In this document: positions 1 to 64,000 of the stretch, one piece after another
Position numbering within the stretch: the stretch's first letter is position 1
Layout of the letters: each line of letters opens with the position of its first letter
From: Candidatus Ancillula glyptotermitis
Lineage (GTDB): Bacteria; Actinomycetota; Actinomycetes; Actinomycetales; Bifidobacteriaceae
Length of the DNA: 64,000 nucleotides
Direction: 5' to 3'
Assembly (NCBI GenBank): GCA_031268675.1
Contig: JAIRWY010000055.1
Span: forward strand, 10,155-74,154
The notes under the pieces: model-generated
Database searches by the model: none
The model's input: the letters and a program-made list of their open reading frames with translations, nothing else
What the model was told of the DNA's origin: nothing
Translations under genes and position numbers: made by a program

Positions 1-3000
1 AAACTAATAACATCGGGCTTTTTGGGTCGCTAATTTCTAGCACGGATGCTGCAAATAAGGTTTGTGGAAGTGCAAAAAATGCAGTTTGTATGCCAACTAT
101 TCAAAATCTTACTGTTGAAGTGGGACCAAGTGGAATTACTGGAAGATCTAATGTGGGAGCGGTTGCTGGATATGCGGCAGGTGCTGCGTTCAACAACGTT
201 AAAGTAGACAGAGTGTCCAGCATGAACCATAATCCTATAGTAAAATCTGCTGCTTCTGATGTCAATGTGGGCACTGGCGGTTTAGTTGGGTTTATAAGTT
301 GTTTAAATCCAGCGGTTGCTCAAAAGGATGTTGCAACTTCAATAGTTGGTACGCCTGCTGAATGTATAGCAACAGTTTCTAAAATCGATAAGTCATCAGT
401 TGAAAGAGTTGATATAAAAGGCGCGCGAGCATCAAAGTGGCAGAAGTTTCGCGTTTATGGAGGAACTGGAGGTTTAGCAGGTCTTGCAGTTTCCACGCGC
501 ATCAATTTTTCACATGCAACAGGAGCGGTTGATGGGGATGCTGTGGGCAGCGTGGCAACTTCTCGAGGTGCTGGAGTAAGTGGCGGACTTGTTGGTACAA
601 TTCTTAACGGTTTGCAGAATCCAGCTGATACTTATACTAATGGTTACGATGCTTACGTGAAATCATGTTATAATGGTGCTACTTCTGCATATTCTACAAT
701 TTCAAAGTCATACTCAGAAGGTACTGTAACGGGTTCAGTTGCAGGCGGTCTTGTTGGATGGGCAGGAAATGGTAATTCAGATAAATGTAGTACCGAAAGT
801 GGTAGCAGTGGATCTACTTTAGGAACAGCTTATGGTCCTATTAATGTGTATTCTAAGCTAGGAACTCCGCAAATTATTGAAAGCTATTCAGCAAATACAG
901 CAGTTGTAACAGGAAAAGGAAGTTATCGCGAACTTGGAGGAATAGTTGGAATTTTGACTGCTGGCGGTTCAGTTCTTGACTCTTACACTGCAAGTCCTCT
1001 AACAGCAAATTCTACCACAAATTCAGGTAATTATATCGTTGGCGGTTTAGTTGGAGTTGCACTAGGTGGTAATGGTGTTTTTTCAAGCTATGCATCAGGA
1101 AAAATTTCTAATACAAATACTGCTAGAATTGGTGCAGTAATTGGGGATGACTGGCCAGATACTTCTTCAAAATATGCAGGCTGGAATGTTATTCAGGAAT
1201 CTAGTGGCAAAGATAACGCACCTTATACTATTGGCTGTACAACTGGTTGTACAATAAATATCTTCGCATTCACTAATTTTGTGGATGCTTCATCAGCTAC
1301 TGGAACTGGAACCACCCTCCCAATTCTTTCTCAAAATCACACGATATTTGATAATACTTCTGATAGATCTAAAATTACTCGTACGGTGAGTAGTGTAATC
1401 GCAAAATATTATGATGCAGCAACTTTGACATCTACTACTGCCGCTTTGCTCAAGACTAGAGCACCATATGTTCAGCAAGGCTGGGATTTCGCTCTAGCTC
1501 CAGGTAAATTGACATCCAAGTGGCGTTTAGAAGGAGATGGTGCATTTTACCCTAAACTTGCATGGCAGGTGGAGGATGATCCACTCAATGTCACAGATGC
1601 TGAAATCACCAGGATAATCAGGTGTAATGTGCCAGAAGTGAGTAACTACATTGGTCAATACGGAGTTCCTTGGAGCGCTTCTAAAATGAACGAGCTGGGC
1701 GTTCCAGACATTGAACGAGACTATACATGTACGAATCCATCTGAATCTGAAATTGCCAACACCTTGAAATTTGCAAATGAAACCACGCTTAAACAAGCCA
1801 CTTTAGCTGCTCAGCGTTTACGGTTGTTCTCTGGAGGAGGCACTGGACAAGCAAGTAATCCATTTAAGATCCGCACTGCTAAAGACCTAGATAATCTGCA
1901 CCGCTTTTTTGGATCAACAGTAGCTTCAACTACTGCGAATACTGCGAAGACATGCGGAATTGCTGGAGGAGAACAGTGCGATACTGGGCAACGAGTTTTT
2001 GCTGATACAATTTCTACAGATAATCAACAAGCATACTGGGAGTTGGCAAATGACATCGACCTGAAAGACTATTTAGCAAAAACACCGTCTGTGGAAGGTG
2101 CTAATCTTGGTTATCAAAAGTATGGAGATGCTGGTTGGGCTCCTCTAGGGCGCGCGGCATATGGTACAGGAACTTATCGGATTTCTGGTGCTACTGATCC
2201 TGCAGGTGGTACAACAATGTACTCGTCTAATAGTAATGGTCACTGGCTTCAAGGAACAACTGAGGTCGAGCAACAATTTAGGCTATATGCATTTTTTGGA
2301 AATATTGATTTTGCAAGTCATTCAATTAAGAACTTCTGGCTTCAAAGACCAAGTGAGTTATATACTGGATTCTTTGGAACTCAGGGCTTTGGGGTTATTA
2401 GGAATGGATCAATAACTGTTGCAAATCCTGGAGTTCGAGGTTATAGATATACAGGAGTAGTTTCGGGTTATGTTATTGCTGGTAGTGATTTGAACAACTT
2501 CTCAGTTGGTGTGGCCAATCAAGAAGATAGAGAGAATACCCAAGTGACTGTTTGTGCAAAAAATGCAACATCATGCGCTGCAGTTTATGTCGGAGGTGCT
2601 TTAGGATTAACTAAGGGCGGTTTGCAAAATGTGCATACTGATATAGATGTTAATATTGGGCGGTTTGGAACTGCCGATACTGATACAGCATTAAAAGGTG
2701 CAACTGGAGTGGTTACATATGTTGGAGGAGTTGTTGGTACCTTAGACTGTACAAATAGTTGTGAAATGCGTAGAGTTTGGTCAACAGGAAATGTTTATGC
2801 TCCGCGCTCAAATATAGTTGGTGGAGTATTTGGAGAAATGTATGGCGCGAGCAAGTTGAACCAAGGTTATTCCACAGGTAATGTTACTGGTAGAAATTCA
2901 GTTGGCGGTGTAGGCGGTCGAGTTGCACAATATGCACGTGAACTCTCTGAAGTATTTTCTACTGGAGACATCAAGGATTATTATATGGATACAGGCGGTA

Positions 3001-6000
3001 TATTAGGAAGAGTTGATGGTTTATCATCAGGTGATGATACTTTTACAATAAGAGATGCTTTTACTGGAGGAAGTGTTTGGCATGTTGGAACTGGTCGAGA
3101 TATTGGTGGTACACTAGGTTATGGGGCTGCTAATGTAATGATTAGAAATGTCTATTTAACTGGTGTTGTGTGCAGTGCAACTTCTGGACAAAGACAAGGT
3201 ACAATTTCAGGTTATTTAGCAGGTGGTACAAAAACTTTATCGCAAAACTTCTTTAACTTAACAGTTACTAATACATATAAAGCTTCTGGACAGTGCAATT
3301 ATCCTGCAACCGCGCCAGTTGGAGAATTGACTTATGGTTATTATGAGGCACATGGAGCAAATGAAGAGGACATGTATGTTCAATCTACTTTCCAAAATGC
3401 GGGCTGGGATTTTGAGTGGAAGAACCGTAATGCATCTGAAGATAAATGGGTTCCACCAGTTTGGTATTTGCCAGAGACTGCTGGTGAGGATGGAATTATG
3501 CCACAGCTTTATTGGGTTGCAGGAGATAATAAGCCAAATCCTGTAAACGATTTTGATGGAGGCTCTGGAACTAACGCAGATCCGTACCGAATTGCTACTG
3601 CCCAGCAACTTGATAATCTTCACAAGTATTTAGGAGAAGATTGCTGGAAACCAGATGGTACTGGCACATGTAGTACTCCAGGTAACGATACTGATACTGC
3701 AGGTACATCTTTTAGTTCTTTGCATTTTAAGCTAGTTGCTGATATAGACTTGACTGATTATTTGAAGCCTGGTGGTTTAGGCTGGTCTAAATATGGCAAG
3801 AGCGGCTGGGAACCAATTGGCGGTTCACGCGTTGCCAATGAGAAAACTGGTGCATCAGATAGTTCTGCATTTAACAGCCATTTAGACGGTTCATGCGCTG
3901 CAGAAGAAACTGCTGAAACTTGCCAAGCGCTAGACTTGTATGGTAGACGTTCGCATACAATCAAGGGCCTTTGGATGCAGAAGACTTACAACATGGTGGG
4001 ACTTTTTGGAAGAACTAAGTATTCAAACATCAACGATATTGTGCTTGATATAGATGGAGATCCTGTAAGAGACAGAAACAATGTGAATGTGAACTTAGAC
4101 CGTAATTCAAAAACATACGGCGGTATTACAGGAGGTGCTGAAGTAGGCTCGCTTATCGGGTGCACTGATGCGACCACCATCAAGAACGTCTTTATAACAT
4201 CAAGCTCAACTCAGCCTGGAAATGTCATCATCTTAGGACAACCAACCTATAGAGAAGGCGGGGGAGAACAAGGTGCTTATGGTGGTGGAATTTCTGGTAT
4301 TTTCTACAATTCCGTGATTACGGATTCTGAGTTGTATTTGCCAGGATCATATATAGGAGCAGTTCATAAAGTTGCTCAACCGCAGAGAGCACAAATATCC
4401 TTGTCCTCAAATGAAGTAACTCAGGTTATCGGAGGTGGTTTTGGACATATTACAAATCAGTCAGCTGCTCGAAGAGTTGGCATCACATTTGGTTATGTTG
4501 CAGGTGATAATATTATTGGTGGTTTCGCTGGAAAGCTTGGTGGAAGTTCTAGTACTAGTGGTGCCTCTTCTCAATCTGTTATAAGTCAATCATTTGTAAA
4601 AGGAAAAGCAGTTATTGCAGGACTTACTACTGCTACTCGTTCTTGGAATTCAGCATTAATGGGTGGAGGAGTCGGTATTATGGAAGGGCACTCAACGCTT
4701 GCAGATTCATATGTCCAAGTGCAATATGTTCTAAATGGCTCTGGTAGTTACAGTTGGACAGGCGGAATTGCAGGATATTTGGGCAATACTAATACTACTG
4801 CTACTACCATTAAAATTCAACAAGTTTATTATTCTCCTGGTGTTACTGGCACTGGTAATGGAGGCGTTTTTGCTCAAAAAAATGTTCTTTGGCCAGATCA
4901 AGTTACAGATTCTACGACCACGGGTTATGGGGTATTTGGGTCAGCTCCTGCTAATATAACTAGTGACAGTAACTCAAATACTGGTGTATTTGCAATATAC
5001 GATTCTGGTGCTGGATCTTTCAGGGGTAGTTCAGCTGTAACTCCAGCTTCTGCTTATCACTACAAACTTAGTTATTCAAGTGGTATTACCATGATGTCTA
5101 GGTGGAGATTTCAGGTTTTTGGTTTCCGCTTCATGAAGACTGATGAGGGAGATGCTCCTTGGACAATTGACAACGGCAAGGATCGCCCTAGACTTGCTTG
5201 GGAGAAGGAGTATGGAACTGGAACTCGGCATGCAGAAGATGGACTTAACCTGTACTCGCAAGTTCCAAGACCTGGATCTGTGTGGAATCTGCAGTGTTCA
5301 AACCCTGGATATGATCAGGTAAAGGGCAAGATCGTCACAGATGATAGTCATGGTGGCACAACTGAGACAGAGGTTGGAACTGATACTATACCATGTTTAA
5401 TAACAACTCCTGAGCAGTTTGATGATCTGCACAATAGAGTGGGCTGGGAATATGCATTCACACACTTCAAACTTGGAGCGGACATTGATCTGGGCTATAA
5501 CGTGGCTGGTGGTTTGATTGGAACTGCTGCTAATCCTGGACCAGAAAGAAACAATGGTTATGGTTGGGATCCAATTGGTAAAGGAAAAGATGCTGGTTTT
5601 GATGGCAGTTATAGTACATACAACGTTGATATCAATCCAAATCCAGTTGTTAGTAGTAACAATAAAATTCTTACATGGGCTCCAGCAATTTCAGGCAAGT
5701 CTAGAGAGTCATGGTATAGCGATTACAGTATGTGGCAAGCGCACTTAGATGGAGATAATCATAAAATAACTAACCTCTATATTAACGGTCATGGATACAG
5801 TGCACAAGGAAATGGCTTATTTGGTTATGCGGCTGTTGGAGCCTCAATTAAGAATCTAGTACTTGGTGTTAATTCAGTTACTGGAACTGCTTATGTTGGT
5901 GCAGTTGTTGGTCATGGTGATTATACTCTTTATGATGCAAAATCTTGGGGTGGAGTACCAGCAAAGTATGGAAGTGGAAGTGGAAGTCAAGATCCTTGGA

Positions 6001-9000
6001 AGACTAGATGGTCTGCAATTACTACCTCAAATCTTGGCAAGGTTCAACTAGACCATCTGAGGGTGTATGGTGCAAATGGTGAGTATTTGAAAGACTTCAA
6101 CCCCAATATCACTGCGGATCTTGCAAAAGTTGCTCAAATCAAGTGCACTGGTGCTAGATGCGGTGGAGTTTCTGGTTTTTATGGTGGAGATTTATCATAT
6201 TCATCTGCTCAACTAAATCTGAATAGTACTAATAGTTATGTTGGTGGTTTGACTGGATATACATCTGGTGCAGTTTTAGACCACACATATGCAGAAGGCA
6301 AGATAGTAGGTGGTGCTTATACTGGAGGACTAGTTGGAGAATTGCGCGCGAACGGAAAAGTTGTTGATTCATATTCAAATGCAATAATTGAAGGACCGTC
6401 AGAAGTTGGCGGTATTGCTGGCACTATTTATGGCGGTGGAAGTATATACAGTTCATATTCAGTGGGAAGTGTAACCACAAATGCAACTTCTTATTCTGGT
6501 GTAGCGGCAGCTGCTGGCGGTCTAGTTGGTAGAATATCTTCAGCGAATGCAACTGATGATACCAATATAGCACAGGTTTTCAATATTTATGAATGTTTTT
6601 CTTCCGCAACTGTTCAGGGAAACACAGATACTGTTAGAGCACTAGCAGCGGCTAGTCGCTTTTCTATAGCACTTGGAGGCTTGGTAGGAGATTATAATAG
6701 TTATAGTTGGAGTTCAACTATAAGATCTGATGCTTCTAACTATTATATAACAAACAGTTATTTTACTGGATCTGTCCGAGGAATTGGATCAAGTTTCTAC
6801 ACAAACAACTACAAAATAAGTCAGGACTCTGGCGGTTTAGTTGGTAGAGTACATGTTAATGGTGGTTCAGGCAGTCAAGGTGTGTATTTGCGGTCAAATT
6901 ATGTAAATGCATCTGCTATTAGTTCGGTTGATGGTATTGTTGGATTTTTAGTTGGGTATACTTCAAGTAGTAGTTCTCCTTCTGGTACTTCTACTACCAC
7001 TAGTTTTACATCCAGAACTGGAACTGTTATGACCCAAAATCAAGTTTATGGTACTGCCACTATGGGTTATACTGATGGCTGTTCTGCGGTAACTGGATTT
7101 AGTTCTAGTGGTGTCAGCTGTGGTAGCTTTTATGGTGCTTATTTGACAAATGAAGGCGATGCTAACCAAAATACGATTATGCATAAAGAGCAACTTGGTC
7201 AAATGTCAACTTACCAAAATTATTATTCTGGTGCTGACTATTCAAAGAATTTTGCATTTGATGCCAAGAATCCATATCGTCGCCCAGTTTGGCATGCATT
7301 TGAAGATGAACATGCATCTCCAATTTTAGACTGGCAGGTTAGAAAAGGTGCAATTGGACCTGAAGCATATAATTCTGATGGTTTGACGAAGGCCACGAAT
7401 GAAGATGGTGAATGGAAAACTGATGGTAAGACATATCTACCGAGTATTTTCAAAGGTTGTGAAGTTGGAACAGATGGTTTGACGGATAACAACACTAATA
7501 ACAAAAATAAGATTGCAGGAGATGGTATTTATGACACGATTGGTCAGTATTGTGATGGATCTAGTACGAAACCATTTACTATTCGCACTGAGCAAGAACT
7601 TTGGCAAATGCGTCTGTTTAATCGTCATGTTAGTGGAGTGGAAAGAAATTATGGCGATGAAATTGTAAATCTAGATCGTGCAACCGTTCCTAATCTTGAT
7701 AATGCAGATGATAATAAGAATTTGAATTTTGAGCTTGCTAACGATATAACTTTAACTGAGAACAACGTCTTGAATACAATAACAGGTAAATATGGGACGA
7801 TGTCTGGCACTCAAGCCACAGGGCGTGGTTGGGATCCAATTGCTGTTAATGGAACACGCCAAAGTACTGTTTTTGTTGCTGGCTCTTTTTGGAATTCAAC
7901 TTTTAATGGAAATGGACACACAATTGATGGTCTTTGGCAAAATAGAGCAGATTCTGTCACAAAATCGTCGTATCTAATGGACACTTTAGAGCATGCCGCT
8001 GTTTCTACTCATAAGAGCGTCAACTGTGGTGGATTGTTTTGCTATTCAGTGAATTCTACAATTAAGAATTTGAGTGTAATCACTGCAGATAAGGGAGTTC
8101 AAGCATCTCAGGATATTGGTATTTTAGTTGGTGATATGATTTCTGGAAAGTTAGAAAATATTTCTGTGCGCGGCAATGCTTATGCAAAATGTTTAGCAAG
8201 TTCTTCGAATGCTATGTGTTCAGTAGCCAATAATTACACTTGGGATGGTAAAAACCTCGGTGGTGTTGTAGGTTTTGTTGGTATAGTATCTACTTTGACC
8301 ACACCCCCAGTTATAGACAATGTGCATTTAGTTGCAGGCTCTAAAGTACAGACTGCTAATGGTGATGTGCTTGCTCAGGCGGCTAACTATGTAGTTGGTG
8401 GTTTAGTTGGAAAAATGCAATCTGGTACAATCACTAATTCATCAGCAAATGCAACAATTATAGGGCCTTGGGTTACTGGTGGTCTGCTTGGAGAAACTGC
8501 TCCTGATACTCTTGCTTCTAATAGTACTAATCCATATGCAAATTATCAACCTGTCACTATTTCTAACTCGTATTCTGCAGGACTAGTTCGCACCGCTTAT
8601 GATGGCAGTGGAGGTACTACTAATGGTACATTTCTTGGCGGTTTTCTTGGGCATACTAGTAATAGTACGCAAGTTACTGTGGAGAACTCATATTCAACTG
8701 CAGATGTTATAAACGCCACATCTTCTGGAGGCACTAATAAAATTGCTGGTTCTTTTGGTGGAGCATTGCAAGCTACCACGCCACATATCTTGAAGAATAT
8801 TTATGCAACAGGAAGTGTTAAATTTGAAGGCACTAAGACAGTAACTGGTGGTAATAACGAGTTCTTTGGAAATATGCTTGCGGGCACTAGTCGCTTTGGT
8901 AACAGCACATGTTCAGGAATTGTTTCTAGTGTTCATTCTACAAGTAATGTTAGTAGTAATAATAATTGTACAGAAAATGCTGCTGATCAGTATAAGTATA

Positions 9001-12000
9001 GAACTCCTGAGGAATTCAAATTAGCATCAACTTTTCAGGCGTTCAGTGATTGGAATTTGTCATTTAATACTAGTACCATAAATTCCAACTTGTCCGGTTC
9101 TCTTCCTAGTTTCGTGATTGATCCAAGTGGAAATGATTTCGGCAACAGAAATGATGGATTAGGCACGAAGATTCCGATTTTCTACTGGCAAACTCAGCAG
9201 GACACAAACCACGGCGGTATTTTGAAGCCTGGTGTAACTTCTGAAGATGAATACTATCCGTTTAATGCGGACGGCACTTGGAAAGGCGTTAAGTTGTCAA
9301 GTGGCTGGATTCCGAACATCTTGAAAGAAGGCAGGTGTGTGTATACTGCTGGTGATACTATTGGAAATGTACCAACTGGAACTGCCGAAGATCCTTGTAA
9401 AATAACAAGCGCTGAGGATCTGGACAATATGAGGTATTTGCTTGGAAATGTGAATAAGGACTTGCATTTTAAGGTGGTTGATGATATTAACCTTGAACAA
9501 TATTCACTTGACAAGTGGGGGAATGCGGGCTGGGATCCAATTGGACCTGGAGATGGCGGAACTTCAAACTACTCCTCATTTGCATCTAGTTTTGATGGCG
9601 GTGCTGTGATTAAACTAACTGGTCTTAGTACTCATGATCAGGTGAAATCTGGTGCAGATAATATCGGTCTTGAATATGAATCTGGACCTAAAATCACTGG
9701 ACTTTTCATCAACAGGCAAGATCCAAGTGGAAGTGAAAACAAGGTGTACCCCAAGCTCTCCAGTTATCTAGGGCTTTTTGGAACTATTGGAAGTTCAAAC
9801 AGCAAGAATGCGAGGATCTCAAATGTATACCTAGATGTTAATAGCACAAGGCAGGGCATTAGAGGAACTAAACTGCTTGGTTCGCTTGCAGGATTAGCCT
9901 CAAAACTCTTGGTGAATAATGTCATCGTCAATAATGCAACTGTTAATTCCAACTACGTGCCAGCTAGTAAAGCGGATTATAAAACTGCTGCTGATAATGT
10001 TGATGTTGGCGGTCTTATTGGTGCTGTTTCATCAGGTATTGACCAAAATGATAGAACTGCACAAGATGGCTCACAACAACCGTTTGTCTCCAATACAAAA
10101 GTTACTGTGGGCAAGGTTAAAGCAAATGCAAACAATGTTGGCGGTATGGTTGGCGGTATTTGGTCAACTACTACTACTGCAACTGCTAAAGCTGCTATTG
10201 ACTTCAAGAATGTGGTTGTGGATGCTATGAGTGGAAAGGGCACTACAGACCTAAGTGCGAGTAATCCAAATCCGAATACTATTCAAGGTGGTTTTGCAGT
10301 GGGAGGTTTACTTGGAACTTCTGGTGATTTAGATACAACAAGTAGTAGCAATTACGAACGTTATCTTGACCGTACTGCGTTTTCTAATGTGAACGTTACT
10401 AATGCTTTAACAAATGTTGCAATTGGTTCTTCTGGAAGCGAATCTACCGCGGAAACTGACCAAGGTGGAAGTGGCGGTATGGTGGGCTATATGGCTAGAA
10501 GAGCCACAGTTTCGTATTCAACTGCAAAAGGTGATGTGCAGACTGGAAAGCGCAAAGTTGGTGGATTTGTGGGCACGATATTTGATGGTTCCACAATTTC
10601 AGACTCAATGGCGTATGGACAAGTGGGAGGTTCGCAATATGTGGGCGGATTCGTGGGCTATATGCGATCTGGGCTTATTGCAAGATGTGGAACTGAGAGC
10701 GTGCGTGTATTTTCATCTGGTAATGTTGCTGGTGGTTTTGCTGGATTCATGAACAATTATTATGGCGCAACTTCAAATGGAACTGGTGTAAAGATAAAGC
10801 AGAGTTATTCTCGCGCATATGAAACTTCTGCTGCAGGAAATACTGCTGGTGGATTCGTAGGCAAAGTGTTTGATGCTGCTGCAATTTCTACACCTTCAGT
10901 TGAGGTTATTGATTCGTATGCGCGCGGTAATGTCTACTCGCAAGGTACTACGAGTTCAGCAATACTTTCTCAAGCTGGTGGTTTTGTTGGTAGCGGAACA
11001 AGATCAAAGATAACTGATGGATATTTTGCATTTGATCCAAACGATAAAGATCCAAACTACTGTTTCCATATTGATGGAAATGCAACTTATGACAAATGCA
11101 AGGATTCACTTGGTAATCCATATTATGGAACTATCGGTTTTGGGACTTCAGGTAGTGGCGTTGCAGATGAAAATATTGGTAACGGTTTCCTCGGATCTGG
11201 ACCTGGAACTAGTAAGGATACTACTAATGATCCTTCAATTGTTAATGCATTCTACAATACACAAAAAGTAGTAATTAGTGGTAGCGTTTATACTACAGAA
11301 GATGCAAAGTGCCTTAATTTTCCGCAAAATGGTTATGCTGATGCAAATAAAGATGATACAACTTACGGAAAGTGTATTACGCGCGCGCAGTCTTTGAATA
11401 CAGGTACTTATAATGCATCAAACTGGGATATTGGACCTGGAGAAACGCATATCTGGAATAAACAAGATGGTAAACTTCCTGTGCTCTCTTGGGAGAACAG
11501 GGTGTCTGAATATGAAGGTTGTTATCCTGAACCAGAGGAAGACTGGAAGAAGAAGTTCACCTGGAAGTATTTGGAGGGCGTAGATGATGATGCAAAATCA
11601 GAAGCTGGCGTTTCTGGGGGCACTTGGGAACTCAACCCGTTCTACAAAGAGGGTGCTGTTTATGATACAGTTGCACTTGGGAACGATGAACATCCATGTG
11701 TAATTTCAACGCCTAAACAACTCCAGTCTATTAACAAGTTCTTGGGCAAAAAGTTCTCTGGAATGGTCTGGAAGTTGTCTGATACACTAGATGATGCAGA
11801 AGATATTGCAGAATATAGCCACTACAAGCTAAATGGTGACGATGTGAATGGTAAACATCAACCTGGACACCCACAGATTGCTCTACAAGACGCGAAAACC
11901 ATCGACCTGTCAACATACAAGGTCCTAGCAGAAGACAGCGAAGGAACGGGTCTTGAGGTCACTGGTGAGTGGCTTCCAATTGGGTATGGCGAGGCTAGGA

Positions 12001-15000
12001 ATGATGTTGTAGCATTACGGAGAGCATCAGGTGCAACTGGAGATACGAATAGGAATACACAAGCATTTTATGGAATTTTCAACGGTAACGGTAAATTTAT
12101 CCAGAACTTATATGTAAATAGATCAAGTGATTCTAATGTTGGTTTGTTCGGAGTTGTTGATTCTGTTTATTCTCCTTCAGTGGTCAGTCTTGAAGGTGTT
12201 GAAACTATTAAACAGCAGAAAAATGCTGGTCAAGTAAAGAATTTCACTCTTAGTGTTAAAGCCATCAAAGGCAAGCGTTTCATTGGAGGAGTTGCAGGAG
12301 AAGTAAATCTTGGTGCTTTGGTTTCAAATGTTGGAGTTGTTCCCGCAAAGTACTCAAGTGGTGCATTAGATCAAAGTAAAATGGAAGATGTTTCGTTGTA
12401 TACTCAGCCTGATGCTACAGAAACAGAAACTTTTAAGTCGCATGTTATTTCTACTTCAACGTCTGACTGGGTTGGGGCAGGTGGTCTTGTCGGGGTAACT
12501 GGCTCTGGTGCCTTAATTCAAGATTGTTATGTAGACGGTATCAATGTTGCTTCAGATCGTTCCGTTATTGGAGGACTTGGTGGAGGCGTTAGTGGCGTTG
12601 TGGATAGGTCAAAAGCTATAAATGGAGTTGTTATTGGTAGTAATGAAGTTGGGGGTCTTCTCGCATCTTCTGCAGGAATTAGTGGTAGCATGACAATTAA
12701 TGACTCGTTTTCCACAAATAATGTATATTATAACGATACGAGTGAACAGCCTAGTATAACGACGTATTACGGTATTGGTGCGTTAATTGGGGATGTTCAA
12801 GTAGTAAATAGCAAGATAATTCATTCATATGCAACTGGAACCGTAACTGCTATTGCGTCTAAAGCTAATAGTTATGTTGGATTAGGTGGTTTGATAGGTG
12901 GTTTGCAAAGTAATACGCAATATCTTGCGGGTAATAATAACTATTCATTATCTACTGCTGTAATTGGTCATAAGAATGGTACAGCATATACAACGATGCA
13001 GTTTGGTGGCTTAATTGGTAAAAGACCAGATACATCTGCTAAGCCGATGAGCGATTCTTTCTTCAATAGTAAATCTGCTACTTTCGGACAAGGTGCTTAT
13101 TGTACTAGCACCGCGACTAATTGTACTGGTGGTACTGGTGCTTTATGGGCAAATACTACCGCAAGCACAGCGAGTATTTCAGATGCGGGTACTCCAAGAA
13201 CAGAGCAAGAACTGATGTTGTGGTCTACCTTCTCAAATATGGGCTGGAATACCACAGTGAATGCTAAACAGTCCGTTTCTGCGCAAGTAGCTCCAACATG
13301 GGATTTTGATCCACAAGCTGGTAAGTCTGCACGGCTCTTCTGGGAGAAGGATTTAGAGGAGAAGTTCAATGGTGAGAGCAAGTTTTATCCTGAGGTGTAC
13401 AAGGACTGGAATGATAAAAGTCCTGGTGAAGATGGTTTTGAAGGCTCAAGATGTTTCTACACCTTAGATGGACAAGTTGATAATACAGCTTCTGGTTGGT
13501 CTAGTGCAAATCCGTGCTTGATTAGGAATGTGAAGGAATTTAACCAGTTGCGGTTATTTGCTGGTGTAAATGGTAGCGGTATTTTCTGGAAGATGGCAAA
13601 TGTAACCGACAACCCTGATATTCCTGGTGTAGATAATTCAGCAATAGATCTCTCAAGTGTTTCAAACACCCAGATCGGTTGGGATCCAATTGGAACTGGT
13701 TTGACATCATATTTGAGCAGTAATGATAATGATAATTATATGCAGTTTCAGGGATTTTTGAATAATAATACTAATGCATTTTATGGGCATTTTAATGGCG
13801 GTGGTCGGACATTTGACAACTATGCGATGAATAGGGTTGATTATGGAACTTATGGTGTGAATAACTTGGGATTATTCGGTATGCTAGCATCAACGGTTGA
13901 TCAGAGTAATAATGGAATACCTGTAACAATAGAGAATTTCACACTGAAACAAGCTAATGCAAATATTCTAACTTGGGGACAACATGTAGGTATGGTGCTT
14001 GGTTATTCTGCTGGATGTGCTACGGCAGCCACAGGTACAACTTCATATCCGTCTTGCGAAAGTACAGCCAATTCAGTTGTTATGCCTAGTACTATTATTA
14101 GAGATATCAAGATTTCCAAATATGCTGGTAAATTGATGAAAACTGGATTTGGTGACTCAATAGCTGATCCTACCTCAATTACTTCACATGGATTACAAGG
14201 TGCTTATATGGGGGCTTTAGCAGGTAAATTGATAAATGCGATTAAAGTTGAAAATGTAGAATCAGATGTAAGTTTGACGCATTATTTTAGTCATGGCATT
14301 AGTAGAAATACTGGTGTAATTGGTGGCTTAATTGGTGCTGTACTTGGCACTAAAAGTATTAGATCTACTAAAGTAGGGAATTTTGCTACTGTAATTGGTG
14401 ATGCTGAAGCATCTATTAACCAAAATAATATTATTAAGAGCGTACGTTCATCTGGAAAAGTGACTGGTGGTAATTATGTCGGTGGCTTAATTGGTGTTGC
14501 TAGATATATTAAAGTAGATGATGCTCATGCGACTGGAGACGTTGACACCATAAATTATAATTCTACTTCTTCTGTTGAGTTTGTCGGGCATGGCGGTTTG
14601 ATTGGTGGTACTGCGTGGGCTACGATTTCTCCAATTGAAGTTGCCAATTCCGATGCTGCAGGAAATCTTTTGAATACTAGTGAAATGCGGAATGTTAATA
14701 ATATTAATGCATATTGGGGCGGACTTGTTGGTTCTGCTGCTGTTAATACAAAAATTACTAATTCACATGCTACAGGAAGTCTTGTTTCAACTTCTGCTAG
14801 TAGTGTTCATTATTTTGGTGGTCTCCTTGGGGGTTTTGAGTTTGGTGCTTCTGGAGGAGGAAATGCTTGGAGACAGAGTGTTGGTTTTATGACAAATGAA
14901 GCGAAGTATGCTGAGATTTCAAATTCATATGCAACTGGAAGTATTACAATTAGCAATAATGGGTATACTACTCACTCAGTCTCTAGTGTTGGTGGTCTAA

Positions 15001-18000
15001 TTGGAGCAATTTCAGAAAAACATACAGATCTTCTTCCATACACAAGGGTAACAAACTCATATTCAACTGGAAATATTACAATTAACGATGCACTCACACC
15101 ATATTTCATTGCTGGCTTTATAGGTGCTGCTAAATATCAAAATGGAACGAAAATTGATGCATGTTTTTCAACGGGAACTGTACTTCTAAAAAGTGCTACG
15201 AGTGCAAGTGTAGTGGATTCTTATTCTGGTGCGTTCGTGGGTCCTTTTTGGAGTTACACAGCTGGTATTGATACATCAACATCTACTACTCCAACAGCAA
15301 CTCGTTCAGTTATTTCTAACTCTTATGCTACTGGTGATTTTATTGCGCCTAAGTTGACGACTGCTACTGCAATCGGCGGTTTAGTTGGGCATATTTCAAA
15401 TAGTGCAGATTTAATAAATTCGTTTTATTATGGTACAATTGTTGTTCCAGCAGATATGAATAAAGGTGGTGCTATAGGTGCTATAAATTCTGGAGAAGTG
15501 GCAACTGCCAGTGCTAGTAATTTTACAGGAGCAGATATTTCAGCTACTTATTATTTGAACAAGGCAGATTCTACTTTAACATATACTGCTGATGGTAATA
15601 ATTTAATCGCTAGTAATTTATATGGTATTACTAGTCATATAAGCACTGATCGCTATGGAGAAGACAATAATTATTCCGTTTTATATGAAAATGGTTTGTG
15701 GGATTCTTCTACTGGTTGTTTTGTATTAAATGCTACTACTGGATCTATAGCACGACATACTGAGTGTTCGATTAAACATGCTAATCTGCCAATTTCAAAA
15801 GCTCAGTTCAGAAGTTCAGCAACATTTATGTCAAACAGAATGGGTCAGACAAACAACGGAGGTACTTATTTTGGCTCCTACAACCTGCCGTGGGATTTCT
15901 CTTGGGATGCAGCAGATGCAACTAAAAAGCCCAAGTGGTTTATAAAAGATGGGCAGATGAATCATCCGCATCTTTGGTGGGAGTCCACTCACCCAGAACT
16001 TGCTACTTACGGTCAAGTTAATGCAGATTTCCAAGGGGTTTATGATTCTACTTCTCCAGAAGGTTATTATCCAGATGTTTTGAAGAAGAATATCACAGGA
16101 GAACTAGGAAATCAAACAACTTCTGTAAAATGCTTCGTTGATCCAGAAACTGGGAAAAAGCCAGTGGATGAAACATCTGTACCTGGTTGGACTGAAGACA
16201 ATCCTTGTCTTGTTTCCACGCAGAAGGAATTAGACGAAGTTCGTTATTTCACAGCAAGAATGGGGTCTGCTAAAGGTCCAAGTGCTGCAGAAATTCCTAT
16301 TACTGGGAATGCTGGTGTTCATTGGAAGTTGGCAAATGACATCAACTTGTGCGCGCCATCTGCAGTGGTTGTGCCAGAAAATGGAGCATCTGAGAATTGC
16401 CAAGGTGTGGATAAGGATCGCGGTTGGCTTCCAATTGGAGTTTCTTCGTGGGATAGTACCACTACTTATGTCACTAATCTTAGTGCAACTCTTTCTTTTG
16501 CCAAGTTTGATGGCGGTAAGCACACTGTTTCTGGTTTATGGATTGACCGTCAAAATCATGATGCAGTAGAAGTTAACAGCCTTAATTATGCGAAGAATAC
16601 TGACACTTCTCAAGTGGAAATAACGAATAAGTTAACTACAGGTCTTTTTGGTTCACTTCCACTAAGTAGTTCGCAAGGTGCTGCTTCTAGTACTCATATC
16701 CTACAAGACCTCGCTGTTTCAGTTGCTGCAAAGGGCATAATCTCATATACAGCAGCGGGTGCTTTAGCAGGTCAAGTGTCGCGGTTCTCCCTGAGCGGTG
16801 CATCTTCTGAAAATCCGCTGGTGTTTGATATTGGCGGACCTATAACCACGAACACCCAAGACGGAACTGGTGCAGTTATCGGCATGACTGGTACGAACAA
16901 CGGTGATTTAGACCAGAGTCTAGCAAGCGTGGTCAAGGATGTGAAAGTGGACATCAAGAAGCGTATTCTGGCTCTTAAAGGCATAGGAGGCTTTGCAGGA
17001 AGAGCATGTGGAGTGACAATTGATGGCTTGAAAGTTACTAATGTTGGTTATCCTAGTGTTGCTGGGCGAGAAGACTATACAACAACTTCCCTAAAACCAG
17101 GTGAAGCAAATTGGGGTGAACATTCTGTGAAACCTGTACTAGTTTCAACTATTGGTGATAATACGCAGGTTGTTGGTGGAATTGTTGGAAGATATGAAGT
17201 GTCAACTACTGCAACTGCTGGTTATCAGAATACTTGGAAAAACATTGAGTTTGATGGAAAAATACTCTATAATAAGGCTAGTTCTACTACTGGTTCTCTT
17301 GAAGTTGGCGGTATTGCTGGTAATATTTCTAATCCAAATCTTCTGATTGACAATGTGGTGACTAAGGGCGAAATTAAGACATATTCTACAACTGAAGGTA
17401 GTGTTGGAAAAAATCTTGGTGGAATTATTGGGCAAGGAAATTACGATAATGTTGCAAATAGTAAAAATAGAGGAATTATAGTACAAAATTCTGGAAATAT
17501 GATGAACATCTTGAGAGCATCAAACGATAGTAGTGCGATAATTGATGCAAGAGCATCGTATGTGGGCGGAATTATTGGTAACTTTAATTATGCAGGAGGT
17601 ACTACTCTTGGATCCACTGGTGGTGTGCTGATTAAGAATTGTTTCAACACAGGATATTTACAAGGTACAGAAAATGTTGGCGGTATTATTTCTAGTATGG
17701 CTAATAATGGTACAACTGATCTAATTCTTTCTAATCAAAAATTGTATACGGTTCAAGGAAGTGTAAACTACGGAACGGTTGAAGCAGCCGCATCTGCAAG
17801 TAATACTGATACTAGCTCTGCGGATGGAAATGGAGCACATCAAAGGGCTGGTGGAATTACATCAGTATTTGCTTCATCTACTGCAGGTGCTAATGGTCTT
17901 TCAGAGATTACAGATTCGTATAATGCTGGTGAGATAATTGGTGTTACTGGAGGTCATGCTAATAGTAGTGCTATAACCGCACAAATTGGACAAGCAATTT

Positions 18001-21000
18001 CTTATACAAATTCTGGTAATACCAATGTGCAGAAGATTTCCAGGTTCTTTGGAATTGGGCAAATGCTAGGACACAATAATCTAAGTAATGCATCAGCTAG
18101 ATATTGGTCTTCTATTGCTGGAACTAATGCGGGTACTGCAAGTAGTGGTGATAAGTTACTATTTGATGGTGTTTTTGAAACTGATAAGCAAACAACTGGA
18201 AGCTGTGATGCTGTTGATTCTACACTTGTATACGGGACGCGATCGATAAATAAATGCGGATATAGTGTTGCTTCAGATGCGGCGGATTATGGTATAAGTG
18301 GAAGCACAAACAACAAAATTAATGCTGCTGGTAATTATAAGAGCCTCCTAAATGACAACATCAGCGGTGTTGTGCCAGATGCGTTGATGAAGACGAGCAG
18401 TTTTTATAAAGCAGCAGGTTATGACTTCAACTTCAAGTTTGATGATCCTGCATATCGACCAACATGGGTAATGCCTGCAGAAGGTCAAGGTTATCCACGC
18501 CTTGCATGGGAAGGTTCTGGTGTTTCAAGCAACCTTGGAAATCTTGCTGTAATGACGCGAGTGCTAGGAAATGCAGATGCAGCAGCGGCGTTCGTTGCCA
18601 AGTTCAAGTTCCACGGAGATGCGGGAGTTACTTCTGCCTCAGATTTTGCTAGTCCTGCAGATTTCAAGCCAAGTTTCTTGAGAAGTGGCACTTACCGAGT
18701 TGAAACCACCACAGATGATGGTCAAGGCGGTGAAACAACAGAAGTTACTGGAACTGGCGGAAATGGAACTTCGCAGAATCCATTTGAAGTTGCAAATGTT
18801 GTAGATTTAGATCATATGCGGTATTTCACAGGTACAATCAACAGCGGTGCTCATTTCAAACTAACTGCAGATATTGATACAACTGCAAATGGAGTGCTAG
18901 AAAATGCAGATGATGACACTGTGGCTGGTCTGGACGCTTTGAGCACATATAACAGCTACTTGGATTTTGCTACCGCAGATCTTGGTCCTCTCGCGGTCTC
19001 GCTGTTTTATGGGCATCTTGATGGTATCAAGGACCCGAATACACCACAACTTGGCAAGTACAAGATTACCTTCAAACAAGTGCGAAAAGCGGATACTACG
19101 GCTGTTTATAAGAATGCAATCAAGAGAAATCTTAATCCACGTCTGGTTGAAGGTCTATTTGGCGCGGTTGCGGTGGGAGCATCTATTTCCAATATAGATT
19201 TAGACGCGAAAATTGAAGATGATGGATATTTTGTTGTTGCTCCGAAGAACACTATTAGCAATACGTATGATAGTGTTGGTGCATTAGTCGGAACTATTGG
19301 TAAATCAGTGGCAGTGGATAGCAATGCGGAAGCAACTAGTGGAAATATTACAATTAGCGGTGTGTCTGCAAAAGTTGATATCAATTCTTCTAGGGCAGTT
19401 GTTGGCGGGCTCGTGGGAAGAACATCATCTGGCGGTGTTAAGTTTACACTAGAAGATTCATTTGTTTCTGGTTCGGTCATAAACAAGGGGTACAAGGATG
19501 ATCCTGTGTATGCATCAGATATGAGATGTCTTGCTGGTGGTGTAATTGGGCAGATGGTAGGTAAACAGATTGCTGAAATCACAACTTCTGGCTTTGATGA
19601 TGAGGCAAATGGCGAGGTTGGTTGTAAGACTGGAACAGATTATGTTGCGAACTTTAGTAGACTAGGAGCTGGTGGATTTGTGGGATCTATTGAACCTGGC
19701 GCAGTTGCTGGTTTTGATATACAACTAAAGCGCAATTTTGCAACTGCAAAGGAAATTACAGCACCTTTTTCACTTGGTGGTTTTGTTGGAGCTGTTTATG
19801 CTCCGACTGCAGTAGGCACTCTTTCAGTAGTTGAAAATTATTCTGGCAAAAAAGTAACTTCCACTTCGCATCAGGAAACGAACGGCACAACGTTGAAGGT
19901 TTGGGGTAACGGTCAGCAGAATACAGGTCCTGGAATTGGTGGTTTTGCTGGAGTATTTAGTTTTGGAAGTCTAAAGTATAACTATTCTAATTTAGGCAAA
20001 ATAGAGTCTCAAGTGCTACAAGCTAATAATACAGCAAATACTTCTGCAACGCCAACTAAAACTTGGTGGGCATCAACTGGTGGATTCGTGGGCGCTTTAA
20101 ATTCGACTACATCTTATATAACAAATGTTGAAAATAACTATTCGTTGACAAAAGAAGTTGAAACAGCAGTGTATGGCACTAAGACGAACTCTGGCGTTAA
20201 TGTGGGTACTGAAACATCATTTGCAGCAGGTTTTGCTGGTATAGTCGGTTCTGGTGCAGGTTTTGCTGGTGGAACAGTTGCGAATAATTATACTACAAGT
20301 GTGACAAAGGTGAAGACTATGGTTGATAATGCAGTAATTCCTGGTGCGCCTGTATTTGGTTGCTATTATAGCTGTTATAGTACTTCGGATGATACTGCAT
20401 CTGAAAGTGTCTACCCAAGTGTTGATTTAGTTCATGACAATGTGGGATATTATGATGATACTGTTACTCCTAATCTCAATAGCAAGACCCAAAAGCCTAG
20501 TAATACTGAGACTCCTGATATTGACAGCTTAAAGCCTGTAGTTGGAAGTAAAGTTGTCCGCATAGCATACCGAAAACTTGATGAAATGCAAAGAACTGAC
20601 ACATATATTATCTTGAACTACAAATTTGGTGCTTTGCTTGCAGGAACTTCCTCATCTCCATGGCAGAAGAATGATGGATTTAACCAGAACTTGCCGTACC
20701 TCTACTGGCAAGATCTGGGGAATTTCAAGCCAGTTAGTTGCAGAGGCATTTCTTTTGAGCAGTTCAAAGAATTTTATCCAGGTTTGATTGCAGGAACAGA
20801 AGGAGAATCACCGCAGAGGATGGCATATGAGAACTGGGAAAGACAAACTGCGGTGCCTGGAGAATCTTGGAAAAATCCGTGCGTTGTGGAGACTATTGCG
20901 GACTTGAACGTGATGAAACTCTACACAGGTGTTCAATCTGCAAAGAAATGGAAGTTGATGAGTGATATCAACATCGGTTCTGAGGTCTGGCAATCAATTG

Positions 21001-24000
21001 GAGATTACCACAATTCTTCAGAGTCTAGTTTCTGGGGCGATTTTGACGGTTGCAAGGTGTGGAAAGTGCTTCCAGATGATGATGGTATTACGGATCCAGA
21101 GTGTGTAGATTCTGATGGCAATACAGATGAGAACCAGGCAAAGCGCTATACTATTTCAGATCTTACCATCAAGAATACACTAATTCCTGGAATTGGCTTG
21201 TTCGGAAGTGTGTATAATTCTAAACTCACCAACTTTAATGTGACTGTGAAGGATTTCAGAGCAACTAAAGCAAGAGCTGGTATTGTGGTTGGAAGAGCGG
21301 CAGGATTGCAAGCCAAAAACATCAGCGTCAAACTAGCAGCTGATTATAATCCAGAAGTAAATGATGTTTCTTGTACTCTTAATGATGGTGTTAAGCAGTC
21401 GAAGCTAAGTGCTGATACTACTACTGCTTATTGCGGTGGATTTTTGGGAAGCGTGATTTATGGTAGTAGTAACCGTCATATTAAGACTAGTATAAGTAAT
21501 ATTCAACTCGGAACTGATACTGCAAAAATACCACTGAATTACCCAATTGACCAAAGCGTTGAAGGCATCGGCGGTTTTATTGGAACTATTCAAGCTAAGA
21601 CTAGTGATAGTGTAGATATTGATAGTGTAGATGTATATGCAGATGTTAAATTTGGAACTTCATTAACGGATGGTTATAAACGTATTGGAGGATTCGTTGG
21701 ACAGGCTTATGGAGCGGTCAATATTAACAACTCTCATCACGTAGGAGAGGTAAAGGGATCAGAAAATGTTGGAGGATTTGCTGGAATGCTAACTGCGGAT
21801 GCATTTTCAAGTGGCGATGGTGCTGGCGCTCCAAAGATAACAAATTCTTCGCATATCGGTAATGTTAATATGGCAAATGGAGGTGGTGGATTTGCTGGAT
21901 CTTTCAGAGGGTCAACTGCAAATTCGGTAGTTATTGACAATTGCAAGAGTGAAAATAGCCAAGTTGTTGTGAATGCACTTTATAAAGACATTGGTGTTGG
22001 CGGATTTGTTGGAAATGCAAACTTTGCGGAAATTAAGAATTCACATGCAAACAACATTCAAATTAAAGTTACTAGTAATCGGTTGATTCCAACAAGTGGC
22101 GCATATCGGTATAGCATTGGTGGTTTTGCTGGGATTATGGGCGTTAATAATTATACTTATACCACTTATCCTGATGGTGATACTGGCGTAGTTGTTAATT
22201 CTGGTGAAGTTAATATAATCGGTTCATCTTCGTCTGGTTCAATTTCGGCTATTGACAATTTAGCAGGTCCGATTGGTTTAGATTATATTAGTACAACTGA
22301 TAACTCAAATACATGTGTAGTTGGTGCTAAAGATGCAAATGGCAAGTATACATATACTTGTACAATTGGCACTACTGCTGTAACTGGTAATTATATTCCA
22401 ATGCTTACCGAAGGTGGTTTTGTCGGGTATTGGAGTGCACCAGCAGGTTCTATTATGGATAGTTACACGACAACTGATGTTACTCACAATGCTGGACTTG
22501 TGAACACTAGTTATAACACATTTACACTTGGCTCTTTAGTTTATCTTTATGATTCAGTTGGTGGTTTTGCTGGTCAGATTAGATGGGCAGCTGTTTCTGA
22601 TAGTAATCTGAAAAAATCCGAGAGTCCAGATACTTTAATAATTGAGAATTCCTCTGCATCTGGAACGGTTAATGGCTCTAACCAGAGTATTGTTGAAAGT
22701 GGATTTGTCGGTTTTATGTTTAAGGCATCAGATGCAGTTCCTACCTCAGGCAAAGCAATTGATATTAGCCATGTCTTTACCTCTTCACCTCTTGGTAATA
22801 CTGGTAAATATTCCTCGCATTTGGTTGCTGTCACGGATTTAAGGTATGAAAAAGCGTCTGGAGATCCATACTCTCAATTTAGAGATTCTTTATATACTGC
22901 TGATGTAAATGACACTAAAAATGTTGTTTCTGCAACTTATAATAATAATAATACAACAGCAAATAATTGTACAAGCAGTACTTATGGCTATGTTGCTGCA
23001 ACTGGCATGGTTGACAAGGATAGTGGAGCGCTTGATGAAACTACTACTAATCTGCAAAGAACTGGTGATATTAACCAAGGTAGTGCTGTATGCACCAGAG
23101 TCATTGGAGGCGTTCTTAACAACCACGGTGTAACTGCAGATGAGTTAAGGTCTGGAACTCCTTTGCAAGCACTTAACTGGGACACTTCTTATTCACTCGC
23201 GGATGCTGAAAATGCAAGCAATGTGGAAAAAATGCCAACATGGTATATTGACCCCACATTTGCATCTATTCCAAAACCGTCTGCGGCTCTAACTAGCGAA
23301 GAAAAAGCAGCTATCACAGCAGAGAATGCTACTTCTGCGGTAAATCCACTTAAGGGCGTGCATGAAGTTGCAGATATTGACGGAAATGGTAATGCAGGTT
23401 ATGAAATCAGAGACCTCCAAGAACTTTCCAATTTGCGCTACTTCTTGAACGACAAAGAGCCGAATCAAAATAAGAAGTTCAAGCTTTCAACTGATTTTGA
23501 CCAAAACAAGGGAAGAACTGCAGGTGATGTGAACGCATGGATTAACTCGTTCCCAGAAAGTTCTGTGGCTAGGACTATTGGCTGGTCCCCAATTGGAGCG
23601 GGAGGAACTCAAAACAACCTCTCAATGACTAGTTGTTCGCCAACTCCAGGTGCCGCAGTTGCTGCTAATGCTGCTTGTTTTGCAAATGACCTAGAGGGTA
23701 ATGCTTCCACCAAGTTGAAGGACAAGGCGTTTTCAGGTTCAGTTGATTTTGCAGGCAAAAGTTTAACCAACTTCTGGCTAGAGCGTCCGATTCTGCGAGA
23801 TTTTGCATGGCTCAAAGTTGGCAATAACTACCAAGGTCTATTTGGTGCAACTCTTGGAGGTGCATTCTCTAATCTGGACTTGACGCTCAAAGAGGCAGAT
23901 ACAACTGGTCATCATGGTGGTGTTCGCGGTGGTTCAAATACAGGTGCATTTGCGGGCGCGATGGTGCATCCAGAATCTATCACAAATATCCACATCAAGG

Positions 24001-27000
24001 AGTCTACATCTGCTCTTGGGAGCGAGAAGTTAGCACGGCTCGCGGGAGTTGTGGGCGGTTTTGCGGAAGTCAAGAACACGGGTAGTGATGAGTATGACAT
24101 GGCACTTTCTAGTGCGCAGGATTCGGCTAATAGCACTGCACTTTCATATGGAGTTGGAGGATTAACAGGTAGTTTATTTGGAGATGGTGCAAAACCAACT
24201 GTTCTAAATGGCATCAAGTCTGATGTTAGTGTATATGCACCATCTGGAGATAGAGTTGCAGGTCTTGTTGGTGCTGGATTCTCTATGGTCATGGGTAGTG
24301 CGAATTCTGATGCAAATACAGGTGATCCAACTGATTCTGTAATCATCAACAGCGGTAAATCTTCAAGTATCACAGTTACTGGTGAGCGCTCTATTGGCGG
24401 TGTGCTTGGCTGGGGCGGTGGAGTCACCAATATGCAAGGCGTTGTTTCAAATGTGAAGATAAATAGCTCGATGCAGGAATACACAGCTGTAAATATGGCA
24501 AAAGTAACTGGCAGAGGCGGATCTGGCGGACTAGTTGGTGCATTAGACTACTCTCCTGTTGGTGCTGCTTGTAAGACTGTTGAAGATGAAACTCCAGACT
24601 GTGTGAACAACCAGATAGCCCTAATTAGTAGAGATGACAAGGATCTTGAAGTTCCAGATTCAAATGGTTTCTTCATCACCAATTCAAAAACAACTGGTGC
24701 TATTACAGGTGCAGAAAGTGCTGGAGGTTTAGTTGGTTATTCTAATTCAGGAGAAGCGCAGAGTGTGATTATAAAAGGTTCTGTGGCTTCTGGAGATGTT
24801 TCATATGACAACGAAAAGCGAGCAGGCATATCTGGTGTGGCTCCGCAGAATATATCCTTAGGCGGTTTAATTGGTGCGGTTTTCCATACATCAAGATCTG
24901 CTGGCGATGATGACAATTCCACGAGTTCTGGTTTAGTGACTATTTCAGATTCAGAAGCTTCAGGAAATGTTATAGTTACAAATAGACAAGCTTTTGTTGC
25001 TACTTCTTATGCTTTCACTGGTGGATTTATTGGTGAAGTTGGAAAACGAAATACTTCTTATACAGCAAATACTGGATTAAAAAACTTGAGCATTTTGAAC
25101 TCCACTGCTAAAGGAGATGTTATATATACTGATACGGTAACTGCCAACAAGACATTTGCAACTGGTACAAGTACTTATACTTCAAATGAATGGAAAGCAT
25201 CTGGCGGTTTTATCGGGGCTATTTTACTAGGCAATAGCGTACATATTGCTGATAATAAAGCTCAAGGCAGTGTTTCTTCTGATATGGGCTATGTGGGTGG
25301 ATTCATCGGATATATCAACTCTAGGACTCAAGTTGCTGGTTCTGAGATACTAGTTGAGCGAAATTATGCTGGAAGTAGACCTTCTGAAGATGGGCGTGGA
25401 GAAAATACAGTTACTGGTTGGTATGCTGTGGGTGGATTTATCGGTGCGGCTATTGCAAAAACAACTGCAAACTTGAGCAATGTAACACTAACTCAGAACT
25501 ATTCAAACGTGAAGTATGTATACCAGACACTAGCAGCAACCGCAGCTATTGGCAATACACTTAAAGCATCTGGGGGTTTTGTGGGTCTTGCAATAAGTGA
25601 GAATTCGGCTAATAATCCACAGTTGAATATAACGGACAGTTATACAACTGCTAATGTCTTTGCTGCGGCTTCAAATACTTCTGCTATTGGTAACTATGTG
25701 GGTGGATTCATCGGAAGAGCAAGTAATACTAGTATATCTTCAGCGCTAACTAATGGTATTTCTGCTAGTGGTATGACTGGTAGTAAAAATAATGGTTCAC
25801 TTGTTACTCGTATATATGCTAGTGGTTGGGTTAGAGAAAGAATGACTGCAGATAATGTTACTAATTTTGCAATCACAGATTTAGGTGCTCCAGCTCAAAA
25901 TACAGGAATTGCAGGTAATACATTCTACGGTAATGACTACTTCACTCCAACTGATGGTTATTCAAATATGATGGTTTATGACTCTGCACGCAATTCACTG
26001 ACCTCCGATAATAGAGCCAATGCTGTGCAAACTCATAATGGAATAAACAACGGTGTTAGCACGCCTATAGCAAGTGCTTCAAAGGCAGATCCTGGTCATG
26101 CAATGTATTTACGTACACGAGCAAACTTCAGGAACTTTGACTTCACCACAAAGCCTGGAATTTCTGGCACATGGAAGATTATGCAAAACGGTATTACCAA
26201 CGCAAATGGAACTAGTACACTTACAGATCATTATAATAACTTCGGCATGCCTATGCTCGGATGGCAAAAATCTGGTGAAACTTATACTTGTAGATCTGAA
26301 TATGATACTATAACAACTGGGCTTGATGAGGATCATATCACCAAGATTACTATTGAAACTAGGGATATAGATGAAGCATCTCATGCAGTAAAAGGTTCTG
26401 CTCAAAATCCTTGTCTTGTTGGAGATCCGTATGAATTAGACAACGTCCGCTATTTTACAGGTAATCCAGATATCAACTTCAAAGTTGACCGTGATATTGA
26501 CTTGAGCGGGTATTTAGCAGTGCGTGCAGGAGCTACTTGGAATGCTCAAGATGCAAAATTTGAAGGCGGTAAATATACTACAACCACTAGTGGTAGAGAT
26601 GCATTCAAAGCAGCAAGTGGAACCACTGAGGGCTGGCATCCAATTGGAACTAACGAATCCACATCTGAGAAGAACTCCACCAGATTCCGCGGGCATTTTG
26701 ACGGAGGCGGTTTCAATATTACAGGTTTCTGGGTGAACCAGACCGTTCTTGGTGATGTAACCGATCCAGTTGCGGCAAGTCTGGTGACTCCTATAAGTGA
26801 GCAAGTTTCTTCAGTTGGTCTTTTTGGCGCTGCTCAAGATGCTGAATTTAAGAACATCTCAATTGAACTATACCGCCCTGAAACTTTTGGGGAATATACA
26901 TCACATTCTGTATGTACTGCTGGAAGTGATGTTACATCTGGCGGTGAACACGAGTCTCCAATAGTTGAGTGTTTTGCAGGTGCTGTTAGTGCTGGTTCTA

Positions 27001-30000
27001 GGTATGGTATTGGTGAAGGAAATATGAATGTTGGTTCTCTAGTTGGTGCATTATATGCTGGAACCACGCCATCTGTCATCAAGAATGTGCATGTGCACTC
27101 AAAAGATCCGCGTTCATATGTGGGCCTTTATGGAGCAGCGAATGCAGCAGGCGGAGGTTTAATTGGCTATCTTGAAGGTAATACAACTGTTTCCCAGTCC
27201 TCTTCAGATGCAAAAGTTCAAGAATTTGAAGGTGCTGAGAATGCTAGTTCTAGTGTAGGTGGTTTTATTGGTCATCTACCTGCCTCAAGTGTCAACGCTT
27301 TGACTAAAAACAACACCGTTATTTCCGAGAACTATGTAACTGGTTCTGTAACATCTAAATCTAAAGGAGTCGTTTCACTGGGCGGATTTATCGGCAAGAT
27401 TGGTATTTCTGCTGCTGGTTCTGCTGAAACTGCTACCACTCCAACTATTGGCGGAGCAACTGGCAAGATTAACAACAACTATGTAGTTTCTGATCTTTAT
27501 CCTAGTTGTAGTGGCGAATGCGATTATACTGGTGGATTTGCAGGCCTTGTATATCCAGCATCTCTTAAAGATTCAACTGCAACTTTGGAGATCAACCAGA
27601 ATGCTTCATATTCTAAGATTTTCACGCCTGGAGGTACTGATGAACTTCATAGTGGTGCATTTATGTGGGAGACAGCAAATTCTAACCCAGATGATGCTAC
27701 AAAACGAAGAGTTGCTATAAGCGGCAACTTTGCTATTAAGAGCGAGGATGTGAATGCTGGACTTCCTGTTTGGGGAGACACGTATGCGAAGATGGATCCA
27801 AAACCAGCTGGAGGAACTGCCGACGACCCTTATGCGAAGACTTTCGACAACGGTATTGTTGGACTATCAGAAGCAGAACTCAAGACTTTCAACATCTTGT
27901 CTGACTACAACTGGGATGTTTCTTGGACCTTGAATGGCTACGGTGGCACTGCAACTGCCACACATCCGAACTGGTATGCAGACCTCACTAGACATGCATA
28001 CCCTATGCTTGGATGGCAAGTGGATAGAGCATCTGGAGACGAACAGTACTCTTCTTGGTCTTCTGTGGGCACTTCTGAGCAGAAGAATCGCTACAACTCG
28101 GAAAATTGGGGTGTTCCTAGTACTCTCAGCACTAATCTAGCACATGATCCTAATATGTACAAGTTGGACTTGCGAGGAACTGGGACTGTTGATGATCCGT
28201 TCTTGATTTATACAGCAAAAGACCTCAACGCACTACATCTGCTTACCAAGAACCTTGGCGTAAACTACAAGCTTGCAAATAACTTGGACGTTACTGATTA
28301 TATGAAGAATGATATGGCAGATGACGGCGGTGGATTTGAACCAATTGGCGGTATGATGAGCGAGCAAACTGCATTTGCAGGTTCATTTGACGGCGGTGGT
28401 TATACTTTGAACGGCATCTGGATGAACTGGCCGAACTCCAAATATGCAGGTCTTTTTGGCAACGTGGTCACTGGATCTGAGATCAAGAACCTAAATCTTG
28501 TACTTGATGATAGCAAGGGCGGAATCGTTGGGGGAACTTATGTGGGCGGTATTATCGGAAGCTCTCAAAAAAGCGATAAGCTCTATTCGCAGAACTTTAG
28601 TTATAAAAATGCTGCTCAGACATTTACTGCTCCTGAATCTGGAGATTACTCTTTAGAAGTTTGGGGCGCTCAGGGGGGACCTTCTTATACTTTGCCTTCA
28701 GGTTCTTGTACTACTAGTAGTGTTGTAACATCGGCTAGTTTGGGTGGTAATGGTGGTTATGCAAAAGGTAAAATACATTTAACTGCTGGTCAAAACCTTT
28801 ATGTGTATACTGGTCAAAACCCTACTGCTAGAGCCACTTCAACAACATTTAATGGTGGTGCACGATCGGCGGAAGATTGGACTTGTGGCAAAAAAGGCGG
28901 TGGAGCTGGCGGTGGAGCAAGCGATATTCGAGTTGACAATTCTGTTTGGAACTCAACTACTGCTAATAAGGGGCTATATTCAAGAATTATCGTTGCTGGC
29001 GGTGGCGGTGGTCATGCATCAGATGCTTCTCCTGTTGGTGGTGTTGGTGGTGGTACTAGCGGTGGTGCTGGTGGTGATTATAATAGTAATTATTATGCAG
29101 GTAGAGGCGGTAGTCAAACTGGTGGCGGACAGTTCGGTTATAGTACTTCAAGTATAGCTGATTCAGCTGGTAATTATGGCACATTTGGTATTGGTGGTAT
29201 GGCATGTGACAAAGATGATGCAAATTATTATGGTTATACGTGTCCCGCGGCAACGTCAACATATTTTGGCGGTGGCGGTGGCGGTGGCTGGTATGGTGGC
29301 GGTGGCGGTGCTTCTTATGGTGATTCTACTGGTGGTGGTGGTGGTTCAGGCTATGTTCTGACTAATACTTCAAACAAGCCAACAACAGGCTACTTATCAA
29401 ACTGGCAAGATTATCAACTTACTGATCCTGTACTTACTGATGGTGCAAATAGTATGCCAAATACTGCTGGCACTGGAAATGAAACTGGACATGCGGGCAA
29501 TGGTGCTGCTAGAATTATCCAACTTTCAGCAGATGCTGTTAGAAAGACCACAGTTTCAAATTCATCTGTAAAAGGAAAAGTAGGCCAAGTTAATGGAAGT
29601 GGAATTGTCACTAGTGATGTTGGAGTTGGTGGATTTGCAGGTCAGGTAATTGGTGATATTAAAATTACTAATTCATGGACTTCTGGCTCTGTTTCTTCTC
29701 AAAACACTTCTTCTTCTTCTTCTTCTTCTGACGCTATTAAAGTTGGAGTTGGTGGATTTGCTGGTATTGTTCGAGATGGAAGTTCTAGCATTTCATCATC
29801 ATATTCACTTTCAAGTGTTTATGCACCAAATTCTTTGAACGTGGGTGGATTTGCTGGTATAATAAATCCTGCTGGAGATAAAACTACTGCAACTTTCAAT
29901 AGTATTGATATTAGCAAGACATTTGCAAACGGATCTGTTGAAGGAAGTAACCGAACTGGTGGATTCGTTGGCTATCTGCCAAAACGAGATGAGAGTAATT

Positions 30001-33000
30001 ATACTACTGGTGCATCAGGAACTTCTGTAATTGAACAAAGTTATTCTACAGGTCAGGTCAAAGTGCATGGAGATACTTCATTTGCAGGCGGTTTTGCAGG
30101 TGAATTCTCATCTGGAGTGGTTAGAAATTCATATACATGGAGTAATGTCATCAGCACTTCCACTTCTTTTGGAGTTTCAACGGATACAATTTCAGGAAGA
30201 GGAACTGGAGCAACATTAGGCGGTTTTGCAGGTCAGGTTGATGGTGTTATTGGTTCTGCTGGCTCAAATGCTATTGGAGCGACTAATGGTCCCACAGCGT
30301 TTGAGAAGGTCTATTCTAAGGGCTCAATTAAACTTGAAAGTAATCCAGATCAGAAGATTTATACATCTGGTTATTTTGCAGGCTATATTGGGGGTGTTCT
30401 TTCTACAAGCGGACTTAGCAGTGACTCTGTTCGGTTCACACACATCTACTATGATACTCAAACTGCTGCAAATATCGTGTATCCGCAAGGTCTTGGCACA
30501 AACAACTGGTATAATGGAGCAACTCATGCAACTGGACTAGAACCAGCAACCGCAGGTCGTAAAACCCAGAACCTTAAGAGCCAGGCAAACTACCTGCAAA
30601 GAGCCACAACAGCAGAAAACTGGAACTTCATGGGTACTCAGGATGCTGCTGGTAATCGCTTGACAGAGCCAATCTGGTTCATAAATGAAGGCATTTCATA
30701 TCCGATGTTGACTTGGCAAGACTCCAAAATCCCAGAACTTCAGTGTGATTCAGGTGCAGGTACGCAAACTGATCCGTGCATTGTGGTGAACGCAAAACAG
30801 CTGGATTCTATCCACGACTGGGTGGGATTTGCAAATGCGGGCATCTACTGGAGGCTTGGCGCAGACATTGACCTTGGAACTTACCTAGATGATTCTATAT
30901 TCAGGGACCAAAATGGTAATTTAACCGCGCAGTATAGAGAGGCAGAAGCTTCTGGAGACTGGTCTACTTATCCAAACCGTGATATTAACGGATATCCTGT
31001 AAATGCTGCTGGTCATGTGCCTGATGTGAGAGGATGGTCTCCGGTAGGAACTGGACCTGACGAGCCTGCAAGTGCTGGCAATAATACGTATCCAGAGTCT
31101 GCTCTTGCAAGTAATCCGACAATCTTCTACGGGCATTTTGACGGTGGTGGTCATACAATTAAGGGTCTTTGGAGTCAGAGAGAAGATCAAACAATGGTTG
31201 GTCTATTCGGTTTTGCGCGAGATGCTGAAATCAAGAACTTTGAGTTGACCATCGGCAAAAAGGGAGTCTACGGACAAGCCAGAGTTGGTGGAGTCATTGG
31301 ACTTTATCAGCATTATAATGAAGGTACAGACAAGAAACTTAAGGAGACAAATCCTGTTCAATCTATAACTGTACGCCCTGAAGATGGTTGCCCTGAAGAT
31401 GAGTGCCAAGTTGGTGTTTCAACCACTAAAGTGGCTTCTACTAACTCATTAGTTGGTACTCATATTGGAGGCGTGATTGGTGAAGCGCATACGTATGTTG
31501 CAAGTGGTGTATATTGTATTCCGTCAGGTACTACTGACAGTGCTAATTATTACGAAAAATGCCCAAGTTCTGAAGCGGCTACTGCTGTTAGTAATTTTGC
31601 GGCAATTGATGACCACCTTTTGAGACAAGTTGCAAAGTATGGTATGCGAACAACTTTCTCTGGATTGGTTTCTCATGTTGATGTTGGAAAAACACTTGGA
31701 ATGACAGATGCAAATACAAAAGCATCGGCAGTTGGAGGCGTGATTGGAGGAGCACACAATGGCGTAACTGTTTTACAGAGTTCTTCTAGTGGCAAGATAA
31801 TTGGAAAACAGCAAGTTGGTGGAATTGTTGGTCAGTATTCTGCATTCTCACGTACTAGTGGTGATTCTTACTACTACTACTACTATCGTTTTACAAGTTA
31901 TAGATTATACTTAACTATCCAAAATTCGTATTCTACAGGAAGAATTTATTCCACTTCTGGTGACGCAAATAAAACTGGTTTTGCTGTTGGTGGAATAATT
32001 GGCAATTACGATGTTGGTAGTGGATCGGTACATTCGGTTAGGACAAAAGATGTAGTACTCCTAGATAATGTGTATTCTACAGCTGAGGTTGGAGTCATAA
32101 GCTCAGTAACACCTTCAAGTACTAGTAATGAATACAAAATTGGCGGTTTAATTGGGTATCTATGTAGTGGTGCAACAACAACAGAAACTAACGGTGGTGG
32201 CGGTATGAAAGTTTGGAGATCATACTTTGGCGGAAAGATTACTGATAACGTGGCTGGTCGTTCAGGTGGTTTAATTGGGTATGTTTACAAAACAAGTAAT
32301 AGTGATAGTTATCCATTTGTATCACGATATATGTTTGCAAATGCTGGTAACGATGCATATACATTTTTCAATGAAGACAGTGGAGTCACATATCCTGTTT
32401 TTTATTCCGATGGTGTTACTAGTACTAGTTTCTCAGACAGCTATTTTAGTGGTTTTTCCAGTGCGATTAAGCGGACAACTCTTCAATTACAGACAGCATC
32501 TACATATACAAATAAGTGGAACACAACTGGTATTTGGGGAATAGATACTGTGACTGATAACCGCCCGAAGATATATGATTATGTGGGTAATTCTGGTTGG
32601 ATTGATAATCCTCAACTTGGACAAACAATTGGAATTTCTATGCCGTATTTGCGCAGTTTCAACAACCATATAGTTGTAACTCCTGAGCAGTATTATACAG
32701 ATTATGATAATACCAACCACATTCAGGCAAGTCCACCAGATGATGCTCCTAAGGGCACATGTTCATCTGCTGCTGTTTTGAGCGAGAATGAATGCACTGC
32801 ACTAGGTTATACTTGGGACAGGGCTAAGCGAGAAGCACCTGAAAATCCGACGTTCACAATTTCAGGCACAGGAGCAAAGCAGGCGCGTGAAAATATCGGA
32901 AGCGGTTCACATTTTGACATCATCAAGGGTTCTGGTACAGATCCAAATGGAGTGCTTGCATATGAAGAAAACGGACCTAATGAGCAGATTGTAAATGCTG

Positions 33001-36000
33001 GAACTTATTCTATTGCTGGCGGAAGTTTATTTACTAGAAAAGCACCAACAACAACTAACGGTTTGACGACCAACTCTAAGGCGAATGCATACCAAAGTTA
33101 TGTCTTGGCAAATAAGAACCCGTATTATCAGGCTAGTTTTGATTTCACCAAGTTCTACGAGGTCAAGCAAATTCCTGCAAAACTTGAAATTAAGACGTTC
33201 TTCGCTCCTGCCTCGCCAACTAAAGCGTGGAAATGGTCAGATCCTGAAAATTCTACAACTTCTAAATATGAAGATGAACTTACTGTCTTGGTGAAGGTTA
33301 CTGGAGCTGGAGATAAACCAGTTGAGAATGGGCACATCAAGTTGTACTTAGATTCAACTGAAGAAACAGGCGTTCTAAACGGTGGAAATCCACTGAGCCT
33401 CTATCAAAGTGCATCAGATGCTTCCAGTAGTGTTGAGGGGGCTGAGACAGGCGTTATACGGTATAAAATAACTGAGGCAGAGGCACTGAACAAGCTGAAA
33501 ACTGGAGAGCATACAATCTACGCGAAGTATTTTGACAAGGGTGAAAATGCTACTGGAACTTACTACAGCCAGAAAGATGCTCAAAAGACTTCTATGGCAT
33601 CTACCACCGCTTGGGAGACTTCTTCAAACTACTTTGATACTGAAACTGCAAATGATACTCCTTCACTTCCTCTGAACATCTCGGTTGCGAAAGCTGTTAA
33701 GCCTATAACCGTTTCTGAACTAAAAGGTAGTACTTCTACTGATAATGACCGTTATAATCAGGAGAATATTAAAGTTACTCTACCAGATGGAACTGATCCA
33801 AATTCAGATCCAGAGGGCGAAAAGTATCCAGATTGGTATTCTAGTTGTCAAGTTACTCTAACTAATACGGTTGGTTCGCACTGCCCAGAAACAAATTCAT
33901 CATATCTTGGAGATAAATCTGAACTACATGTTAAGTTCGGAGATAGCAACGTCAGTCTTGGGCATCTTTTTGGCGGTAAGAAGGCCTCAGGCACGCTGAC
34001 TTATGAGGCAGGGGTTGATTCTAGTCTAGTTGAGCGAGCATTAGTTGAAATGTATCCAGAGCTTGCAACTTCTCCTGCTTTAGCTCAGCAAGTTGCTAAT
34101 TACACTGCAGAAGCAAAGCTCGCAGTTACTGTGAATTCAAACGGCGAACTTAGTTTCCATAGATCCACATCGTTCGTATTTTCAAATCCGCATTATGATA
34201 TTCCTGTTCATGTTGTTGTGAAAAGATTAGGGGATGATAACTACGATGAAGAAAGTGCAAGTGTTGATGTTAGTGTTGACCGCAAGGAGCTCACTGTTAC
34301 TGGTGCAATTGCAGATAGGCAGTATAATGGTAAAACTAATGCGGACTGGGCAGGTGGAAGGTATCCATCTTTACAAGGTCTAGTTGCAGGAACTGACCAA
34401 GTTGAAATAAATCAGCCAGTTCCAACATTTGTTGATCCTGCAACTGGAGATGGCAAGCACGTTTATCTTGCACAAACTGGCAAAGAGCCTGAATTGGCAT
34501 TCAACAGGAGTACATATGAACTATCAGGTGATCCAACTGGTGATTTAGCATACAACGCCTTCTTAATCTGGGGCAAAGATGCCCATAACTACATGGTAAC
34601 TCAGCCAAGTGCATTTAGCGCCTCGATTTTCCAGAATATGATACCTTCGGGCGAGGTGTGCGCTAGTAGGCCTGCAAATGAGGTTGCTGTATTTAAGGAT
34701 CCAGCTGGTTCACCTGCGGGTCAAGTGTTAGTAAACGGCTGGGCGAAGGATGAGTTCAAAGTGCAAGCAACAAGTCGCTATTTACTCTCTAAGACAAATA
34801 CAGCTGAAGGTTCTTGGACGGATACTTTGACTTGGGATCAGCAGACTTTCAATAATACTACGGATGCAATTTTCTACGGGAAGGAAAAAACTACTGGAAA
34901 TATCACGGCTTCTACTAATATTACTGGTTATTCATCTTCAACTTGTAATAAAGTACAGTATGGACTAGACAGGGGGCTTCCAAAAGGACAGATTACAGTA
35001 AAAGAAGATACTGGAAATCCATGGTCTGATGCTTTGCACTTCTTGAGTTTTGGGCTGTTCTTCAAGAACGAGACTAAATTCCACTTTGAGTATTCAGATC
35101 CGATTGTTCCTGAGCTTGTGGATGCAGAAGGAGGACAACATCCAGCAACTGAAAACCAGTCTGGTATTGATTATGCATCTGGTAAATCTGGTTACTATAT
35201 TGATACATCAGGTGTAGCTTTGACTTCAGAAAGTATTTCAAATCCAGCATTAACTTGGACTCAGTTTGAGGGTTCTTCAAGTACAATGGATTATACAATT
35301 GGGGCAAATGACAAGGGCAAGTATATCGCCTATATGAAGTTAACTGATAAAGCTGGAAATACCGTCTATATCGGTTCAGATGGCGTGATGAAGTTCGTAG
35401 ATGGAACTGGAACAACCATTGACACCACATTTACACATGGAACTTCAGATGTTGTAACTCAAAATGCAATTGTGGACAGTGCAAATGATATTGATTCTGT
35501 CACCATGATCACAGCTACTGATACTACTTGTACTGGCGAGGTAAATCAAGAAGTATGTGATTTAACCGCAGCTGCAAAGGGGCAGAATAAAAAAGCGACA
35601 ACGGTTGCAAAATCTGATCAGAACTATCGCTTGAGTAATGGAAATTTGGCGTTAACCACTGAATATTTGAACACATTGTCAATAGGAACTTATCGCTTCT
35701 TCGTCTATGTTAATCCGCTCAAAGTTGCAAACTACTGGACATATGACCAGTACAATATGGGCAACCACACAAAAACTAGAGCAGATGAAGAAATTCCACG
35801 TATTTACTCGTTCACCGTCAGAGTGTATAGAAATCCTGATGAGCCTAAAGATCTACAAGTTATGCAGTTACTAAACGGTTCAAATGAGGGTGAGGTTTCT
35901 GCAGTAATCACGTGGAAGGGTGCTCAGGCTCAAGAACTTGCAAACAAGTCAAATACTATTCTTAAGTATAATTTGCAAATGAAGACTGTTGAAGCCGAGC

Positions 36001-39000
36001 AATGGACTGATATTTCAGCTCTAATACCGCCATGTACATCTAGTTGTGATGCTCAAACTGACTTCCGCCTTGAAATTTATAATACTGAGGAATATGGTTC
36101 TGGTAGTCAAATTACACTAAATTCTGGAACTGATTATGTCTTCAGAGTGCGTGCAAATAACGAGATTCAAGGTACTGGGTATCCTAGTGCTGTAAATGAC
36201 GGAGTTGGAGATGGACCTTGGGCAACCACGAGTTTTAAGACTTTCTCCGCACCTCCTGCCCCAAGTATTTCTGCTTATCAGCCAGATCCGTATGCTGAAG
36301 GTAGTCCATATTATGGTCAGAACTGGGACAGGAAGATTAAAGCAACTTGGAAAGAGGTGTATGTGGCTGCACAGGGCACAAGTCTTACCTACAATGTGGA
36401 GATTCAAAGATCAGATACTGCAAATCCAGATCAGTGGTATATAGCTAGAGACTCTAGCAATAACGAGTGCGTGAATATTGAAGGTACTCTAGCAAATCTT
36501 GACTGGGATAAAACAGAGCGTAGTTGCAACGAGATTGCTGGCTGGTATGATACTACAACACGTCAATTAGAGCGTGGAGTTAAGTATAACTTGCGCGTGT
36601 ATGCGGTTGTAAATGGAACTTCATCTGAAAAAACAGCAACAGTATCGCGAACAACTATTGAAATTGGCAACTTACCGAGCAAGCCTCAGAATATTCAAGC
36701 TCAGCAGACCACCAACTTGACTGCAGATTTGACTTGGGCACCTTCGTATAATCCCACGAACAATTATAATGTCTACAACTTGGAATATTGCGATGGCGGT
36801 CCAAAAAATCTTGAAGCAGTAAGTTGTAGTACTGGTTCTTGGATTACTGGTGCAGAAAATGTGCATCTCAATGATATTACAACAACCTCTGTGCAACTTG
36901 GAGCCGCTCAAGGTGCAGTTCAAGCTACACTAGAAGCAGATCACAAGTACTTCTTCAGAGTAACTGGGCATAACTTGGCAGGACTTTCACAAGTTTCTGA
37001 TGCGGGCGAGTTGATTATTTCAGGACCTCCAACAACTCCTGTTTCGCCAAATATCAGCCAGACTTGGGCTCAGAACCACGTTGAGGCAGATGCTTTGAAA
37101 CTAGACTGGTATGGTAATAATTCTGCAGGTGAATTCCCGCTAGACTACACTGTGCGTTATGCTCCAGTTGCCCAAAAAGGTGCAGATCCATCAACTGTTG
37201 ATCAAAGCGCGTGGAAGACAGCATCAGTTAAAGATGATTTGACTGCAAGCGGTTGTAGGACCGAATCTGGAGTTGTATTAGAATACTACAATAAGAGTGA
37301 CTGTCTAGGATATGGAGGATCTGGCGCTGTTTGGTTCAGCAATGGAGATGGTAATCCGCTGGCTTTGAGCATTGATTACTATGACCCAGGCAGGATCTAC
37401 ATCTTCCAAACTAGTGCTGTTTCAACCGCTGGAGCTTCCGCTTGGGGTGCGCCTTCTTACTTCCTAACTGCAGGTCAAGGTAAAGCACCGACTTGGGCTA
37501 TAGCACCTACTGAGGTTGTAGATAATGCATATGCTGGCGGAGTAAGTATGTCCTGGCAAAATGATGCTCCTGTGCCTTCGGATGCTAGGGATGATACATA
37601 TACTTACGAAATTTGCTACGGTGAGTTGACAAACTACATCTCGAACAACTCGCAGCCACCAACTGCAGAGTGTGACAGTCCTTGGAAATCTAAGAAGATT
37701 GATCAGACTAGTTATACAATTGACCAGACTTCAGAAACTGTGCATGCACTTTTGACTGATGATGATTTAACTCCAGGAGGAACTTATGCGTTCTTCGTGC
37801 GTGGAGTATCTATGGCAAAAACTGGACATTTCTCAGATGCTAAGATTTTGACAGTTTCTTCGACTCCTCCAGCGGCAAATATAGTTGCTACACAGACTGG
37901 TGAAGGTGAACTAGATTTGAACTGGCAAGCAACTGATGAATATACTGCTATTTCTGGCTTGAAGTACACATTGCAGTTCTACGAAGAAGGAGCAAGCCAG
38001 TGGGAAGATATTCCTAGTGCAAACATCAGCAGTTTCAACCCTGAGCAGAAGACAGCACATCTAACGGGCTTAGATCCAGAGCATGTTGGCAAGACACTAG
38101 TTATACGTATTGTCTCCACAAATGTGCGAGGTATTTCCACACCAGATTCTTCTTGGGCAGGTGAAAATCCACAAGATTGCCCTGGTTCAAAACTTGTAAC
38201 TCTATTAGCTAGACCTGAAACTCCTCGCGAATTCCAAGTTGTTTCACAAGCAACACCTTATTCAATGAGCTTCTTCTGGGCATACAATGCGGCTGATATT
38301 GCTAAATACGGTGTTCGTGGAAATGATATTCCAGCAGGTCAAGCAAACTTCCAGTTAGCGTATAGAATACTTACAGAAGATGAAAAGAATGCTTATAAAG
38401 CATATAGAGCAGATCGAGCAAAGCCTGCAGACCAGCGAGAAAATCTTCCACAACCTGATTATAGTTCAGGAGATGCAACTTCTTGGATGGTTGCTGCAAC
38501 AACTAATTCTGTTAACAGCGAAGTTGATGGTTTGGAAATTGGTGCATATTATCGCTTCCGCCTGATAACCAACAACATATCGGGTAGTTCAAATGGAACA
38601 GATCGGTTCGCTCCTGCATATATAGTTCAACCAACTGCATCAGTTCCAGATGCTCCTAATTTCATCCGTCAAGAAGGAATTGAGAATCCTCGTCAAGCAA
38701 CTCCAACTGAAGGTCATCCATCAAATGTTGGTTTTATGGAGCTTCGTTGGGAGTCCCTTGGTTCAGGAATTAGTTATGAGGTTCGCCAGTTGGATATGGA
38801 TGAATGCGGAGACTGGGTAATTCCAAGACGTGGAGATAATGGTGTTCAGTATCCTGCAAGACCTCAACTCTGCGGAAAAGATGACTTCGTTGAGCGCCTT
38901 CTACAAGAAAATGCTTCAGGAGATGAACATCTATCTGTAAATACTACTATTTCAACATCAAATCCAGACTTGGCTAAATACAACGGTTCTAATCTGTGGG

Positions 39001-42000
39001 ATATGAGTACAAATCTTACAAGTGGAATAACTGCGAACTCCGTGATGACTTATGGTGAGCCAGATCATTCATTTATACTTGGTCATACCTACTACTTCTT
39101 AGTGCGGTCTTCAAATATTGCAGGAGAAAGTGACAAGTATGATGTTATCAAGTTCACATTCTTGCCAATTCCTGAAGCTCCAACAAATGTGAAGTTTACA
39201 GAGACTGCGTCAAATGGTACAACTTCAAGTGGCACGCTCAACTGGACGGATACTGTCAATGCGCCTTCACCAATTACGCGCTATAATGTTACATACTGTG
39301 ATGTTACTGAAACTTCATCTGGTTCAGATCCAGATGGTTGTGCAAGACCAGAAATGTGGAAATCTGTTGTAAATGGAACAACTTCTCATGCACAATCTAT
39401 TGATGGATTAAAAGGCGGACATGCATACCGATTCCGCGTACAAGCTGTAAATAATGCTGGTGTTTCACATACTGTCAACAGCGTTGGTAGAGTCACGAAC
39501 ACTTATGGTGAACTTATGAGCGGAGACCATTTCACCTCTTGGACAATGGCGTATAAGGCAAATGCTGTTCCCCTTCCACAACTTTTGCAGACAGCACCTG
39601 CAGAAACTATGTTGACTAGATTTAGCCCTGTGCAATACTCTGGAAGTCTTGGTGTAACTTATAGAATCTACACCTGTGATTATACAGAACAAGATTTTAG
39701 TACATGTGAAAATGAAGGTGTTTCAAATAGGGAGAAGTGGCAAAGAGTTGCAACTGGTTTGACTGGTAGTGATGCTGAATCTGTAATAACTCATGAAACT
39801 GCAGTTTCTCCTGAAAAGAATATTGCTGTGCGAGTGGTTCCATATACTCTTGCTGATGAAACAACTTCGTATAATACCGCGCAAATTCTAACTGCTTATG
39901 TTCCAAAGACTGCAATTGGTGCAGATACTATTACAGGCTCGCAGAAGCAGATTGCGCTAGATGAGATTAGACCAAATGACTTGACCAAGGTAACATCTGC
40001 AGAAATTAGCTGGACGAATCCAACTGACTACTTAGGTTATGGCGCATTTAGCAACGAGATTTATTATCGCAAGAACTTAGCATATGCAACTTGCTCATCT
40101 GAAAGTAGTGGAGTGGAGGCTGACGATGATACTGACTGGATCCATTATGGTGTAAATGTACCTTCAACTGAAAATACGGCTCTTCTAAACGGTCTTCCAA
40201 TTGGTTGTATAGACTTGAAGATTGTAACTCGTTCACTATATACTGCTGATTCAGTTTCTGTCATCAAAAAACGGGTATTTGACATTGAAGAGTCACAAAC
40301 TGGACCTCATAATATCCAAGTGACCCAAAAGAGCAGTAATGATTGGTCCTGGTCCGCTAATTCTATGTTCATCAAGTGGGATCGTCCAATTTCTGGATGC
40401 CAAGAAGATGGTGAGAATCCAGAAGTAGGTTGTTTCTACGAGCTCAAACTCAGGAGAGCCAATATGGAGGGTCAGAACTTCAAGAGTATGACTGTACCTA
40501 GAAACACTGAGCAGTTTACTCGTACTTTCATTTCTCCACAAGAAGATATTTTGCCAAATACTACTTATGATATCTTGATTGATGCATATTCAGGAGGAAC
40601 TGGAATAGCGCAACCAAATAAATCTAGTGCTACTCTCGTTGGCTCGTCAGTTGTTTCCCAATTTACAACTTCTGATATGCCTGGTAAAGTAACTAGTCGT
40701 CATGTGGCTTATCAAGCAGGTGGATCTCCAACTATAACTATCTCCTGGCCTCAAGTTGATGTAAATTCAAAGGGTGATGTATATAGAGGAACTGAACCAC
40801 TGTGGTATGAAGTAGAATATGGACAGGGCTATAACTACAGCGATGGTGCTTGGGAAGATGGTTCAACTCACAATATTGTGAAGGTTGAAGATTCTACCAG
40901 TTTAGCAAATATTCCTGTATCTCTTGGGTCTTCATATGATATACGAGTACGTGCAATTTCAACATACGGTGATGGCCAGTGGAGTGATATGCAAAAGTAT
41001 GTTGCTGCATATTTGCCAGAAGAACCACTTGAACAACAGGCATATTCACAACCAGATGGAAATAATCTAGTCTTGAGATTTAGAGACCAGTATTATAATG
41101 GAGATGGTGGTTTAACCTACAAGGTGCAGTATAAAAATGCGAGCGAGCAATGGGTAGACACAAATGTTGTAGGTATAAGTGGTGGAATTTCTGATGACAA
41201 CTACATCTTTGCTGAAGTTGAGCTATCGGGCATTAAGGATCCGTTAATCAATGCAACTGGCGCAGATTACAAGTTCCGCGTAGTTGCAACTACACTTGCT
41301 GGTCAAAATGCTGATAGTAATCAGGTGATTAACTTCCGCTCGGCATATATTCCAGCTGCTTCCAATATGAATGTGCAAGCACTAGATGCTTCTAATTTGC
41401 GCATTGATTGGACTGTTCCAGAGTATTTGGGCACATTCCCTCTCACTTATACTTTGCAGTATCGTTTACATGCTGGTGTATATAACGAAGATTGTGTAAG
41501 CGGACCTAGAACGGGCGAGAAGGAGAGTTGCAATAGCTGGAAAACTGCAGACAATGGTCGAGGTGTTGGAATTACAGACGGCAAAGGATCAGTTGTACTA
41601 AACAACTTAGATGGTTCAAAGTGGTACGATATTCGCCTAATTGCTTTATCACCTGCATCAGCAACTCCAGCTCAAGATACAGCAAGTAATGAGGATTCTA
41701 AAGATCCAACATATAAATCTGCAAGTGTTACAACAGCAGTGACATCTGAGGCACCTTCAAAAGTTGAGGCTATTTATTTGTCGCAAGGAACTAATGCTGA
41801 AATACATGCTGTTTGGGAAGAGTCTAAAACTCCAGATCAGAAGAATCCGAACAACCCGATCACCTATTACCGCATTCAGTATGCTAGTAAAGCCGACTAT
41901 GATCAAAAAACTCCTGATGATGCAACTATCTGGAAGCAGGCAGTATTTGGAACAAACGGTGGTTCTGAGATTATTAACGATGAAGATGATCCAGCTAAAG

Positions 42001-45000
42001 GTTCTGTACAAACTGGTGAAGTCAACATCATCCAGTTAACACCTGGAGAAACATATGTTATCCGAGTAACTCCGTGGAATGTGGCTGGTTGGCAAAAACC
42101 AACAGATTCTGTTATGACATCACCAAGTTATCCTGGTGCTAGAGAGGAATACACTTTCAACGGAAGACCGTATGATGGAAAAGATGGTTTTACTGTTGCT
42201 GGAATTCCTAGAATTGTTCAAGCACCTGTAATTTTACCACAAACTGCTGCTTTGGCTCGTGATGTAAATAACAAGTCCTATGTTAACCTGAGTTGGCAAG
42301 ATGCTGAATATGATGCTACGAACCAGACATTCCCAGTCACGTATTCTGTCTACAGATCTTTAACTGGAGTCGCAGATTCTTGGGAGCCAACCACTTTCCA
42401 GAACCATAACGGAACCTCTGCACTCTTAGGAGAAGATGATGGTATTGCAAGCAACCAGAAGTACTTCTTCAAGGTTGTTGCTACGAACTTAGCTGGTTCT
42501 GGTGCAGGTGTTGTGGCAAATTACAATTCCACAAGTGCGCAGTCTATCTACACCTCCTATACACCAAATACTCCAACTAGTTTCAATATTGTTGCTGCTC
42601 AAAATAACACGCCAAATGCAAGAGTTCGTTGGAATCCACCTGATAATTACAAGGGAACAGACGGTATTCAAGGTTATAGAATAACCATTTGCGAAGTTAA
42701 GGAATCAACATGTGATTTAGTTGCTCAAAAAGAACTAGGGGCTAATATCAACGAGTATATTACAGAGGTTCTTAAAGAGAAGACTAAGTATCGCTTCACA
42801 ATTCAAGCCAGGTCGTTGTACGGATATTCTGTTGATACCTTCAACAAGGAATTTGTAACGCCGTATAAAGCAACTTCAGTTCCTGTTGATGTGACGCTTG
42901 AGGAGAATGCTGGAACTAATGAAACTCTTCATGTATCTTGGCAAGACCAGTATTATGCGGATACAGGAAGTAATCTTGAGTATCTAGTTAAGTACCGCTA
43001 TGAGACTGCTGCTGGTTCTTATCCAGCTGAGTGGACTGATTTACCAGGAAATAGTATAAGCGGGCGCTGTGAAGTCTATGAATGCCAATCAGATCCTTCA
43101 TTATGGGCAGAACATAGAATTTCTACGCAAATTACAGGTGTTCCATATGGCGCAAACATCCAGATTCAAGTAACCGCTAGAACTGCTGCTGGAAATACAC
43201 CATTTAGCATGATTACATATACTACTGCATACAATGGAAATACAGCATCAGAAACTCCTGGGGTTGAAGATGACCAACACTTGCGTATTTTACCAGCTCC
43301 AAGTCTTCTTGCTCCTGTTGAGCCACTTTCTGATAATGGCGCTGTTCGTCTGCAGTGGAATGCACCGAGGTACACAGGAAGTGCAGGCTTAAGCGGCTAC
43401 AAGATTATTTGTGAGCCTCTTGACACAGTTAGTCCTGGAATTATACCTAATGAGTGTAAACAGGGTGCTCCTTTGATCTCTAAAGATGCTGTATCTATCT
43501 TAGTGCATGGATTCTCACCACTTAAGACATACCGCTTCACAATTACAGCAGTTTCAATTGCAGGTGATGGTTTAACAAGTACTAGTTTTGACTTGCAGAT
43601 GCGAGATGGTCCTCACTTTGCAGATGATGCACATTTACAAGTACATTCAGTTCTTCCAGATGCAAACGGTATCTCTAATTCCCTTAAGTTGCACTTCCCT
43701 GTTGCAGATGGTGATTATATTTCTTACTGCCAAGAAGAGTCTAGTTATAGTTCAAAAGAACAATGCGAGTATATGGGCTTGAATTGGGTTGAGCGAACAA
43801 CTAGCCAATATATGGCTAAGGCAATACAGGTTCCAGAAGATGTTCCTGATGACTTGAGCGGTTGGACTCCTGATTATAACTCAAATGTGGCACTAACTCA
43901 GTACATTGCATCCCACGATCTTGAATATAACAATGATGAGCAGAGAAGTCTAGGCATGGATTTCACATTCAACAACTTGACGGCAGGTAAGAGATATGTT
44001 GTTGCTGTATTCCCAGTCTATAGGGCAACTGGTGCTCCAATCACATCAGTAGCAACTGTTTTAGGTGATATTATTCCTCAATATACTGAAGGTGTAGACA
44101 ATTATCTATTTACAGATGCACAATTTAATACAACATCTTCAAATGGAAGTGATATAGATGTAGATTTCTCTAATGTTTTTGATAGTATCAACTACTTTGG
44201 ACATTCTGATTTGAGTGACACGGACAAAGATAAAGACACTTCAAAGATAAGTTATATTGTAGAGTGCTATAAAGGTAGTACAAGTACTATGGTTGCAACT
44301 TCTTCAGAGTTTATTCCAGAAAATGCAGCAGCGGCAAAATATACATTTACAGGTGCCAACTGCAAGTTAAGTAGTTCAACTGATACGTTGTTCGTCTTAG
44401 TTAAGGGCAAGTCTCCTAATGGTACTTGGCTAAGATCACAGTTCTTAACAGTTATCACATCTAGGGCAATTTACAACAAGGTTAGTAAGCTCAAAGTTAC
44501 TGAAATTTCAAATGAAGAAAATCCTCCAATTGGTGCAGATTCTGGAACTGAAATTGATGGCAAGGCAACAAATGGACGTTTCCATATAGAGTTTGAGTAT
44601 CCAAGAAATGCGCAAGGTTATGCTGGTCTTGATTGGGCTGATTTGCGATTTAATGTTTATTATAAAGAGACTTCTAGTTCTGAGTGGACTGCATATTCTA
44701 ATAATGCAAATAGTACTTTGAACAACTGTCCAATTACCCTAGATGAAATTGCTAAAGTATACTCATGTGATATGTCAACTGCAATTTCTGGTGCTGCTGG
44801 CAAGGAGTATGATTTCATGGTTGCTCCTCTAAGTAAGTACAACAACTATACAACTGTTGATCCAAAAACGAACACTTATGGTGCAGTAGCGTCTGCTCCT
44901 TCAATTGCTAAGCCTCCAGTTATTCCTGCTAATACACTTAAAGCTGCGCAAAATGACTTGCAGATTAAGGCGAACGTAATTGATATATCTTGGAACCCAG

Positions 45001-48000
45001 TTGAGGCAGTAGGAGTTACTCAAAGTTCCTCAATACAAAAGCAGGTGGTGTATAAAATTGAACTTGCTGGTCAGGATGAAGGCATAAATAGTAATGTTTC
45101 AAAGACTTATTACACTACAAGTACTTCAATTACAACAGATAAGTTGGAGCCTGGAAAATATAATATTACTGTCACTCCTGTTACAACCGCTGGATTTGGA
45201 ACTTATAGGATTATTACAGATTTCCAGATGGCGATAAAGCCTAGTGCTGTAATTGAACCAAAAGCGGTTCCAGCAAACTCTACTAATACTGCACATTTGA
45301 CTTGGGGTGAGCCAACTCGCCATGATAATGACACTAAAGTGGAAATATGGAGAACTGAATACGGATCAGTTTCACTTGGTGAACAAGATTATGCAAATGA
45401 CAGTGGTGTAACTAGTGTAAAACTTGCGGAATTTAACTTAGCAGATGGATATACTCCAGTTGATGGTGTTACTGGTGTTGATGTTTCTGCTCCTAATACC
45501 AAAGATGGCAAACAGTATATCTACAGATTCATCACCAAGTCTAAAGCTGGACAGTTGAAATTCAGCGAAGAGGAACATGCATGGGCGAAGTTCGTTCCAG
45601 TTGGTATGGCTTCAACTCCTGTTAATGCCTATATAACGCAAACGTCTAGTGATATACATGCAGATGGCACTGGAGATGCAACTCTACACTGGACTCCAAG
45701 TATTTTGAATACTCCAAGCTCTGAAGAGTTCTATGGAGATGGTTGCACAAGTAGTAAATGCAGAGGTGATTATATCACCTATTCGGTCACCTATAATGTT
45801 GATGGTTCTTCTACAACTACAACTATTGAAGATATCACAAAATCTCAATTAGATGCTGGTATTGTTTTAAGCAACCTCACGAACAACAAGGAGTATATTT
45901 TCTCAATTACTGCTCATACTGTTGATGGAGATGAAACTGCAGATTTCGGAATCTGGACAGAATCTAAACCACCAGCACCAACAATTTCCACATGGTATCA
46001 AAATTCTTCTACAGTAACTGTGAACTACGTCAAACCAAGTCAGTATAAAGGTCCTAGTACTCTAAGTTATGAATTAGCATACTGCGACCGTGGAACTCCT
46101 GTATACTCCAATGGCATTTTACAAGGTGGGTCTAATGATTCTAACTGTGACGCTGAAGACTCATCTAACTGGACAAGCGTCACTCTCGCGCTTCCTGAAG
46201 GTCAGAGTGCTTATACCGCTCTTAGTGCCGATATACCAGGGTTAACGCCTAGAAACCTCTATACAGTGCGTGTACGTGCAGTTTCTGCTGCTGGTGCGGG
46301 TGATTGGGGCAAATATCAAGCAAATGACATGATTATTGCAGACAAGCCAAATCAACCAGAATTTAAGGTATATGAGGGAACAAACAGTGGTATTAAGAAC
46401 AACGGTTATGGTAAAATTGCTATTGACTTCAATTATCCTAGTCTTGTATTACCAGAACCTGTTCCAGGCACAGATTTGGTCCGTAATAAAGCATCAGTTG
46501 TAACTTATCATCTAGTGTACAGAGTTTATACTACTGAGGGCAATGGTGAGTGGACAGTTTCGCCGTATGCTAAACAGTATAATTCAAGTAAGACTTCAGA
46601 TACTTTTGAAACAACTGATTTGTTTGAAACTGGTGTTAATTATGATGTTGCGATATTTGCAGAAAATATGGTCGGCATGAATCAGATACTTAATAGTAAT
46701 CAGGAAGGTGCACACAATGTTGAACAGTTTGCACTCACAGGAACTGGTAAAATTTATAAACCAGGAGATATTGGAACTGAAAATCTTGACAAGTCACTTC
46801 CGTTTATTGAGTCTGTTGGATTAAGACAAGTTCGCTTGAATTTCATGCCACAAGATAATCTGAAATATTCATCTGAGCACAAGTTTATCATCAATGTTTG
46901 TGACTCTGCTGACCTGAATACAGCAACTGGTGGTATTGATGCTGCTAAGAATTCAGATATTTGGAATTGCGCAGGTGGAGACGTATATTCAACACCAGGA
47001 AGTACAGGAATTCCTTTAACTGACCAGTATGATCAATATGATTCTGGTTTTGCAAAATCTACTACTCCATATGTGCATATTGTAACTGCGGAAGAAACAT
47101 CAGATGAAAACAGTCGTTTCCATGGTATACAAGCAGATACGCAAGTTCCGTACTATAACTACAAGATTAACGGTAGTACTCAATTTGCCGATGGTGTAAA
47201 GTATGCATTCCGCATAACTCCAATAACCTATGACGGCGGTTTGGGTAAATCACTAATTGATGAATTTACACTTCCAGGCATTCCATCTGCACCAACTGCT
47301 TTGCATGCATCTCAAACAATTGGCACTGCTTTAGGCGATGGTGTGCATTATGCAGATGGCTCTAGTTTGCTCACTTCTCAAGATATTGCAGCTGGTCGCA
47401 TAAAGCTTGCATTCACAGGATCTCAGGCTGTTGGTTTAACTTCAGACAAGATTAACTACACCATTGAATACAGGCGAGGAGTAGATGGTGTGTTCGCAGG
47501 TGATTGGACTAAAGCAGGTGATACTGAAGGCTTGAAGATTGCTAGAAAGTTGACCGATACGGGAGAACTAGCAGATGGTAATGACTATATAGCTTCTCTA
47601 ACTTTAGAGCCAAATGCACAATATCAATTCCGCGTGAAAGCATTTACAACTGCTTCTGTACTTTCAGATATTAACAACAGTGCTAATTACAACGGTGGAT
47701 ATGCAACAACTTCAACGGATCCTGAGGTAGAGAGTAAAGTTGCATCTGGCGGAGATATCTTCACACTTGAGAAAGCACCAGATCCTGCAACTAGTTTATT
47801 CATCAAGCAGACTGCGAAAACCACCAGTGAAACTCCTTCTGCACAGATGGTTCTCAGTTTTATGGGCGATGATGATTATTACCTAAACAAGCAGTTCAAG
47901 AAGTACCTTTCGGACAACAGTATTACCAAAGTTGATGATATTTCACAGGCACTAGAAGGCACCACTGGACTAGATGAGGTAATCAGTCCTGAACAGTTCC

Positions 48001-51000
48001 ACTTCAAATGTGAAGTTGAAACTACAACAGCTGGTGATCTTCCAACAACCTCGTTTGAAGCTTGCACAGGTGTAAATTTTGGCGCGGTTGAATATTCTAC
48101 AGCAACTAATCGCTACTCGCTTAAGGTTTCTGGACTAGAAGATGGCAAGAAGTACCGCTTCTGGGTTGCAAGTTATTCGCACACATTAGGTCAACTTGGC
48201 GAAAATGGAGCAGATGATAAAGCAACATCTCAAGAGGCTCAAACTGATGTAACACCTTCAATCTCGCTGAGTTTAACGCAAATGCCTGATAATGTTGAAC
48301 ATGGCAAGAATTATGTGCGCGTTGATTGGACTATGAGTAGAGCTGTCCATGACTGGGATACAACTGAGCAAGATCCAGTACTTGAACATCAGCCTGATGA
48401 GGAGTATAATATCAATATCAGCTATAAAGTGGGCAACGAAACTATTCCAATTGGCTTCCCTAGTCCGCAGTATATTTATCTTCCAGAGTCTGGTACTTCG
48501 TATGAATTCACAGCATCTGTTTCATCATCTTATACTTTGAGCACAACTAATCTTGATCCAACTCCTCAGAGTTTCCAGACTGCTGCTAAACCAGATATTA
48601 CATGGACAACTTATAATGCAGACAGTGATACTCCATATCCTGTCATCCAGAAGTTTGATACTGATAATGACTTGACTTGGATTGAGGCGAACTTCACAGC
48701 AAATAGAACACCGCTTATGAGTGAAGAACTTGATTATCATGTGGAAATTTGCAGAGCTAGTGAGGATTGCGGCGAAGGTAGTGCTTCTTGGCTTTCTGCT
48801 GGTGAAAATGCACATGTTGTTGGTGGCTCGGGAGAAGCAGAAACAACTGCTATAAAGACTGTGGAAATACCATCAAGCGTGTTTGAAAACGGAACTGCGT
48901 ATAAGATCCGCGTAAAGAGCACCTCAAACTTCACAGATTCTAAATATTCCACTGTTCAAGATATAACAACAGCTTCTGCGCCAAATGCTCCAACTTGGGA
49001 TGGATTTGGAGGTTCTGCAAGGCAAAGTAAAGAGGGAATAGCTTCTATATCATTCACACCATCAACAACTCCTGATGTATCTTATGTTTTGCTTTACAGA
49101 GAACATGGATCGACAGGTCCTTGGCAAAAACTACCAGTAAGTGACACATATGAGTATGTTGATACAAGTGTATGTTCACAACCTATTGCTGATGATGCAA
49201 GTGATGACCAAAGGAATGCATATGATACTGCATGTAATAAAGGTAAAGGTCATGTTACTCCTGAAGAGATTTGTAAAGATGGCAATAGATGTTTTGAGAT
49301 AAATTCTAGCCCTAGAGTAGACGGGTCTGGAAAAGTCATCAACCAAATGGGCGGTTTTGATGGAAATAAACTATATGATTTCCATATCACGGCTAAAATT
49401 GGTGCACTTTATTCAAATGATCTAGCAAATAAGGATAAACATACTGATGCAATAGCCTCAACTGGTCTGGTGCTTTCAACACTTGACAATTTGCAAGGAC
49501 ATGAATCGCCAGACTTTAGAGTTGACCTTTCAACTGATGATTCTTCTATTATGCGAGTAAGTTTGAAACCTGCACAATCTTATGTTGCATATGACCGCCA
49601 AATGGTTACCTATACGGTCGAATATCGTGATGTAACTAGTGAGGGTGCGTGGACTTCAATTATGAATACAGGTAATGGAGTTACTGTTAGCGGATTGAAT
49701 TCTAACGGTCTGTATAATATGTACAATAATGGAACTTGTAAAACTGATTATACAACTTGTGATTATGCTACAATTAGTGTAGGTAATTTGAATAGATCTC
49801 ATGATTACGAGGTGCGCGTTGTAACTTCAACAACTGCGGACCTTGAAAATACGCATGGCATAACTACTCTTAGCCACAAGTTCTTGCAAAGTCCAAGTGC
49901 TCCAACTGACTTCACCGCTACTAGTGCTGGAATTCAAGATGGTCAACAACAAGCAACATTTACTTGGACCAATTCCACTCTACCAGAAGATGGCGGTACT
50001 TTGGCAAAGCAACCACAAGCAGTACAGAACGCATACAAGATTACCTACAGTTTAGAAAGTTGTTCATCTAACTGCTCTAGTCCAGAAAATTGGGGCGTAT
50101 ATGGATCAAGCAGTGGTATTAACCCAGATTCGTCAGGTACAACTTCAGTGACTGTTGGTTTGAATGGCTCTGCAAGTGAATTCCGCGTGATTGCTTCTAC
50201 AATGCTTTTGCATGATAAAATTCCGTCTGCACATATTATCTATATACCAGGCGCTCAGACTATCAGCAACCTAGTAGTTAAGGGCAATTATTTGGAAAAT
50301 GCAGCTTCTCCAAGTACAATGAAGTTCACGCACACCAAGTCTATTGAAGGCAGTACTAGCTCTGATGTTATCTCGTATAGTTATGAGCTAGTTGATGATA
50401 GTTGCCAAGAGTTTGAAACTAATCCAGATGAGTGTACGCCTGTAAGTTATGCATCACCAAACGAAAATCTAGCATTAACCAGTGCTGATGCTAGACATGA
50501 AGATGTTGAAATTAAGGGATTAACTGCTGGAACTAAATACAAAGTGCGTGTTGTTGAGACTGCAAATGGAATTTCAATGAGGTCACAATATACAGCAAAA
50601 CTAGTCATGCCAGCAATACTTGAAGCTCCTAGTATTTCACCAGACCTTACATATGAGCAGATTACATCTGGAGAGGTGCTAGCAAATGACACATCAAGAA
50701 TGGCATTCACATGGGATGAGCAGTCAGTTGATTATTTCGGCGGTTTGAAATATCAGGTTGAATATAAGAAGTCTGCTGAGGGTACTTGGAATAAATTGAC
50801 TGATGAGCCTGTGGATGTTAACACCTATTGTGGAACGAATGCAGGAGAAGAAGATGGCAAGTGTCGCGTGGAAATCAACAACCTTAATGCAGATACTGCT
50901 TATGATGTGCGTGTGGTTCCTGTAACTTATCTGGGTAGAGGAGAAGCAACTGTGAACTACAAGACTGCTGGAAAAGTTGCGAATTTCTCAGATCCTGCAA

Positions 51001-54000
51001 AGGTACAACAAGGCGCAAATGCACTACTGCTATCTTGGGACAACTTAGGCTACACAGGAAGTGTTCCACTAGAGTTTAAGTTGCAGACCTGCACCGCGTT
51101 TAGTTCCACTGAATCAGGTGCTTGTGATACTTGGGCTACATTCAATTCTGGGGATTCTGTTAAGTCTAAAGCGGATATTCAAAATGAGGCTACTGGAACT
51201 GCAGTTACGTATGCATTTGCAGGTGGTAGTGCTAATATAGGCAACAATATAGTGAACGTTCAGGTTTCTGGTCTTACTCCACTAGCAGAATACAGATTCC
51301 GAGTGCTTGCTGCTCCTGCACTTTATAATTCGTCTGCCTTCACATATTTTGATAGATATGAGAGTATGCATGACTTCGGAGATATTGCACTACAAAGTGT
51401 TCCAGAATTTAACGAAGGTCAAGAATTGACTGCACATTCATTAGGAACTTTGGAAAATCCAGTATCTGGTCAAGTTAAAGTTTCTTGGTCAAATATTGCA
51501 ACTCACGGCGCATCTACAAACCCTGTTGATGTTACAAAGTATTTCCTTGTTGAAGGTAAGGGCGATTTCACGGCAGATCAAAGTGCGTGGTATAATAACC
51601 TAGGCGAAAATGTTCAGATAGTTCGTGAAATTGAGATTGGCGACGATAATGTTGATGATAATTATTGTACAACTTCTGGAGTGGTAGAAAATGCAACATG
51701 CGAAGTAACAATTAGCGGTCTAAATCCAGGTCAGAATTATACATATGCTGTTTATGCTACGAACATCTATGGAAACGGTAATGTCATCAAGACAAGAGTA
51801 ATGCCTGTAGAGTTCCCAACTGCTGTAGATGCATCATCTGCTTCAATTGAGCATGAAGTAAATGCGAGTTCAGGAAAAGTGAACGCTAAGTTTACACTTG
51901 CTGATTTGCAGAGCAGTGTTAACGGAGACCTCGAAAACTCTAGCAATAAAGAGACTCGTTTCATAATTCAGACTCGTAAAACTTCTGGTGAGGCTTTCCA
52001 AGATGCACAGGCTAGTGTTGATGATAAGACTTCTGCTAATTTAGCTAGTGGTATTGAACTTCAAGATCTTGATGAAAATGCAGAATATGAAGTTCGTATA
52101 ACACCTAGATCAGCTGCTGGAATTACTTCAAGTGGAAATATTACGAAGACCTTCACCACTGCTATTAAGCCAACTGGAGTTAGTGTGCAGGTTGCTCAAA
52201 CCACAGCAACTAGTGCTGAAATAATTTGGGATGCATCTACATATAATGGCACAAATGGTTCTACATTTAGTATCAAGGTTGAAGAATGCACAGATGCTGA
52301 TTGCACTTCTACAACTGATCAAACTTCTAGTGTCACTTTGAACACGGATATTACAAATAGAGTTTCAACGATTTCAGGCCTAGAAATCAGCCAGAAGTAT
52401 AAATTCTCTGTGGTTGAGACTATTGCCGGAGCATCTACAGCAGCAAGCGAAGAGTACACTACAACTTCAAGCGCGGTATTTGCACTAGCATCTTTACCAA
52501 TTGAGCCAGCTGAAGATACTTCCACTTCAAATGCACCATACTTCAACATTACAACCACTTTCTCTGAGGCTCCTGAAGTTGTTCCTGCAACAACTGTCCA
52601 ATTCCCAGTGTGGACGGCTACTGGAACTGGTGATATTGCGCGCATGATTAGTTATCAAGTCTGCTATAATACAGTTCACGAACCAAGTGTTGAAGATACT
52701 TGCCAAAATGCAACTATAGGAACTGGTGAGGTACAAGGTGAAAACGGAATTGCAGTTGGCAAAGTTGCAGCAACTATTGAAGATTTAGACGAGAGCCAAG
52801 TTTACCAGTTCAAGGTGAAAGCAACAAATATTGCTGGAACTTCAACTGGAAGTACCTCTTCAGGGTATTCATTTGCTGATGCTCCAGCGCTTGGTACAGT
52901 TACTTTCAACCAGATTGTACCAGGTACAGCTAGCGATACAGCAACAGTTCGTATTACCTTCAACACGCCAAATGCACCTGCAGGATCTGTTAACGAGCAT
53001 AAGGTATATGTTGGAGTAGGCGAGAGTCCTTCTAGTTGGACAGAGCATGAGTGTACATCAGTTGCAGATGCGACTCCTGGAATTACCCATTGCGATATAA
53101 CTACTCTTTCTCCAGGTACACTTTATACTTTCAAGGTGAAGACCACGAACTCTATTACTGGTAAAACGGACGAACAGTTAGGTGCAGTTACCACAAAACC
53201 AGAAGTTTCAGCCACAATTGAGGCTAACTATACTTCAAATAAGTCAATTGAAATTACGGCAGGTAATGGAAGATCTGGGCTTTTAGCAGATGAAGTGGAA
53301 AATTATACATTAACATATACATATTGCGACAATGACCAAACTTCACTAACTCCTTGTACGCCATCAACTGAAGAAACTGCTTGGAAATCACTTGCAGATG
53401 GAAACACTGATGTAAATAAACCAGTGCTAGAAAGTGACAAGAACAATGAGTGGAAGATAGTTAATGTACCAGATTATCGTACATATGCATTCAAAGTGAA
53501 CGTGTCGACTAATCTGTATTCAAGCACTTCTAGCGCAGATACAATTTCTAGCCTAATCTACACTGGTTATAAGCCACGTGAAGTAAATTCCGCGTTGACT
53601 ATAACTGAACCATCTGCAAATCAGGTTGTAGTTTCTGGATCTGAATTTTATACAACTGATGCAGGTACAACTTATCAGGTTGAAAAGTGTATAGTTGAGA
53701 ATCCAGATGATCTAGCAAATGCTTGCGCAGCAGATAATGATACTTTATGGAGTCAAGTTACAGGCACAGTTAACACTACAGAACACACAGTTACTGGCAC
53801 ATTTGATTCTAGTCAAATTACGGCGAACACAACATACAAGTTCCGTATTAAAGCAACTTCAGAGCATAATTCAACTGTTTATTACGCTGAAGGAACACCT
53901 GCTGTGTTTAGAACTGCAGGTACTTTTGACCTTGACTGGATAACAGAGCCAGTTCAAAATGGAGACGGTCAAATCACATTTAGCTATAAACTAGCAGATG

Positions 54001-57000
54001 CATATACAAGTCATGATAGAAGTAGTGTTGTCATCACTCCAACTGTTGTCCAAGCAGGCACAACTACACCTGCTGGAACTTTAAGTTGCGAGCCAGATCC
54101 ACAAAATGCGTATACATCTACAGTTACTTGCACAGTATCTTCCCTTGCTTCTGGTGAGTATACTGTACAACTACACGGAGTTGGTTCATATGCAGATGTT
54201 TATGAAACTACTACAAGTAAAAATGTCGAGGTGCTGACCCCATCTAGTCCTGCAAACTTTGAGATTGTGGCAAACTCAGAAAGTGTTCATGCAAATGCGT
54301 CATATTTGAACTTCTCATGGACACCAATTTCCTATTCACCACCTGTTGGTAGTTCAGATAATATCACGTATACAGTAAAAGCTACACCTGTAGATCCAAG
54401 TACTGGCAGCGAATTTGAAGTATGTCAAGTTGTTGGAATTACCCAAAATAGCTGCCAAATGAACACTGAAGAAAGTAGTCCTAAACTAGGTCTTGGAGAA
54501 AACTACACCTTTACGGTCATAGCAAGCAACACATTTGGAGCATCAGCAATTTCTGCAGCTAGTTCGCATTATAAAACAGCATATATTCCAAATGCGCATG
54601 GTGAAACAATAGATATGCATCAGGCGTTGGAGTTAGAGCAAGTATTCTCGCGCCAAACATCTATATCAATATCTGGTATTAATCATGTATATAATGGTAC
54701 TATTGCGTCAACAATTAAGGTTCAGTATAAAGATGCAGAAGATCAATGGCAAGATTTTGCATCTAATAGAGTAACGCAAACCACTGATGGTCAAGCTTTG
54801 AGCTTCTTGATTTCAGGTTTCACTGCAAAATCTGAGAACACCTTAAGACTAGTAGAAACATCTCTCGCAGGCACAACCTACCTCGAATTTAGCCCGTACA
54901 CGCTATATAGTGGTCCTAGAGAGGTCAATTCAGTGCTTACCCTCAAAGAACTTGCAAAGGGTACTGTATCGGTCGTAGGAGCCCAATTTGAGGCAAATAG
55001 AGCACCAATAACTGGCTATAGTATTCGCTACTGCTTAAAAGGGACTACGCCTGAAACTTGTCAAAATGACTTCACGCAAGTTGCAGCACATGTGGAATCT
55101 TCAGGTGATAATACTGGTAAAGTAGTTCCAGATGCAGAAATTTCTGGCTTGAACCTGAATAAAGACTACTATTTCTGGGTTGTTGCATCTACAAATGAAG
55201 GAAATACTGAAGGTACTAAGAACTTGATACACACTGCAAGTGACTTCTCAATAGCCTGGGTAGACGGTCCAGTTCAAACAGGTCCTGGAACTATCAAATA
55301 CTCCTATAAACTAGCAGATGGTTATAAGGGTGATGATATTGCGGACATCAATTTCACATCAACTATCACAGTCAATGTAGATGGAGTTGACGAAGTTGTT
55401 AATGTTTCAGCAGATAAATGCTCGGTCAAGAGTGGAGCAGTTGCGGATGGAACTGCAGTTTATGAGTGCACTGTTAATGGCTTGAACAAGAATGTGGACG
55501 GAACTTGGAGGTATAAGACTGGTTCACCTCAAAGTGGAAATAACGTCTTCTTGCATGAGGTTAAGGTTAATGCAACTTCACAGCTTGGATATCAAGCGCA
55601 AAATCCAATTACAGCAACTATAGATGTCTATTCTCCACAAAGAGTTGCATCTTCTGGTCAGTCAAATGTATCTGTCACTCAGATTATTCCAAGTCAAGAC
55701 TATACCGATAATGTGCAAGATCGCCTAGAAGTACCAATGTACACGGTTAAATGGGCGTTGAACACAGGTGATAAGGCGTATGCAACTGGAACAGTTAATT
55801 TTGAGGTTCTAGTAGATGGTATTAAGGCTGAAGATTGCACAGTTGCTACTTTAACAGGCGATAATCATACATATGAGTGCACAATTAAGGGTCGTACTAC
55901 TACTGCAGCTCAAGAAACTATTACTGTTCGCACAACTCATTCAACTTTGGGCACTGCTGACGGAAATGGCCGAAAGATTACCCCTAAGACATTGCCTAAA
56001 CCATCAATAAGCTATTCATATCCTGGCAAGAAGTTCAACTTGGTGCCACAGTTGCTCGGACGTTCGGAAACTTCTTTATTGACTGATACAACAGTAGTTA
56101 ACGGAGCTAATGATGAGAAGTTTGAATATGATTTGTGCTATTTATCTACAGAAAAGGATCAACAAGGAGTTTGGCCATCAACAGAGGATTGGGATAGTGC
56201 AACTTGTGTATCTAATAACTACACTGATGCAGAAAATCCAAGTCAAGAAAATACTGGTGCATTGCAACTCAAGTGGGTGCCAGATGATGTTTATTCAAGT
56301 GTTGGTAAAGGCTCTTGGGTTGCTGAAAACTTGGCAGTTGACACTCAGCAGTATATATTCCGTTTGACTGCAAAGACTAGACTTTATAAGCAAGTTGGTG
56401 TTTTCACTTCTCCAAAGATTACTACTGACAACAAGCCTAGTGAAGCAGGTAATATTGATATTTCTCAATATGAAAACACTATTACAGTTTCTGAGCCGAA
56501 GTTCATCACGCAGTCCTTGCCAATTGACCATTATGAGGCTCAGGCATGCCCAACTGGAAGTAATTGTACTGCGGATGCTGCTTGGCAGACTGTTCAAGCA
56601 TTGACAGGATCAGAAAATGTTTCTGCACAATTTAATGTGGCAGCAACTAAGGCAGCTGCAAATGCGGCAAAAGATATGGGAGTGGTTGCTCTAGCGCCAA
56701 ATACCGAATACAACTTCAGAATTGTGGCATTTGTTGAAGGTGAACGAACAGCTGGAGGAGCTCTCTCATTTGCTATTGCTGGAAACTTTAACCTTGAGCA
56801 AGTTGGTAATGTATCTCAAAGTGCTGGTGATAAATTGGAGTTCAAGTTCAAGCTCGCAAATGACTACATCGGAAATGACAAAGCTCAGATTTCATACAGC
56901 ATTCCAACTGTATCTGGTGCATCTTTAGTTACTTGCAAGTTTGATGGAATTGATGATGTTTTGACACCTCCAATCATCAATGGAGATGCTAATAAAACTG

Positions 57001-60000
57001 TTGACTGCCAAGCATCTGGATTAACTGCTGGAGATCACACCATCAACATTACTGGAACTGGTCTGTATGGTAACACTGGATCGCTGACGCTAACTGGCAC
57101 AATTTTCAAGCCTAATGCACCAACGGAGGTCCATGTTGAAACAGGTACTGAGACAAAGCAGGAGTTTGAAGACAGTAACTATTCATATGTTTCTGTTAGT
57201 TGGACTCCACCTGCAATTAACGATGCTGTTAAACCATTTAGTTACAAGATTTATGCAACTCAAGTAGGTGCTGGTCATAATCCAGTTGAATTTTGCCAAG
57301 TTGTAGGAAATGAAACAAACCAGAATCCAAGTACATGCGCTGTTTCTAGCCCAATTGCTGCTGGTCTTGCATTTAATACGGACTACACTTTCACAGTTGT
57401 CGCATTTGACAAGTATGGAACTGCTTCTGATATTTCTGCACCAAGTTCTATATTCCACACGATGTTTGAAGAGCCAGAAACAGCACCAATTGTGCCAGCT
57501 GATCAGACACTTGTTGTTAAGCAAACTGCGCTTGGACAGGCAAATGTGGTTGGTAATCCATTTACATCTGTTAACAACTTGGCTATTGACTACAAGTTAG
57601 CATACTGCAAGGAAGTTGCTGAAGGTGTAGGTTGTGATGATTCAATTACAAGAGTCAACGCATCTTTAGACGTTGATTCAGCTAGCGGAAACTTCGGCAA
57701 GGTTGTTGGTGATGTTACTTCTGGTTTATCCGATTCTACGCATTATTTGTTCTGGTTTGAAGCAACTTCTGTAAATGGATTAACCAATAGCGGTATGAAT
57801 AAGGCTGAGTTTATAACCGCAGGTCCAATTTTACTTAAGTGGTTATCTGCTCCTGCTAAGAACGGCGCTGGCGAGTTGGTGTTCCAGTTTGACCAAGATA
57901 ACTACATCGGTTGGGATGCACAGCAGGTTACTTATGCTGTAACTGTAGATGGAGCAACACTTGGAACTTGCATGCCAAATGGAGAAGGTTCAACTGCTAG
58001 AACTTGCACCAAGCCAAATATTGCTGTTGGATCCCATACTATTGAAATAACAGCAACAGGTAAAGCTTCAAATACAGGTAAATTAACATATAGTGCAGTT
58101 ATCACAGAACTTCCTGCACCGCTTGCCCCTATAATTACTGGTGAAGAAAAAGATGCAACTGGCAGCGGAATTACTCTGCATATGACATTTACTGTTCAAG
58201 ATGAGTCTAGTTTTGCAAATGTTGGACACAAGATTGATATATATGATGTAGATGGATCGACAGTTACAATTAGTGGACAGCAGCCACAAGTTAGTTGTAC
58301 AGGCTTTACATGTACTGCTTCAGTTCAAGGTCTAATACAGAACACTGTATACAAGTTCAAGGCAGTTACTACATCTGATAGTCCAGATCTTGCATCTAGC
58401 TTCTCAGAAACTTACCACACAGCATATACTCCAACTGCTTTAACACCTGCGCCAACTGTAAGACAAGGCTATGATATCACTGGTCAAGAAAAGACTTCAG
58501 TTGTTATTGAAGGAATACATTCTTCGTATGCAGGTACTGAGCCTAGTGAGTTTAAGCTAGAAAAGTGCACAACTTGGGTTGTTGAAGGTTCAACTTGCTC
58601 CGCTTGGGAGGCAGTTCCACCAGAAAATGTTGCATATTCTCAAAATGCTGGAATTGGCAAGTTCGTTGTAACTGGATTAACTCAAGATGCGCTTAATGTT
58701 CTAAGAGTGGATGAAACATCAATTGTAGGTACACATGAAAACGCTAGTTTACCAATTGCACTTGTGATGGGTCCTGTTAAACCTGCTAATGCTCCTGTTG
58801 TTACTCAAACAGGAAATGCATCTGCTGGATTAGTAACTGTTGTATCCGAACCGTTTACGCATACTCCAGGTGCTGTTATAACTTCATATACTTTGAAATA
58901 CTGCGAGCTTGATGAGAGCAACAACTGCATTGGTATATTTGAACGACCTGCGAACATAATAACGGACTCCAATGAAGGAACAGTTGGCAATGTTAAGGGA
59001 TCTGTTAGCGGACTAGATCCAAACAAGTATTACAAGTTCTGGATAACAGCGACATCAGCAATTGGAACTACAGCTGGAGATGCAACAGTATTAGCAACTG
59101 CAGGTCCACTTACTATCACTTCTACTACTCCTGTTCAAACTAACGCTGGTGAGTTGAAATTCTCCTATAAACTAGATAGTAACTACATCGGAAATGACAA
59201 AGCAGCTGTGAGATTTAGTGCACCTACTGTTGATTCTGGTTCAACTTCTTGCATACTTGAAGGAGGATCAGATGCGGTTACTTATCCACATGTTGTTGGA
59301 GCAGATAATACGCAAATTAACTGCACAGTTTCAGGATTACAAGCAGGTTCACATACAATTCATTTAAGTGCAACTGGTAGTTATTCAAATACTGGTTCGT
59401 TAGATATAACAGGAACTATTTTCAAGCCTGCTGCACCAACTAATGTAACGGTAGATGGAGCAACTGAAATTAGTGTAGACAATGGCGGAGCATATCATGT
59501 ATCTGTTTTAGTTGCATGGACTCCAATTTCAACCACAGGCGTGCCAGCAAGTGCATTACCGATTACATACAAGGTGTACGCTTATGATCAGGCAAATCCA
59601 ACTGTTAAGATTGAATACTGTACAGTAAATACCAACAGCAATTGTACACCTGATACAACAAGTGCAGGTTTGGACTTCAACAAGACATATACATTCACAG
59701 TTGAGGCAGTAGATGCATTTGGTACAACTTCAGGTGAATCTGCTCCAAGTTCTTCATTCCACACGCGGTTTGAGACACTTGAGCAAGCACCAGGAATTCC
59801 AACTAACCCTGCACTAACTGTTCGTCAAACTGAACTTGGAAAAGCAGATATTACTGGTGAACCGTTCACATCTACTAATAATCTACCTATTAGTTATCAA
59901 TTAGCATACTGTAAGAAAGATGCAAGCACTAAGAACTGCAATGCGGGAGACACATTATATACAGTTCCAGCCATCTTTGATACAGAATCTGGTAGTGGTA

Positions 60001-63000
60001 CTGAAAACAAGGTGGTTGCTAATATTACTGCGAACTTGGCTAATTCAAGTGATTATGTCTTCTGGTTAAGAGCATCTTCAGTTGGTGGTTCAAATGAGAC
60101 TGCTTTAGAGCAAAGGACTGAATTTACAACTGCTGGTCCTATCCCAATCAAGTGGTCATCTGCTCCTGCTAAGAATGCCGCTGGTAATTTAACATTCACC
60201 TTCAGTATTGACACATACAAGGGCTGGGACAAAGACGATGTTGCATATGAGGTTACTGTGGATGGACAACCTCTAACATGCGAGGCAAGTGGAAATGGTC
60301 AAACTTGTACAAAACTAGCGATTACGGCAACAACGCATACTATTCATGTTCATGCAACAGGTAAAGTTTCAAATACAGGTGATCTGGACTTCTCAGCAGT
60401 CATTACAGAACTTCCTTCTCCTCTTGCGCCTGAAATAACTTCTGAAAGTGTAAACGGAACTGATGCTAATAAGGTAGATTTAACAGCTACATTTACATAT
60501 CCAGATGAAAGTGGTATTTCACCTACTCCTGAACATAGCGTAAAAGTATATACAGCAACTGGCGAAGAAGTTAGTGGACTTACGACTAACACCAATTGTA
60601 CATCAGAACATGTATGTACTGCTTCAGTTCAAGGACTAGACCAGAACACTGTATACAAGTTCAAGGCACTATCAAAATCAGGCAGTAGTGAACTTCTATC
60701 TAGTTTCTCAGGAACTTACCACACAGCATATACTCCAACTGTTTTAACACCTGCGCCAACTGTAAGACAAGGCTATGATATTGCAGGTCAAGAAAAGACT
60801 TCAGTTGTTATTGAAGGAGTTAGCTCTTCGTATGCAGGTACTGAGCCAACAACATTTGGACTTGAAAGGTGTAGTGCATTTGATGGTGATACATGCAGTA
60901 CATGGACTAGTCTAGTTGTAAATACAGACTACACATTTGATAAGGACAGCATGAAGTTCATCGTAACTGGTTTGTCGCAGGGTTCAGTTGAGGCATTTAG
61001 AGTAACCGAGACTTCAATTACTGGAAATGCACAAACGCAAACTCCTAAGATTGAACTAACTACAGGACCAAATGCTCCTGAAGGAAAACCAATAGTTACT
61101 CAAACAGGAGTTCAAAGTGCAAGAGTTGTATCTGAGCCGTTCGTATCCACAGGTACTCCAATAACTTCTTATGTGCTGAAATACTGCAAAGTAGATATTA
61201 GTGGTGACAACTGCAATGATGTTGAAACAACTTCAGCTGTTTTGGTTACAGATAGTAAGGATACCAACTTCGGTAAAGTAAAAGCAAATGTTCAATTAAA
61301 CAGCAACCAGCATTACAAGTTCTGGTTTGAAGCTACTTCTTTAATAGGTACAACCTTAGGTCAGGACAGTGATGTATTTACTATGGCTGGAAACTTTGCA
61401 ATAACAAATGGTACTATTGCTCAGACTGCTAGTGATAAGTTAGCGTTTAGCTTCAAGGTTGCAGATGGTTATAATGGAAGTGATGCAAATAATATTGTAC
61501 TTGCTCTTCCTGTTGTACAAGGTGGAATTGTCAAGTGTGCTGTTGATACAGAAGAAGGCATGACAACTGATGCAACTAGAGACATTACAGCTGGAAGTAC
61601 AATCTACTGCGTAGCAGAAGGTCTAGCAGTTGGAACTCACCAAGTAAATATCAGTGCATCTGGCAAGTTTGACAATACAGCAACTACAACTTTAACAGGC
61701 GTAATTGCAAAACCAAGTATTCCTACAAATGTGCATGTAAATACTACAACTGAGACAAAGCAGGACTTTGAAGGCAGTAACTATTCATATGTTGAAATTA
61801 ACTTTGATCCAATAAGTTATCCTGTAGGAACTGTTAACATTACTTATGAAGTTTATGCAAAACAAACAGGTCAAAATCCAGTTAAGGTTTGTCAGGTTAG
61901 TGCTTTGGCAAATCAGAACACTTCTTCTTGTACAATGACTAATTCAGCTGCTGGTCTTAATTTCAACACAGATTATACCTTCCAAGCTGAAGCAGTTGAT
62001 GCATTTGGAACAAGTTCTGGTATTTCTGCTCCGTCTACTATATTCCACACGATGTTTGAAGAGCTTGAAACAGTACCAGGACTTCCAAGCAACCAGGCTT
62101 TAACAGTTTCTCAAACTGCGCTTGGAGCTGCACAAGTAGTTGGTGAACAATTCACATCAGTTAATAATCTGCCAATTAGCTACAAGTTAGCATACTGCAG
62201 AAAAGCAGAAGGCTCATCTGGTTGTCAAGATTCTGTAACTAGAGTCATATCTAGTGTAGATACAGATGCAAATAGTGGAAACTACGGCAAAGTTGTTGGT
62301 AATATTCCTTCTGGTCTGCTAAATTCAACAGATTATTTGTTCTGGTTTGAAGCAACTAGCCAAAATGATTTAACTAACAACACTATGAATAAGACTGAGT
62401 TCACGACTGCAGGACCAATTTTGCTCAAGTGGTCGCAAGTTCCGAGCAAGAATGCTGCTGGTGCGCTAGTATTTGGATTTGAACCTAATAACTACAAGGG
62501 CTGGGATAGTGCGCAGATTGCATATGAGGTGGAAGTTGATGGACAACCTCTAACATGCGAGGCAAGTGGAAATGGTCAAACTTGTACAAAACCAGGCATT
62601 GCAATTGGAGCACATACTATTCATGTTCATGCAACAGGTAAAGCTTCAAATACAGGTGAACTTAACTACAACGCCAATATTGCAGAACTTCCTTCTCCTC
62701 TTGCGCCTGTAATAACTGGTGAAAGCGTAAACCAAACTGATAACAACAAGGTAGATTTAACAGCAAGTTTCACAATTCAGGACGAAACTAGTTTAACTGA
62801 ACCTGTTCATAAGATCAAGGTGTATAATAATGATGGATCAGTTGCTAAAACTTCAGACGAAATAGAAATAGAGGTAAATGCTACTTGCTTAGGAGCAACT
62901 GCTGAATCTGCTTGTACAGCTACAATTGAAGGACTAGGCCAAAATACAGTATACAAACTAAAAGCTGTAACAACTCAAGGAGCTGATTCTTTATCTTCAC

Positions 63001-64000
63001 CGTTTAGTGAACCTTATCATACAGCATACTTGCCAAATGTTCCAACAGGTGCAAATATTCATCAAGGTGTAGAAGTTTCTGGTCATGAAAAGACTTCAGT
63101 TGTTATTGACAATATAACATTTAACTATAGCGGAACACACCTAAGCGAGAAGTACGTTGAAGAATGTACAACATTTGGTGGAGCAACTTGCATAACTTGG
63201 ACAAAGGTTACAAGTAATATAGAATATGCGCAAGATCAAACAACTAGTAAAGGCAAGTTCACAATTACAGGACTTGAAGAGAATTCTAAACATGAATATA
63301 GAGTTGTAGAAAAGTCTATAGCAGGAGAAACTCCAAGTGAAGGTATGACAATTGAGTTAGCGGCTGGACCGACAAGCCCAGAAAGTGCACCAATAGTTAC
63401 TCAAACAGGAGTTGGAAATGCAAGAGTTGTATCTGAGCCGTTTGCATCTGCATTCTCTCCGATTTTGTACCAAGTGAAGTATTGCCAAGTCCAAAACGAA
63501 CAAGGAGATGGATGTGTAGATATTGAGTCAACAACTGCATCAACAGTAACAGATTCACATGATGAAAATTACGGCAAGGTCAAGGCAAATATTACAGGAC
63601 TAGAAGCAAATAAGTACTACAAGTTCTGGATAACTGCAACAAATGTAGTAGGTTCAACTGATGGTTTGACAACTATAAGTAAGACTCTTAGGGTCGTAAA
63701 GCCAGTTTATGCACCAACTGCTCCAGTTATTTTGCCAAGTGAAGAATCGCTAGTCCAAGTTGAGTCTGATGTTAAATCACAGCTAGTGGTAAGATTTACT
63801 ATACAAGATGAAACTGACAACGATGAGTTAGAGCATCTAGTTCATGTTTATAATGCTAGTGATGAAGAAATTTCCTTGCTTGAGACTGCTGCAACGTGTA
63901 TAGGACGTAATGCTGGTTCTTTCTGCACAGCAACAATTTCTGGACTAAATCTTGGGGAAGTTTACAAGTTCAAGGCTGAAGTTAAGGTTGCTGATTCAGA
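1..64000 (+). CDS. Internal fragment of a single giant ORF with both ends outside the window. It encodes a repetitive extracellular fibre/adhesin-like protein: GLUG beta-helix modules, then an Ig-like junction, then an Fn3/Ig-like array
   Basis: Frame +3 (codons start at positions divisible by 3) gives 21,332 sense codons from nt 3 to 63,998. Codon-by-codon hand translation at more than 25 places gives stop-free, domain-like sequence in the same phase. These include nt 3-1,920, 28,141-29,640, 32,581-36,300, 45,001, 50,041, 60,121-60,420 and 63,661-64,000. The first in-frame ATG is at nt 90, so any later in-frame stop would have produced a listed + ORF. None of the 39 listed + ORFs is in frame 3 (38 are frame 1, one is frame 2, maximum 118 aa). 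The longest - strand ORF is 190 aa. Recognisable protein motifs (GLUG, Fn3, glycine-rich domain) occur throughout. Confidence 0.96.
3..1568 (+). repeat. GLUG beta-helix module M0 (head truncated by the window start)
   Basis: The window opens at the end of a head ('NIGLFGS', nt 9-29). GLUG rungs follow, e.g. 'NVGTGGLVG' at nt 264-290, plus 'VSGGLVG', 'VAGGLVG' and 'IVGGLVG'. The C-cap is 'GWDF' at nt 1,479-1,490 and 'YPKLAW' at nt 1,548-1,565. Confidence 0.7.
1833..3515 (+). repeat. GLUG beta-helix module M1 (head, rungs, C-cap)
   Basis: Head 'GGGTGQASNPFKIRTAKDLDNLHRFFG' starts at nt 1,833. The C-cap is 'GWDFEW' at nt 3,402-3,419 and 'IMPQLYW' ending at nt 3,515. Confidence 0.7.
3555..5201 (+). 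repeat. GLUG beta-helix module M2
   Basis: Head 'DGGSGTNADPYRIATAQQLDNLHKYLG' starts at nt 3,555. 'GWEPIG' is at nt 3,804-3,821. The C-cap 'DAPWTIDNGKDRPRLAW' ends at nt 5,201. Confidence 0.7.
5376..7334 (+). repeat. GLUG beta-helix module M3
   Basis: Head 'GTDTIPCLITTPEQFDDLH' starts at nt 5,376. 'WDPIG' is at nt 5,565-5,579. The C-cap 'RRPVWHAFEDEHASPILDW' ends at nt 7,334. Confidence 0.7.
7554..9188 (+). repeat. GLUG beta-helix module M4
   Basis: Head 'DGSSTKPFTIRTEQELWQMRLF' starts at nt 7,554. 'WDPIA' is at nt 7,830-7,844. The C-cap 'KIPIFYW' ends at nt 9,188. Confidence 0.7.
9375..11492 (+). repeat. GLUG beta-helix module M5
   Basis: Head 'TGTAEDPCKITSAEDL' starts at nt 9,375. 'WDPIG' is at nt 9,531-9,545. 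Rungs include 'GGFVG' near nt 10,560 and 10,640. The C-cap 'NWDIGPGETHIWNKQDGKLPVLSW' ends at nt 11,492. Confidence 0.7.
11679..13343 (+). repeat. GLUG beta-helix module M6
   Basis: Head 'GNDEHPCVISTPKQLQSINKF' starts at nt 11,679. 'EWLPIG' is at nt 11,967-11,984. The C-cap 'TWDFDPQAGKSARLFW' ends at nt 13,343. Confidence 0.7.
13494..15980 (+). repeat. GLUG beta-helix module M7
   Basis: Head 'GWSSANPCLIRNVKEFNQLRLF' starts at nt 13,494. 'WDPIG' is at nt 13,680-13,694. The C-cap 'KPKWFIKDGQMNHPHLWW' ends at nt 15,980. Confidence 0.7.
16185..18509 (+). repeat. GLUG beta-helix module M8
   Basis: Head 'GWTEDNPCLVSTQKELDEVRYF' starts at nt 16,185. 'GWLPIG' is at nt 16,422-16,439. Rungs are mostly GGI[VAI]G, e.g. 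'VVGGIVG' near nt 17,170. The C-cap 'RPTWVMPAEGQGYPRLAW' ends at nt 18,509. Confidence 0.7.
18747..20708 (+). repeat. GLUG beta-helix module M9 (degenerate head)
   Basis: Head 'TGTGGNGTSQNPFEVANVVDLDHMRYF' starts at nt 18,747. I found no clear W-x-P-I-G equivalent in this head. The C-cap 'SPWQKNDGFNQNLPYLYW' ends at nt 20,708. Confidence 0.6.
20859..23273 (+). repeat. GLUG beta-helix module M10
   Basis: Head 'GESWKNPCVVETIADLNVMKLY' starts at nt 20,859. GGF[VA]G rungs include 'IGGFVG' near nt 21,687 and 'VGGFAG' near nt 21,770. The C-cap 'NWDTSYSL...KMPTWYIDPTFASIP' is weaker than in other modules and ends near nt 23,273. Confidence 0.55.
23382..26264 (+). repeat. GLUG beta-helix module M11 (longest, about 960 aa)
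   Basis: Head 'GNGNAGYEIRDLQELSNLRYF' starts at nt 23,382. 'GWSPIG' is at nt 23,580-23,597. The C-cap 'NFGMPMLGW' ends at nt 26,264. Confidence 0.65.
26394..28016 (+). repeat. GLUG beta-helix module M12
   Basis: Head 'GSAQNPCLVGDPYELDNVRYF' starts at nt 26,394. 'GWHPIG' is at nt 26,631-26,648. The C-cap 'HPNWYADLTRHAYPMLGW' ends at nt 28,016. Confidence 0.7.
28584..29530 (+). other. Glycine-rich domain of the ALK/LTK type (Pfam Gly_rich-like), nested in module M13
   Basis: Verified translation reads 'YSQNFSYKNAAQTFTAPESGDYSLEVWGAQGG...LGGNGGYAKGKIHLTAGQNLYVYTGQN...GKKGGGAGGGASDIRV...LYSRIIVAGGGGGHASD...GGVGGGTSGGAGG...GRGGSQTGGGQFG...YFGGGGGGGWYGGGGGASYG...TGGGGGSGYV...GHAGNGAARIIQL'. The order of the blocks (F-T-A-P-x-x-G-x-Y-x-L-E-V-W-G-A-x-G-G start, GGGA-S-D-I-R, R-I-I-V-A-G-G-G-G-G, poly-Gly-W/Y-Y-G-G-G, G-N-G-x-x-x-I end) matches what I remember of this family. 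Confidence 0.7.
29709..29729 (+). repeat. In-frame (TCT)7 microsatellite encoding Ser7
   Basis: Read directly as tct x7, translating '...SQNT-SSSSSSS-DAIKVGVGGFAG'. Confidence 0.9.
30753..32660 (+). repeat. GLUG beta-helix module M14 (last one)
   Basis: Head 'GAGTQTDPCIVVNAKQLDSIHDW' starts at nt 30,753. 'GWSPVG' is at nt 31,032-31,049. Rungs are GG[VI]IG, e.g. 'RVGGVIG' near nt 31,285. The terminal cap 'GISMPYLRSF' ends near nt 32,660. Confidence 0.65.
31869..31886 (+). repeat. In-frame (TAC)5-TAT microsatellite encoding Tyr6
   Basis: Read directly as tac x5 followed by tat, translating 'GDS-YYYYYY-RFTSYRLY'. Confidence 0.9.
32847..33194 (+). other. MBG-like adhesin stalk domain (tentative)
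   Basis: 'PTFTISGTGAKQARENIGSGSHFDIIKGSGTDPNGVLAYEENGPNEQIVNAGTYSIAGGSL...NAYQSYVLANKNPYYQASFDFTKFYEVKQIPAKLEIK'. The pattern '...AGTY-x-I ... N-Y ... x-I-x-P-A-x-L-x-I' resembles MBG domains of large bacterial surface proteins. This is recognition by eye only. Confidence 0.4.
34278..34635 (+). other. YDG-like domain (tentative)
   Basis: 'DRKELTVTGAIADRQYNGKTNADWAGGRYPSLQGLVAGTDQVEINQPVPTFVDPATGDGKHVYL...GKDAHNYMVTQPSAFSASI'. It follows the L-T-V-T-G-x-x-A-x-[DK]-[RK]-x-Y-[DN]-G-x-T-x-A and G-L-V-x-G-D-x-V layout typical of YDG domains. Confidence 0.45.
35835..36248 (+). other. First Fn3 domain of the array (fully hand-translated exemplar)
   Basis: 'PDEPKDLQVMQLLNGSNEGEVSAVITWKGAQAQELANKSNTILKYNLQMKTVEAEQWTDISALIPPCTSSCDAQTDFRLEIYNTEEYGSGSQITLNSGTDYVFRVRANNEIQGTGYPSAVNDGVGDGPWATTSFKTFS'. 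Confidence 0.8.
35835..53915 (+). repeat. Array of about 45 consecutive fibronectin type III (Fn3) domains, mutually divergent at the DNA level
   Basis: The Fn3 signature P-x-x-P...W...Y-x-[VIL]-x-Y...W...L-x-P/G-x-x-Y-x-[FV]-x-[VI]-x-A recurs every ~100-150 aa. Verified F-strand examples are 'DYVFRVRANN' (nt 36,132-36,161), 'AYRFRVQAVN' (~39,426), 'KYRFWVASYS' (~48,150), 'EYRFRVLAAP' (~51,291) and 'TYKFRIKATS' (~53,835). The domain count is by eye and was not computed. Confidence 0.85.
53916..55235 (+). repeat. Divergent proto-unit of the super-repeat (Ig-like domain followed by about 3 Fn3-like domains)
   Basis: It starts 'AGTFDLDW...'. The Ig-like head contains 'FSYKLADAY'. The 17-mer ctataaactagcagatg at nt 53,984-54,000 recurs exactly 1,320 nt later at nt 55,304-55,320. 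Confidence 0.55.
55236..56777 (+). repeat. Second divergent proto-unit (Ig-like domain followed by Fn3-like domains)
   Basis: It starts 'ASDFSIAWVDGPVQTGPGTIKYSYKLADGY', which is the same head motif as the unit at nt 53,916. Confidence 0.55.
56778..59099 (+). repeat. Seven-domain super-repeat, copy 1 (Ig-A, Fn3-a, Fn3-b, Ig-B, Fn3-c, Fn3-d, Fn3-e; about 774 aa)
   Basis: It starts 'AGNFNLEQVGNVSQ'. By-eye domain borders are at about nt 57,111, 57,471, 57,819, 58,111, 58,431 and 58,771. It shares near-identical DNA tracts with copies 2 and 3 (see findings). Confidence 0.75.
59100..61385 (+). repeat. Seven-domain super-repeat, copy 2
   Basis: It starts 'AGPLTITSTTPVQTNAGELKFSYKL'. Ig-B was verified at nt 60,130-60,410: 'AGPIPIKWSSAPAKNAAGNLTFTFSIDTYKGWDKDDVAYEVTVDGQPLTCEASGNGQTCTK...HTIHVHATGK'. 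Confidence 0.75.
61386..63690 (+). repeat. Seven-domain super-repeat, copy 3
   Basis: It starts 'AGNFAITNGTIAQTASDK'. It contains a 55-nt tract (62,538-62,592) identical to nt 60,261-60,315 in copy 2. Confidence 0.75.
63691..64000 (+). other. Partial Fn3 domain (Fn3-c type) running off the 3' end of the window
   Basis: 'VVKPVYAPTAPVILPSEESLVQVESDVKSQLVVRFTIQDETDNDELEHLVHVYNASDEEISLLETAATCIGRNAGSFCTATISGLNLGEVYKFKAEVKVADS'. The frame is still open at nt 64,000. Confidence 0.65.

What the first reader, a model, noticed from the sequence alone, without database searches (positions are those of the whole stretch)
1..64000. The whole 64-kb window is one stop-free reading frame: the interior of a giant gene (more than 21,332 codons)
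Frame +3 stays open for all 21,332 codons. At about 40% GC, stops should occur roughly every 15-20 codons, and the other five frames behave that way (longest ORF 190 aa). The first in-frame ATG is at nt 90, so any later in-frame stop would have produced a listed + ORF. None of the 39 listed + ORFs is in frame 3. All of my spot translations from nt 3 to nt 64,000 are in the same phase and look like folded domains. No start or signal peptide and no stop or anchor lies in the window, so the real gene is longer than 64 kb. From memory, prokaryotic genes of this size are very rare. Examples are the ~36,800-aa protein of Chlorobium chlorochromatii and the giant Omnitrophota genes in a 2023 preprint. 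I do not know of one built from GLUG modules plus an Fn3 array.
Basis: partly seen in the sequence, partly recalled or inferred. Interest (0 to 1): 0.95.

Follow-up and report, generated by a model that had tools for sequence, protein, structure and literature searches.

The report
Interior of a giant surface-protein gene
The whole 64-kb window is a stop-free stretch from inside one real, enormous gene (over 21,332 codons, over 2.26 MDa) that most likely encodes a very long cell-surface fibre; genes this large are rare but already documented, so the size is notable, not unprecedented.

Summary
Frame +3 has 0 stops in 21,332 codons, while the other five frames have 895-2,326 stops and no listed ORF longer than 190 aa. 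The chance probability is about 1e-633.

The frame is genuine coding sequence from one genome. GC1/GC2/GC3 is 0.49/0.47/0.27 in every 6-kb block, and codon-usage correlation between blocks is 0.84-0.96. There are no near-identical DNA repeats, so a repeat-driven misassembly is unlikely.

Layout:
- aa 1-10,850: one partial and 14 complete GLUG-type beta-helix modules of 574-1,018 aa, homologous to the N-terminal beta-helix of IgA1 protease. One carries an ALK/LTK-type glycine-rich insert.
- aa 10,851-11,400: an orphan linker.
- aa 11,400-11,950: YDG repeats.
- aa 11,968-21,327: a titin-like chain of at least 47 Fn3-like domains, ending in three ancient ~765-aa super-repeats.

The window holds no transmembrane segment, HExxH motif, start, stop or anchor.

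Best reading: a giant, acidic, extracellular adhesin-like fibre. No close relative was found, and the organism is unknown.

Proteins up to 147,155 aa and thousands of 10,000 aa or more have been reported, and smaller proteins combining GLUG and Fn3 exist. I file it as a new member of a known kind, with moderate interest.

The parts
3..63998 (+). Single open reading frame of 21,332 codons, with no start and no stop in the window; it encodes 2.26 MDa with pI 4.8
   Evidence: 0 stops in frame +3. Codon-position GC is 0.49/0.47/0.27 in all blocks. Codon-usage (RSCU) correlation between blocks is 0.84-0.96.
3..1844 (+). C-terminal part of a GLUG beta-helix module cut by the window edge (aa 1-614). 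It has GGLVG-type rungs at aa 92-347 and the end motif WDF...YPKLAW at aa 494-521.
   Evidence: Motif map, end-motif search, translation.
1845..3566 (+). GLUG beta-helix module 1 (aa 615-1,188)
   Evidence: Cap HMM hit, E 8e-51; alignments A1 and A2.
3567..5375 (+). GLUG module 2 (aa 1,189-1,791)
5376..7556 (+). GLUG module 3 (aa 1,792-2,518)
7557..9377 (+). GLUG module 4 (aa 2,519-3,125)
   Evidence: a sub-threshold Pfam Glug hit lies in this region.
9378..11678 (+). GLUG module 5 (aa 3,126-3,892)
11679..13499 (+). GLUG module 6 (aa 3,893-4,499)
13500..16187 (+). GLUG module 7 (aa 4,500-5,395), a long module with a sub-threshold AbfB-like stretch at about aa 5,213-5,298
   Evidence: Pfam Glug scores 34.3 bits (cut-off 20.5) and AbfB 21.8 bits (cut-off 22.8).
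16188..18764 (+). GLUG module 8 (aa 5,396-6,254)
18765..20864 (+). GLUG module 9 (aa 6,255-6,954)
20865..23339 (+). GLUG module 10 (aa 6,955-7,779); only the first part of the cap is detected
   Evidence: weak Pfam Glug hits.
23340..26393 (+). GLUG module 11 (aa 7,780-8,797), the longest at 1,018 aa
26394..28181 (+). GLUG module 12 (aa 8,798-9,393), the module that was modelled
   Evidence: AlphaFold2 model: pLDDT 58, pTM 0.66. Top Foldseek PDB matches are 3n6z and the IgA1 proteases 6xja/6xjb, probability 1.0.
28182..30758 (+). GLUG module 13 (aa 9,394-10,252), which carries the glycine-rich insert
28635..29519 (+). ALK/LTK-type glycine-rich domain (aa 9,545-9,839) inserted just after the cap of module 13
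   Evidence: Pfam PF12810: E 2.3e-36, 126.5 bits, cut-off 24.5. Sequence. Short GGT/GGC tandem repeats.
30759..32552 (+). GLUG module 14 (aa 10,253-10,850), the last one
   Evidence: Seed of the cap HMM; alignments A1 and A2.
32553..34202 (+). Orphan linker region (aa 10,851-11,400) with no detectable domain or homologue
   Evidence: No Pfam or NCBIfam hit. No best matched stretch among 1.84 billion representatives starts before query residue 568, which is about aa 11,368.
34203..35852 (+). Run of YDG-type repeat domains (aa about 11,400-11,950)
   Evidence: Pfam YDG at aa 11,427-11,491: 26.1 bits, cut-off 25. Hits in the representative library are 25-29% identical over up to 540 aa, and one is named 'YDG domain-containing protein'.
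35904..63983 (+). Array of Fn3-like beta-sandwich domains (aa 11,968-21,327): 47 detected by my own HMM, and probably about 70-90 in all
   Evidence: Pfam fn3 is above its cut-off in every 1,000-aa chunk from aa 12,001 to 20,000 and in the final 1,332-aa chunk (up to 95.8 bits). Own HMM: 47 domains. The undetected gaps also read like beta-sandwiches.
57003..63902 (+). Three copies of a ~765-aa super-repeat (aa 19,001-21,300), each with about 7 beta-sandwich domains and conserved cysteine pairs
   Evidence: Protein self-comparison: 46-56% identity. DNA: 67-70% identity. Alignment A3. dS about 1.1, dN/dS about 0.4. AlphaFold2 model: pLDDT 73.7, all-beta. Foldseek matches titin, MyBP-C, leptin receptor and PTPRD Fn3 chains.

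Best explanation
The window lies inside one genuine protein-coding gene longer than 64 kb. It encodes part of a giant, acidic, non-membrane protein that is most likely extracellular: an adhesin-like surface fibre. Shown here: the N-terminal half of the window encodes 15 tandem right-handed beta-helix modules of the GLUG / Peptidase_M26_N kind, and one of them carries an ALK/LTK-type glycine-rich insert. The C-terminal half encodes a short YDG-repeat run followed by a titin-like beads-on-a-string chain of Fn3-like domains, ending in ancient ~765-aa super-repeats. Inferred: the Fn3 chain acts as a long, semi-flexible stalk, probably a few hundred nanometres long at about 3.5-4 nm per Fn3 domain. 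This stalk would hold the array of divergent GLUG beta-helices away from the cell, where they bind ligands on surfaces or other cells. The order (GLUG distal, Fn3 proximal) suggests anchoring or sorting through the unseen C-terminus, as in T9SS-sorted, LPXTG-anchored or S-layer-type GLUG proteins. The secretion signal, the anchor and any catalytic domain would lie outside the window.
For: Real gene: 0 stops in 21,332 codons against about 1,408 expected. Codon-position bias is strong and uniform, and purine occupies codon position 1 in 64-71% of codons in every block. Codon usage correlates at 0.84-0.96 across eight blocks.

Not a repeat artefact: only three DNA self-matches at 67-70% identity and three short ones of 31-69 nt; only trivial tandem repeats; super-repeat copies have dS about 1.1 and dN/dS about 0.4.

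GLUG beta-helix modules: the cap HMM finds 14 module starts. The A2 profile hits 659 proteins, best E 1.9e-91, and nearly all of the 120 listed carry PF07581, often with PF05342. The same profile matches IgA1 protease 6xjb at E 1e-15 and 3n6z at E 2e-10. Top Foldseek matches are 3n6z and 6xja.

Fn3 chain: Pfam fn3 up to 95.8 bits, 47 domains by own HMM, and a model at pLDDT 73.7 that matches titin, leptin receptor and PTPRD Fn3 chains.

Extracellular fibre: no TM-like segment in 21,332 aa and pI 4.8. Closely spaced cysteine pairs are invariant in the three super-repeat copies. Homologous GLUG proteins carry T9SS tails, SLH, dockerin, TPS and Listeria-Bacteroides repeat domains. Locus L001 shows the order GLUG, then CUB, Fn3 and TIG, then a Por_Secre_tail domain. 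The literature treats GLUG proteins as putative adhesins (PMC9723798) and giant repeat proteins as adhesion factors (bioRxiv 10.1101/2023.11.21.568195, section 12).
Against: Both ends of the gene are missing, so secretion, anchoring and total length are unproven. There are no expression or read-level data. The function of GLUG beta-helices is not established experimentally beyond their structural role in IgA1 proteases. The module model is only of moderate confidence (pLDDT 58), and the Foldseek E-value is weak (5e-3). About 550 aa (aa 10,851-11,400) and the long inserts in modules 7, 8, 10 and 11 are uncharacterised and could hide an activity. The organism is unknown.
Confidence: 0.72

Rival explanations
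1. Assembly artefact: the contig is a chimera or an artificial concatenation of repeat units that happens to stay in frame.
For: The protein is modular and repetitive at domain level. No read-level data can be checked here. The source contig was not found in any collection.
Against: There are no near-identical DNA repeats for an assembler to collapse or expand. The best self-matches are 67-70% identical over about 1 kb, and three short ones span 31-69 nt. Repeat copies differ at saturated synonymous sites. Codon usage and codon-position composition are uniform across all blocks. Any random join would keep the frame only one time in three, and domain boundaries run continuously through the window.
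Confidence: 0.04
2. The gene encodes a giant enzyme, for example a ZmpA/IgA1-protease-like metalloprotease or a glycan-degrading polyprotein. The GLUG modules and Fn3 domains would be accessory parts, and the catalytic domain(s) would lie outside the window or in unrecognised inserts.
For: The GLUG / Peptidase_M26_N beta-helix is the N-terminal domain of streptococcal IgA1 proteases. There is a weak NCBIfam ZmpA hit and a sub-threshold AbfB-like carbohydrate-binding stretch. Omnitrophota giants are implicated in cell-wall degradation (bioRxiv 10.1101/2023.11.21.568195).
Against: There is no HExxH motif anywhere in 21,332 aa. No catalytic Pfam or NCBIfam family passes its threshold. Most database GLUG proteins show no catalytic domain either.
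Confidence: 0.15
3. It is a member of the Omnitrophota-type giant proteins: membrane-anchored, multi-enzyme, or dockerin/TSP3 'Archaeovorin' types used in predation or episymbiosis.
For: The size class and moderate GC fit. That phylum holds most known very long genes (bioRxiv 10.64898/2026.06.07.730766). Tandem-repeat scaffolds are one of its three architectural classes.
Against: The window has no dockerin, TSP3, SecA, enzyme cluster or TM helix. GLUG does not appear in West-Roberts et al. 2023 (0 occurrences) or in the architecture section of Nielsen & Lui 2026 read. No sequence relative was found in the GTDB representative genomes.
Confidence: 0.1
4. It is a decaying or non-expressed relic (pseudogene), or a non-coding region that is open by chance.
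For: No expression data are available.
Against: P(no stops by chance) is about 1e-633. Coding periodicity is strong throughout. dN/dS is below 1 between ancient repeat copies. Domain signatures are intact.
Confidence: 0.01

Closest known systems
GLUG motif-containing surface proteins (Pfam PF07581 with PF05342 Peptidase_M26_N), including Bacteroides ovatus BACOVA_03286 (PDB 3n6z) and the N-terminal beta-helix of Streptococcus pneumoniae IgA1 protease (PDB 6xja/6xjb)
   Same: They share the module: the cap 'G..PY/C.I....L......F.L..DIDL...W.PIG..F.G.FDG.G..I..L', GG(L/I/V)xG rungs, and a 'W...YP.L.W' end. Profile E is 1.9e-91 to database members and 1e-15 to 6xjb, and these structures are the top fold matches. 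Database members also carry the module in tandem, with cap-HMM hits at 3-4 distinct sites in the members inspected, and some combine it with Fn3.
   Different: This gene has 15 modules in a row, each 574-1,018 aa, against about 300-400 aa per module in the database proteins. Identity to any database member is at most 38% over short stretches. There is no M26 catalytic HExxH domain in the window. The protein is more than 12 times longer than any listed relative, although that search tool listed nothing above 1,780 aa.
Giant episymbiosis proteins of Chlorobium chlorochromatii (36,805 aa, and a protein of about 25,000 aa with fibronectin and haemagglutinin-like repeats)
   Same: The size class is similar. 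Both are built from repeats, including fibronectin-type ones, and both are proposed to attach one cell to another (bioRxiv 10.1101/2023.11.21.568195, section 12).
   Different: No sequence comparison could be made here. [quoted passage not shown]
Omnitrophota giant proteins (West-Roberts et al. 2023; Nielsen & Lui 2026)
   Same: These are single genes of tens of kilobases. Their repeats have diverged at DNA level while the domain architecture persists, and most are sequence-unique singletons.
   Different: Those proteins are mostly membrane-anchored with TM helices, and are multi-enzyme or carry dockerin/TSP3, WD, HEAT, NHL or TPR repeats. This window has none of these.
Titin-like and bacterial fibrillar adhesins built from Ig/Fn3 chains (titin, SiiE, Ebh, MpIBP/LapA-type RTX adhesins, halomucin)
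   Same: All have a long beads-on-a-string chain of beta-sandwich domains organised into super-repeats. The model of the super-repeat matches titin FnIII and myosin-filament chains. Halomucin homologues include a CDS containing the GLUG motif (PMC4330952).
   Different: The window has no RTX nonapeptide block (a single GGxGxD, inside the glycine-rich insert) and no LPxTG motif. The domains are Fn3-like, not BIg or FIVAR-GA. The window alone is 2-4 times longer than those bacterial adhesins (Ebh is almost 10,000 aa per PMC11573180; the other sizes are from my own knowledge).

Membership tests
GLUG / Peptidase_M26_N beta-helix domain family (PF07581, PF05342) | Pfam Glug motif model matched above its gathering score | tested here: met
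   34.3 bits against a cut-off of 20.5 in aa about 4,900-5,395. Other 1,000-aa chunks give 16.7-19.2 bits, just below the cut-off.
GLUG / Peptidase_M26_N beta-helix domain family (PF07581, PF05342) | Profile-level homology of the whole module to annotated family members and to solved structures | tested here: met
   The A2 profile gives 659 hits, best E 1.9e-91, and nearly all of the 120 listed carry PF07581, often with PF05342. PDB 6xjb E 1e-15 and 3n6z E 2e-10.
GLUG / Peptidase_M26_N beta-helix domain family (PF07581, PF05342) | Right-handed beta-helix fold | tested here: inconclusive
   The model of module 12 has pLDDT 58 and pTM 0.66 with short repeated strands. Top Foldseek matches are the GLUG beta-helices 3n6z and 6xja at probability 1.0, but E is only 5e-3 and TM (target-normalised) is 0.56.
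M26 IgA1-specific metallopeptidases (ZmpA/B/C, IgA1 protease) | Zinc-binding HExxH catalytic domain | tested here: not met
   There is no HExxH motif in 21,332 aa. NCBIfam ZmpA scores 21 bits against a cut-off of 3,000. The parts of the gene outside the window could not be tested.
Fibronectin type III domain (PF00041) | Pfam fn3 above its gathering score, and a beta-sandwich fold | tested here: met
   39-96 bits against a cut-off of 25 in every chunk from aa 12,001 to 21,332. The model is all-beta at pLDDT 73.7 and matches Fn3 chains at E down to 1e-13.
ALK/LTK glycine-rich domain (PF12810) | Pfam model above its gathering score over nearly its full length | tested here: met
   126.5 bits against a cut-off of 24.5, covering profile positions 6-241 of 243, at aa 9,545-9,839.
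'Large' (10,000 aa or more) and 'giant' (30,000 aa or more) prokaryotic proteins, as defined by West-Roberts et al. 2023 | Length of one uninterrupted ORF | tested here: met
   More than 21,332 aa meets the 10,000-aa criterion. The 30,000-aa criterion cannot be tested because both ends lie outside the window.
Omnitrophota Archaeovorin-type or multi-enzyme giant proteins | Dockerin (PF00404) plus TSP3 (PF18884), or SecA or enzyme clusters, with TM helices | tested here: not met
   None of these Pfam families appears. The maximum 19-residue hydropathy is 1.59, so there is no TM-like segment. This applies to the window only.
T1SS RTX giant adhesins (LapA/SiiE/MpIBP type) | C-terminal RTX nonapeptide repeats (GGxGxD) and BIg-type extender domains | tested here: not met
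   There is a single GGxGxD, at aa 9,687 inside the glycine-rich insert, and no BIg Pfam hits. The true C-terminus is not in the window.
T9SS, LPXTG, SLH or TPS-sorted surface proteins | Terminal sorting domain (PF18962, LPxTG, PF00395 or PF05860) | not testable with these tools
   Both termini lie outside the window and the contig could not be extended. The window has no LPxTG motif. Relatives carry each of these signals.

The most novel reading that the evidence does not exclude
This is part of a 2.3-MDa-or-larger fibre from a lineage with no sequenced close relative. It would be the largest GLUG-family protein known, and a distinct architectural class of giant prokaryotic protein: a long array of oversized, highly diverged GLUG beta-helices, one carrying an ALK/LTK-type polyglycine domain, mounted on a titin-scale Fn3 stalk. 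Such a fibre could tether the cell to a partner or prey cell, as in episymbionts. If the gene extends much further, it could be among the longest genes known outside Omnitrophota.
Probability: 0.3. Interest if true: 0.7.

Novelty: new member of a known kind. Interest (0 to 1): 0.5.

Why it matters
Genes longer than 60 kb test the limits of transcription, translation, secretion and folding. They are usually broken up by assemblers and gene callers, so each intact example is useful. This one shows that the widespread but functionally uncharacterised GLUG beta-helix can be multiplied into a fibre of megadalton size. It also provides 15 anciently diverged paralogous modules in one polypeptide, which form a built-in alignment for working out what the module binds. 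If the organism proves to be an episymbiont or predator, the protein is a candidate attachment organelle. Giant repeat-built surface proteins and giant genes in general are already documented, so the value is incremental rather than a new concept.

Tried and rejected
- Source contig: an exact 50-mer from the window start was absent from genome contigs, viral contigs and metagenome contigs. Megablast of nt 30,001-55,000 against plasmids and phages gave no match. The tool description says some genome stretches are masked, so absence of the source itself is not evidence of novelty.
- Relatives: aa 1-1,000 gave one weak hit in the 5.8-billion-protein database. The super-repeat alignment A3 gave none there, none in genome contigs and none in metagenome contigs. 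aa 10,801-12,000 against 1.84 billion representatives gave only YDG-repeat matches at 25-29% BLASTP identity.
- Cluster names gave almost no taxonomy.
- NCBIfam found nothing above its cut-offs.
- Whole-protein BLASTP against itself returned only the identity hit, so tiling was needed. Single-seed iterative HMMs failed for whole GLUG clusters, the inter-module parts, the C-terminal cap and a single Fn3 domain, because the copies are too diverged. A multi-seed Fn3 HMM worked.
- Rfam and tRNA scans found nothing in the window, and the tandem-repeat scan only four short arrays. Promoter-like sites were at chance in two of three 20-kb segments (68 against 46 +/- 7 in nt 20,001-40,000), terminator-like sites were at or below chance, and none was strong.
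- A paper search for 'GLUG' plus 'giant' returned only irrelevant hits.
- Stop-codon reassignment was rejected as an explanation because none of the three stop codons occurs in frame.
- A haloarchaeal origin, suggested by the best GLUG hit lying in an archaeal-looking contig and by the halomucin link, was not adopted. At about 24% identity, and with only moderate acidity (D+E 9-12%), the link is too weak.
Full report
**1. Observation**

Frame +3 of the window (codons starting at nt 3, 6...) contains no TAA, TAG or TGA in 21,332 codons. The other five frames carry 895-2,326 stops, and their longest open stretch is 212 codons. The longest ORF listed outside frame +3 is 190 aa, on the minus strand. 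The first in-frame ATG is at nt 90. From base composition about 1,408 stops would be expected, so the probability of none is about 1e-633. Because all three stop codons are absent, an alternative genetic code is not needed to explain the open frame.

**2. Is it a real gene from a single genome?**

- GC at the three codon positions is 0.49, 0.47 and 0.27. Purine occupies position 1 in 64-71% of codons. Both values hold in each of eleven 6-kb blocks.
- Relative synonymous codon usage correlates at 0.84-0.96 between eight consecutive blocks. This argues against a chimera of different genomes.
- DNA self-comparison finds only three long matches, at nt 57,147-62,787, with 67-70% identity, plus three short ones of 31-69 nt. 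Tandem Repeats Finder reports only four tiny arrays. There is nothing an assembler could have collapsed or inflated.
- The three C-terminal super-repeat copies are about 50% identical in protein. Their synonymous divergence is saturated (dS about 1.1) and dN/dS is about 0.4. They are old duplications kept under protein-level constraint.
- The window holds no Rfam family, tRNA or convincing internal terminator. Promoter-like sites are at chance in two of the three 20-kb segments scanned (68 found against 46 +/- 7 expected in nt 20,001-40,000). Terminator-like sites are at or below chance, and none is strong.

**3. Anatomy: the N-terminal half (aa 1-10,850)**

The translated product (2.26 MDa, pI 4.8) has two very different halves. 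Amino acids 1 to about 10,850 are glycine-rich, at 11-15% Gly.

- GG(L/I/V)xG motifs occur only in this half, in clusters.
- An HMM grown from one segment finds a ~177-aa cap domain at 14 sites, so one module spans 574-1,018 aa.
- Aligning the modules gives the consensus 'GTxxxPCxIxT..LD...FKL..DIDL...GWxPIG...FxGxFDGxGxTIxGLWxNR...GLFG', followed by GGxxG rungs and an end motif 'WDF...PxWxI...PxLxW'.
- This profile hits 659 database proteins, best E 1.9e-91. Nearly all of the 120 listed carry Pfam Glug (PF07581), and many also carry Peptidase_M26_N (PF05342).
- The same profile hits the solved S. pneumoniae IgA1 protease at E 1e-15 and Bacteroides ovatus 3n6z at E 2e-10.
- An AlphaFold2 model of module 12, using the 14 paralogues as its alignment, is of moderate quality (pLDDT 58, pTM 0.66). 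Its best PDB matches are those same GLUG beta-helices.
- Pfam's own 28-residue Glug model passes its threshold in one chunk and falls just short in others.

So the first half is one partial plus 14 complete tandem GLUG-type beta-helix modules. Module 13 carries a full ALK/LTK-type glycine-rich domain (PF12810, 126.5 bits) inserted just after its cap. Module 7 has a sub-threshold AbfB-like stretch.

**4. Anatomy: the C-terminal half (aa 10,851-21,332)**

- Amino acids 10,851-11,400 match nothing: no Pfam or NCBIfam family, and no best matched stretch among 1.84 billion representative proteins starts in this region.
- Amino acids about 11,400-11,950 are a run of YDG-type repeats (Pfam YDG 26.1 bits). 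The nearest public relatives are only 25-29% identical.
- From aa 11,968 to the end, Pfam fn3 is significant in every chunk, up to 95.8 bits.
- A multi-seed HMM detects 47 Fn3-like domains. The stretches between them also read like beta-sandwiches.
- The last 2,300 aa are three copies of a ~765-aa super-repeat.
- The AlphaFold2 model of that super-repeat (pLDDT 73.7) is a string of about seven beta-sandwiches. It matches titin and myosin-filament chains, the leptin receptor ectodomain, titin FnIII I109-I111 and PTPRD FN4-6.
- Closely spaced cysteine pairs are invariant between the copies. That would fit disulfide-stapled extracellular domains.

Across all 21,332 aa there is no TM-like segment, no HExxH, no LPxTG and no RTX block.

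**5. Most likely function (inference)**

Every recognisable part belongs to families typical of secreted or surface proteins. Relatives of the GLUG module carry T9SS tails, SLH domains, dockerins, TPS domains and Listeria-Bacteroides repeats. One metagenomic locus shows the same order on a smaller scale: GLUG, then CUB, Fn3 and TIG, then a T9SS C-terminal domain (L001). The literature calls the GLUG motif 'of unknown function' with a possible role in adhesion (PMC9723798). It also links a GLUG-containing CDS to halomucin homologues (PMC4330952). Giant repeat proteins are generally interpreted as adhesion factors (bioRxiv 10.1101/2023.11.21.568195, section 12).

I therefore read the product as a giant adhesin-like fibre. 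The Fn3 chain would be a stalk, at about 3.5-4 nm per domain by established structural knowledge, so a few hundred nanometres long. It would present an array of highly diverged beta-helix heads, probably anchored through the unseen C-terminus.

The domain composition and the absence of membrane or catalytic signatures in the window are shown. Secretion, anchoring, orientation and ligand binding are inferred. A catalytic domain outside the window remains possible, as in ZmpA-like proteases. I give that rival about 0.15.

**6. Relatives and origin**

The source could not be found. The exact 50-mer searches failed. There was no plasmid or phage match. The super-repeat has no relative in 185,579 species-representative genomes, in JGI metagenomes, or in the 5.8-billion-protein database. 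Amino acids 1-1,000 gave one marginal hit.

Three caveats apply:

- The genome collection contains masked stretches.
- The word-indexed protein search listed nothing longer than 1,780 aa, so it may be blind to giant proteins.
- The Fn3 and GLUG copies are too diverged for pattern-based scans.

The organism is unknown. GC3 of 0.27 suggests a genome with low to moderate GC. NCC and GGG codons are almost absent.

**7. Comparison with what is known**

By size the ORF is 'large' (10,000 aa or more) in the terms of West-Roberts et al. 2023. Whether it reaches their 'giant' threshold (30,000 aa) cannot be told. Such genes have been reported in many phyla. Omnitrophota reach 147,155 aa, and 5,761 proteins of 10,000 aa or more were clustered there, mostly as sequence-unique singletons with dissolved nucleotide repeats (bioRxiv 10.64898/2026.06.07.730766). 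Chlorobium chlorochromatii has proteins of 36,805 aa and about 25,000 aa, the latter with fibronectin-type repeats.

The present architecture differs from the Omnitrophota classes: it has no TM helices, enzymes, dockerin or TSP3. It is a scaled-up version of ordinary GLUG plus Fn3 surface proteins. In the members inspected, those have cap hits at 3-4 distinct sites, about 300-400 aa apart.

It passes the membership tests for the GLUG, Fn3 and ALK_LTK_GRD domain families. Within the window it fails those for M26 peptidases, RTX adhesins and Omnitrophota-type giants.

**8. Verdict**

I classify it as a new member of a known kind: giant repeat-built surface proteins. Its features are extreme size, an unusually long array of oversized GLUG modules, and no close sequence relatives. 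Interest is moderate (0.5). It is rare and useful, but no longer very surprising. Its key unknowns (full length, termini, organism, expression) need data that lie outside the window.

Noticed in passing
window nt 28,635-29,519 (aa 9,545-9,839): A full-length ALK/LTK-type glycine-rich domain (PF12810, 126.5 bits) is inserted immediately after the cap of GLUG module 13. Short GGT/GGC tandem repeats (nt 29,032-29,322) lie inside it. Why a polyglycine-type domain sits inside a beta-helix module is unexplained.
   Followed up: partly
window nt about 15,639-15,896 (aa about 5,213-5,298): A sub-threshold match to the AbfB carbohydrate-binding domain (PF05270, 21.8 bits against a cut-off of 22.8) lies in the unusually long module 7. 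It may be a glycan-binding insert.
   Followed up: no
window nt 32,553-34,202 (aa 10,851-11,400): The ~550-aa stretch between the last GLUG module and the YDG repeats has no Pfam or NCBIfam hit, and no best matched stretch among 1.84 billion representative proteins starts in it.
   Followed up: partly
window nt 57,003-63,902 (alignment A3): Each beta-sandwich of the C-terminal super-repeat keeps a closely spaced invariant cysteine pair (for example C98/C112, C202/C211, C323/C335, C432/C437, C522/C532, C634/C642). Cysteine content rises to 1.5-1.8% in this part. These are probably disulfide loops.
   Followed up: no
whole window, frame +3: Codon usage almost excludes NCC and GGG codons: CCC is 1% of Pro, GCC 4% of Ala, TCC 4% of Ser and GGG 4% of Gly. 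AAG is 53% of Lys even though GC3 is only 0.27. This is an unusual signature that might help identify the host lineage.
   Followed up: no
whole window (composition profile): GC skew drops from about 0.18 (nt 1-32,000) to about 0.05 (nt 32,000-64,000). The change coincides with the fall in glycine content (GGN codons) from 11-15% to 7-8% at the GLUG-to-Fn3 transition, so it reflects amino-acid composition and not a replication feature or a join.
   Followed up: yes
L001 nt 1-16,582 (ENA ERZ25068881 contig_82): A run of same-strand ORFs encodes GLUG, then CUB, then GLUG/Fn3/TIG, then TIG, then Por_Secre_tail. It looks like one large T9SS-sorted surface-protein gene broken by frameshifts, and it has the same N-to-C order of domain types as the window.
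   Followed up: partly
L002 nt 10,001-15,112 (NCBI GCA_001563815.1, LFFM01001177.1): The best-scoring GLUG relative (P0002, 1,703 aa) sits in a contig with archaeal-type neighbours (TFIIB, HTH_10, BAT). The module family therefore spans bacteria and archaea.
   Followed up: no
tool behaviour: All 120 listed hits of the word-indexed protein search are 1,780 aa or shorter, and many fill their whole ~5-kb contig. The index seems to exclude longer proteins, so giant relatives would be invisible to it.
   Followed up: no

What the first reader, a model, noticed from the sequence alone, without database searches (positions are those of the whole stretch)
28584..29530. A single ALK/LTK-type glycine-rich domain nested inside one beta-helix module
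Only module M13 is interrupted. About 315 aa sit between its head and its first rung, with poly-Gly runs set in a fixed scaffold. The scaffold reads FTAPESGDYSLEVWGAQGG, GGGAGGGASDIRV, RIIVAGGGGGHASD, FGGGGGGGWYGGGGGASYG, GGGGGSGYV and GNGAARII. This block order matches the glycine-rich domain family known from the ligand-binding ectodomain of the animal receptor kinases ALK and LTK, where the hexa-glycine runs form polyglycine-II helices. Bacterial members of the family have no known function. Among more than 21,000 residues this is the only non-repetitive domain I saw, so it is the best candidate for a specific binding or effector site.
Basis: partly seen in the sequence, partly recalled or inferred. 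Interest (0 to 1): 0.75.

Follow-up and report, generated by a model that had tools for sequence, protein, structure and literature searches.

The report
Glycine-rich binding domain inside giant fibre
One repeat unit of a giant bacterial surface-fibre gene (over 21,000 codons) is interrupted by a single, well-supported copy of the glycine-rich domain first known from the human ALK receptor; the domain is common in bacteria and phages, but I did not find this nested placement anywhere else.

Summary
Nt 28584-29528 encode a 315-aa domain that matches Pfam PF12810 (ALK_LTK_GRD) at E=1.7e-38, 133 bits against a 24.5-bit cut-off, covering model positions 6-241 of 243. With a family alignment, AlphaFold2 gives pLDDT 88.6 and pTM 0.90. 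The top 21 PDB fold matches are all ALK, LTK or SCD-2 ectodomains. It is the only copy in the window.

The domain sits in a loop just after the first GLUG-type rung of module 13. In 37 GLUG homologues, the head and tail of the module align and the domain columns are almost empty. The flanks model as a beta-helix close to the IgA1-protease N-domain.

The domain itself is not rare. There are 2,749 cluster representatives at E<=1e-3, including 5,000-7,600-aa surface proteins with up to 9 copies, and many phage virion and tail-fibre proteins. In none of those examined is it nested in a GLUG module.

Most likely function (inferred): a laterally displayed adhesin head. Conserved polyglycine stems would carry lineage-specific loops, as proposed for phage fibre tips.

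This is a new member of a known family in an unusual, nested context. The source organism was not identified.

The parts
3..63998 (+). One uninterrupted reading frame (21,332 codons) that runs off both ends of the window. It is the giant host gene.
   Evidence: 0 stops in + frame 3, against 895-2,326 in the other frames. No competing ORF of 150 aa or more near the domain.
28158..30749 (+). Module M13 (aa 9386-10249), made of head, inserted GRD, rungs and C-terminal cap.
   Evidence: jackhmmer places heads at aa 9386 and 10250. Blastp shows its head and tail are homologous to the other modules.
28158..28583 (+). M13 head (aa 9386-9527). It contains GTGTVDDPFLIYTAKDL...FDGGGYTLNG...GLFG...IKNLNL...YVGGIIGSSQKSDKL and ends in the first GLUG-like rung.
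   Evidence: Aligns to GLUG-motif proteins. AF2 pLDDT is 77-96.
28584..29528 (+). ALK/LTK-type glycine-rich domain (aa 9528-9842, 315 aa), Pfam PF12810.
   Evidence: E=1.7e-38, 133 bits. Profile against PDB hits ALK and SCD-2. AF2 pLDDT 88.6, pTM 0.90. Foldseek top 21 hits are ALK, LTK or SCD-2.
28584..28997 (+). N-terminal part of the GRD (domain residues 1-138). Its beta-strands are read as contributing to the TNF-like sandwich, and it holds the conserved motifs YxLEVWGAQGG, GGxGGY and GGGASDIR.
   Evidence: DSSP strands at 2-6, 12-15, 20-27, 59-66, 71-75, 113-116 and 134-138. Invariant columns W27 G28 A29 G31 G55 G57 G58 Y59.
28998..29402 (+). Glycine-rich core (domain residues 139-273, 35% Gly). 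It has almost no alpha or beta structure assigned yet is mostly modelled with high confidence. This is the presumed polyglycine-II bundle.
   Evidence: DSSP is almost entirely '-' over this stretch, with block pLDDT 80-98 except residues 211-230. Gly fraction. Poly-G runs at aa 9666, 9756, 9765 and 9777.
29403..29528 (+). C-terminal strands of the GRD (domain residues 274-315, ...ETGHAGNGAARIIQLS), read as closing the TNF-like sandwich.
   Evidence: Strands 280-285, 290-292, 299-301 and 308-313, pLDDT 95-98. Conserved G302, G305, G307 and I311.
28689..28727 (+). Lineage-specific loop 1 (domain residues 36-48, TLPSGSCTTSSVV, includes Cys42).
   Evidence: Fewer than 50% of 42 homologues have residues in these columns.
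28935..28961 (+). Lineage-specific loop 2 (domain residues 118-126, DNSVWNSTT).
   Evidence: Low column occupancy in alignment A1.
29223..29261 (+). Lineage-specific loop 3 (domain residues 214-226, NYYGYTCPAATST, includes Cys220). It overlaps the only segment with pLDDT below 50 (residues 211-219).
29529..30749 (+). M13 rungs (repeated GGFAG/GGFVG turns) and C-terminal cap (...ENWNF...EPIWFINEGISYPMLTWQ).
   Evidence: Homologous to the tails of the other modules and to PF07581 proteins over 97-99% of the GRD-less module. AF2 gives regular short strands, with most 10-residue blocks above pLDDT 80.

Best explanation
Nt 28584-29528 encode a genuine, folded member of the PF12810 glycine-rich domain family. 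The fold is a TNF-like beta-sandwich carrying a bundle of glycine stretches.

The domain has been inserted, in frame, into the turn that follows the first GLUG rung of the 13th parallel beta-helix module of a giant fibre protein of more than 21,332 aa, most likely secreted or on the cell surface. Its N- and C-terminal strands are inferred to lie side by side in the sandwich. On that reading, the helix continues on either side and the domain projects sideways from the shaft.

The most likely role is a ligand- or surface-binding (adhesin) head. The invariant glycine motifs would build a rigid scaffold. The four loops found only in this copy, with four non-conserved cysteines, would form the specificity-determining surface. 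This is what has been proposed for the TNF-like plus glycine-rich tips of phage tail fibres, and it parallels ligand capture by ALK/LTK.

Shown here: domain identity, uniqueness in the window, the insertion point, the folded state, and the GLUG-type nature of the host module.

Inferred: polyglycine-II geometry, sideways display, extracellular location, and the binding function.
For: Identity:
- Pfam 133 bits, E=1.7e-38, nearly full model coverage.
- A family profile finds only ALK and SCD-2 chains in the PDB, E=3e-6 to 1e-3.
- The AF2 model has pLDDT 88.6 and pTM 0.90.
- Its 21 best PDB matches are all ALK, LTK or SCD-2 glycine-rich/TNF-like ectodomains, E=1e-8 to 7e-6, probability 1.00.

Insertion:
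- The module with the GRD removed (549 aa) aligns over 97-99% of its length to PF07581 GLUG proteins.
- In a 38-sequence alignment, homologue occupancy is 0.7-0.99 over the head and 0.23-0.93 over the tail. It is about 0 over domain columns 217-456 apart from one spurious block (0.41), and 0.16-0.42 over columns 145-216.
- The rung spacing is 361 aa here and at most 133 aa elsewhere.

Host fold:
- With the GLUG-only alignment, AF2 models the flanks mostly at pLDDT 80-96 with regular short strands, and pTM is 0.69 although the insert is unmodelled.
- The best PDB matches are IgA1-protease beta-helix domains, probability 0.98-1.00, followed by tailspikes and pectin lyases.
- GLUG Pfam hits pass the cut-off in M7 and M12.

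Native origin:
- GC3 is 0.20 against 0.268+/-0.047 for the gene, the 8th percentile.

Functional analogy:
- 112 BFVD viral models match at E<=1e-3, including cyanophage virion and tail-fibre proteins, with TM up to 0.68.
- In cyanophage Pam3 tail fibre gp24, the TNF-like plus glycine-rich domains are assigned to host-receptor recognition. The glycine stems are conserved and the distal tips hypervariable, and the authors note similarity to C. elegans ALK (PMC9608196).
- Relatives are fused to pilin N-methyl, T9SS, DUF5011, Flg_new, Big_2 and fimbrillin domains. These are all surface contexts.
- Conserved positions are almost all glycines, and variable positions cluster in four loops.
Against: - No binding partner, and no experiment on any bacterial member, was found. 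The five matching PHROG families are all 'unknown function'.
- TM-scores to ALK/LTK are only 0.35-0.45.
- The match to the one functionally interpreted phage fibre (Pam3, 7ypx) is weak, E=0.04, probability 0.38.
- The gene's ends are outside the window, so secretion or anchoring is unproven, and further copies may exist.
- The Foldseek support for a beta-helix host is statistically weak, E=0.035-0.055.
- M13's own rungs do not reach the Pfam Glug threshold.
Confidence: 0.6

Rival explanations
1. Self-association module. The TNF-like/glycine-rich domain mediates lateral oligomerisation, for example trimerisation as in TNF and Pam3 gp24 or dimerisation as in ligand-bound ALK. It would bundle several giant fibres or dock a partner subunit, rather than recognise a foreign surface.
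For: TNF-like domains oligomerise. [quoted passage not shown] There is a single copy per 21,000 or more residues, which would fit a registration point.
Against: [quoted passage not shown] Relatives often carry 4-9 copies in series on one chain, which suits multivalent binding better than a defined oligomer.
Confidence: 0.15
2. Structural decoration only. The domain is a rigid, protease-resistant knob or spacer with no specific ligand, kept because it is neutral or stabilises the fibre.
For: No function is known for any bacterial member. The other modules tolerate unassigned inserts of about 100-150 aa.
Against: The family core is strongly conserved (32 invariant columns across 43 sequences) while loops are variable, which is the usual signature of a scaffold presenting a recognition surface. 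The domain recurs in phage virion and fibre proteins.
Confidence: 0.15
3. Flat-surface binder of a non-biological or periodic substrate such as ice, mineral or a crystalline polysaccharide, acting through the planar polyglycine-II face as in the snow-flea antifreeze protein.
For: Polyglycine-II bundles are the ice-binding scaffold of snow-flea antifreeze protein (own knowledge; listed as a Gly-rich bundle in PMC13243192). One ice-binding protein appears far down the fold-match list for the M13 model, at E=2.2.
Against: That match is to the beta-helix flanks and is not significant. No fold match of the GRD model to an antifreeze protein appears among the 50 best PDB hits. The environment of the organism is unknown.
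Confidence: 0.04
4. Assembly chimera. The 945-nt block was joined into the repeat array by mis-assembly and is not part of this gene.
For: Highly repetitive giant genes are prone to mis-assembly. No orthologue could be found to confirm the junctions.
Against: The block is in frame at both junctions. It interrupts the module exactly at an inter-rung turn, and both halves of one module flank it. GC3 lies within the gene's range. The modules are only about 20-30% identical to one another, so there is little repeat-driven opportunity for a false join.
Confidence: 0.03

Closest known systems
Pfam PF12810 (ALK_LTK_GRD): bacterial and phage 'glycine rich' proteins
   Same: Full-length HMM match. 38-54% identity to bacterial and phage members. 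Same motif order, with invariant W27-G28-A29-x-G31, GGxGGY, GGGxxD, R-x-IVAGGGG, GGGGGWYGG and GGGGSGYV. Viral models superpose with TM 0.57-0.68.
   Different: In the relatives examined, the domain is a stand-alone bead. It occurs singly in 270-550-aa proteins, or as 2-9 serial copies in proteins of up to 7,663 aa. Here it is nested inside a GLUG beta-helix module. This copy also has four private loop insertions and four private cysteines.
Ligand-binding ectodomain of the animal receptor kinases ALK, LTK and C. elegans SCD-2 (PDB 7LS0, 7N00, 7NWZ, 7NX0, 7NX1, 7LIR)
   Same: Same Pfam family. These are the only PDB chains hit by the family profile and all 21 top fold matches. ALK's glycine stretches form 14 polyproline-II-type helices (table in PMC13243192).
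   Different: Only 15-20% identity and TM 0.35-0.45. There is no kinase, transmembrane segment, EGF-like module or ALKAL-type ligand context. The host is a prokaryotic fibre.
Tail fibre gp24 of cyanophage Pam3 (TNF-like plus glycine-rich tip) and the polyglycine tip of phage S16 gp38
   Same: These combine a TNF-like or beta-helical stem with a stacked glycine-motif lattice whose variable distal loops are proposed to bind the host receptor (PMC9608196). This is the best available working model for the mechanism.
   Different: The fold match of the window's domain to Pam3 gp24 is weak, E=0.04, probability 0.38. The phage domains are terminal tips of trimeric fibres, not internal insertions in a monomeric-looking beta-helix.
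GLUG-motif beta-helix (Pfam PF07581; N-terminal domain of M26 IgA1 proteases, PDB 3N6Z, 6XJA, 7UVK)
   Same: The host module without the insert matches PF07581/PF05342 proteins. GLUG hits are above threshold in sister modules. The best fold matches of the flanks are IgA1-protease domains.
   Different: No peptidase domain is present. There are 14 or more modules in series. None of the GLUG homologues retrieved has an insert at this position.

Membership tests
Pfam PF12810 ALK_LTK_GRD | Score above the curated gathering threshold, with near-complete model coverage | tested here: met
   133.4 bits against a 24.5-bit cut-off, E=1.7e-38, model positions 6-241 of 243.
Pfam PF12810 ALK_LTK_GRD | Conserved order of glycine motifs set in a fixed scaffold | tested here: met
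Pfam PF12810 ALK_LTK_GRD | Fold of the solved members (TNF-like sandwich plus glycine-rich subdomain) | tested here: met
   AF2 pLDDT 88.6, pTM 0.90. All 21 Foldseek PDB hits with E<=1e-3 are ALK, LTK or SCD-2, probability 1.00, TM 0.35-0.45. The profile-against-PDB search hits only ALK and SCD-2.
Pfam PF12810 ALK_LTK_GRD | Glycine runs adopt polyglycine-II helices packed in a lattice | not testable with these tools
   Model coordinates are not exposed. The indirect evidence is that residues 139-273 (35% Gly) have almost no alpha or beta structure assigned in DSSP, yet block pLDDT is 80-98 outside residues 211-230.
ALK/LTK receptor tyrosine kinases (as receptors) | Glycine-rich domain linked to an EGF-like module, a transmembrane helix and a tyrosine kinase, and binding ALKAL cytokines | tested here: not met
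   Pfam scans of all 21,332 residues show no kinase or EGF domain. This is a bacterial-type giant ORF. It belongs to the domain family, not to the receptor family.
GLUG-motif parallel beta-helix module (PF07581) | GLUG motif hits above the Pfam threshold | tested here: inconclusive
   Above threshold in M7 (33.5 bits) and M12 (31.0 bits), below it in M4 and M10. No Glug hit was reported for the M13 segment itself. However, M13 minus the insert retrieves proteins pre-annotated with PF07581 at E down to 6.5e-36, and 'GLUG motif-containing protein' genes on plasmids.
GLUG-motif parallel beta-helix module (PF07581) | Right-handed beta-helix fold as in the IgA1-protease N-domain | tested here: inconclusive
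   The flanks are modelled mostly at pLDDT 80-96 with regular short strands. The top PDB matches are 3N6Z, 6XJA and 7UVK with probability 0.98-1.00, but E is only 0.035-0.055. The rest of the list is parallel beta-helices at non-significant E.
Phage tail-fibre receptor-binding tip (Pam3 gp24 type) | Terminal position on a trimeric fibre, with fold similarity to gp24 | tested here: not met
   The domain is internal, not terminal. The match to 7ypx_A has E=0.041, probability 0.38. The oligomeric state cannot be tested. The comparison is used as a mechanistic analogy only.

The most novel reading that the evidence does not exclude
The nested glycine-rich domain is the single specificity-determining 'warhead' of an otherwise repetitive fibre of more than 21,000 residues, from a lineage with no detectable relatives in the collections searched. 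Inserting a PF12810 domain into a beta-helix turn would then be a previously undescribed way of mounting this scaffold. Because it is a single excisable 315-aa unit, it could give the first experimental handle on what the thousands of bacterial and phage PF12810 domains bind. By extension, it could bear on the ancestry of the ALK/LTK ligand-binding domain.
Probability: 0.25. Interest if true: 0.6.

Novelty: new member of a known kind. Interest (0 to 1): 0.4.

Why it matters
PF12810 is known functionally only from the ALK/LTK cytokine receptors. This work shows 2,749 cluster representatives of it in prokaryotic and viral proteins, with no assigned function.

A single, cleanly delimited, confidently folding copy displayed on a giant fibre is a convenient construct for binding screens and structure work. 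It also gives a concrete example of how large repeat proteins acquire a specific functional head by domain insertion.

For annotation, the result is simple. The region is a correct PF12810 call inside a GLUG-type beta-helix module.

Tried and rejected
1. Single-sequence phmmer of the domain against PDB sequences found nothing. A family profile was needed.
2. Finding the source organism or orthologues failed. Two scans of GTDB species genomes and two of JGI metagenomes gave no confirmed relative. The queries were M13 itself and an alignment of the 765-aa 3' super-repeats.
3. tblastn of the domain against GenBank phages gave no match, probably because the low-complexity filter masks the glycine runs. 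Against plasmids, only the module head matched, hitting GLUG proteins.
4. The word-indexed protein search lists only targets up to about 1.75 times the query length (552 aa for a 315-aa query, 961 aa for 549 aa). Its picture of 'only small proteins' is therefore an artefact. The exhaustive representative search corrected it.
5. I searched for the nested GLUG-GRD-GLUG arrangement elsewhere. None was found among 143 representative proteins. None was found among the best 120 hits to full M13, where maximum query coverage was 39% and no hit carried both PF07581 and PF12810.
6. MAFFT alignments mixing GLUG modules with GRD homologues put rungs onto the glycine runs and were not used. The full-module AF2 run used a GLUG-only alignment, so the insert was unmodelled there.
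7. My local hmmsearch of a GRD profile against the intact 21,332-aa sequence reported no hit. I attribute this to whole-sequence bias correction. The chunked searches find the domain.
8. A first codon-usage calculation used a wrong frame downstream of the domain. It was redone, and only one search is used.
9. The original ALK structure papers are not in the held library, and one literature query was wasted on unrelated hits.
10. Recent horizontal acquisition was considered. GC3 is not an outlier, so there is no support for it.
Full report
**The sequence.** The whole 64-kb window is one open reading frame on the + strand. Frame 3 has 21,332 codons and no stop, while every other frame has 895-2,326 stops. 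The only ORFs of 150 aa or more are two antisense ones far from the region. Around the finding there are only short alternative-frame ORFs of at most 118 aa. Amino acid i is encoded by nt 3i to 3i+2. The last complete codon ends at 29528. The short DNA tandem repeats found here, such as (TGGCGG)n, are simply the coding of the glycine runs.

**Is it the ALK/LTK glycine-rich domain?** Yes.
- hmmscan against Pfam gives one family, PF12810 ALK_LTK_GRD. The match has E=1.7e-38 and 133.4 bits against a 24.5-bit gathering cut-off, with residues 18-312 on model positions 6-241 of 243. NCBIfam has nothing relevant.
- A single-sequence search of PDB sequences is empty.
- A profile built from the domain plus 42 full-length homologues (A1) hits only C. 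elegans SCD-2 (E=3.2e-6) and seven human ALK constructs (E=3e-4 to 1e-3).
- With A1 as its alignment, AlphaFold2 gives mean pLDDT 88.6 and pTM 0.90. Beta-strands lie at both ends. A central stretch (residues 139-273, 35% Gly) has almost no alpha or beta structure assigned, yet block pLDDT is 80-98 apart from one loop at residues 211-230.
- Foldseek against the PDB returns 21 hits at E<=1e-3. All are ALK, LTK or SCD-2 'GRD' or 'TG' ectodomains, with E=1.2e-8 to 7e-6, probability 1.00 and TM 0.35-0.45. They are followed by the mycobacteriophage Bxb1 tail tip (E=1.3e-3) and the cyanophage Pam3 fibre (E=0.04).

I could not measure the polyglycine-II backbone geometry, because coordinates are not returned. 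ALK's 14 such helices are documented (PMC13243192).

**Is it single and nested?** A phmmer self-search finds no second copy. All four runs of five or more glycines in 21,332 residues lie inside the domain. Pfam scans of the whole ORF in 5,000-aa pieces, and of each module separately, report PF12810 only here.

jackhmmer seeded with the M13 head finds a partial head at the start of the window and 14 complete heads. They start at aa 613, 1187, 1791, 2518, 3125, 3888, 4496, 5397, 6253, 6957, 7794, 8797, 9386 and 10250. Both the head and the tail of M13 are homologous to the other modules at 20-30% identity.

Counting GG[hydrophobic][hydrophobic]G rungs, the spacing across the domain is 361 aa, while all other inter-rung gaps are 9-133 aa. 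The junction reads ...GLFGNVVTGSEIKNLNLVLDDSKGGIVGGTYVGGIIGSSQKSDKL | GRD | ADAVRKTTVSNSSVKGKV...VGVGGFAGQ.... The insert therefore lies in the turn after a first GLUG-like rung.

The module with the insert deleted (549 aa) retrieves 190 proteins, nearly all pre-annotated with PF07581 (GLUG). Several also carry PF05342 (the N-domain of M26 peptidases) or T9SS sorting domains, and several cover 97-99% of the query. In a 38-sequence alignment, the 37 homologues occupy 0.70-0.99 of the head columns and 0.23-0.93 of the tail columns. They occupy about 0 of columns 217-456 apart from one spurious block (0.41), and 0.16-0.42 of columns 145-216.

AlphaFold2 on this GLUG-only alignment models the flanks mostly at pLDDT 80-96, with the regular short strands of a beta-helix. 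The insert, which has no alignment information there, is left at pLDDT 24-45 apart from two short stretches, and pTM is 0.69. The best PDB matches of that model are the Bacteroides ovatus putative IgA1 protease 3N6Z, S. pneumoniae IgA1 protease 6XJA and G. haemolysans 7UVK, with probability 0.98-1.00 but E only 0.035-0.055. Tailspikes and pectin lyases follow at non-significant E.

GLUG itself passes the Pfam threshold in M7 and M12 and is just below it in M4 and M10. On plasmids, the M13 head matches genes annotated 'GLUG motif-containing protein'. I take the host module to be a GLUG-type beta-helix. The fold evidence is suggestive rather than strong.

**Is the insert native?** GC3 of the domain is 0.20. 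For 315-codon windows across the gene it is 0.268+/-0.047, which puts the domain at the 8th percentile. There is no compositional sign of recent transfer or chimerism. Its glycine codons are 88% GGT/GGC, the highest of any window (mean 0.62+/-0.09). Three of the four poly-G runs alternate GGC and GGT, while the fourth is all GGT.

**How common is the domain, and in what contexts?** The word-indexed search returned 1,426 hits. All carry PF12810 and are at most 552 aa long. Some are fused to prepilin N-methyl (PF07963), Flg_new (PF09479), T9SS (PF18962), DUF5011 (PF16403), Big_2, fn3 or fimbrillin domains. That tool appears to list only targets up to 1.75 times the query length.

The exhaustive search of 1.84 billion cluster representatives gives 2,749 proteins at E<=1e-3, 781 at E<=1e-10 and 53 at E<=1e-30. 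Its best hits are huge proteins (7,104, 6,991, 7,069, 7,093, 7,235 and 7,663 aa) at 37-54% identity. A local profile counts up to 9 full copies per protein. Names, where given, are 'hypothetical', 'glycine rich protein [Bacteriophage sp.]' or 'DUF5011 domain-containing protein [Candidatus Nomurabacteria]'. Taxa also include Bacilli, an alphaproteobacterial MAG and Blautia.

Among viral models, 112 match at E<=1e-3. These include cyanophage virion-structural and tail-fibre proteins and Caulobacter phage proteins, with TM up to 0.68. The five matching PHROG families are all 'unknown function'.

None of the 143 representatives has the domain next to a GLUG head or flanked by rungs. Four of them (P0251, P0260, P0332, P0264) do carry GLUG modules, but these lie near residues 330 and 900, well apart from the GRDs, which start beyond residue 1,700. 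A search with the whole of M13 found no hit covering more than 39% of it, and none listing PF07581 together with PF12810. The nested arrangement is thus not seen elsewhere in what I could examine, though the search was not exhaustive.

**Mechanism.** The conserved positions of the family are almost all glycines plus a few aromatic and aliphatic anchors. This copy has four private loop segments (residues 36-48, 118-126, 188-191 and 214-226) and four private cysteines at 42, 101, 208 and 220.

[quoted passage not shown] The glycine-rich lattice sits at its distal end, and less conserved polar tips are proposed to bind the host receptor. The authors note the similarity to C. elegans ALK (PMC9608196).

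In TNF-type jelly rolls, the first and last strands are neighbours (established knowledge of the fold). That would let the domain sit in a helix turn with its glycine tip pointing away from the shaft.

I therefore favour a laterally displayed adhesin or ligand-binding head. This is consistent with the uniformly surface-type fusion partners of the family. It is an inference, and no bacterial member has been tested. Rivals are a self-association role, an inert structural knob, binding to a periodic surface such as ice, and an assembly artefact. Each is weighed in the rivals section.

**Context and limits.** Downstream of module 14, the protein switches to fn3/Ig-like arrays. The gene's ends, and so its signal and anchor sequences, lie outside the window. 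Four collection scans found no relative of the giant protein, so the organism is unknown, and I cannot say whether further GRD copies exist in the gene.

**Verdict.** The domain is a new member of a large, known but functionally uncharacterised family. The unusual features are its nested position in a GLUG beta-helix module and its singularity within a giant fibre. Interest is moderate.

Noticed in passing
window 1-64000 (+ frame 3): The entire window is one ORF of more than 21,332 codons, open at both ends. Four scans of GTDB species genomes and JGI metagenomes found no relative, so this giant gene has no detectable relatives in those collections.
   Followed up: partly
window 1839-33000: There are fourteen complete, strongly diverged (20-30% identity) GLUG-type beta-helix modules of 574-1,003 aa. 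Each has a head (G-x-G-T-x-x-DP-[FY]-x-I...FDG-x-G-x-x-I...GLFG) and ends in a W-x-F...IW-x-I...YP-x-L cap. A partial module precedes them at nt 3-1838.
   Followed up: yes
window 3561-7553, 16191-18758, 30750-34000: Other modules carry smaller unassigned extras. M2 has an inter-rung gap of 133 aa and M3 has gaps of 130 and 115 aa. The stretch after the last rung is unusually long in M8 (398 aa) and M14 (445 aa). None has a Pfam match, so M13 is not the only module with non-rung material, only the one with by far the largest insert and the only recognisable one.
   Followed up: partly
window 57003-63902: The 3' end consists of super-repeats of about 765 aa, at aa 19001, 19773 and 20536, that are 48-57% identical to each other. 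This is much more similar than the beta-helix modules, and the repeats probably continue beyond the window.
   Followed up: partly
window ~34000-64000: The second half of the protein is rich in fn3 and fn3-like domains. It also has a hit above the Pfam cut-off to the Ig_J_second domain of phage tip-attachment protein J (nt ~36840-36995, 34.8 bits against a 27-bit cut-off). A YDG domain hit falls just below its cut-off (nt ~34281-34475, 22.6 bits against 25).
   Followed up: no
window 28584-29528: Glycine codons in the domain are 88% GGT/GGC, against 62+/-9% in windows across the gene. Three of the four poly-G runs alternate GGC and GGT, which avoids long G homopolymers; the fourth (aa 9777) is all GGT. 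GGA is strongly avoided (9% against 34%).
   Followed up: partly
window 1-64000: GC skew on the coding strand is positive throughout. It falls from about 0.18 in the beta-helix half to about 0.05 in the fn3 half, while AT skew rises from about 0 to +0.05-0.12. This probably reflects amino-acid composition rather than replication.
   Followed up: no
proteins P0251, P0260, P0332, P0264: These four proteins of 4,000-5,100 aa combine two or three GLUG beta-helix modules near the N-terminus with 3-5 serial PF12810 domains. Two of them were read in full and have T9SS-like C-termini. They show that the two domain types co-occur in other lineages, but in series rather than nested.
   Followed up: partly
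tool behaviour: the search for homologous proteins never listed a target longer than about 1.75 times the query (552 aa for 315, 961 aa for 549). Its length distributions should not be read as biology.
   Followed up: yes

Follow-up and report, generated by a model that had tools for sequence, protein, structure and literature searches.

A single reading frame with three seven-domain units

The window, by which we mean the whole 64-kb stretch of DNA that was analysed, is spanned by one reading frame. Frame +3 is free of stops from nt 3 to nt 63998, and the number of stops in each of the remaining frames is 895–2,326. The first part of the encoded protein within the window, from aa 1 up to about aa 10,750, is made of GLUG-like, Gly-rich modules; 37 mutually dissimilar Fn3 domains and then the super-repeat zone come after it. 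No period was detected among the 37 upstream Fn3 domains. By the window's own profiles, 57 Fn3 and 8 Ig-like domains were counted across aa 11,938–21,332. The features are listed below, with D1 to D7 giving the position of a domain within its unit.

3..63998, + strand: single open reading frame, 21,332 codons without a stop, with both ends open; the super-repeat occupies the last 11%
53916..55235, + strand: four-domain, precursor-like unit (D1-type Ig-like, D2-type Fn3, D6-type Fn3, D7/D3-type Fn3)
55236..56777, + strand: irregular segment (degenerate Ig-like domain without GxHTI, an unclassified stretch of about 285 aa, and one Fn3)
56778..59099, + strand: unit 1, 774 aa
56778..57107, + strand: unit 1 D1, Ig-like, long form, with Cys pair and GDHTI
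57108..57467, + strand: unit 1 D2, Fn3 (30.4 bits with Pfam fn3, exceeding its cut-off of 25)
57468..57818, + strand: unit 1 D3, Fn3-like, type C, paralogue of D7
57819..58106, + strand: unit 1 D4, Ig-like, short form (AF2 pLDDT 90.6, seven strands)
58107..58424, + strand: unit 1 D5, Fn3-like by the window's own Fn3 profile
58425..58769, + strand: unit 1 D6, Fn3-like, middle Fn3 of the triple
58770..59099, + strand: unit 1 D7, Fn3 (Pfam fn3 23.1 bits)
59100..61385, + strand: unit 2, 762 aa; domain starts D1 59100, D2 59424, D3 59772, D4 60132, D5 60408, D6 60729, D7 61065
60255..60420 (approximate, in unit 2), + strand: patch shared with unit 3, a 33-site same-codon run at identical residues
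61386..63689, + strand: unit 3, 768 aa; domain starts D1 61386, D2 61710, D3 62058, D4 62409, D5 62685, D6 63027, D7 63366
63702..63998, + strand: D5-like Fn3 (D5 profile 52.8 bits), directly after D7 with no Ig-like domain between

The super-repeat consists of three tandem units of seven domains in the order Ig-like, two Fn3, Ig-like, three Fn3. A sequence-only reading of this DNA had placed the unit starts at AGNFNLEQ (nt 56778), AGPLTITS (nt 59100) and AGNFAITN (nt 61386), and all three are in frame and read as quoted. The lengths it gave (2,322, 2,286 and 2,304 nt) were borne out, and end-to-end alignment of the units in pairs yielded 50–52% protein identity; DNA identity is 59–61%. The third unit is likewise real, but its last nucleotide is 63689 and not 63690. 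In BLASTP, units 1 and 2 matched with 634 bits (E = 0, 49% identity over 777 columns).

The proposed periodicity of about 2.3 kb was borne out. A self dot-plot of the whole protein contained one densely self-similar stretch, which starts near aa 17,750 and continues to the end. In a 21 × 21 domain matrix, equal positions across units scored 63–150 bits and unlike positions 0–32 bits, the exceptions among the latter being D1/D4 (32–56 bits) and D3/D7 (44–68 bits). Mean identity was 21% for adjacent domains and 51% for domains seven or fourteen positions apart; no adjacent pair exceeded 27%. D4 is the best-kept position (61–67% identity between units), and the number of Cys residues is exactly two in all 21 of the 21 domains. 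Tandem Repeats Finder reported no repeats in the sequence, as expected from a period of 2.3 kb (its limit is 500) and an identity of 60%. An assembly artefact or collapsed repeat was considered and rejected, since the copies are just 60% identical in DNA.

Two classes of domains within the unit

HMM, profile-profile and structure-prediction tests upheld the sequence-only reading in its domain classes, in their borders and order, and in the number of copies. An iterated Fn3 profile built from the window found all 15 domains at D2, D3, D5, D6 and D7 (E 1e-15 to 1e-24). It scored 20–54 bits per repeat on canonical Fn3 arrays and at most 3 bits on Big_13 arrays. The gathering score of Pfam fn3 (PF00041) is 25 bits. 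In single-domain scans of units 1 and 3, this model gave 30.4 and 18.5 bits for D2, 23.1 and 21.8 bits for D7, 14.3 bits for D6 (unit 3 only) and no match for D3. D5 matched only Pur_ac_phosph_N in these scans, weakly and in unit 1 only (16.9 bits); we take this family to be an Fn3-like one. At E <= 0.01, Pfam fn3 recognised 6 of the 15 Fn3-like domains when they were scanned singly; on whole units it scored 33–50 bits, above the gathering score. The model of a unit is all-beta with 6–8 strands per domain and of moderate to low confidence in D6-D7 (pLDDT 30–70), and Foldseek matched it to the leptin receptor, gp130, contactin FN1-3, PTPRD FN4-6 and titin A77-A78 (E 7e-14 to 1.5e-5). The profiles classify D2, D3, D5, D6 and D7 as divergent Fn3 domains; for D3 and D5 this class is suggested by internal homology together with the model.

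The profile of D1 and D4 finds only 8 copies in the window, all of them between aa 17,972 and 20,895. Pfam Big_13 (PF19077, gathering score 27 bits) weakly matched two of these eight members, at best with 14.9 bits (E = 0.038) and hence below its gathering score. The other weak Pfam matches of D1/D4 were He_PIG, TIG, Cadherin_5 and Big_9; fn3 was absent. Cross-scoring gave 15–20 bits per repeat for the D1/D4 profile on Big_13 arrays and less than 8 bits on Fn3 arrays. Among 1.84 billion representatives scanned, the D1/D4 columns matched three proteins (P0013, P0026 and P0027; E 9e-7 to 5e-5), and 3 of 3 are Big_13 arrays (E 1e-37 to 1e-71). A search of PDB sequences with the D1/D4 profile returned no significant match. 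The AF2 model of D4 (pLDDT 90.6, pTM 0.80, seven strands) resembles the Sas6 Ig-like domain, CopC, the lipin Ig-like domain, MHC-II, ICAM-1 and filamin in the PDB (Foldseek TM 0.5–0.64, E 8e-4 at best). The sole Fn3-type entry among its top 50 PDB matches is the atypical Fn3-like module of CbhA, at rank 10.

On this sequence evidence D1 and D4 are assigned to an Ig-like class of their own, distantly similar to Big_13 and distinct from canonical Fn3; by the Pfam criterion they count as distant relatives of Big_13 only, not as members. The model predicts for D4 a beta-sandwich of the Ig-like/E-set type. The sequence-only reading was right about a non-Fn3 Ig-like class, but these domains are Big_13-like or E-set-type rather than of the I-set of titin.

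Alternatively, D1 and D4 may belong to the Fn3 lineage of their neighbours and be highly divergent members of it. The array would then be all Fn3, and the Ig/Fn3 analogy to titin would be nominal. Profile-profile alignment (hhalign) places the Cys pair and the 'GL..G.HTI' strand of D1/D4 onto the Cys pair and the 'GL...Y.F.V' strand of Fn3, but with a probability of only 17%. Among PDB sequences the D1/D4 profile fits an Fn3 domain best, although not significantly, and the one Cys pair is common to all domain types. The strand number of D4 is the same as that of Fn3, and the CbhA module stands among its fold matches; the best of these matches are nevertheless Ig-like or E-set and not canonical Fn3. 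Furthermore, the iterated Fn3 profile never reached D1 or D4 with the HMMER filters switched off, their weak Pfam matches are to Ig-like families only, and the library proteins that match them are Big_13 arrays. We therefore regard an all-Fn3 array as rather unlikely and keep the two-class description.

Internal order, flanks and divergence of the units

Comparison of positions by hhalign gave 99.3% for D3 and D7, 98.6% for D1 and D4, and 82.8% for D6 and D7, while D2 and D5 matched weakly. By these data the unit is composed of a triplet and a quadruplet. The claim that like domains are always separated by six unlike ones goes too far: the paralogous positions D1/D4 (28–46% identity) and D3/D7 (36–43%) are spaced by only 3–4 positions.

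Of the two proto-units proposed upstream, the one at nt 53916 is real. It has four domains that read D1-D2-D6-D7 (37.0, 41.0, 25.1 and 39.6 bits, in order). The one at nt 55236 can be called a proto-unit only loosely: it starts with a degenerate Ig-like domain, but GxHTI is missing, about 285 aa are recognised by no profile, and one Fn3 follows. This irregular segment is colinear with two relatives, L001 and L002. As had been predicted, the pattern changes past unit 3. From nt 63689 on the Ig-like domain is missing and the D5-like Fn3 adjoins D7; the window then ends. At the colinear place, L001 is organised as D1-D2-D3-(D4-D2-D3)x2, i.e., with a period of three domains, and the seven-domain register is thus not conserved.

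Between units, dS is about 1.1 and dN/dS about 0.42. The longest same-codon runs between units were reached in 4 of 5000 and 0 of 5000 shuffles. The run shared by units 2 and 3, which contains an exact DNA word of 55 nt, belongs to the latter case (0/5000). Such codon-identical patches point to gene conversion between units.

The most likely history would begin with an Ig-like-Fn3-Fn3 triplet that was duplicated and gained one extra Fn3, giving a block (Ig-A-C)(Ig-A'-B-C). Tandem duplication of this seven-domain, 2.3-kb block would then have lengthened the stalk, and the copies would have been maintained by purifying selection (dN/dS about 0.4) with occasional gene conversion between units. 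Since the duplicated block would already have been heterogeneous, neighbours would stay at most 27% identical, with copies seven domains away at about 51%. The low identity of neighbours also fits the avoidance of misfolding, for which divergence of neighbours was proposed by Borgia et al. 2015 (PMC4660218). It could also follow simply from the duplication of a block that was heterogeneous from the start. Near-identical neighbouring repeats are tolerated in many bacterial adhesins, and hence no selection for diverse neighbours need be assumed.

Source, likely role and comparison with known systems

The protein with the super-repeat is most likely bacterial. For the protein as a whole no named or characterised homologue was found. 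Peptide-pattern scans with the unit alignment and with the D3-D4 alignment gave pattern matches but revealed no relative in 185,579 prokaryotic species genomes, metagenome and viral contigs, and plasmids searched by tblastn gave zero matches. An exact 50-mer taken at nt 63,8xx was absent from the genome, viral and metagenome contigs. Homologue searches with unit 1 and with the 757-aa frame of L001 returned no protein, the one of L001 itself included, under a word filter of 8,000 candidates that seems saturated for sequences so close to low complexity. The N-terminal GLUG-like modules (10,750 aa) had no above-cut-off match in Pfam or NCBIfam; NCBIfam scans of N-terminal pieces returned only ZmpA and SSL13, both sub-threshold. 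A homologue search with the Gly-rich modules led to PF12810 'glycine rich' proteins of about 900 aa and unknown function (phage, Blautia, Nomurabacteria). The host frame, with more than 21,332 codons, ranks among the longest uninterrupted prokaryotic frames reported and has almost no relatives within public protein collections.

It appears improbable that the window is non-bacterial and stems from an intron-poor eukaryote, e.g., a gut flagellate in the source material of L002, or from a very large virus. The assembly that contains L002 was made from Trichonympha-associated material (PMC11707648), phage proteins are among the named relatives of the N-terminal modules, and neither an exact DNA word nor peptide patterns located the source in the 185,579 prokaryotic species genomes. 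However, the frame is uninterrupted for 64 kb, both the Gly-rich modules and the Ig-like domains have their closest relatives among bacterial or phage proteins, and there were zero matches in viral contigs. In addition, the GC contents of the window (about 41%) and of L002 (48%) lie inside the range of the genus Ancillula (43 ± 5%).

With a probability of roughly 0.7, we consider the region to be part of the stalk of a giant secreted, fibre-like surface protein, lengthened in this zone by duplication of a block that grew from an Ig-like-Fn3-Fn3 triplet. Its role is most likely that of a long disulphide-stabilised stalk or spacer, which was extended via block duplication. In the model each domain has one Cys pair on neighbouring strands, which makes one disulphide per domain likely. 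With a rise of about 4 nm per domain, one unit would form a rod of about 27 nm, and three units would span about 80 nm. The anatomy, domain classes, periodicity, inner 3+4 structure, conversion patches and the differing period of L001 are observed, while the extracellular location, the disulphides, the rod or spacer function and any selective value of neighbour diversity are inferred.

The units might instead act as a periodic scaffold or ruler that presents the same binding surface every 27 nm or so to a periodic partner. Candidate partners would be further molecules of the fibre itself, an S-layer, a sheath, or a surface lattice of host or prey, in analogy to the titin A-band and the thick filament. 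Conservation is indeed position-specific and far exceeds the similarity inside a unit, with D4 kept best; dN/dS is about 0.42, the units are kept alike through gene conversion, and titin provides a precedent (PMC10665226). On the other hand, any block duplication leaves position-specific similarity, just three copies lie within the window, and the 37 upstream Fn3 domains are aperiodic. Moreover, there is no known partner, and the three-domain period of L001 implies that the register of seven is not conserved. We hold a ruler to be unlikely. More far-reaching still, and very improbable, is a bacterial 'molecular ruler' of which the units are only the section in view, and whose titin-like register of about 27 nm templates or binds a periodic extracellular or envelope assembly and was reached by the evolutionary route of the titin D-zone, in a possible endosymbiont with a genome of 1–2 Mb.

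A long stalk or spacer has counterparts among the bacterial fibrillar adhesins, such as the Mobiluncus mulieris adhesin (7,651 aa, 51 Ig-like domains; PMC10619420) and the long-stalk adhesin MpAFP/MpIBP of Marinomonas (1.5 MDa; PMC3492233). They share with the protein described here very long chains of beta-sandwich domains of about 100 aa, covalent stabilisation within domains (by cross-links there, by Cys pairs here) and a presumed function as spacer that projects other modules off the cell. Their stalks repeat one domain type, often in almost identical copies, whereas the repeated object here is an ordered seven-domain block of two classes with about 50% identity. The protein is also at least three times longer, and, with both gene ends outside the window, no signal peptide, anchor or secretion signal is in view. 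In the rods SasG (G5-E) and Ebh (FIVAR-GA) of Gram-positive bacteria, unlike modules alternate and identical folds are not adjacent, which was proposed to limit misfolding and to yield a stiff rod. These differ in their unit of two modules instead of seven, in their folds, and in copies that are far more alike.

In Omnitrophota and other bacteria, giant genes form single frames that run to tens of thousands of codons and encode repetitive extracellular domains. A protein of 25,000 aa with fibronectin and haemagglutinin-like repeats is mentioned among them; HEAT, TPR, dockerin and thrombospondin repeats make up the archaeovorin and dockerin types, and no Ig/Fn3 super-repeat is described (bioRxiv 10.1101/2023.11.21.568195). 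The comparison covers frame length and repeat composition.

The unit of the titin D-zone is [Ig-(FnIII)2-Ig-(FnIII)3], present six times (Labeit/Kolmerer; reviewed in PMC10665226), so the order of domains noted by the sequence-only reading does match the published one; three full tandem copies are found here. As in titin, domains at equal positions resemble each other more than those of the same unit. The '-AC-ABC' logic of titin is likewise recognisable, with D3 like D7, D2 weakly like D5 and an extra middle Fn3, and the proposed history is the same: duplication of Ig-Fn3-Fn3, then addition of one Fn3. There are also differences. The Ig-like domains of titin are I-set, which those described here are not; every domain here has a Cys pair; the middle Fn3 is nearest to type C (D6 to D7), whereas titin type B is equidistant from A and C. 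There are 3 visible copies versus 6, a thick-filament partner is absent, and relative L001 lacks the seven-domain repeat.

The profile of the unit matched a single entry among PDB sequences, titin chain 8g4l (22.3 bits). No single stretch of this match is significant, and it thus reflects a summed generic Fn3 signal. Horizontal transfer from titin was rejected, specific similarity being absent. The missing specific homology and the three-domain period of L001 argue for the convergence that the sequence-only reading had presumed: the likeness to titin is most likely lineage-specific, with an independent origin by block duplication. With two Ig-like domains in seven positions only three cyclic orders exist, so the coincidence of order by itself is weak evidence.

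The units may be viewed as a natural replicate of the domain grammar of titin in an unrelated, probably bacterial protein. The finding suggests a general way to lengthen very long beta-sandwich chains while neighbours are kept dissimilar, namely to duplicate blocks of heterogeneous domains. The domains are small and recombinant-friendly with one Cys pair each, and natural variants with periods of three and of seven domains both exist, which together offer a test system for effects of domain order on folding and mechanics.

An open frame that spans the window

Frame +3 is free of stop codons from nt 3 to 63998 of the forward strand (21,332 codons, open at both ends), and every other frame contains 895-2,326 stops. 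No ordinary gene was found within the 64-kb window (GC about 41%). Since the frame is open across the entire window, the repeat described below belongs to a single giant protein, and 21,332 codons with both ends open correspond to more than about 2.2 MDa. The ORF is among the longest uninterrupted ORFs known. Its product (amino acid positions refer to the frame +3 translation) comprises the following zones:

nt 3-32250 (aa 1 to about 10,750), + strand: zone 1, irregular Gly-rich modules
nt 35814-53915 (aa 11,938-17,972), + strand: zone 2, 37 consecutive Fn3 domains, defined by an iterated Fn3 profile
aa 17,972 to the end, + strand: zone 3, the one block with strong self-similarity in the dot-plot, holding the super-repeat

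Zone 1 contains seven module heads of the type DP[FYC]xIxTAxDLxxL...DIDL (aa 619, 1193, 3130, 4503, 6958, 9398, 10257) and 78 GG[LIMF][VIAT]G motifs. Comparison of its modules with Pfam and NCBIfam gave no match above cut-off; in the library, the proteins nearest to them are PF12810 'glycine rich' proteins of ~900 aa, with named members from phage, Blautia and Nomurabacteria. From nt 1-32000 to nt 32000-64000 the GC skew drops from 0.13-0.24 to about 0.05, a shift that matches the extent of the Gly-rich stretch (GGN codons) and not a replication feature. At the transition from the Gly-rich part to the Fn3 tract there is a YDG (PF18657) match below cut-off (E = 1.2e-4; nt 34290-34480, + strand, aa about 11,430-11,490), and an Ig_J_second match falls within that tract, at about aa 12,280-12,330. 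BLAST finds virtually no similarity among the 37 Fn3 domains of zone 2, which also show no period. Unclassified gaps of 116-334 aa occur in this zone at aa 12,875, 13,302, 14,536, 15,448, 16,077 and 17,735.

Three tandem copies of a seven-domain unit

The sequence-only reading had described three tandem units of ~2.3 kb (U1-U3, starting at nt 56778, 59100 and 61386), each with the order Ig-Fn3-Fn3-Ig-Fn3-Fn3-Fn3 (D1-D7). All three starts are in frame and encode the residues it had quoted, the units (774, 762 and 768 aa) can be aligned over their full length with 50-52% identity (U1 versus U2 in BLASTP: 634 bits, E = 0), and the dot-plot is strongly self-similar from aa 17,972 on. Tandem Repeats Finder reported no match in the repeat, as expected for a period of 2.3 kb at 60% identity. 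The pattern also changes past U3 as had been noticed: a D5-like Fn3 domain directly follows D7, with no Ig-like domain, and the window then ends. At the DNA level the units are 59-61% identical (dS about 1.1, dN/dS about 0.42), so they are old, selected copies; the same values rule out an assembly artefact as their origin.

Each unit was divided into seven domains at conserved junctions. Scoring all domains against each other (a 21 x 21 matrix) gave 63-150 bits for equal positions in different units and 0-32 bits for unequal ones, except D1/D4 (32-56) and D3/D7 (44-68). Mean identity is 21% at a separation of one domain (maximum 27%) and 51% at both 7 and 14, and it rises slightly at 3-4 and 10-11.

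All 21 domains, of either class, contain exactly two cysteines apiece (nt 56778-63689). In the structure model of D4 they are residues 51 and 63, on neighbouring strands (51-53 and 61-65). These pairs suggest one disulphide per domain, and such disulphides would point to an exported protein.

The units resemble one another in a mosaic fashion. U1 and U3 are closest in D2-D3, U1 and U2 are 90% identical across the D5/D6 junction (93-96% identical codons), and U2 and U3 show a like pattern across D4 and early D5. The shared-codon patches are:

nt about 58440-58520 versus 60740-60820, + strand: U1/U2, with a 39-nt exact word
nt about 60255-60420 versus 62530-62700, + strand: U2/U3, with a 55-nt exact word

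The longest same-codon runs were matched in 4 of 5000 shuffles for U1/U2 and in 0 of 5000 for U2/U3. We read these patches as gene-conversion tracts between units.

Two domain classes within the unit

Pfam fn3 was matched in all three units when these were scanned whole, and at E <= 0.01 in 6 of the 15 domains at Fn3 positions. When the domains of U1 and U3 were scanned singly, D2 alone reached the gathering score (in U1), D7 stayed slightly under it, D6 was weak and seen in U3 only, D3 had no match, and D5 matched only Pur_ac_phosph_N (U1 only), which we take to be an Fn3-like domain. An iterated profile made from the window's own domains recognised all 15 (E 1e-15 to 1e-24) and added 42 Fn3 domains in frame, 37 of them upstream, 4 in the precursor segments preceding U1 (nt 53916-55235 and 55236-56777) and 1 after U3. 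With HMMER filters off, this profile never reached D1 and D4.

The D1/D4 profile converged on exactly 8 domains, all within aa 17,972-20,895, and profile-profile comparison with the Fn3 class gave a probability of 17%. Weak Pfam matches of D1/D4 were all Ig-like (Big_13, E = 0.038; He_PIG, TIG, Cadherin_5, Big_9), with no fn3 among them. When 1.84 billion representative proteins were scanned exhaustively with the unit profile in HMMER, only 48 reached E <= 0.001. Three of the four inspected proteins best matched on the D1/D4 columns (P0013, P0026, P0027) are Big_13 arrays, as a scan of these three showed; the fourth, P0012, also scores on the D1/D4 profile. As a cross-control, the D1/D4 profile gave 15-20 bits per repeat on Big_13 arrays and under 8 on Fn3 arrays, and the Fn3 profile gave the opposite pattern.

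AlphaFold2 modelled D4 as a seven-strand sandwich (pLDDT 90.6), whose best fold matches in the PDB are Ig-like/E-set, with modest E-values (8e-4 at best): Sas6, CopC, lipin Ig-like, MHC-II, ICAM-1 and filamin. The sole Fn3-type entry in the top 50 is the atypical Fn3-like CbhA module. The whole-unit model (pLDDT 69; D1-D5 good, D6-D7 poor) matched chains of Fn3/Ig receptor ectodomains. Profiles, cross-control and D4 fold matches thus uphold two classes per unit. The label 'Ig' holds for a separate Ig-like class and not for titin's I-set: D1/D4 are divergent bacterial Ig-like domains which, being under Pfam's own Big_13 threshold, are not members of Big_13.

Origin of the array and comparison with titin

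Only two relatives were found, both short contigs. The first (L001; JGI sample 3300042596, Ga0466696_414807, 3,970 nt, GC 47%) aligns colinearly with aa 18,499-19,485 at 41% identity and has the order D1-D2-D3-D4 followed by D2-D3-D4-D2-D3, i.e., a three-domain period, which makes the seven-domain register lineage-specific and the array evolutionarily plastic. A lone in-frame TAG within its D2 (nt about 1692-1694; Tyr in the window) may stem from an error in sequencing, mark a pseudogene or serve as a readthrough site. The neighbouring product on this contig (P0001) was recovered by the exhaustive HMMER scan in a related collection. The second (L002; AXYY01000145.1, 5,611 nt, GC 48%) is part of the Ancillula trichonymphae type assembly (GCA_000485475.1); this species, of the Bifidobacteriaceae, is an endosymbiont of flagellates in the termite gut (genus GC 43 +/- 5%; PMC11707648). 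The assembly is a lead to the source of the window (GC about 41%), short of an identification since the contig could be a contaminant; contig-level searches for the source gave no match. L002 is colinear with aa 17,530-19,070 (30-45% identity) and ends within D2 of U1; the contig (nt 59-732 and 726-5380) requires many frame changes, reflecting either a pseudogene or error-rich sequence. In it a Gly-rich module directly adjoins the counterpart of aa 17,530; in the window, 17,000 aa lie between these two regions.

The best-supported reading is that the super-repeat, predicted to form part of the stalk of a giant fibre that is exported, was probably lengthened by tandem duplication of a seven-domain block that was heterogeneous beforehand. 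When such a block is duplicated, adjacent domains stay unlike each other as a matter of course (27% identity or less). This low identity fits the proposal that homologous domains lying side by side diverge and so avoid misfolding (PMC4660218), whether the diversity was selected or incidental. On the titin figure of 11 domains per ~43 nm, i.e., about 3.9 nm per domain (PMC10665226), each unit would add about 27 nm. A role of the seven-domain register as ruler or scaffold is possible but disfavoured by the three-domain period of L001 and the aperiodic upstream Fn3 tract.

Within the unit, hhalign paired D3 with D7 (99.3%), D1 with D4 (98.6%) and D6 with D7 (82.8%), and D2 weakly with D5 (E about 2e-3). 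The 'proto-unit' proposed at nt 53,916 is indeed a unit, of four domains (D1-D2-D6-D7). Together these results describe the unit as (Ig-A-C)(Ig-A'-B-C). The titin D-zone consists of six copies of [Ig-(FnIII)2-Ig-(FnIII)3] with Fn3 types '-AC-ABC', and tandem duplication of Ig-Fn3-Fn3 followed by addition of one Fn3 has been proposed as its history (PMC10665226). Both domain order and an inner arrangement of the -AC-ABC type are thus common to the two systems, and the parallel exceeds bare domain order. The likeness is convergent, as had been presumed: in a PDB sequence search the unit profile matched only a titin chain (22 bits, no single significant stretch), through the summed generic signal of its many Fn3 domains. 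By our count, two Ig-like domains among seven positions can be arranged in only three ways that differ cyclically (0+5, 1+4 or 2+3 Fn3 between), one of which follows directly because a single Fn3 added to a duplicated triplet yields it; the match with titin is a modest coincidence.

With this super-repeat the domain grammar of titin has a natural replicate, in an ORF notable for size and isolation. For bacterial super-repeats of this type, full-text literature searches returned only titin papers and adhesin stalks of a single domain type, and the repeat types in a survey of giant genes of Omnitrophota and other bacteria differ (bioRxiv 10.1101/2023.11.21.568195). We rate the finding as a variant on a known kind, the repeat-built stalk of a giant surface protein.
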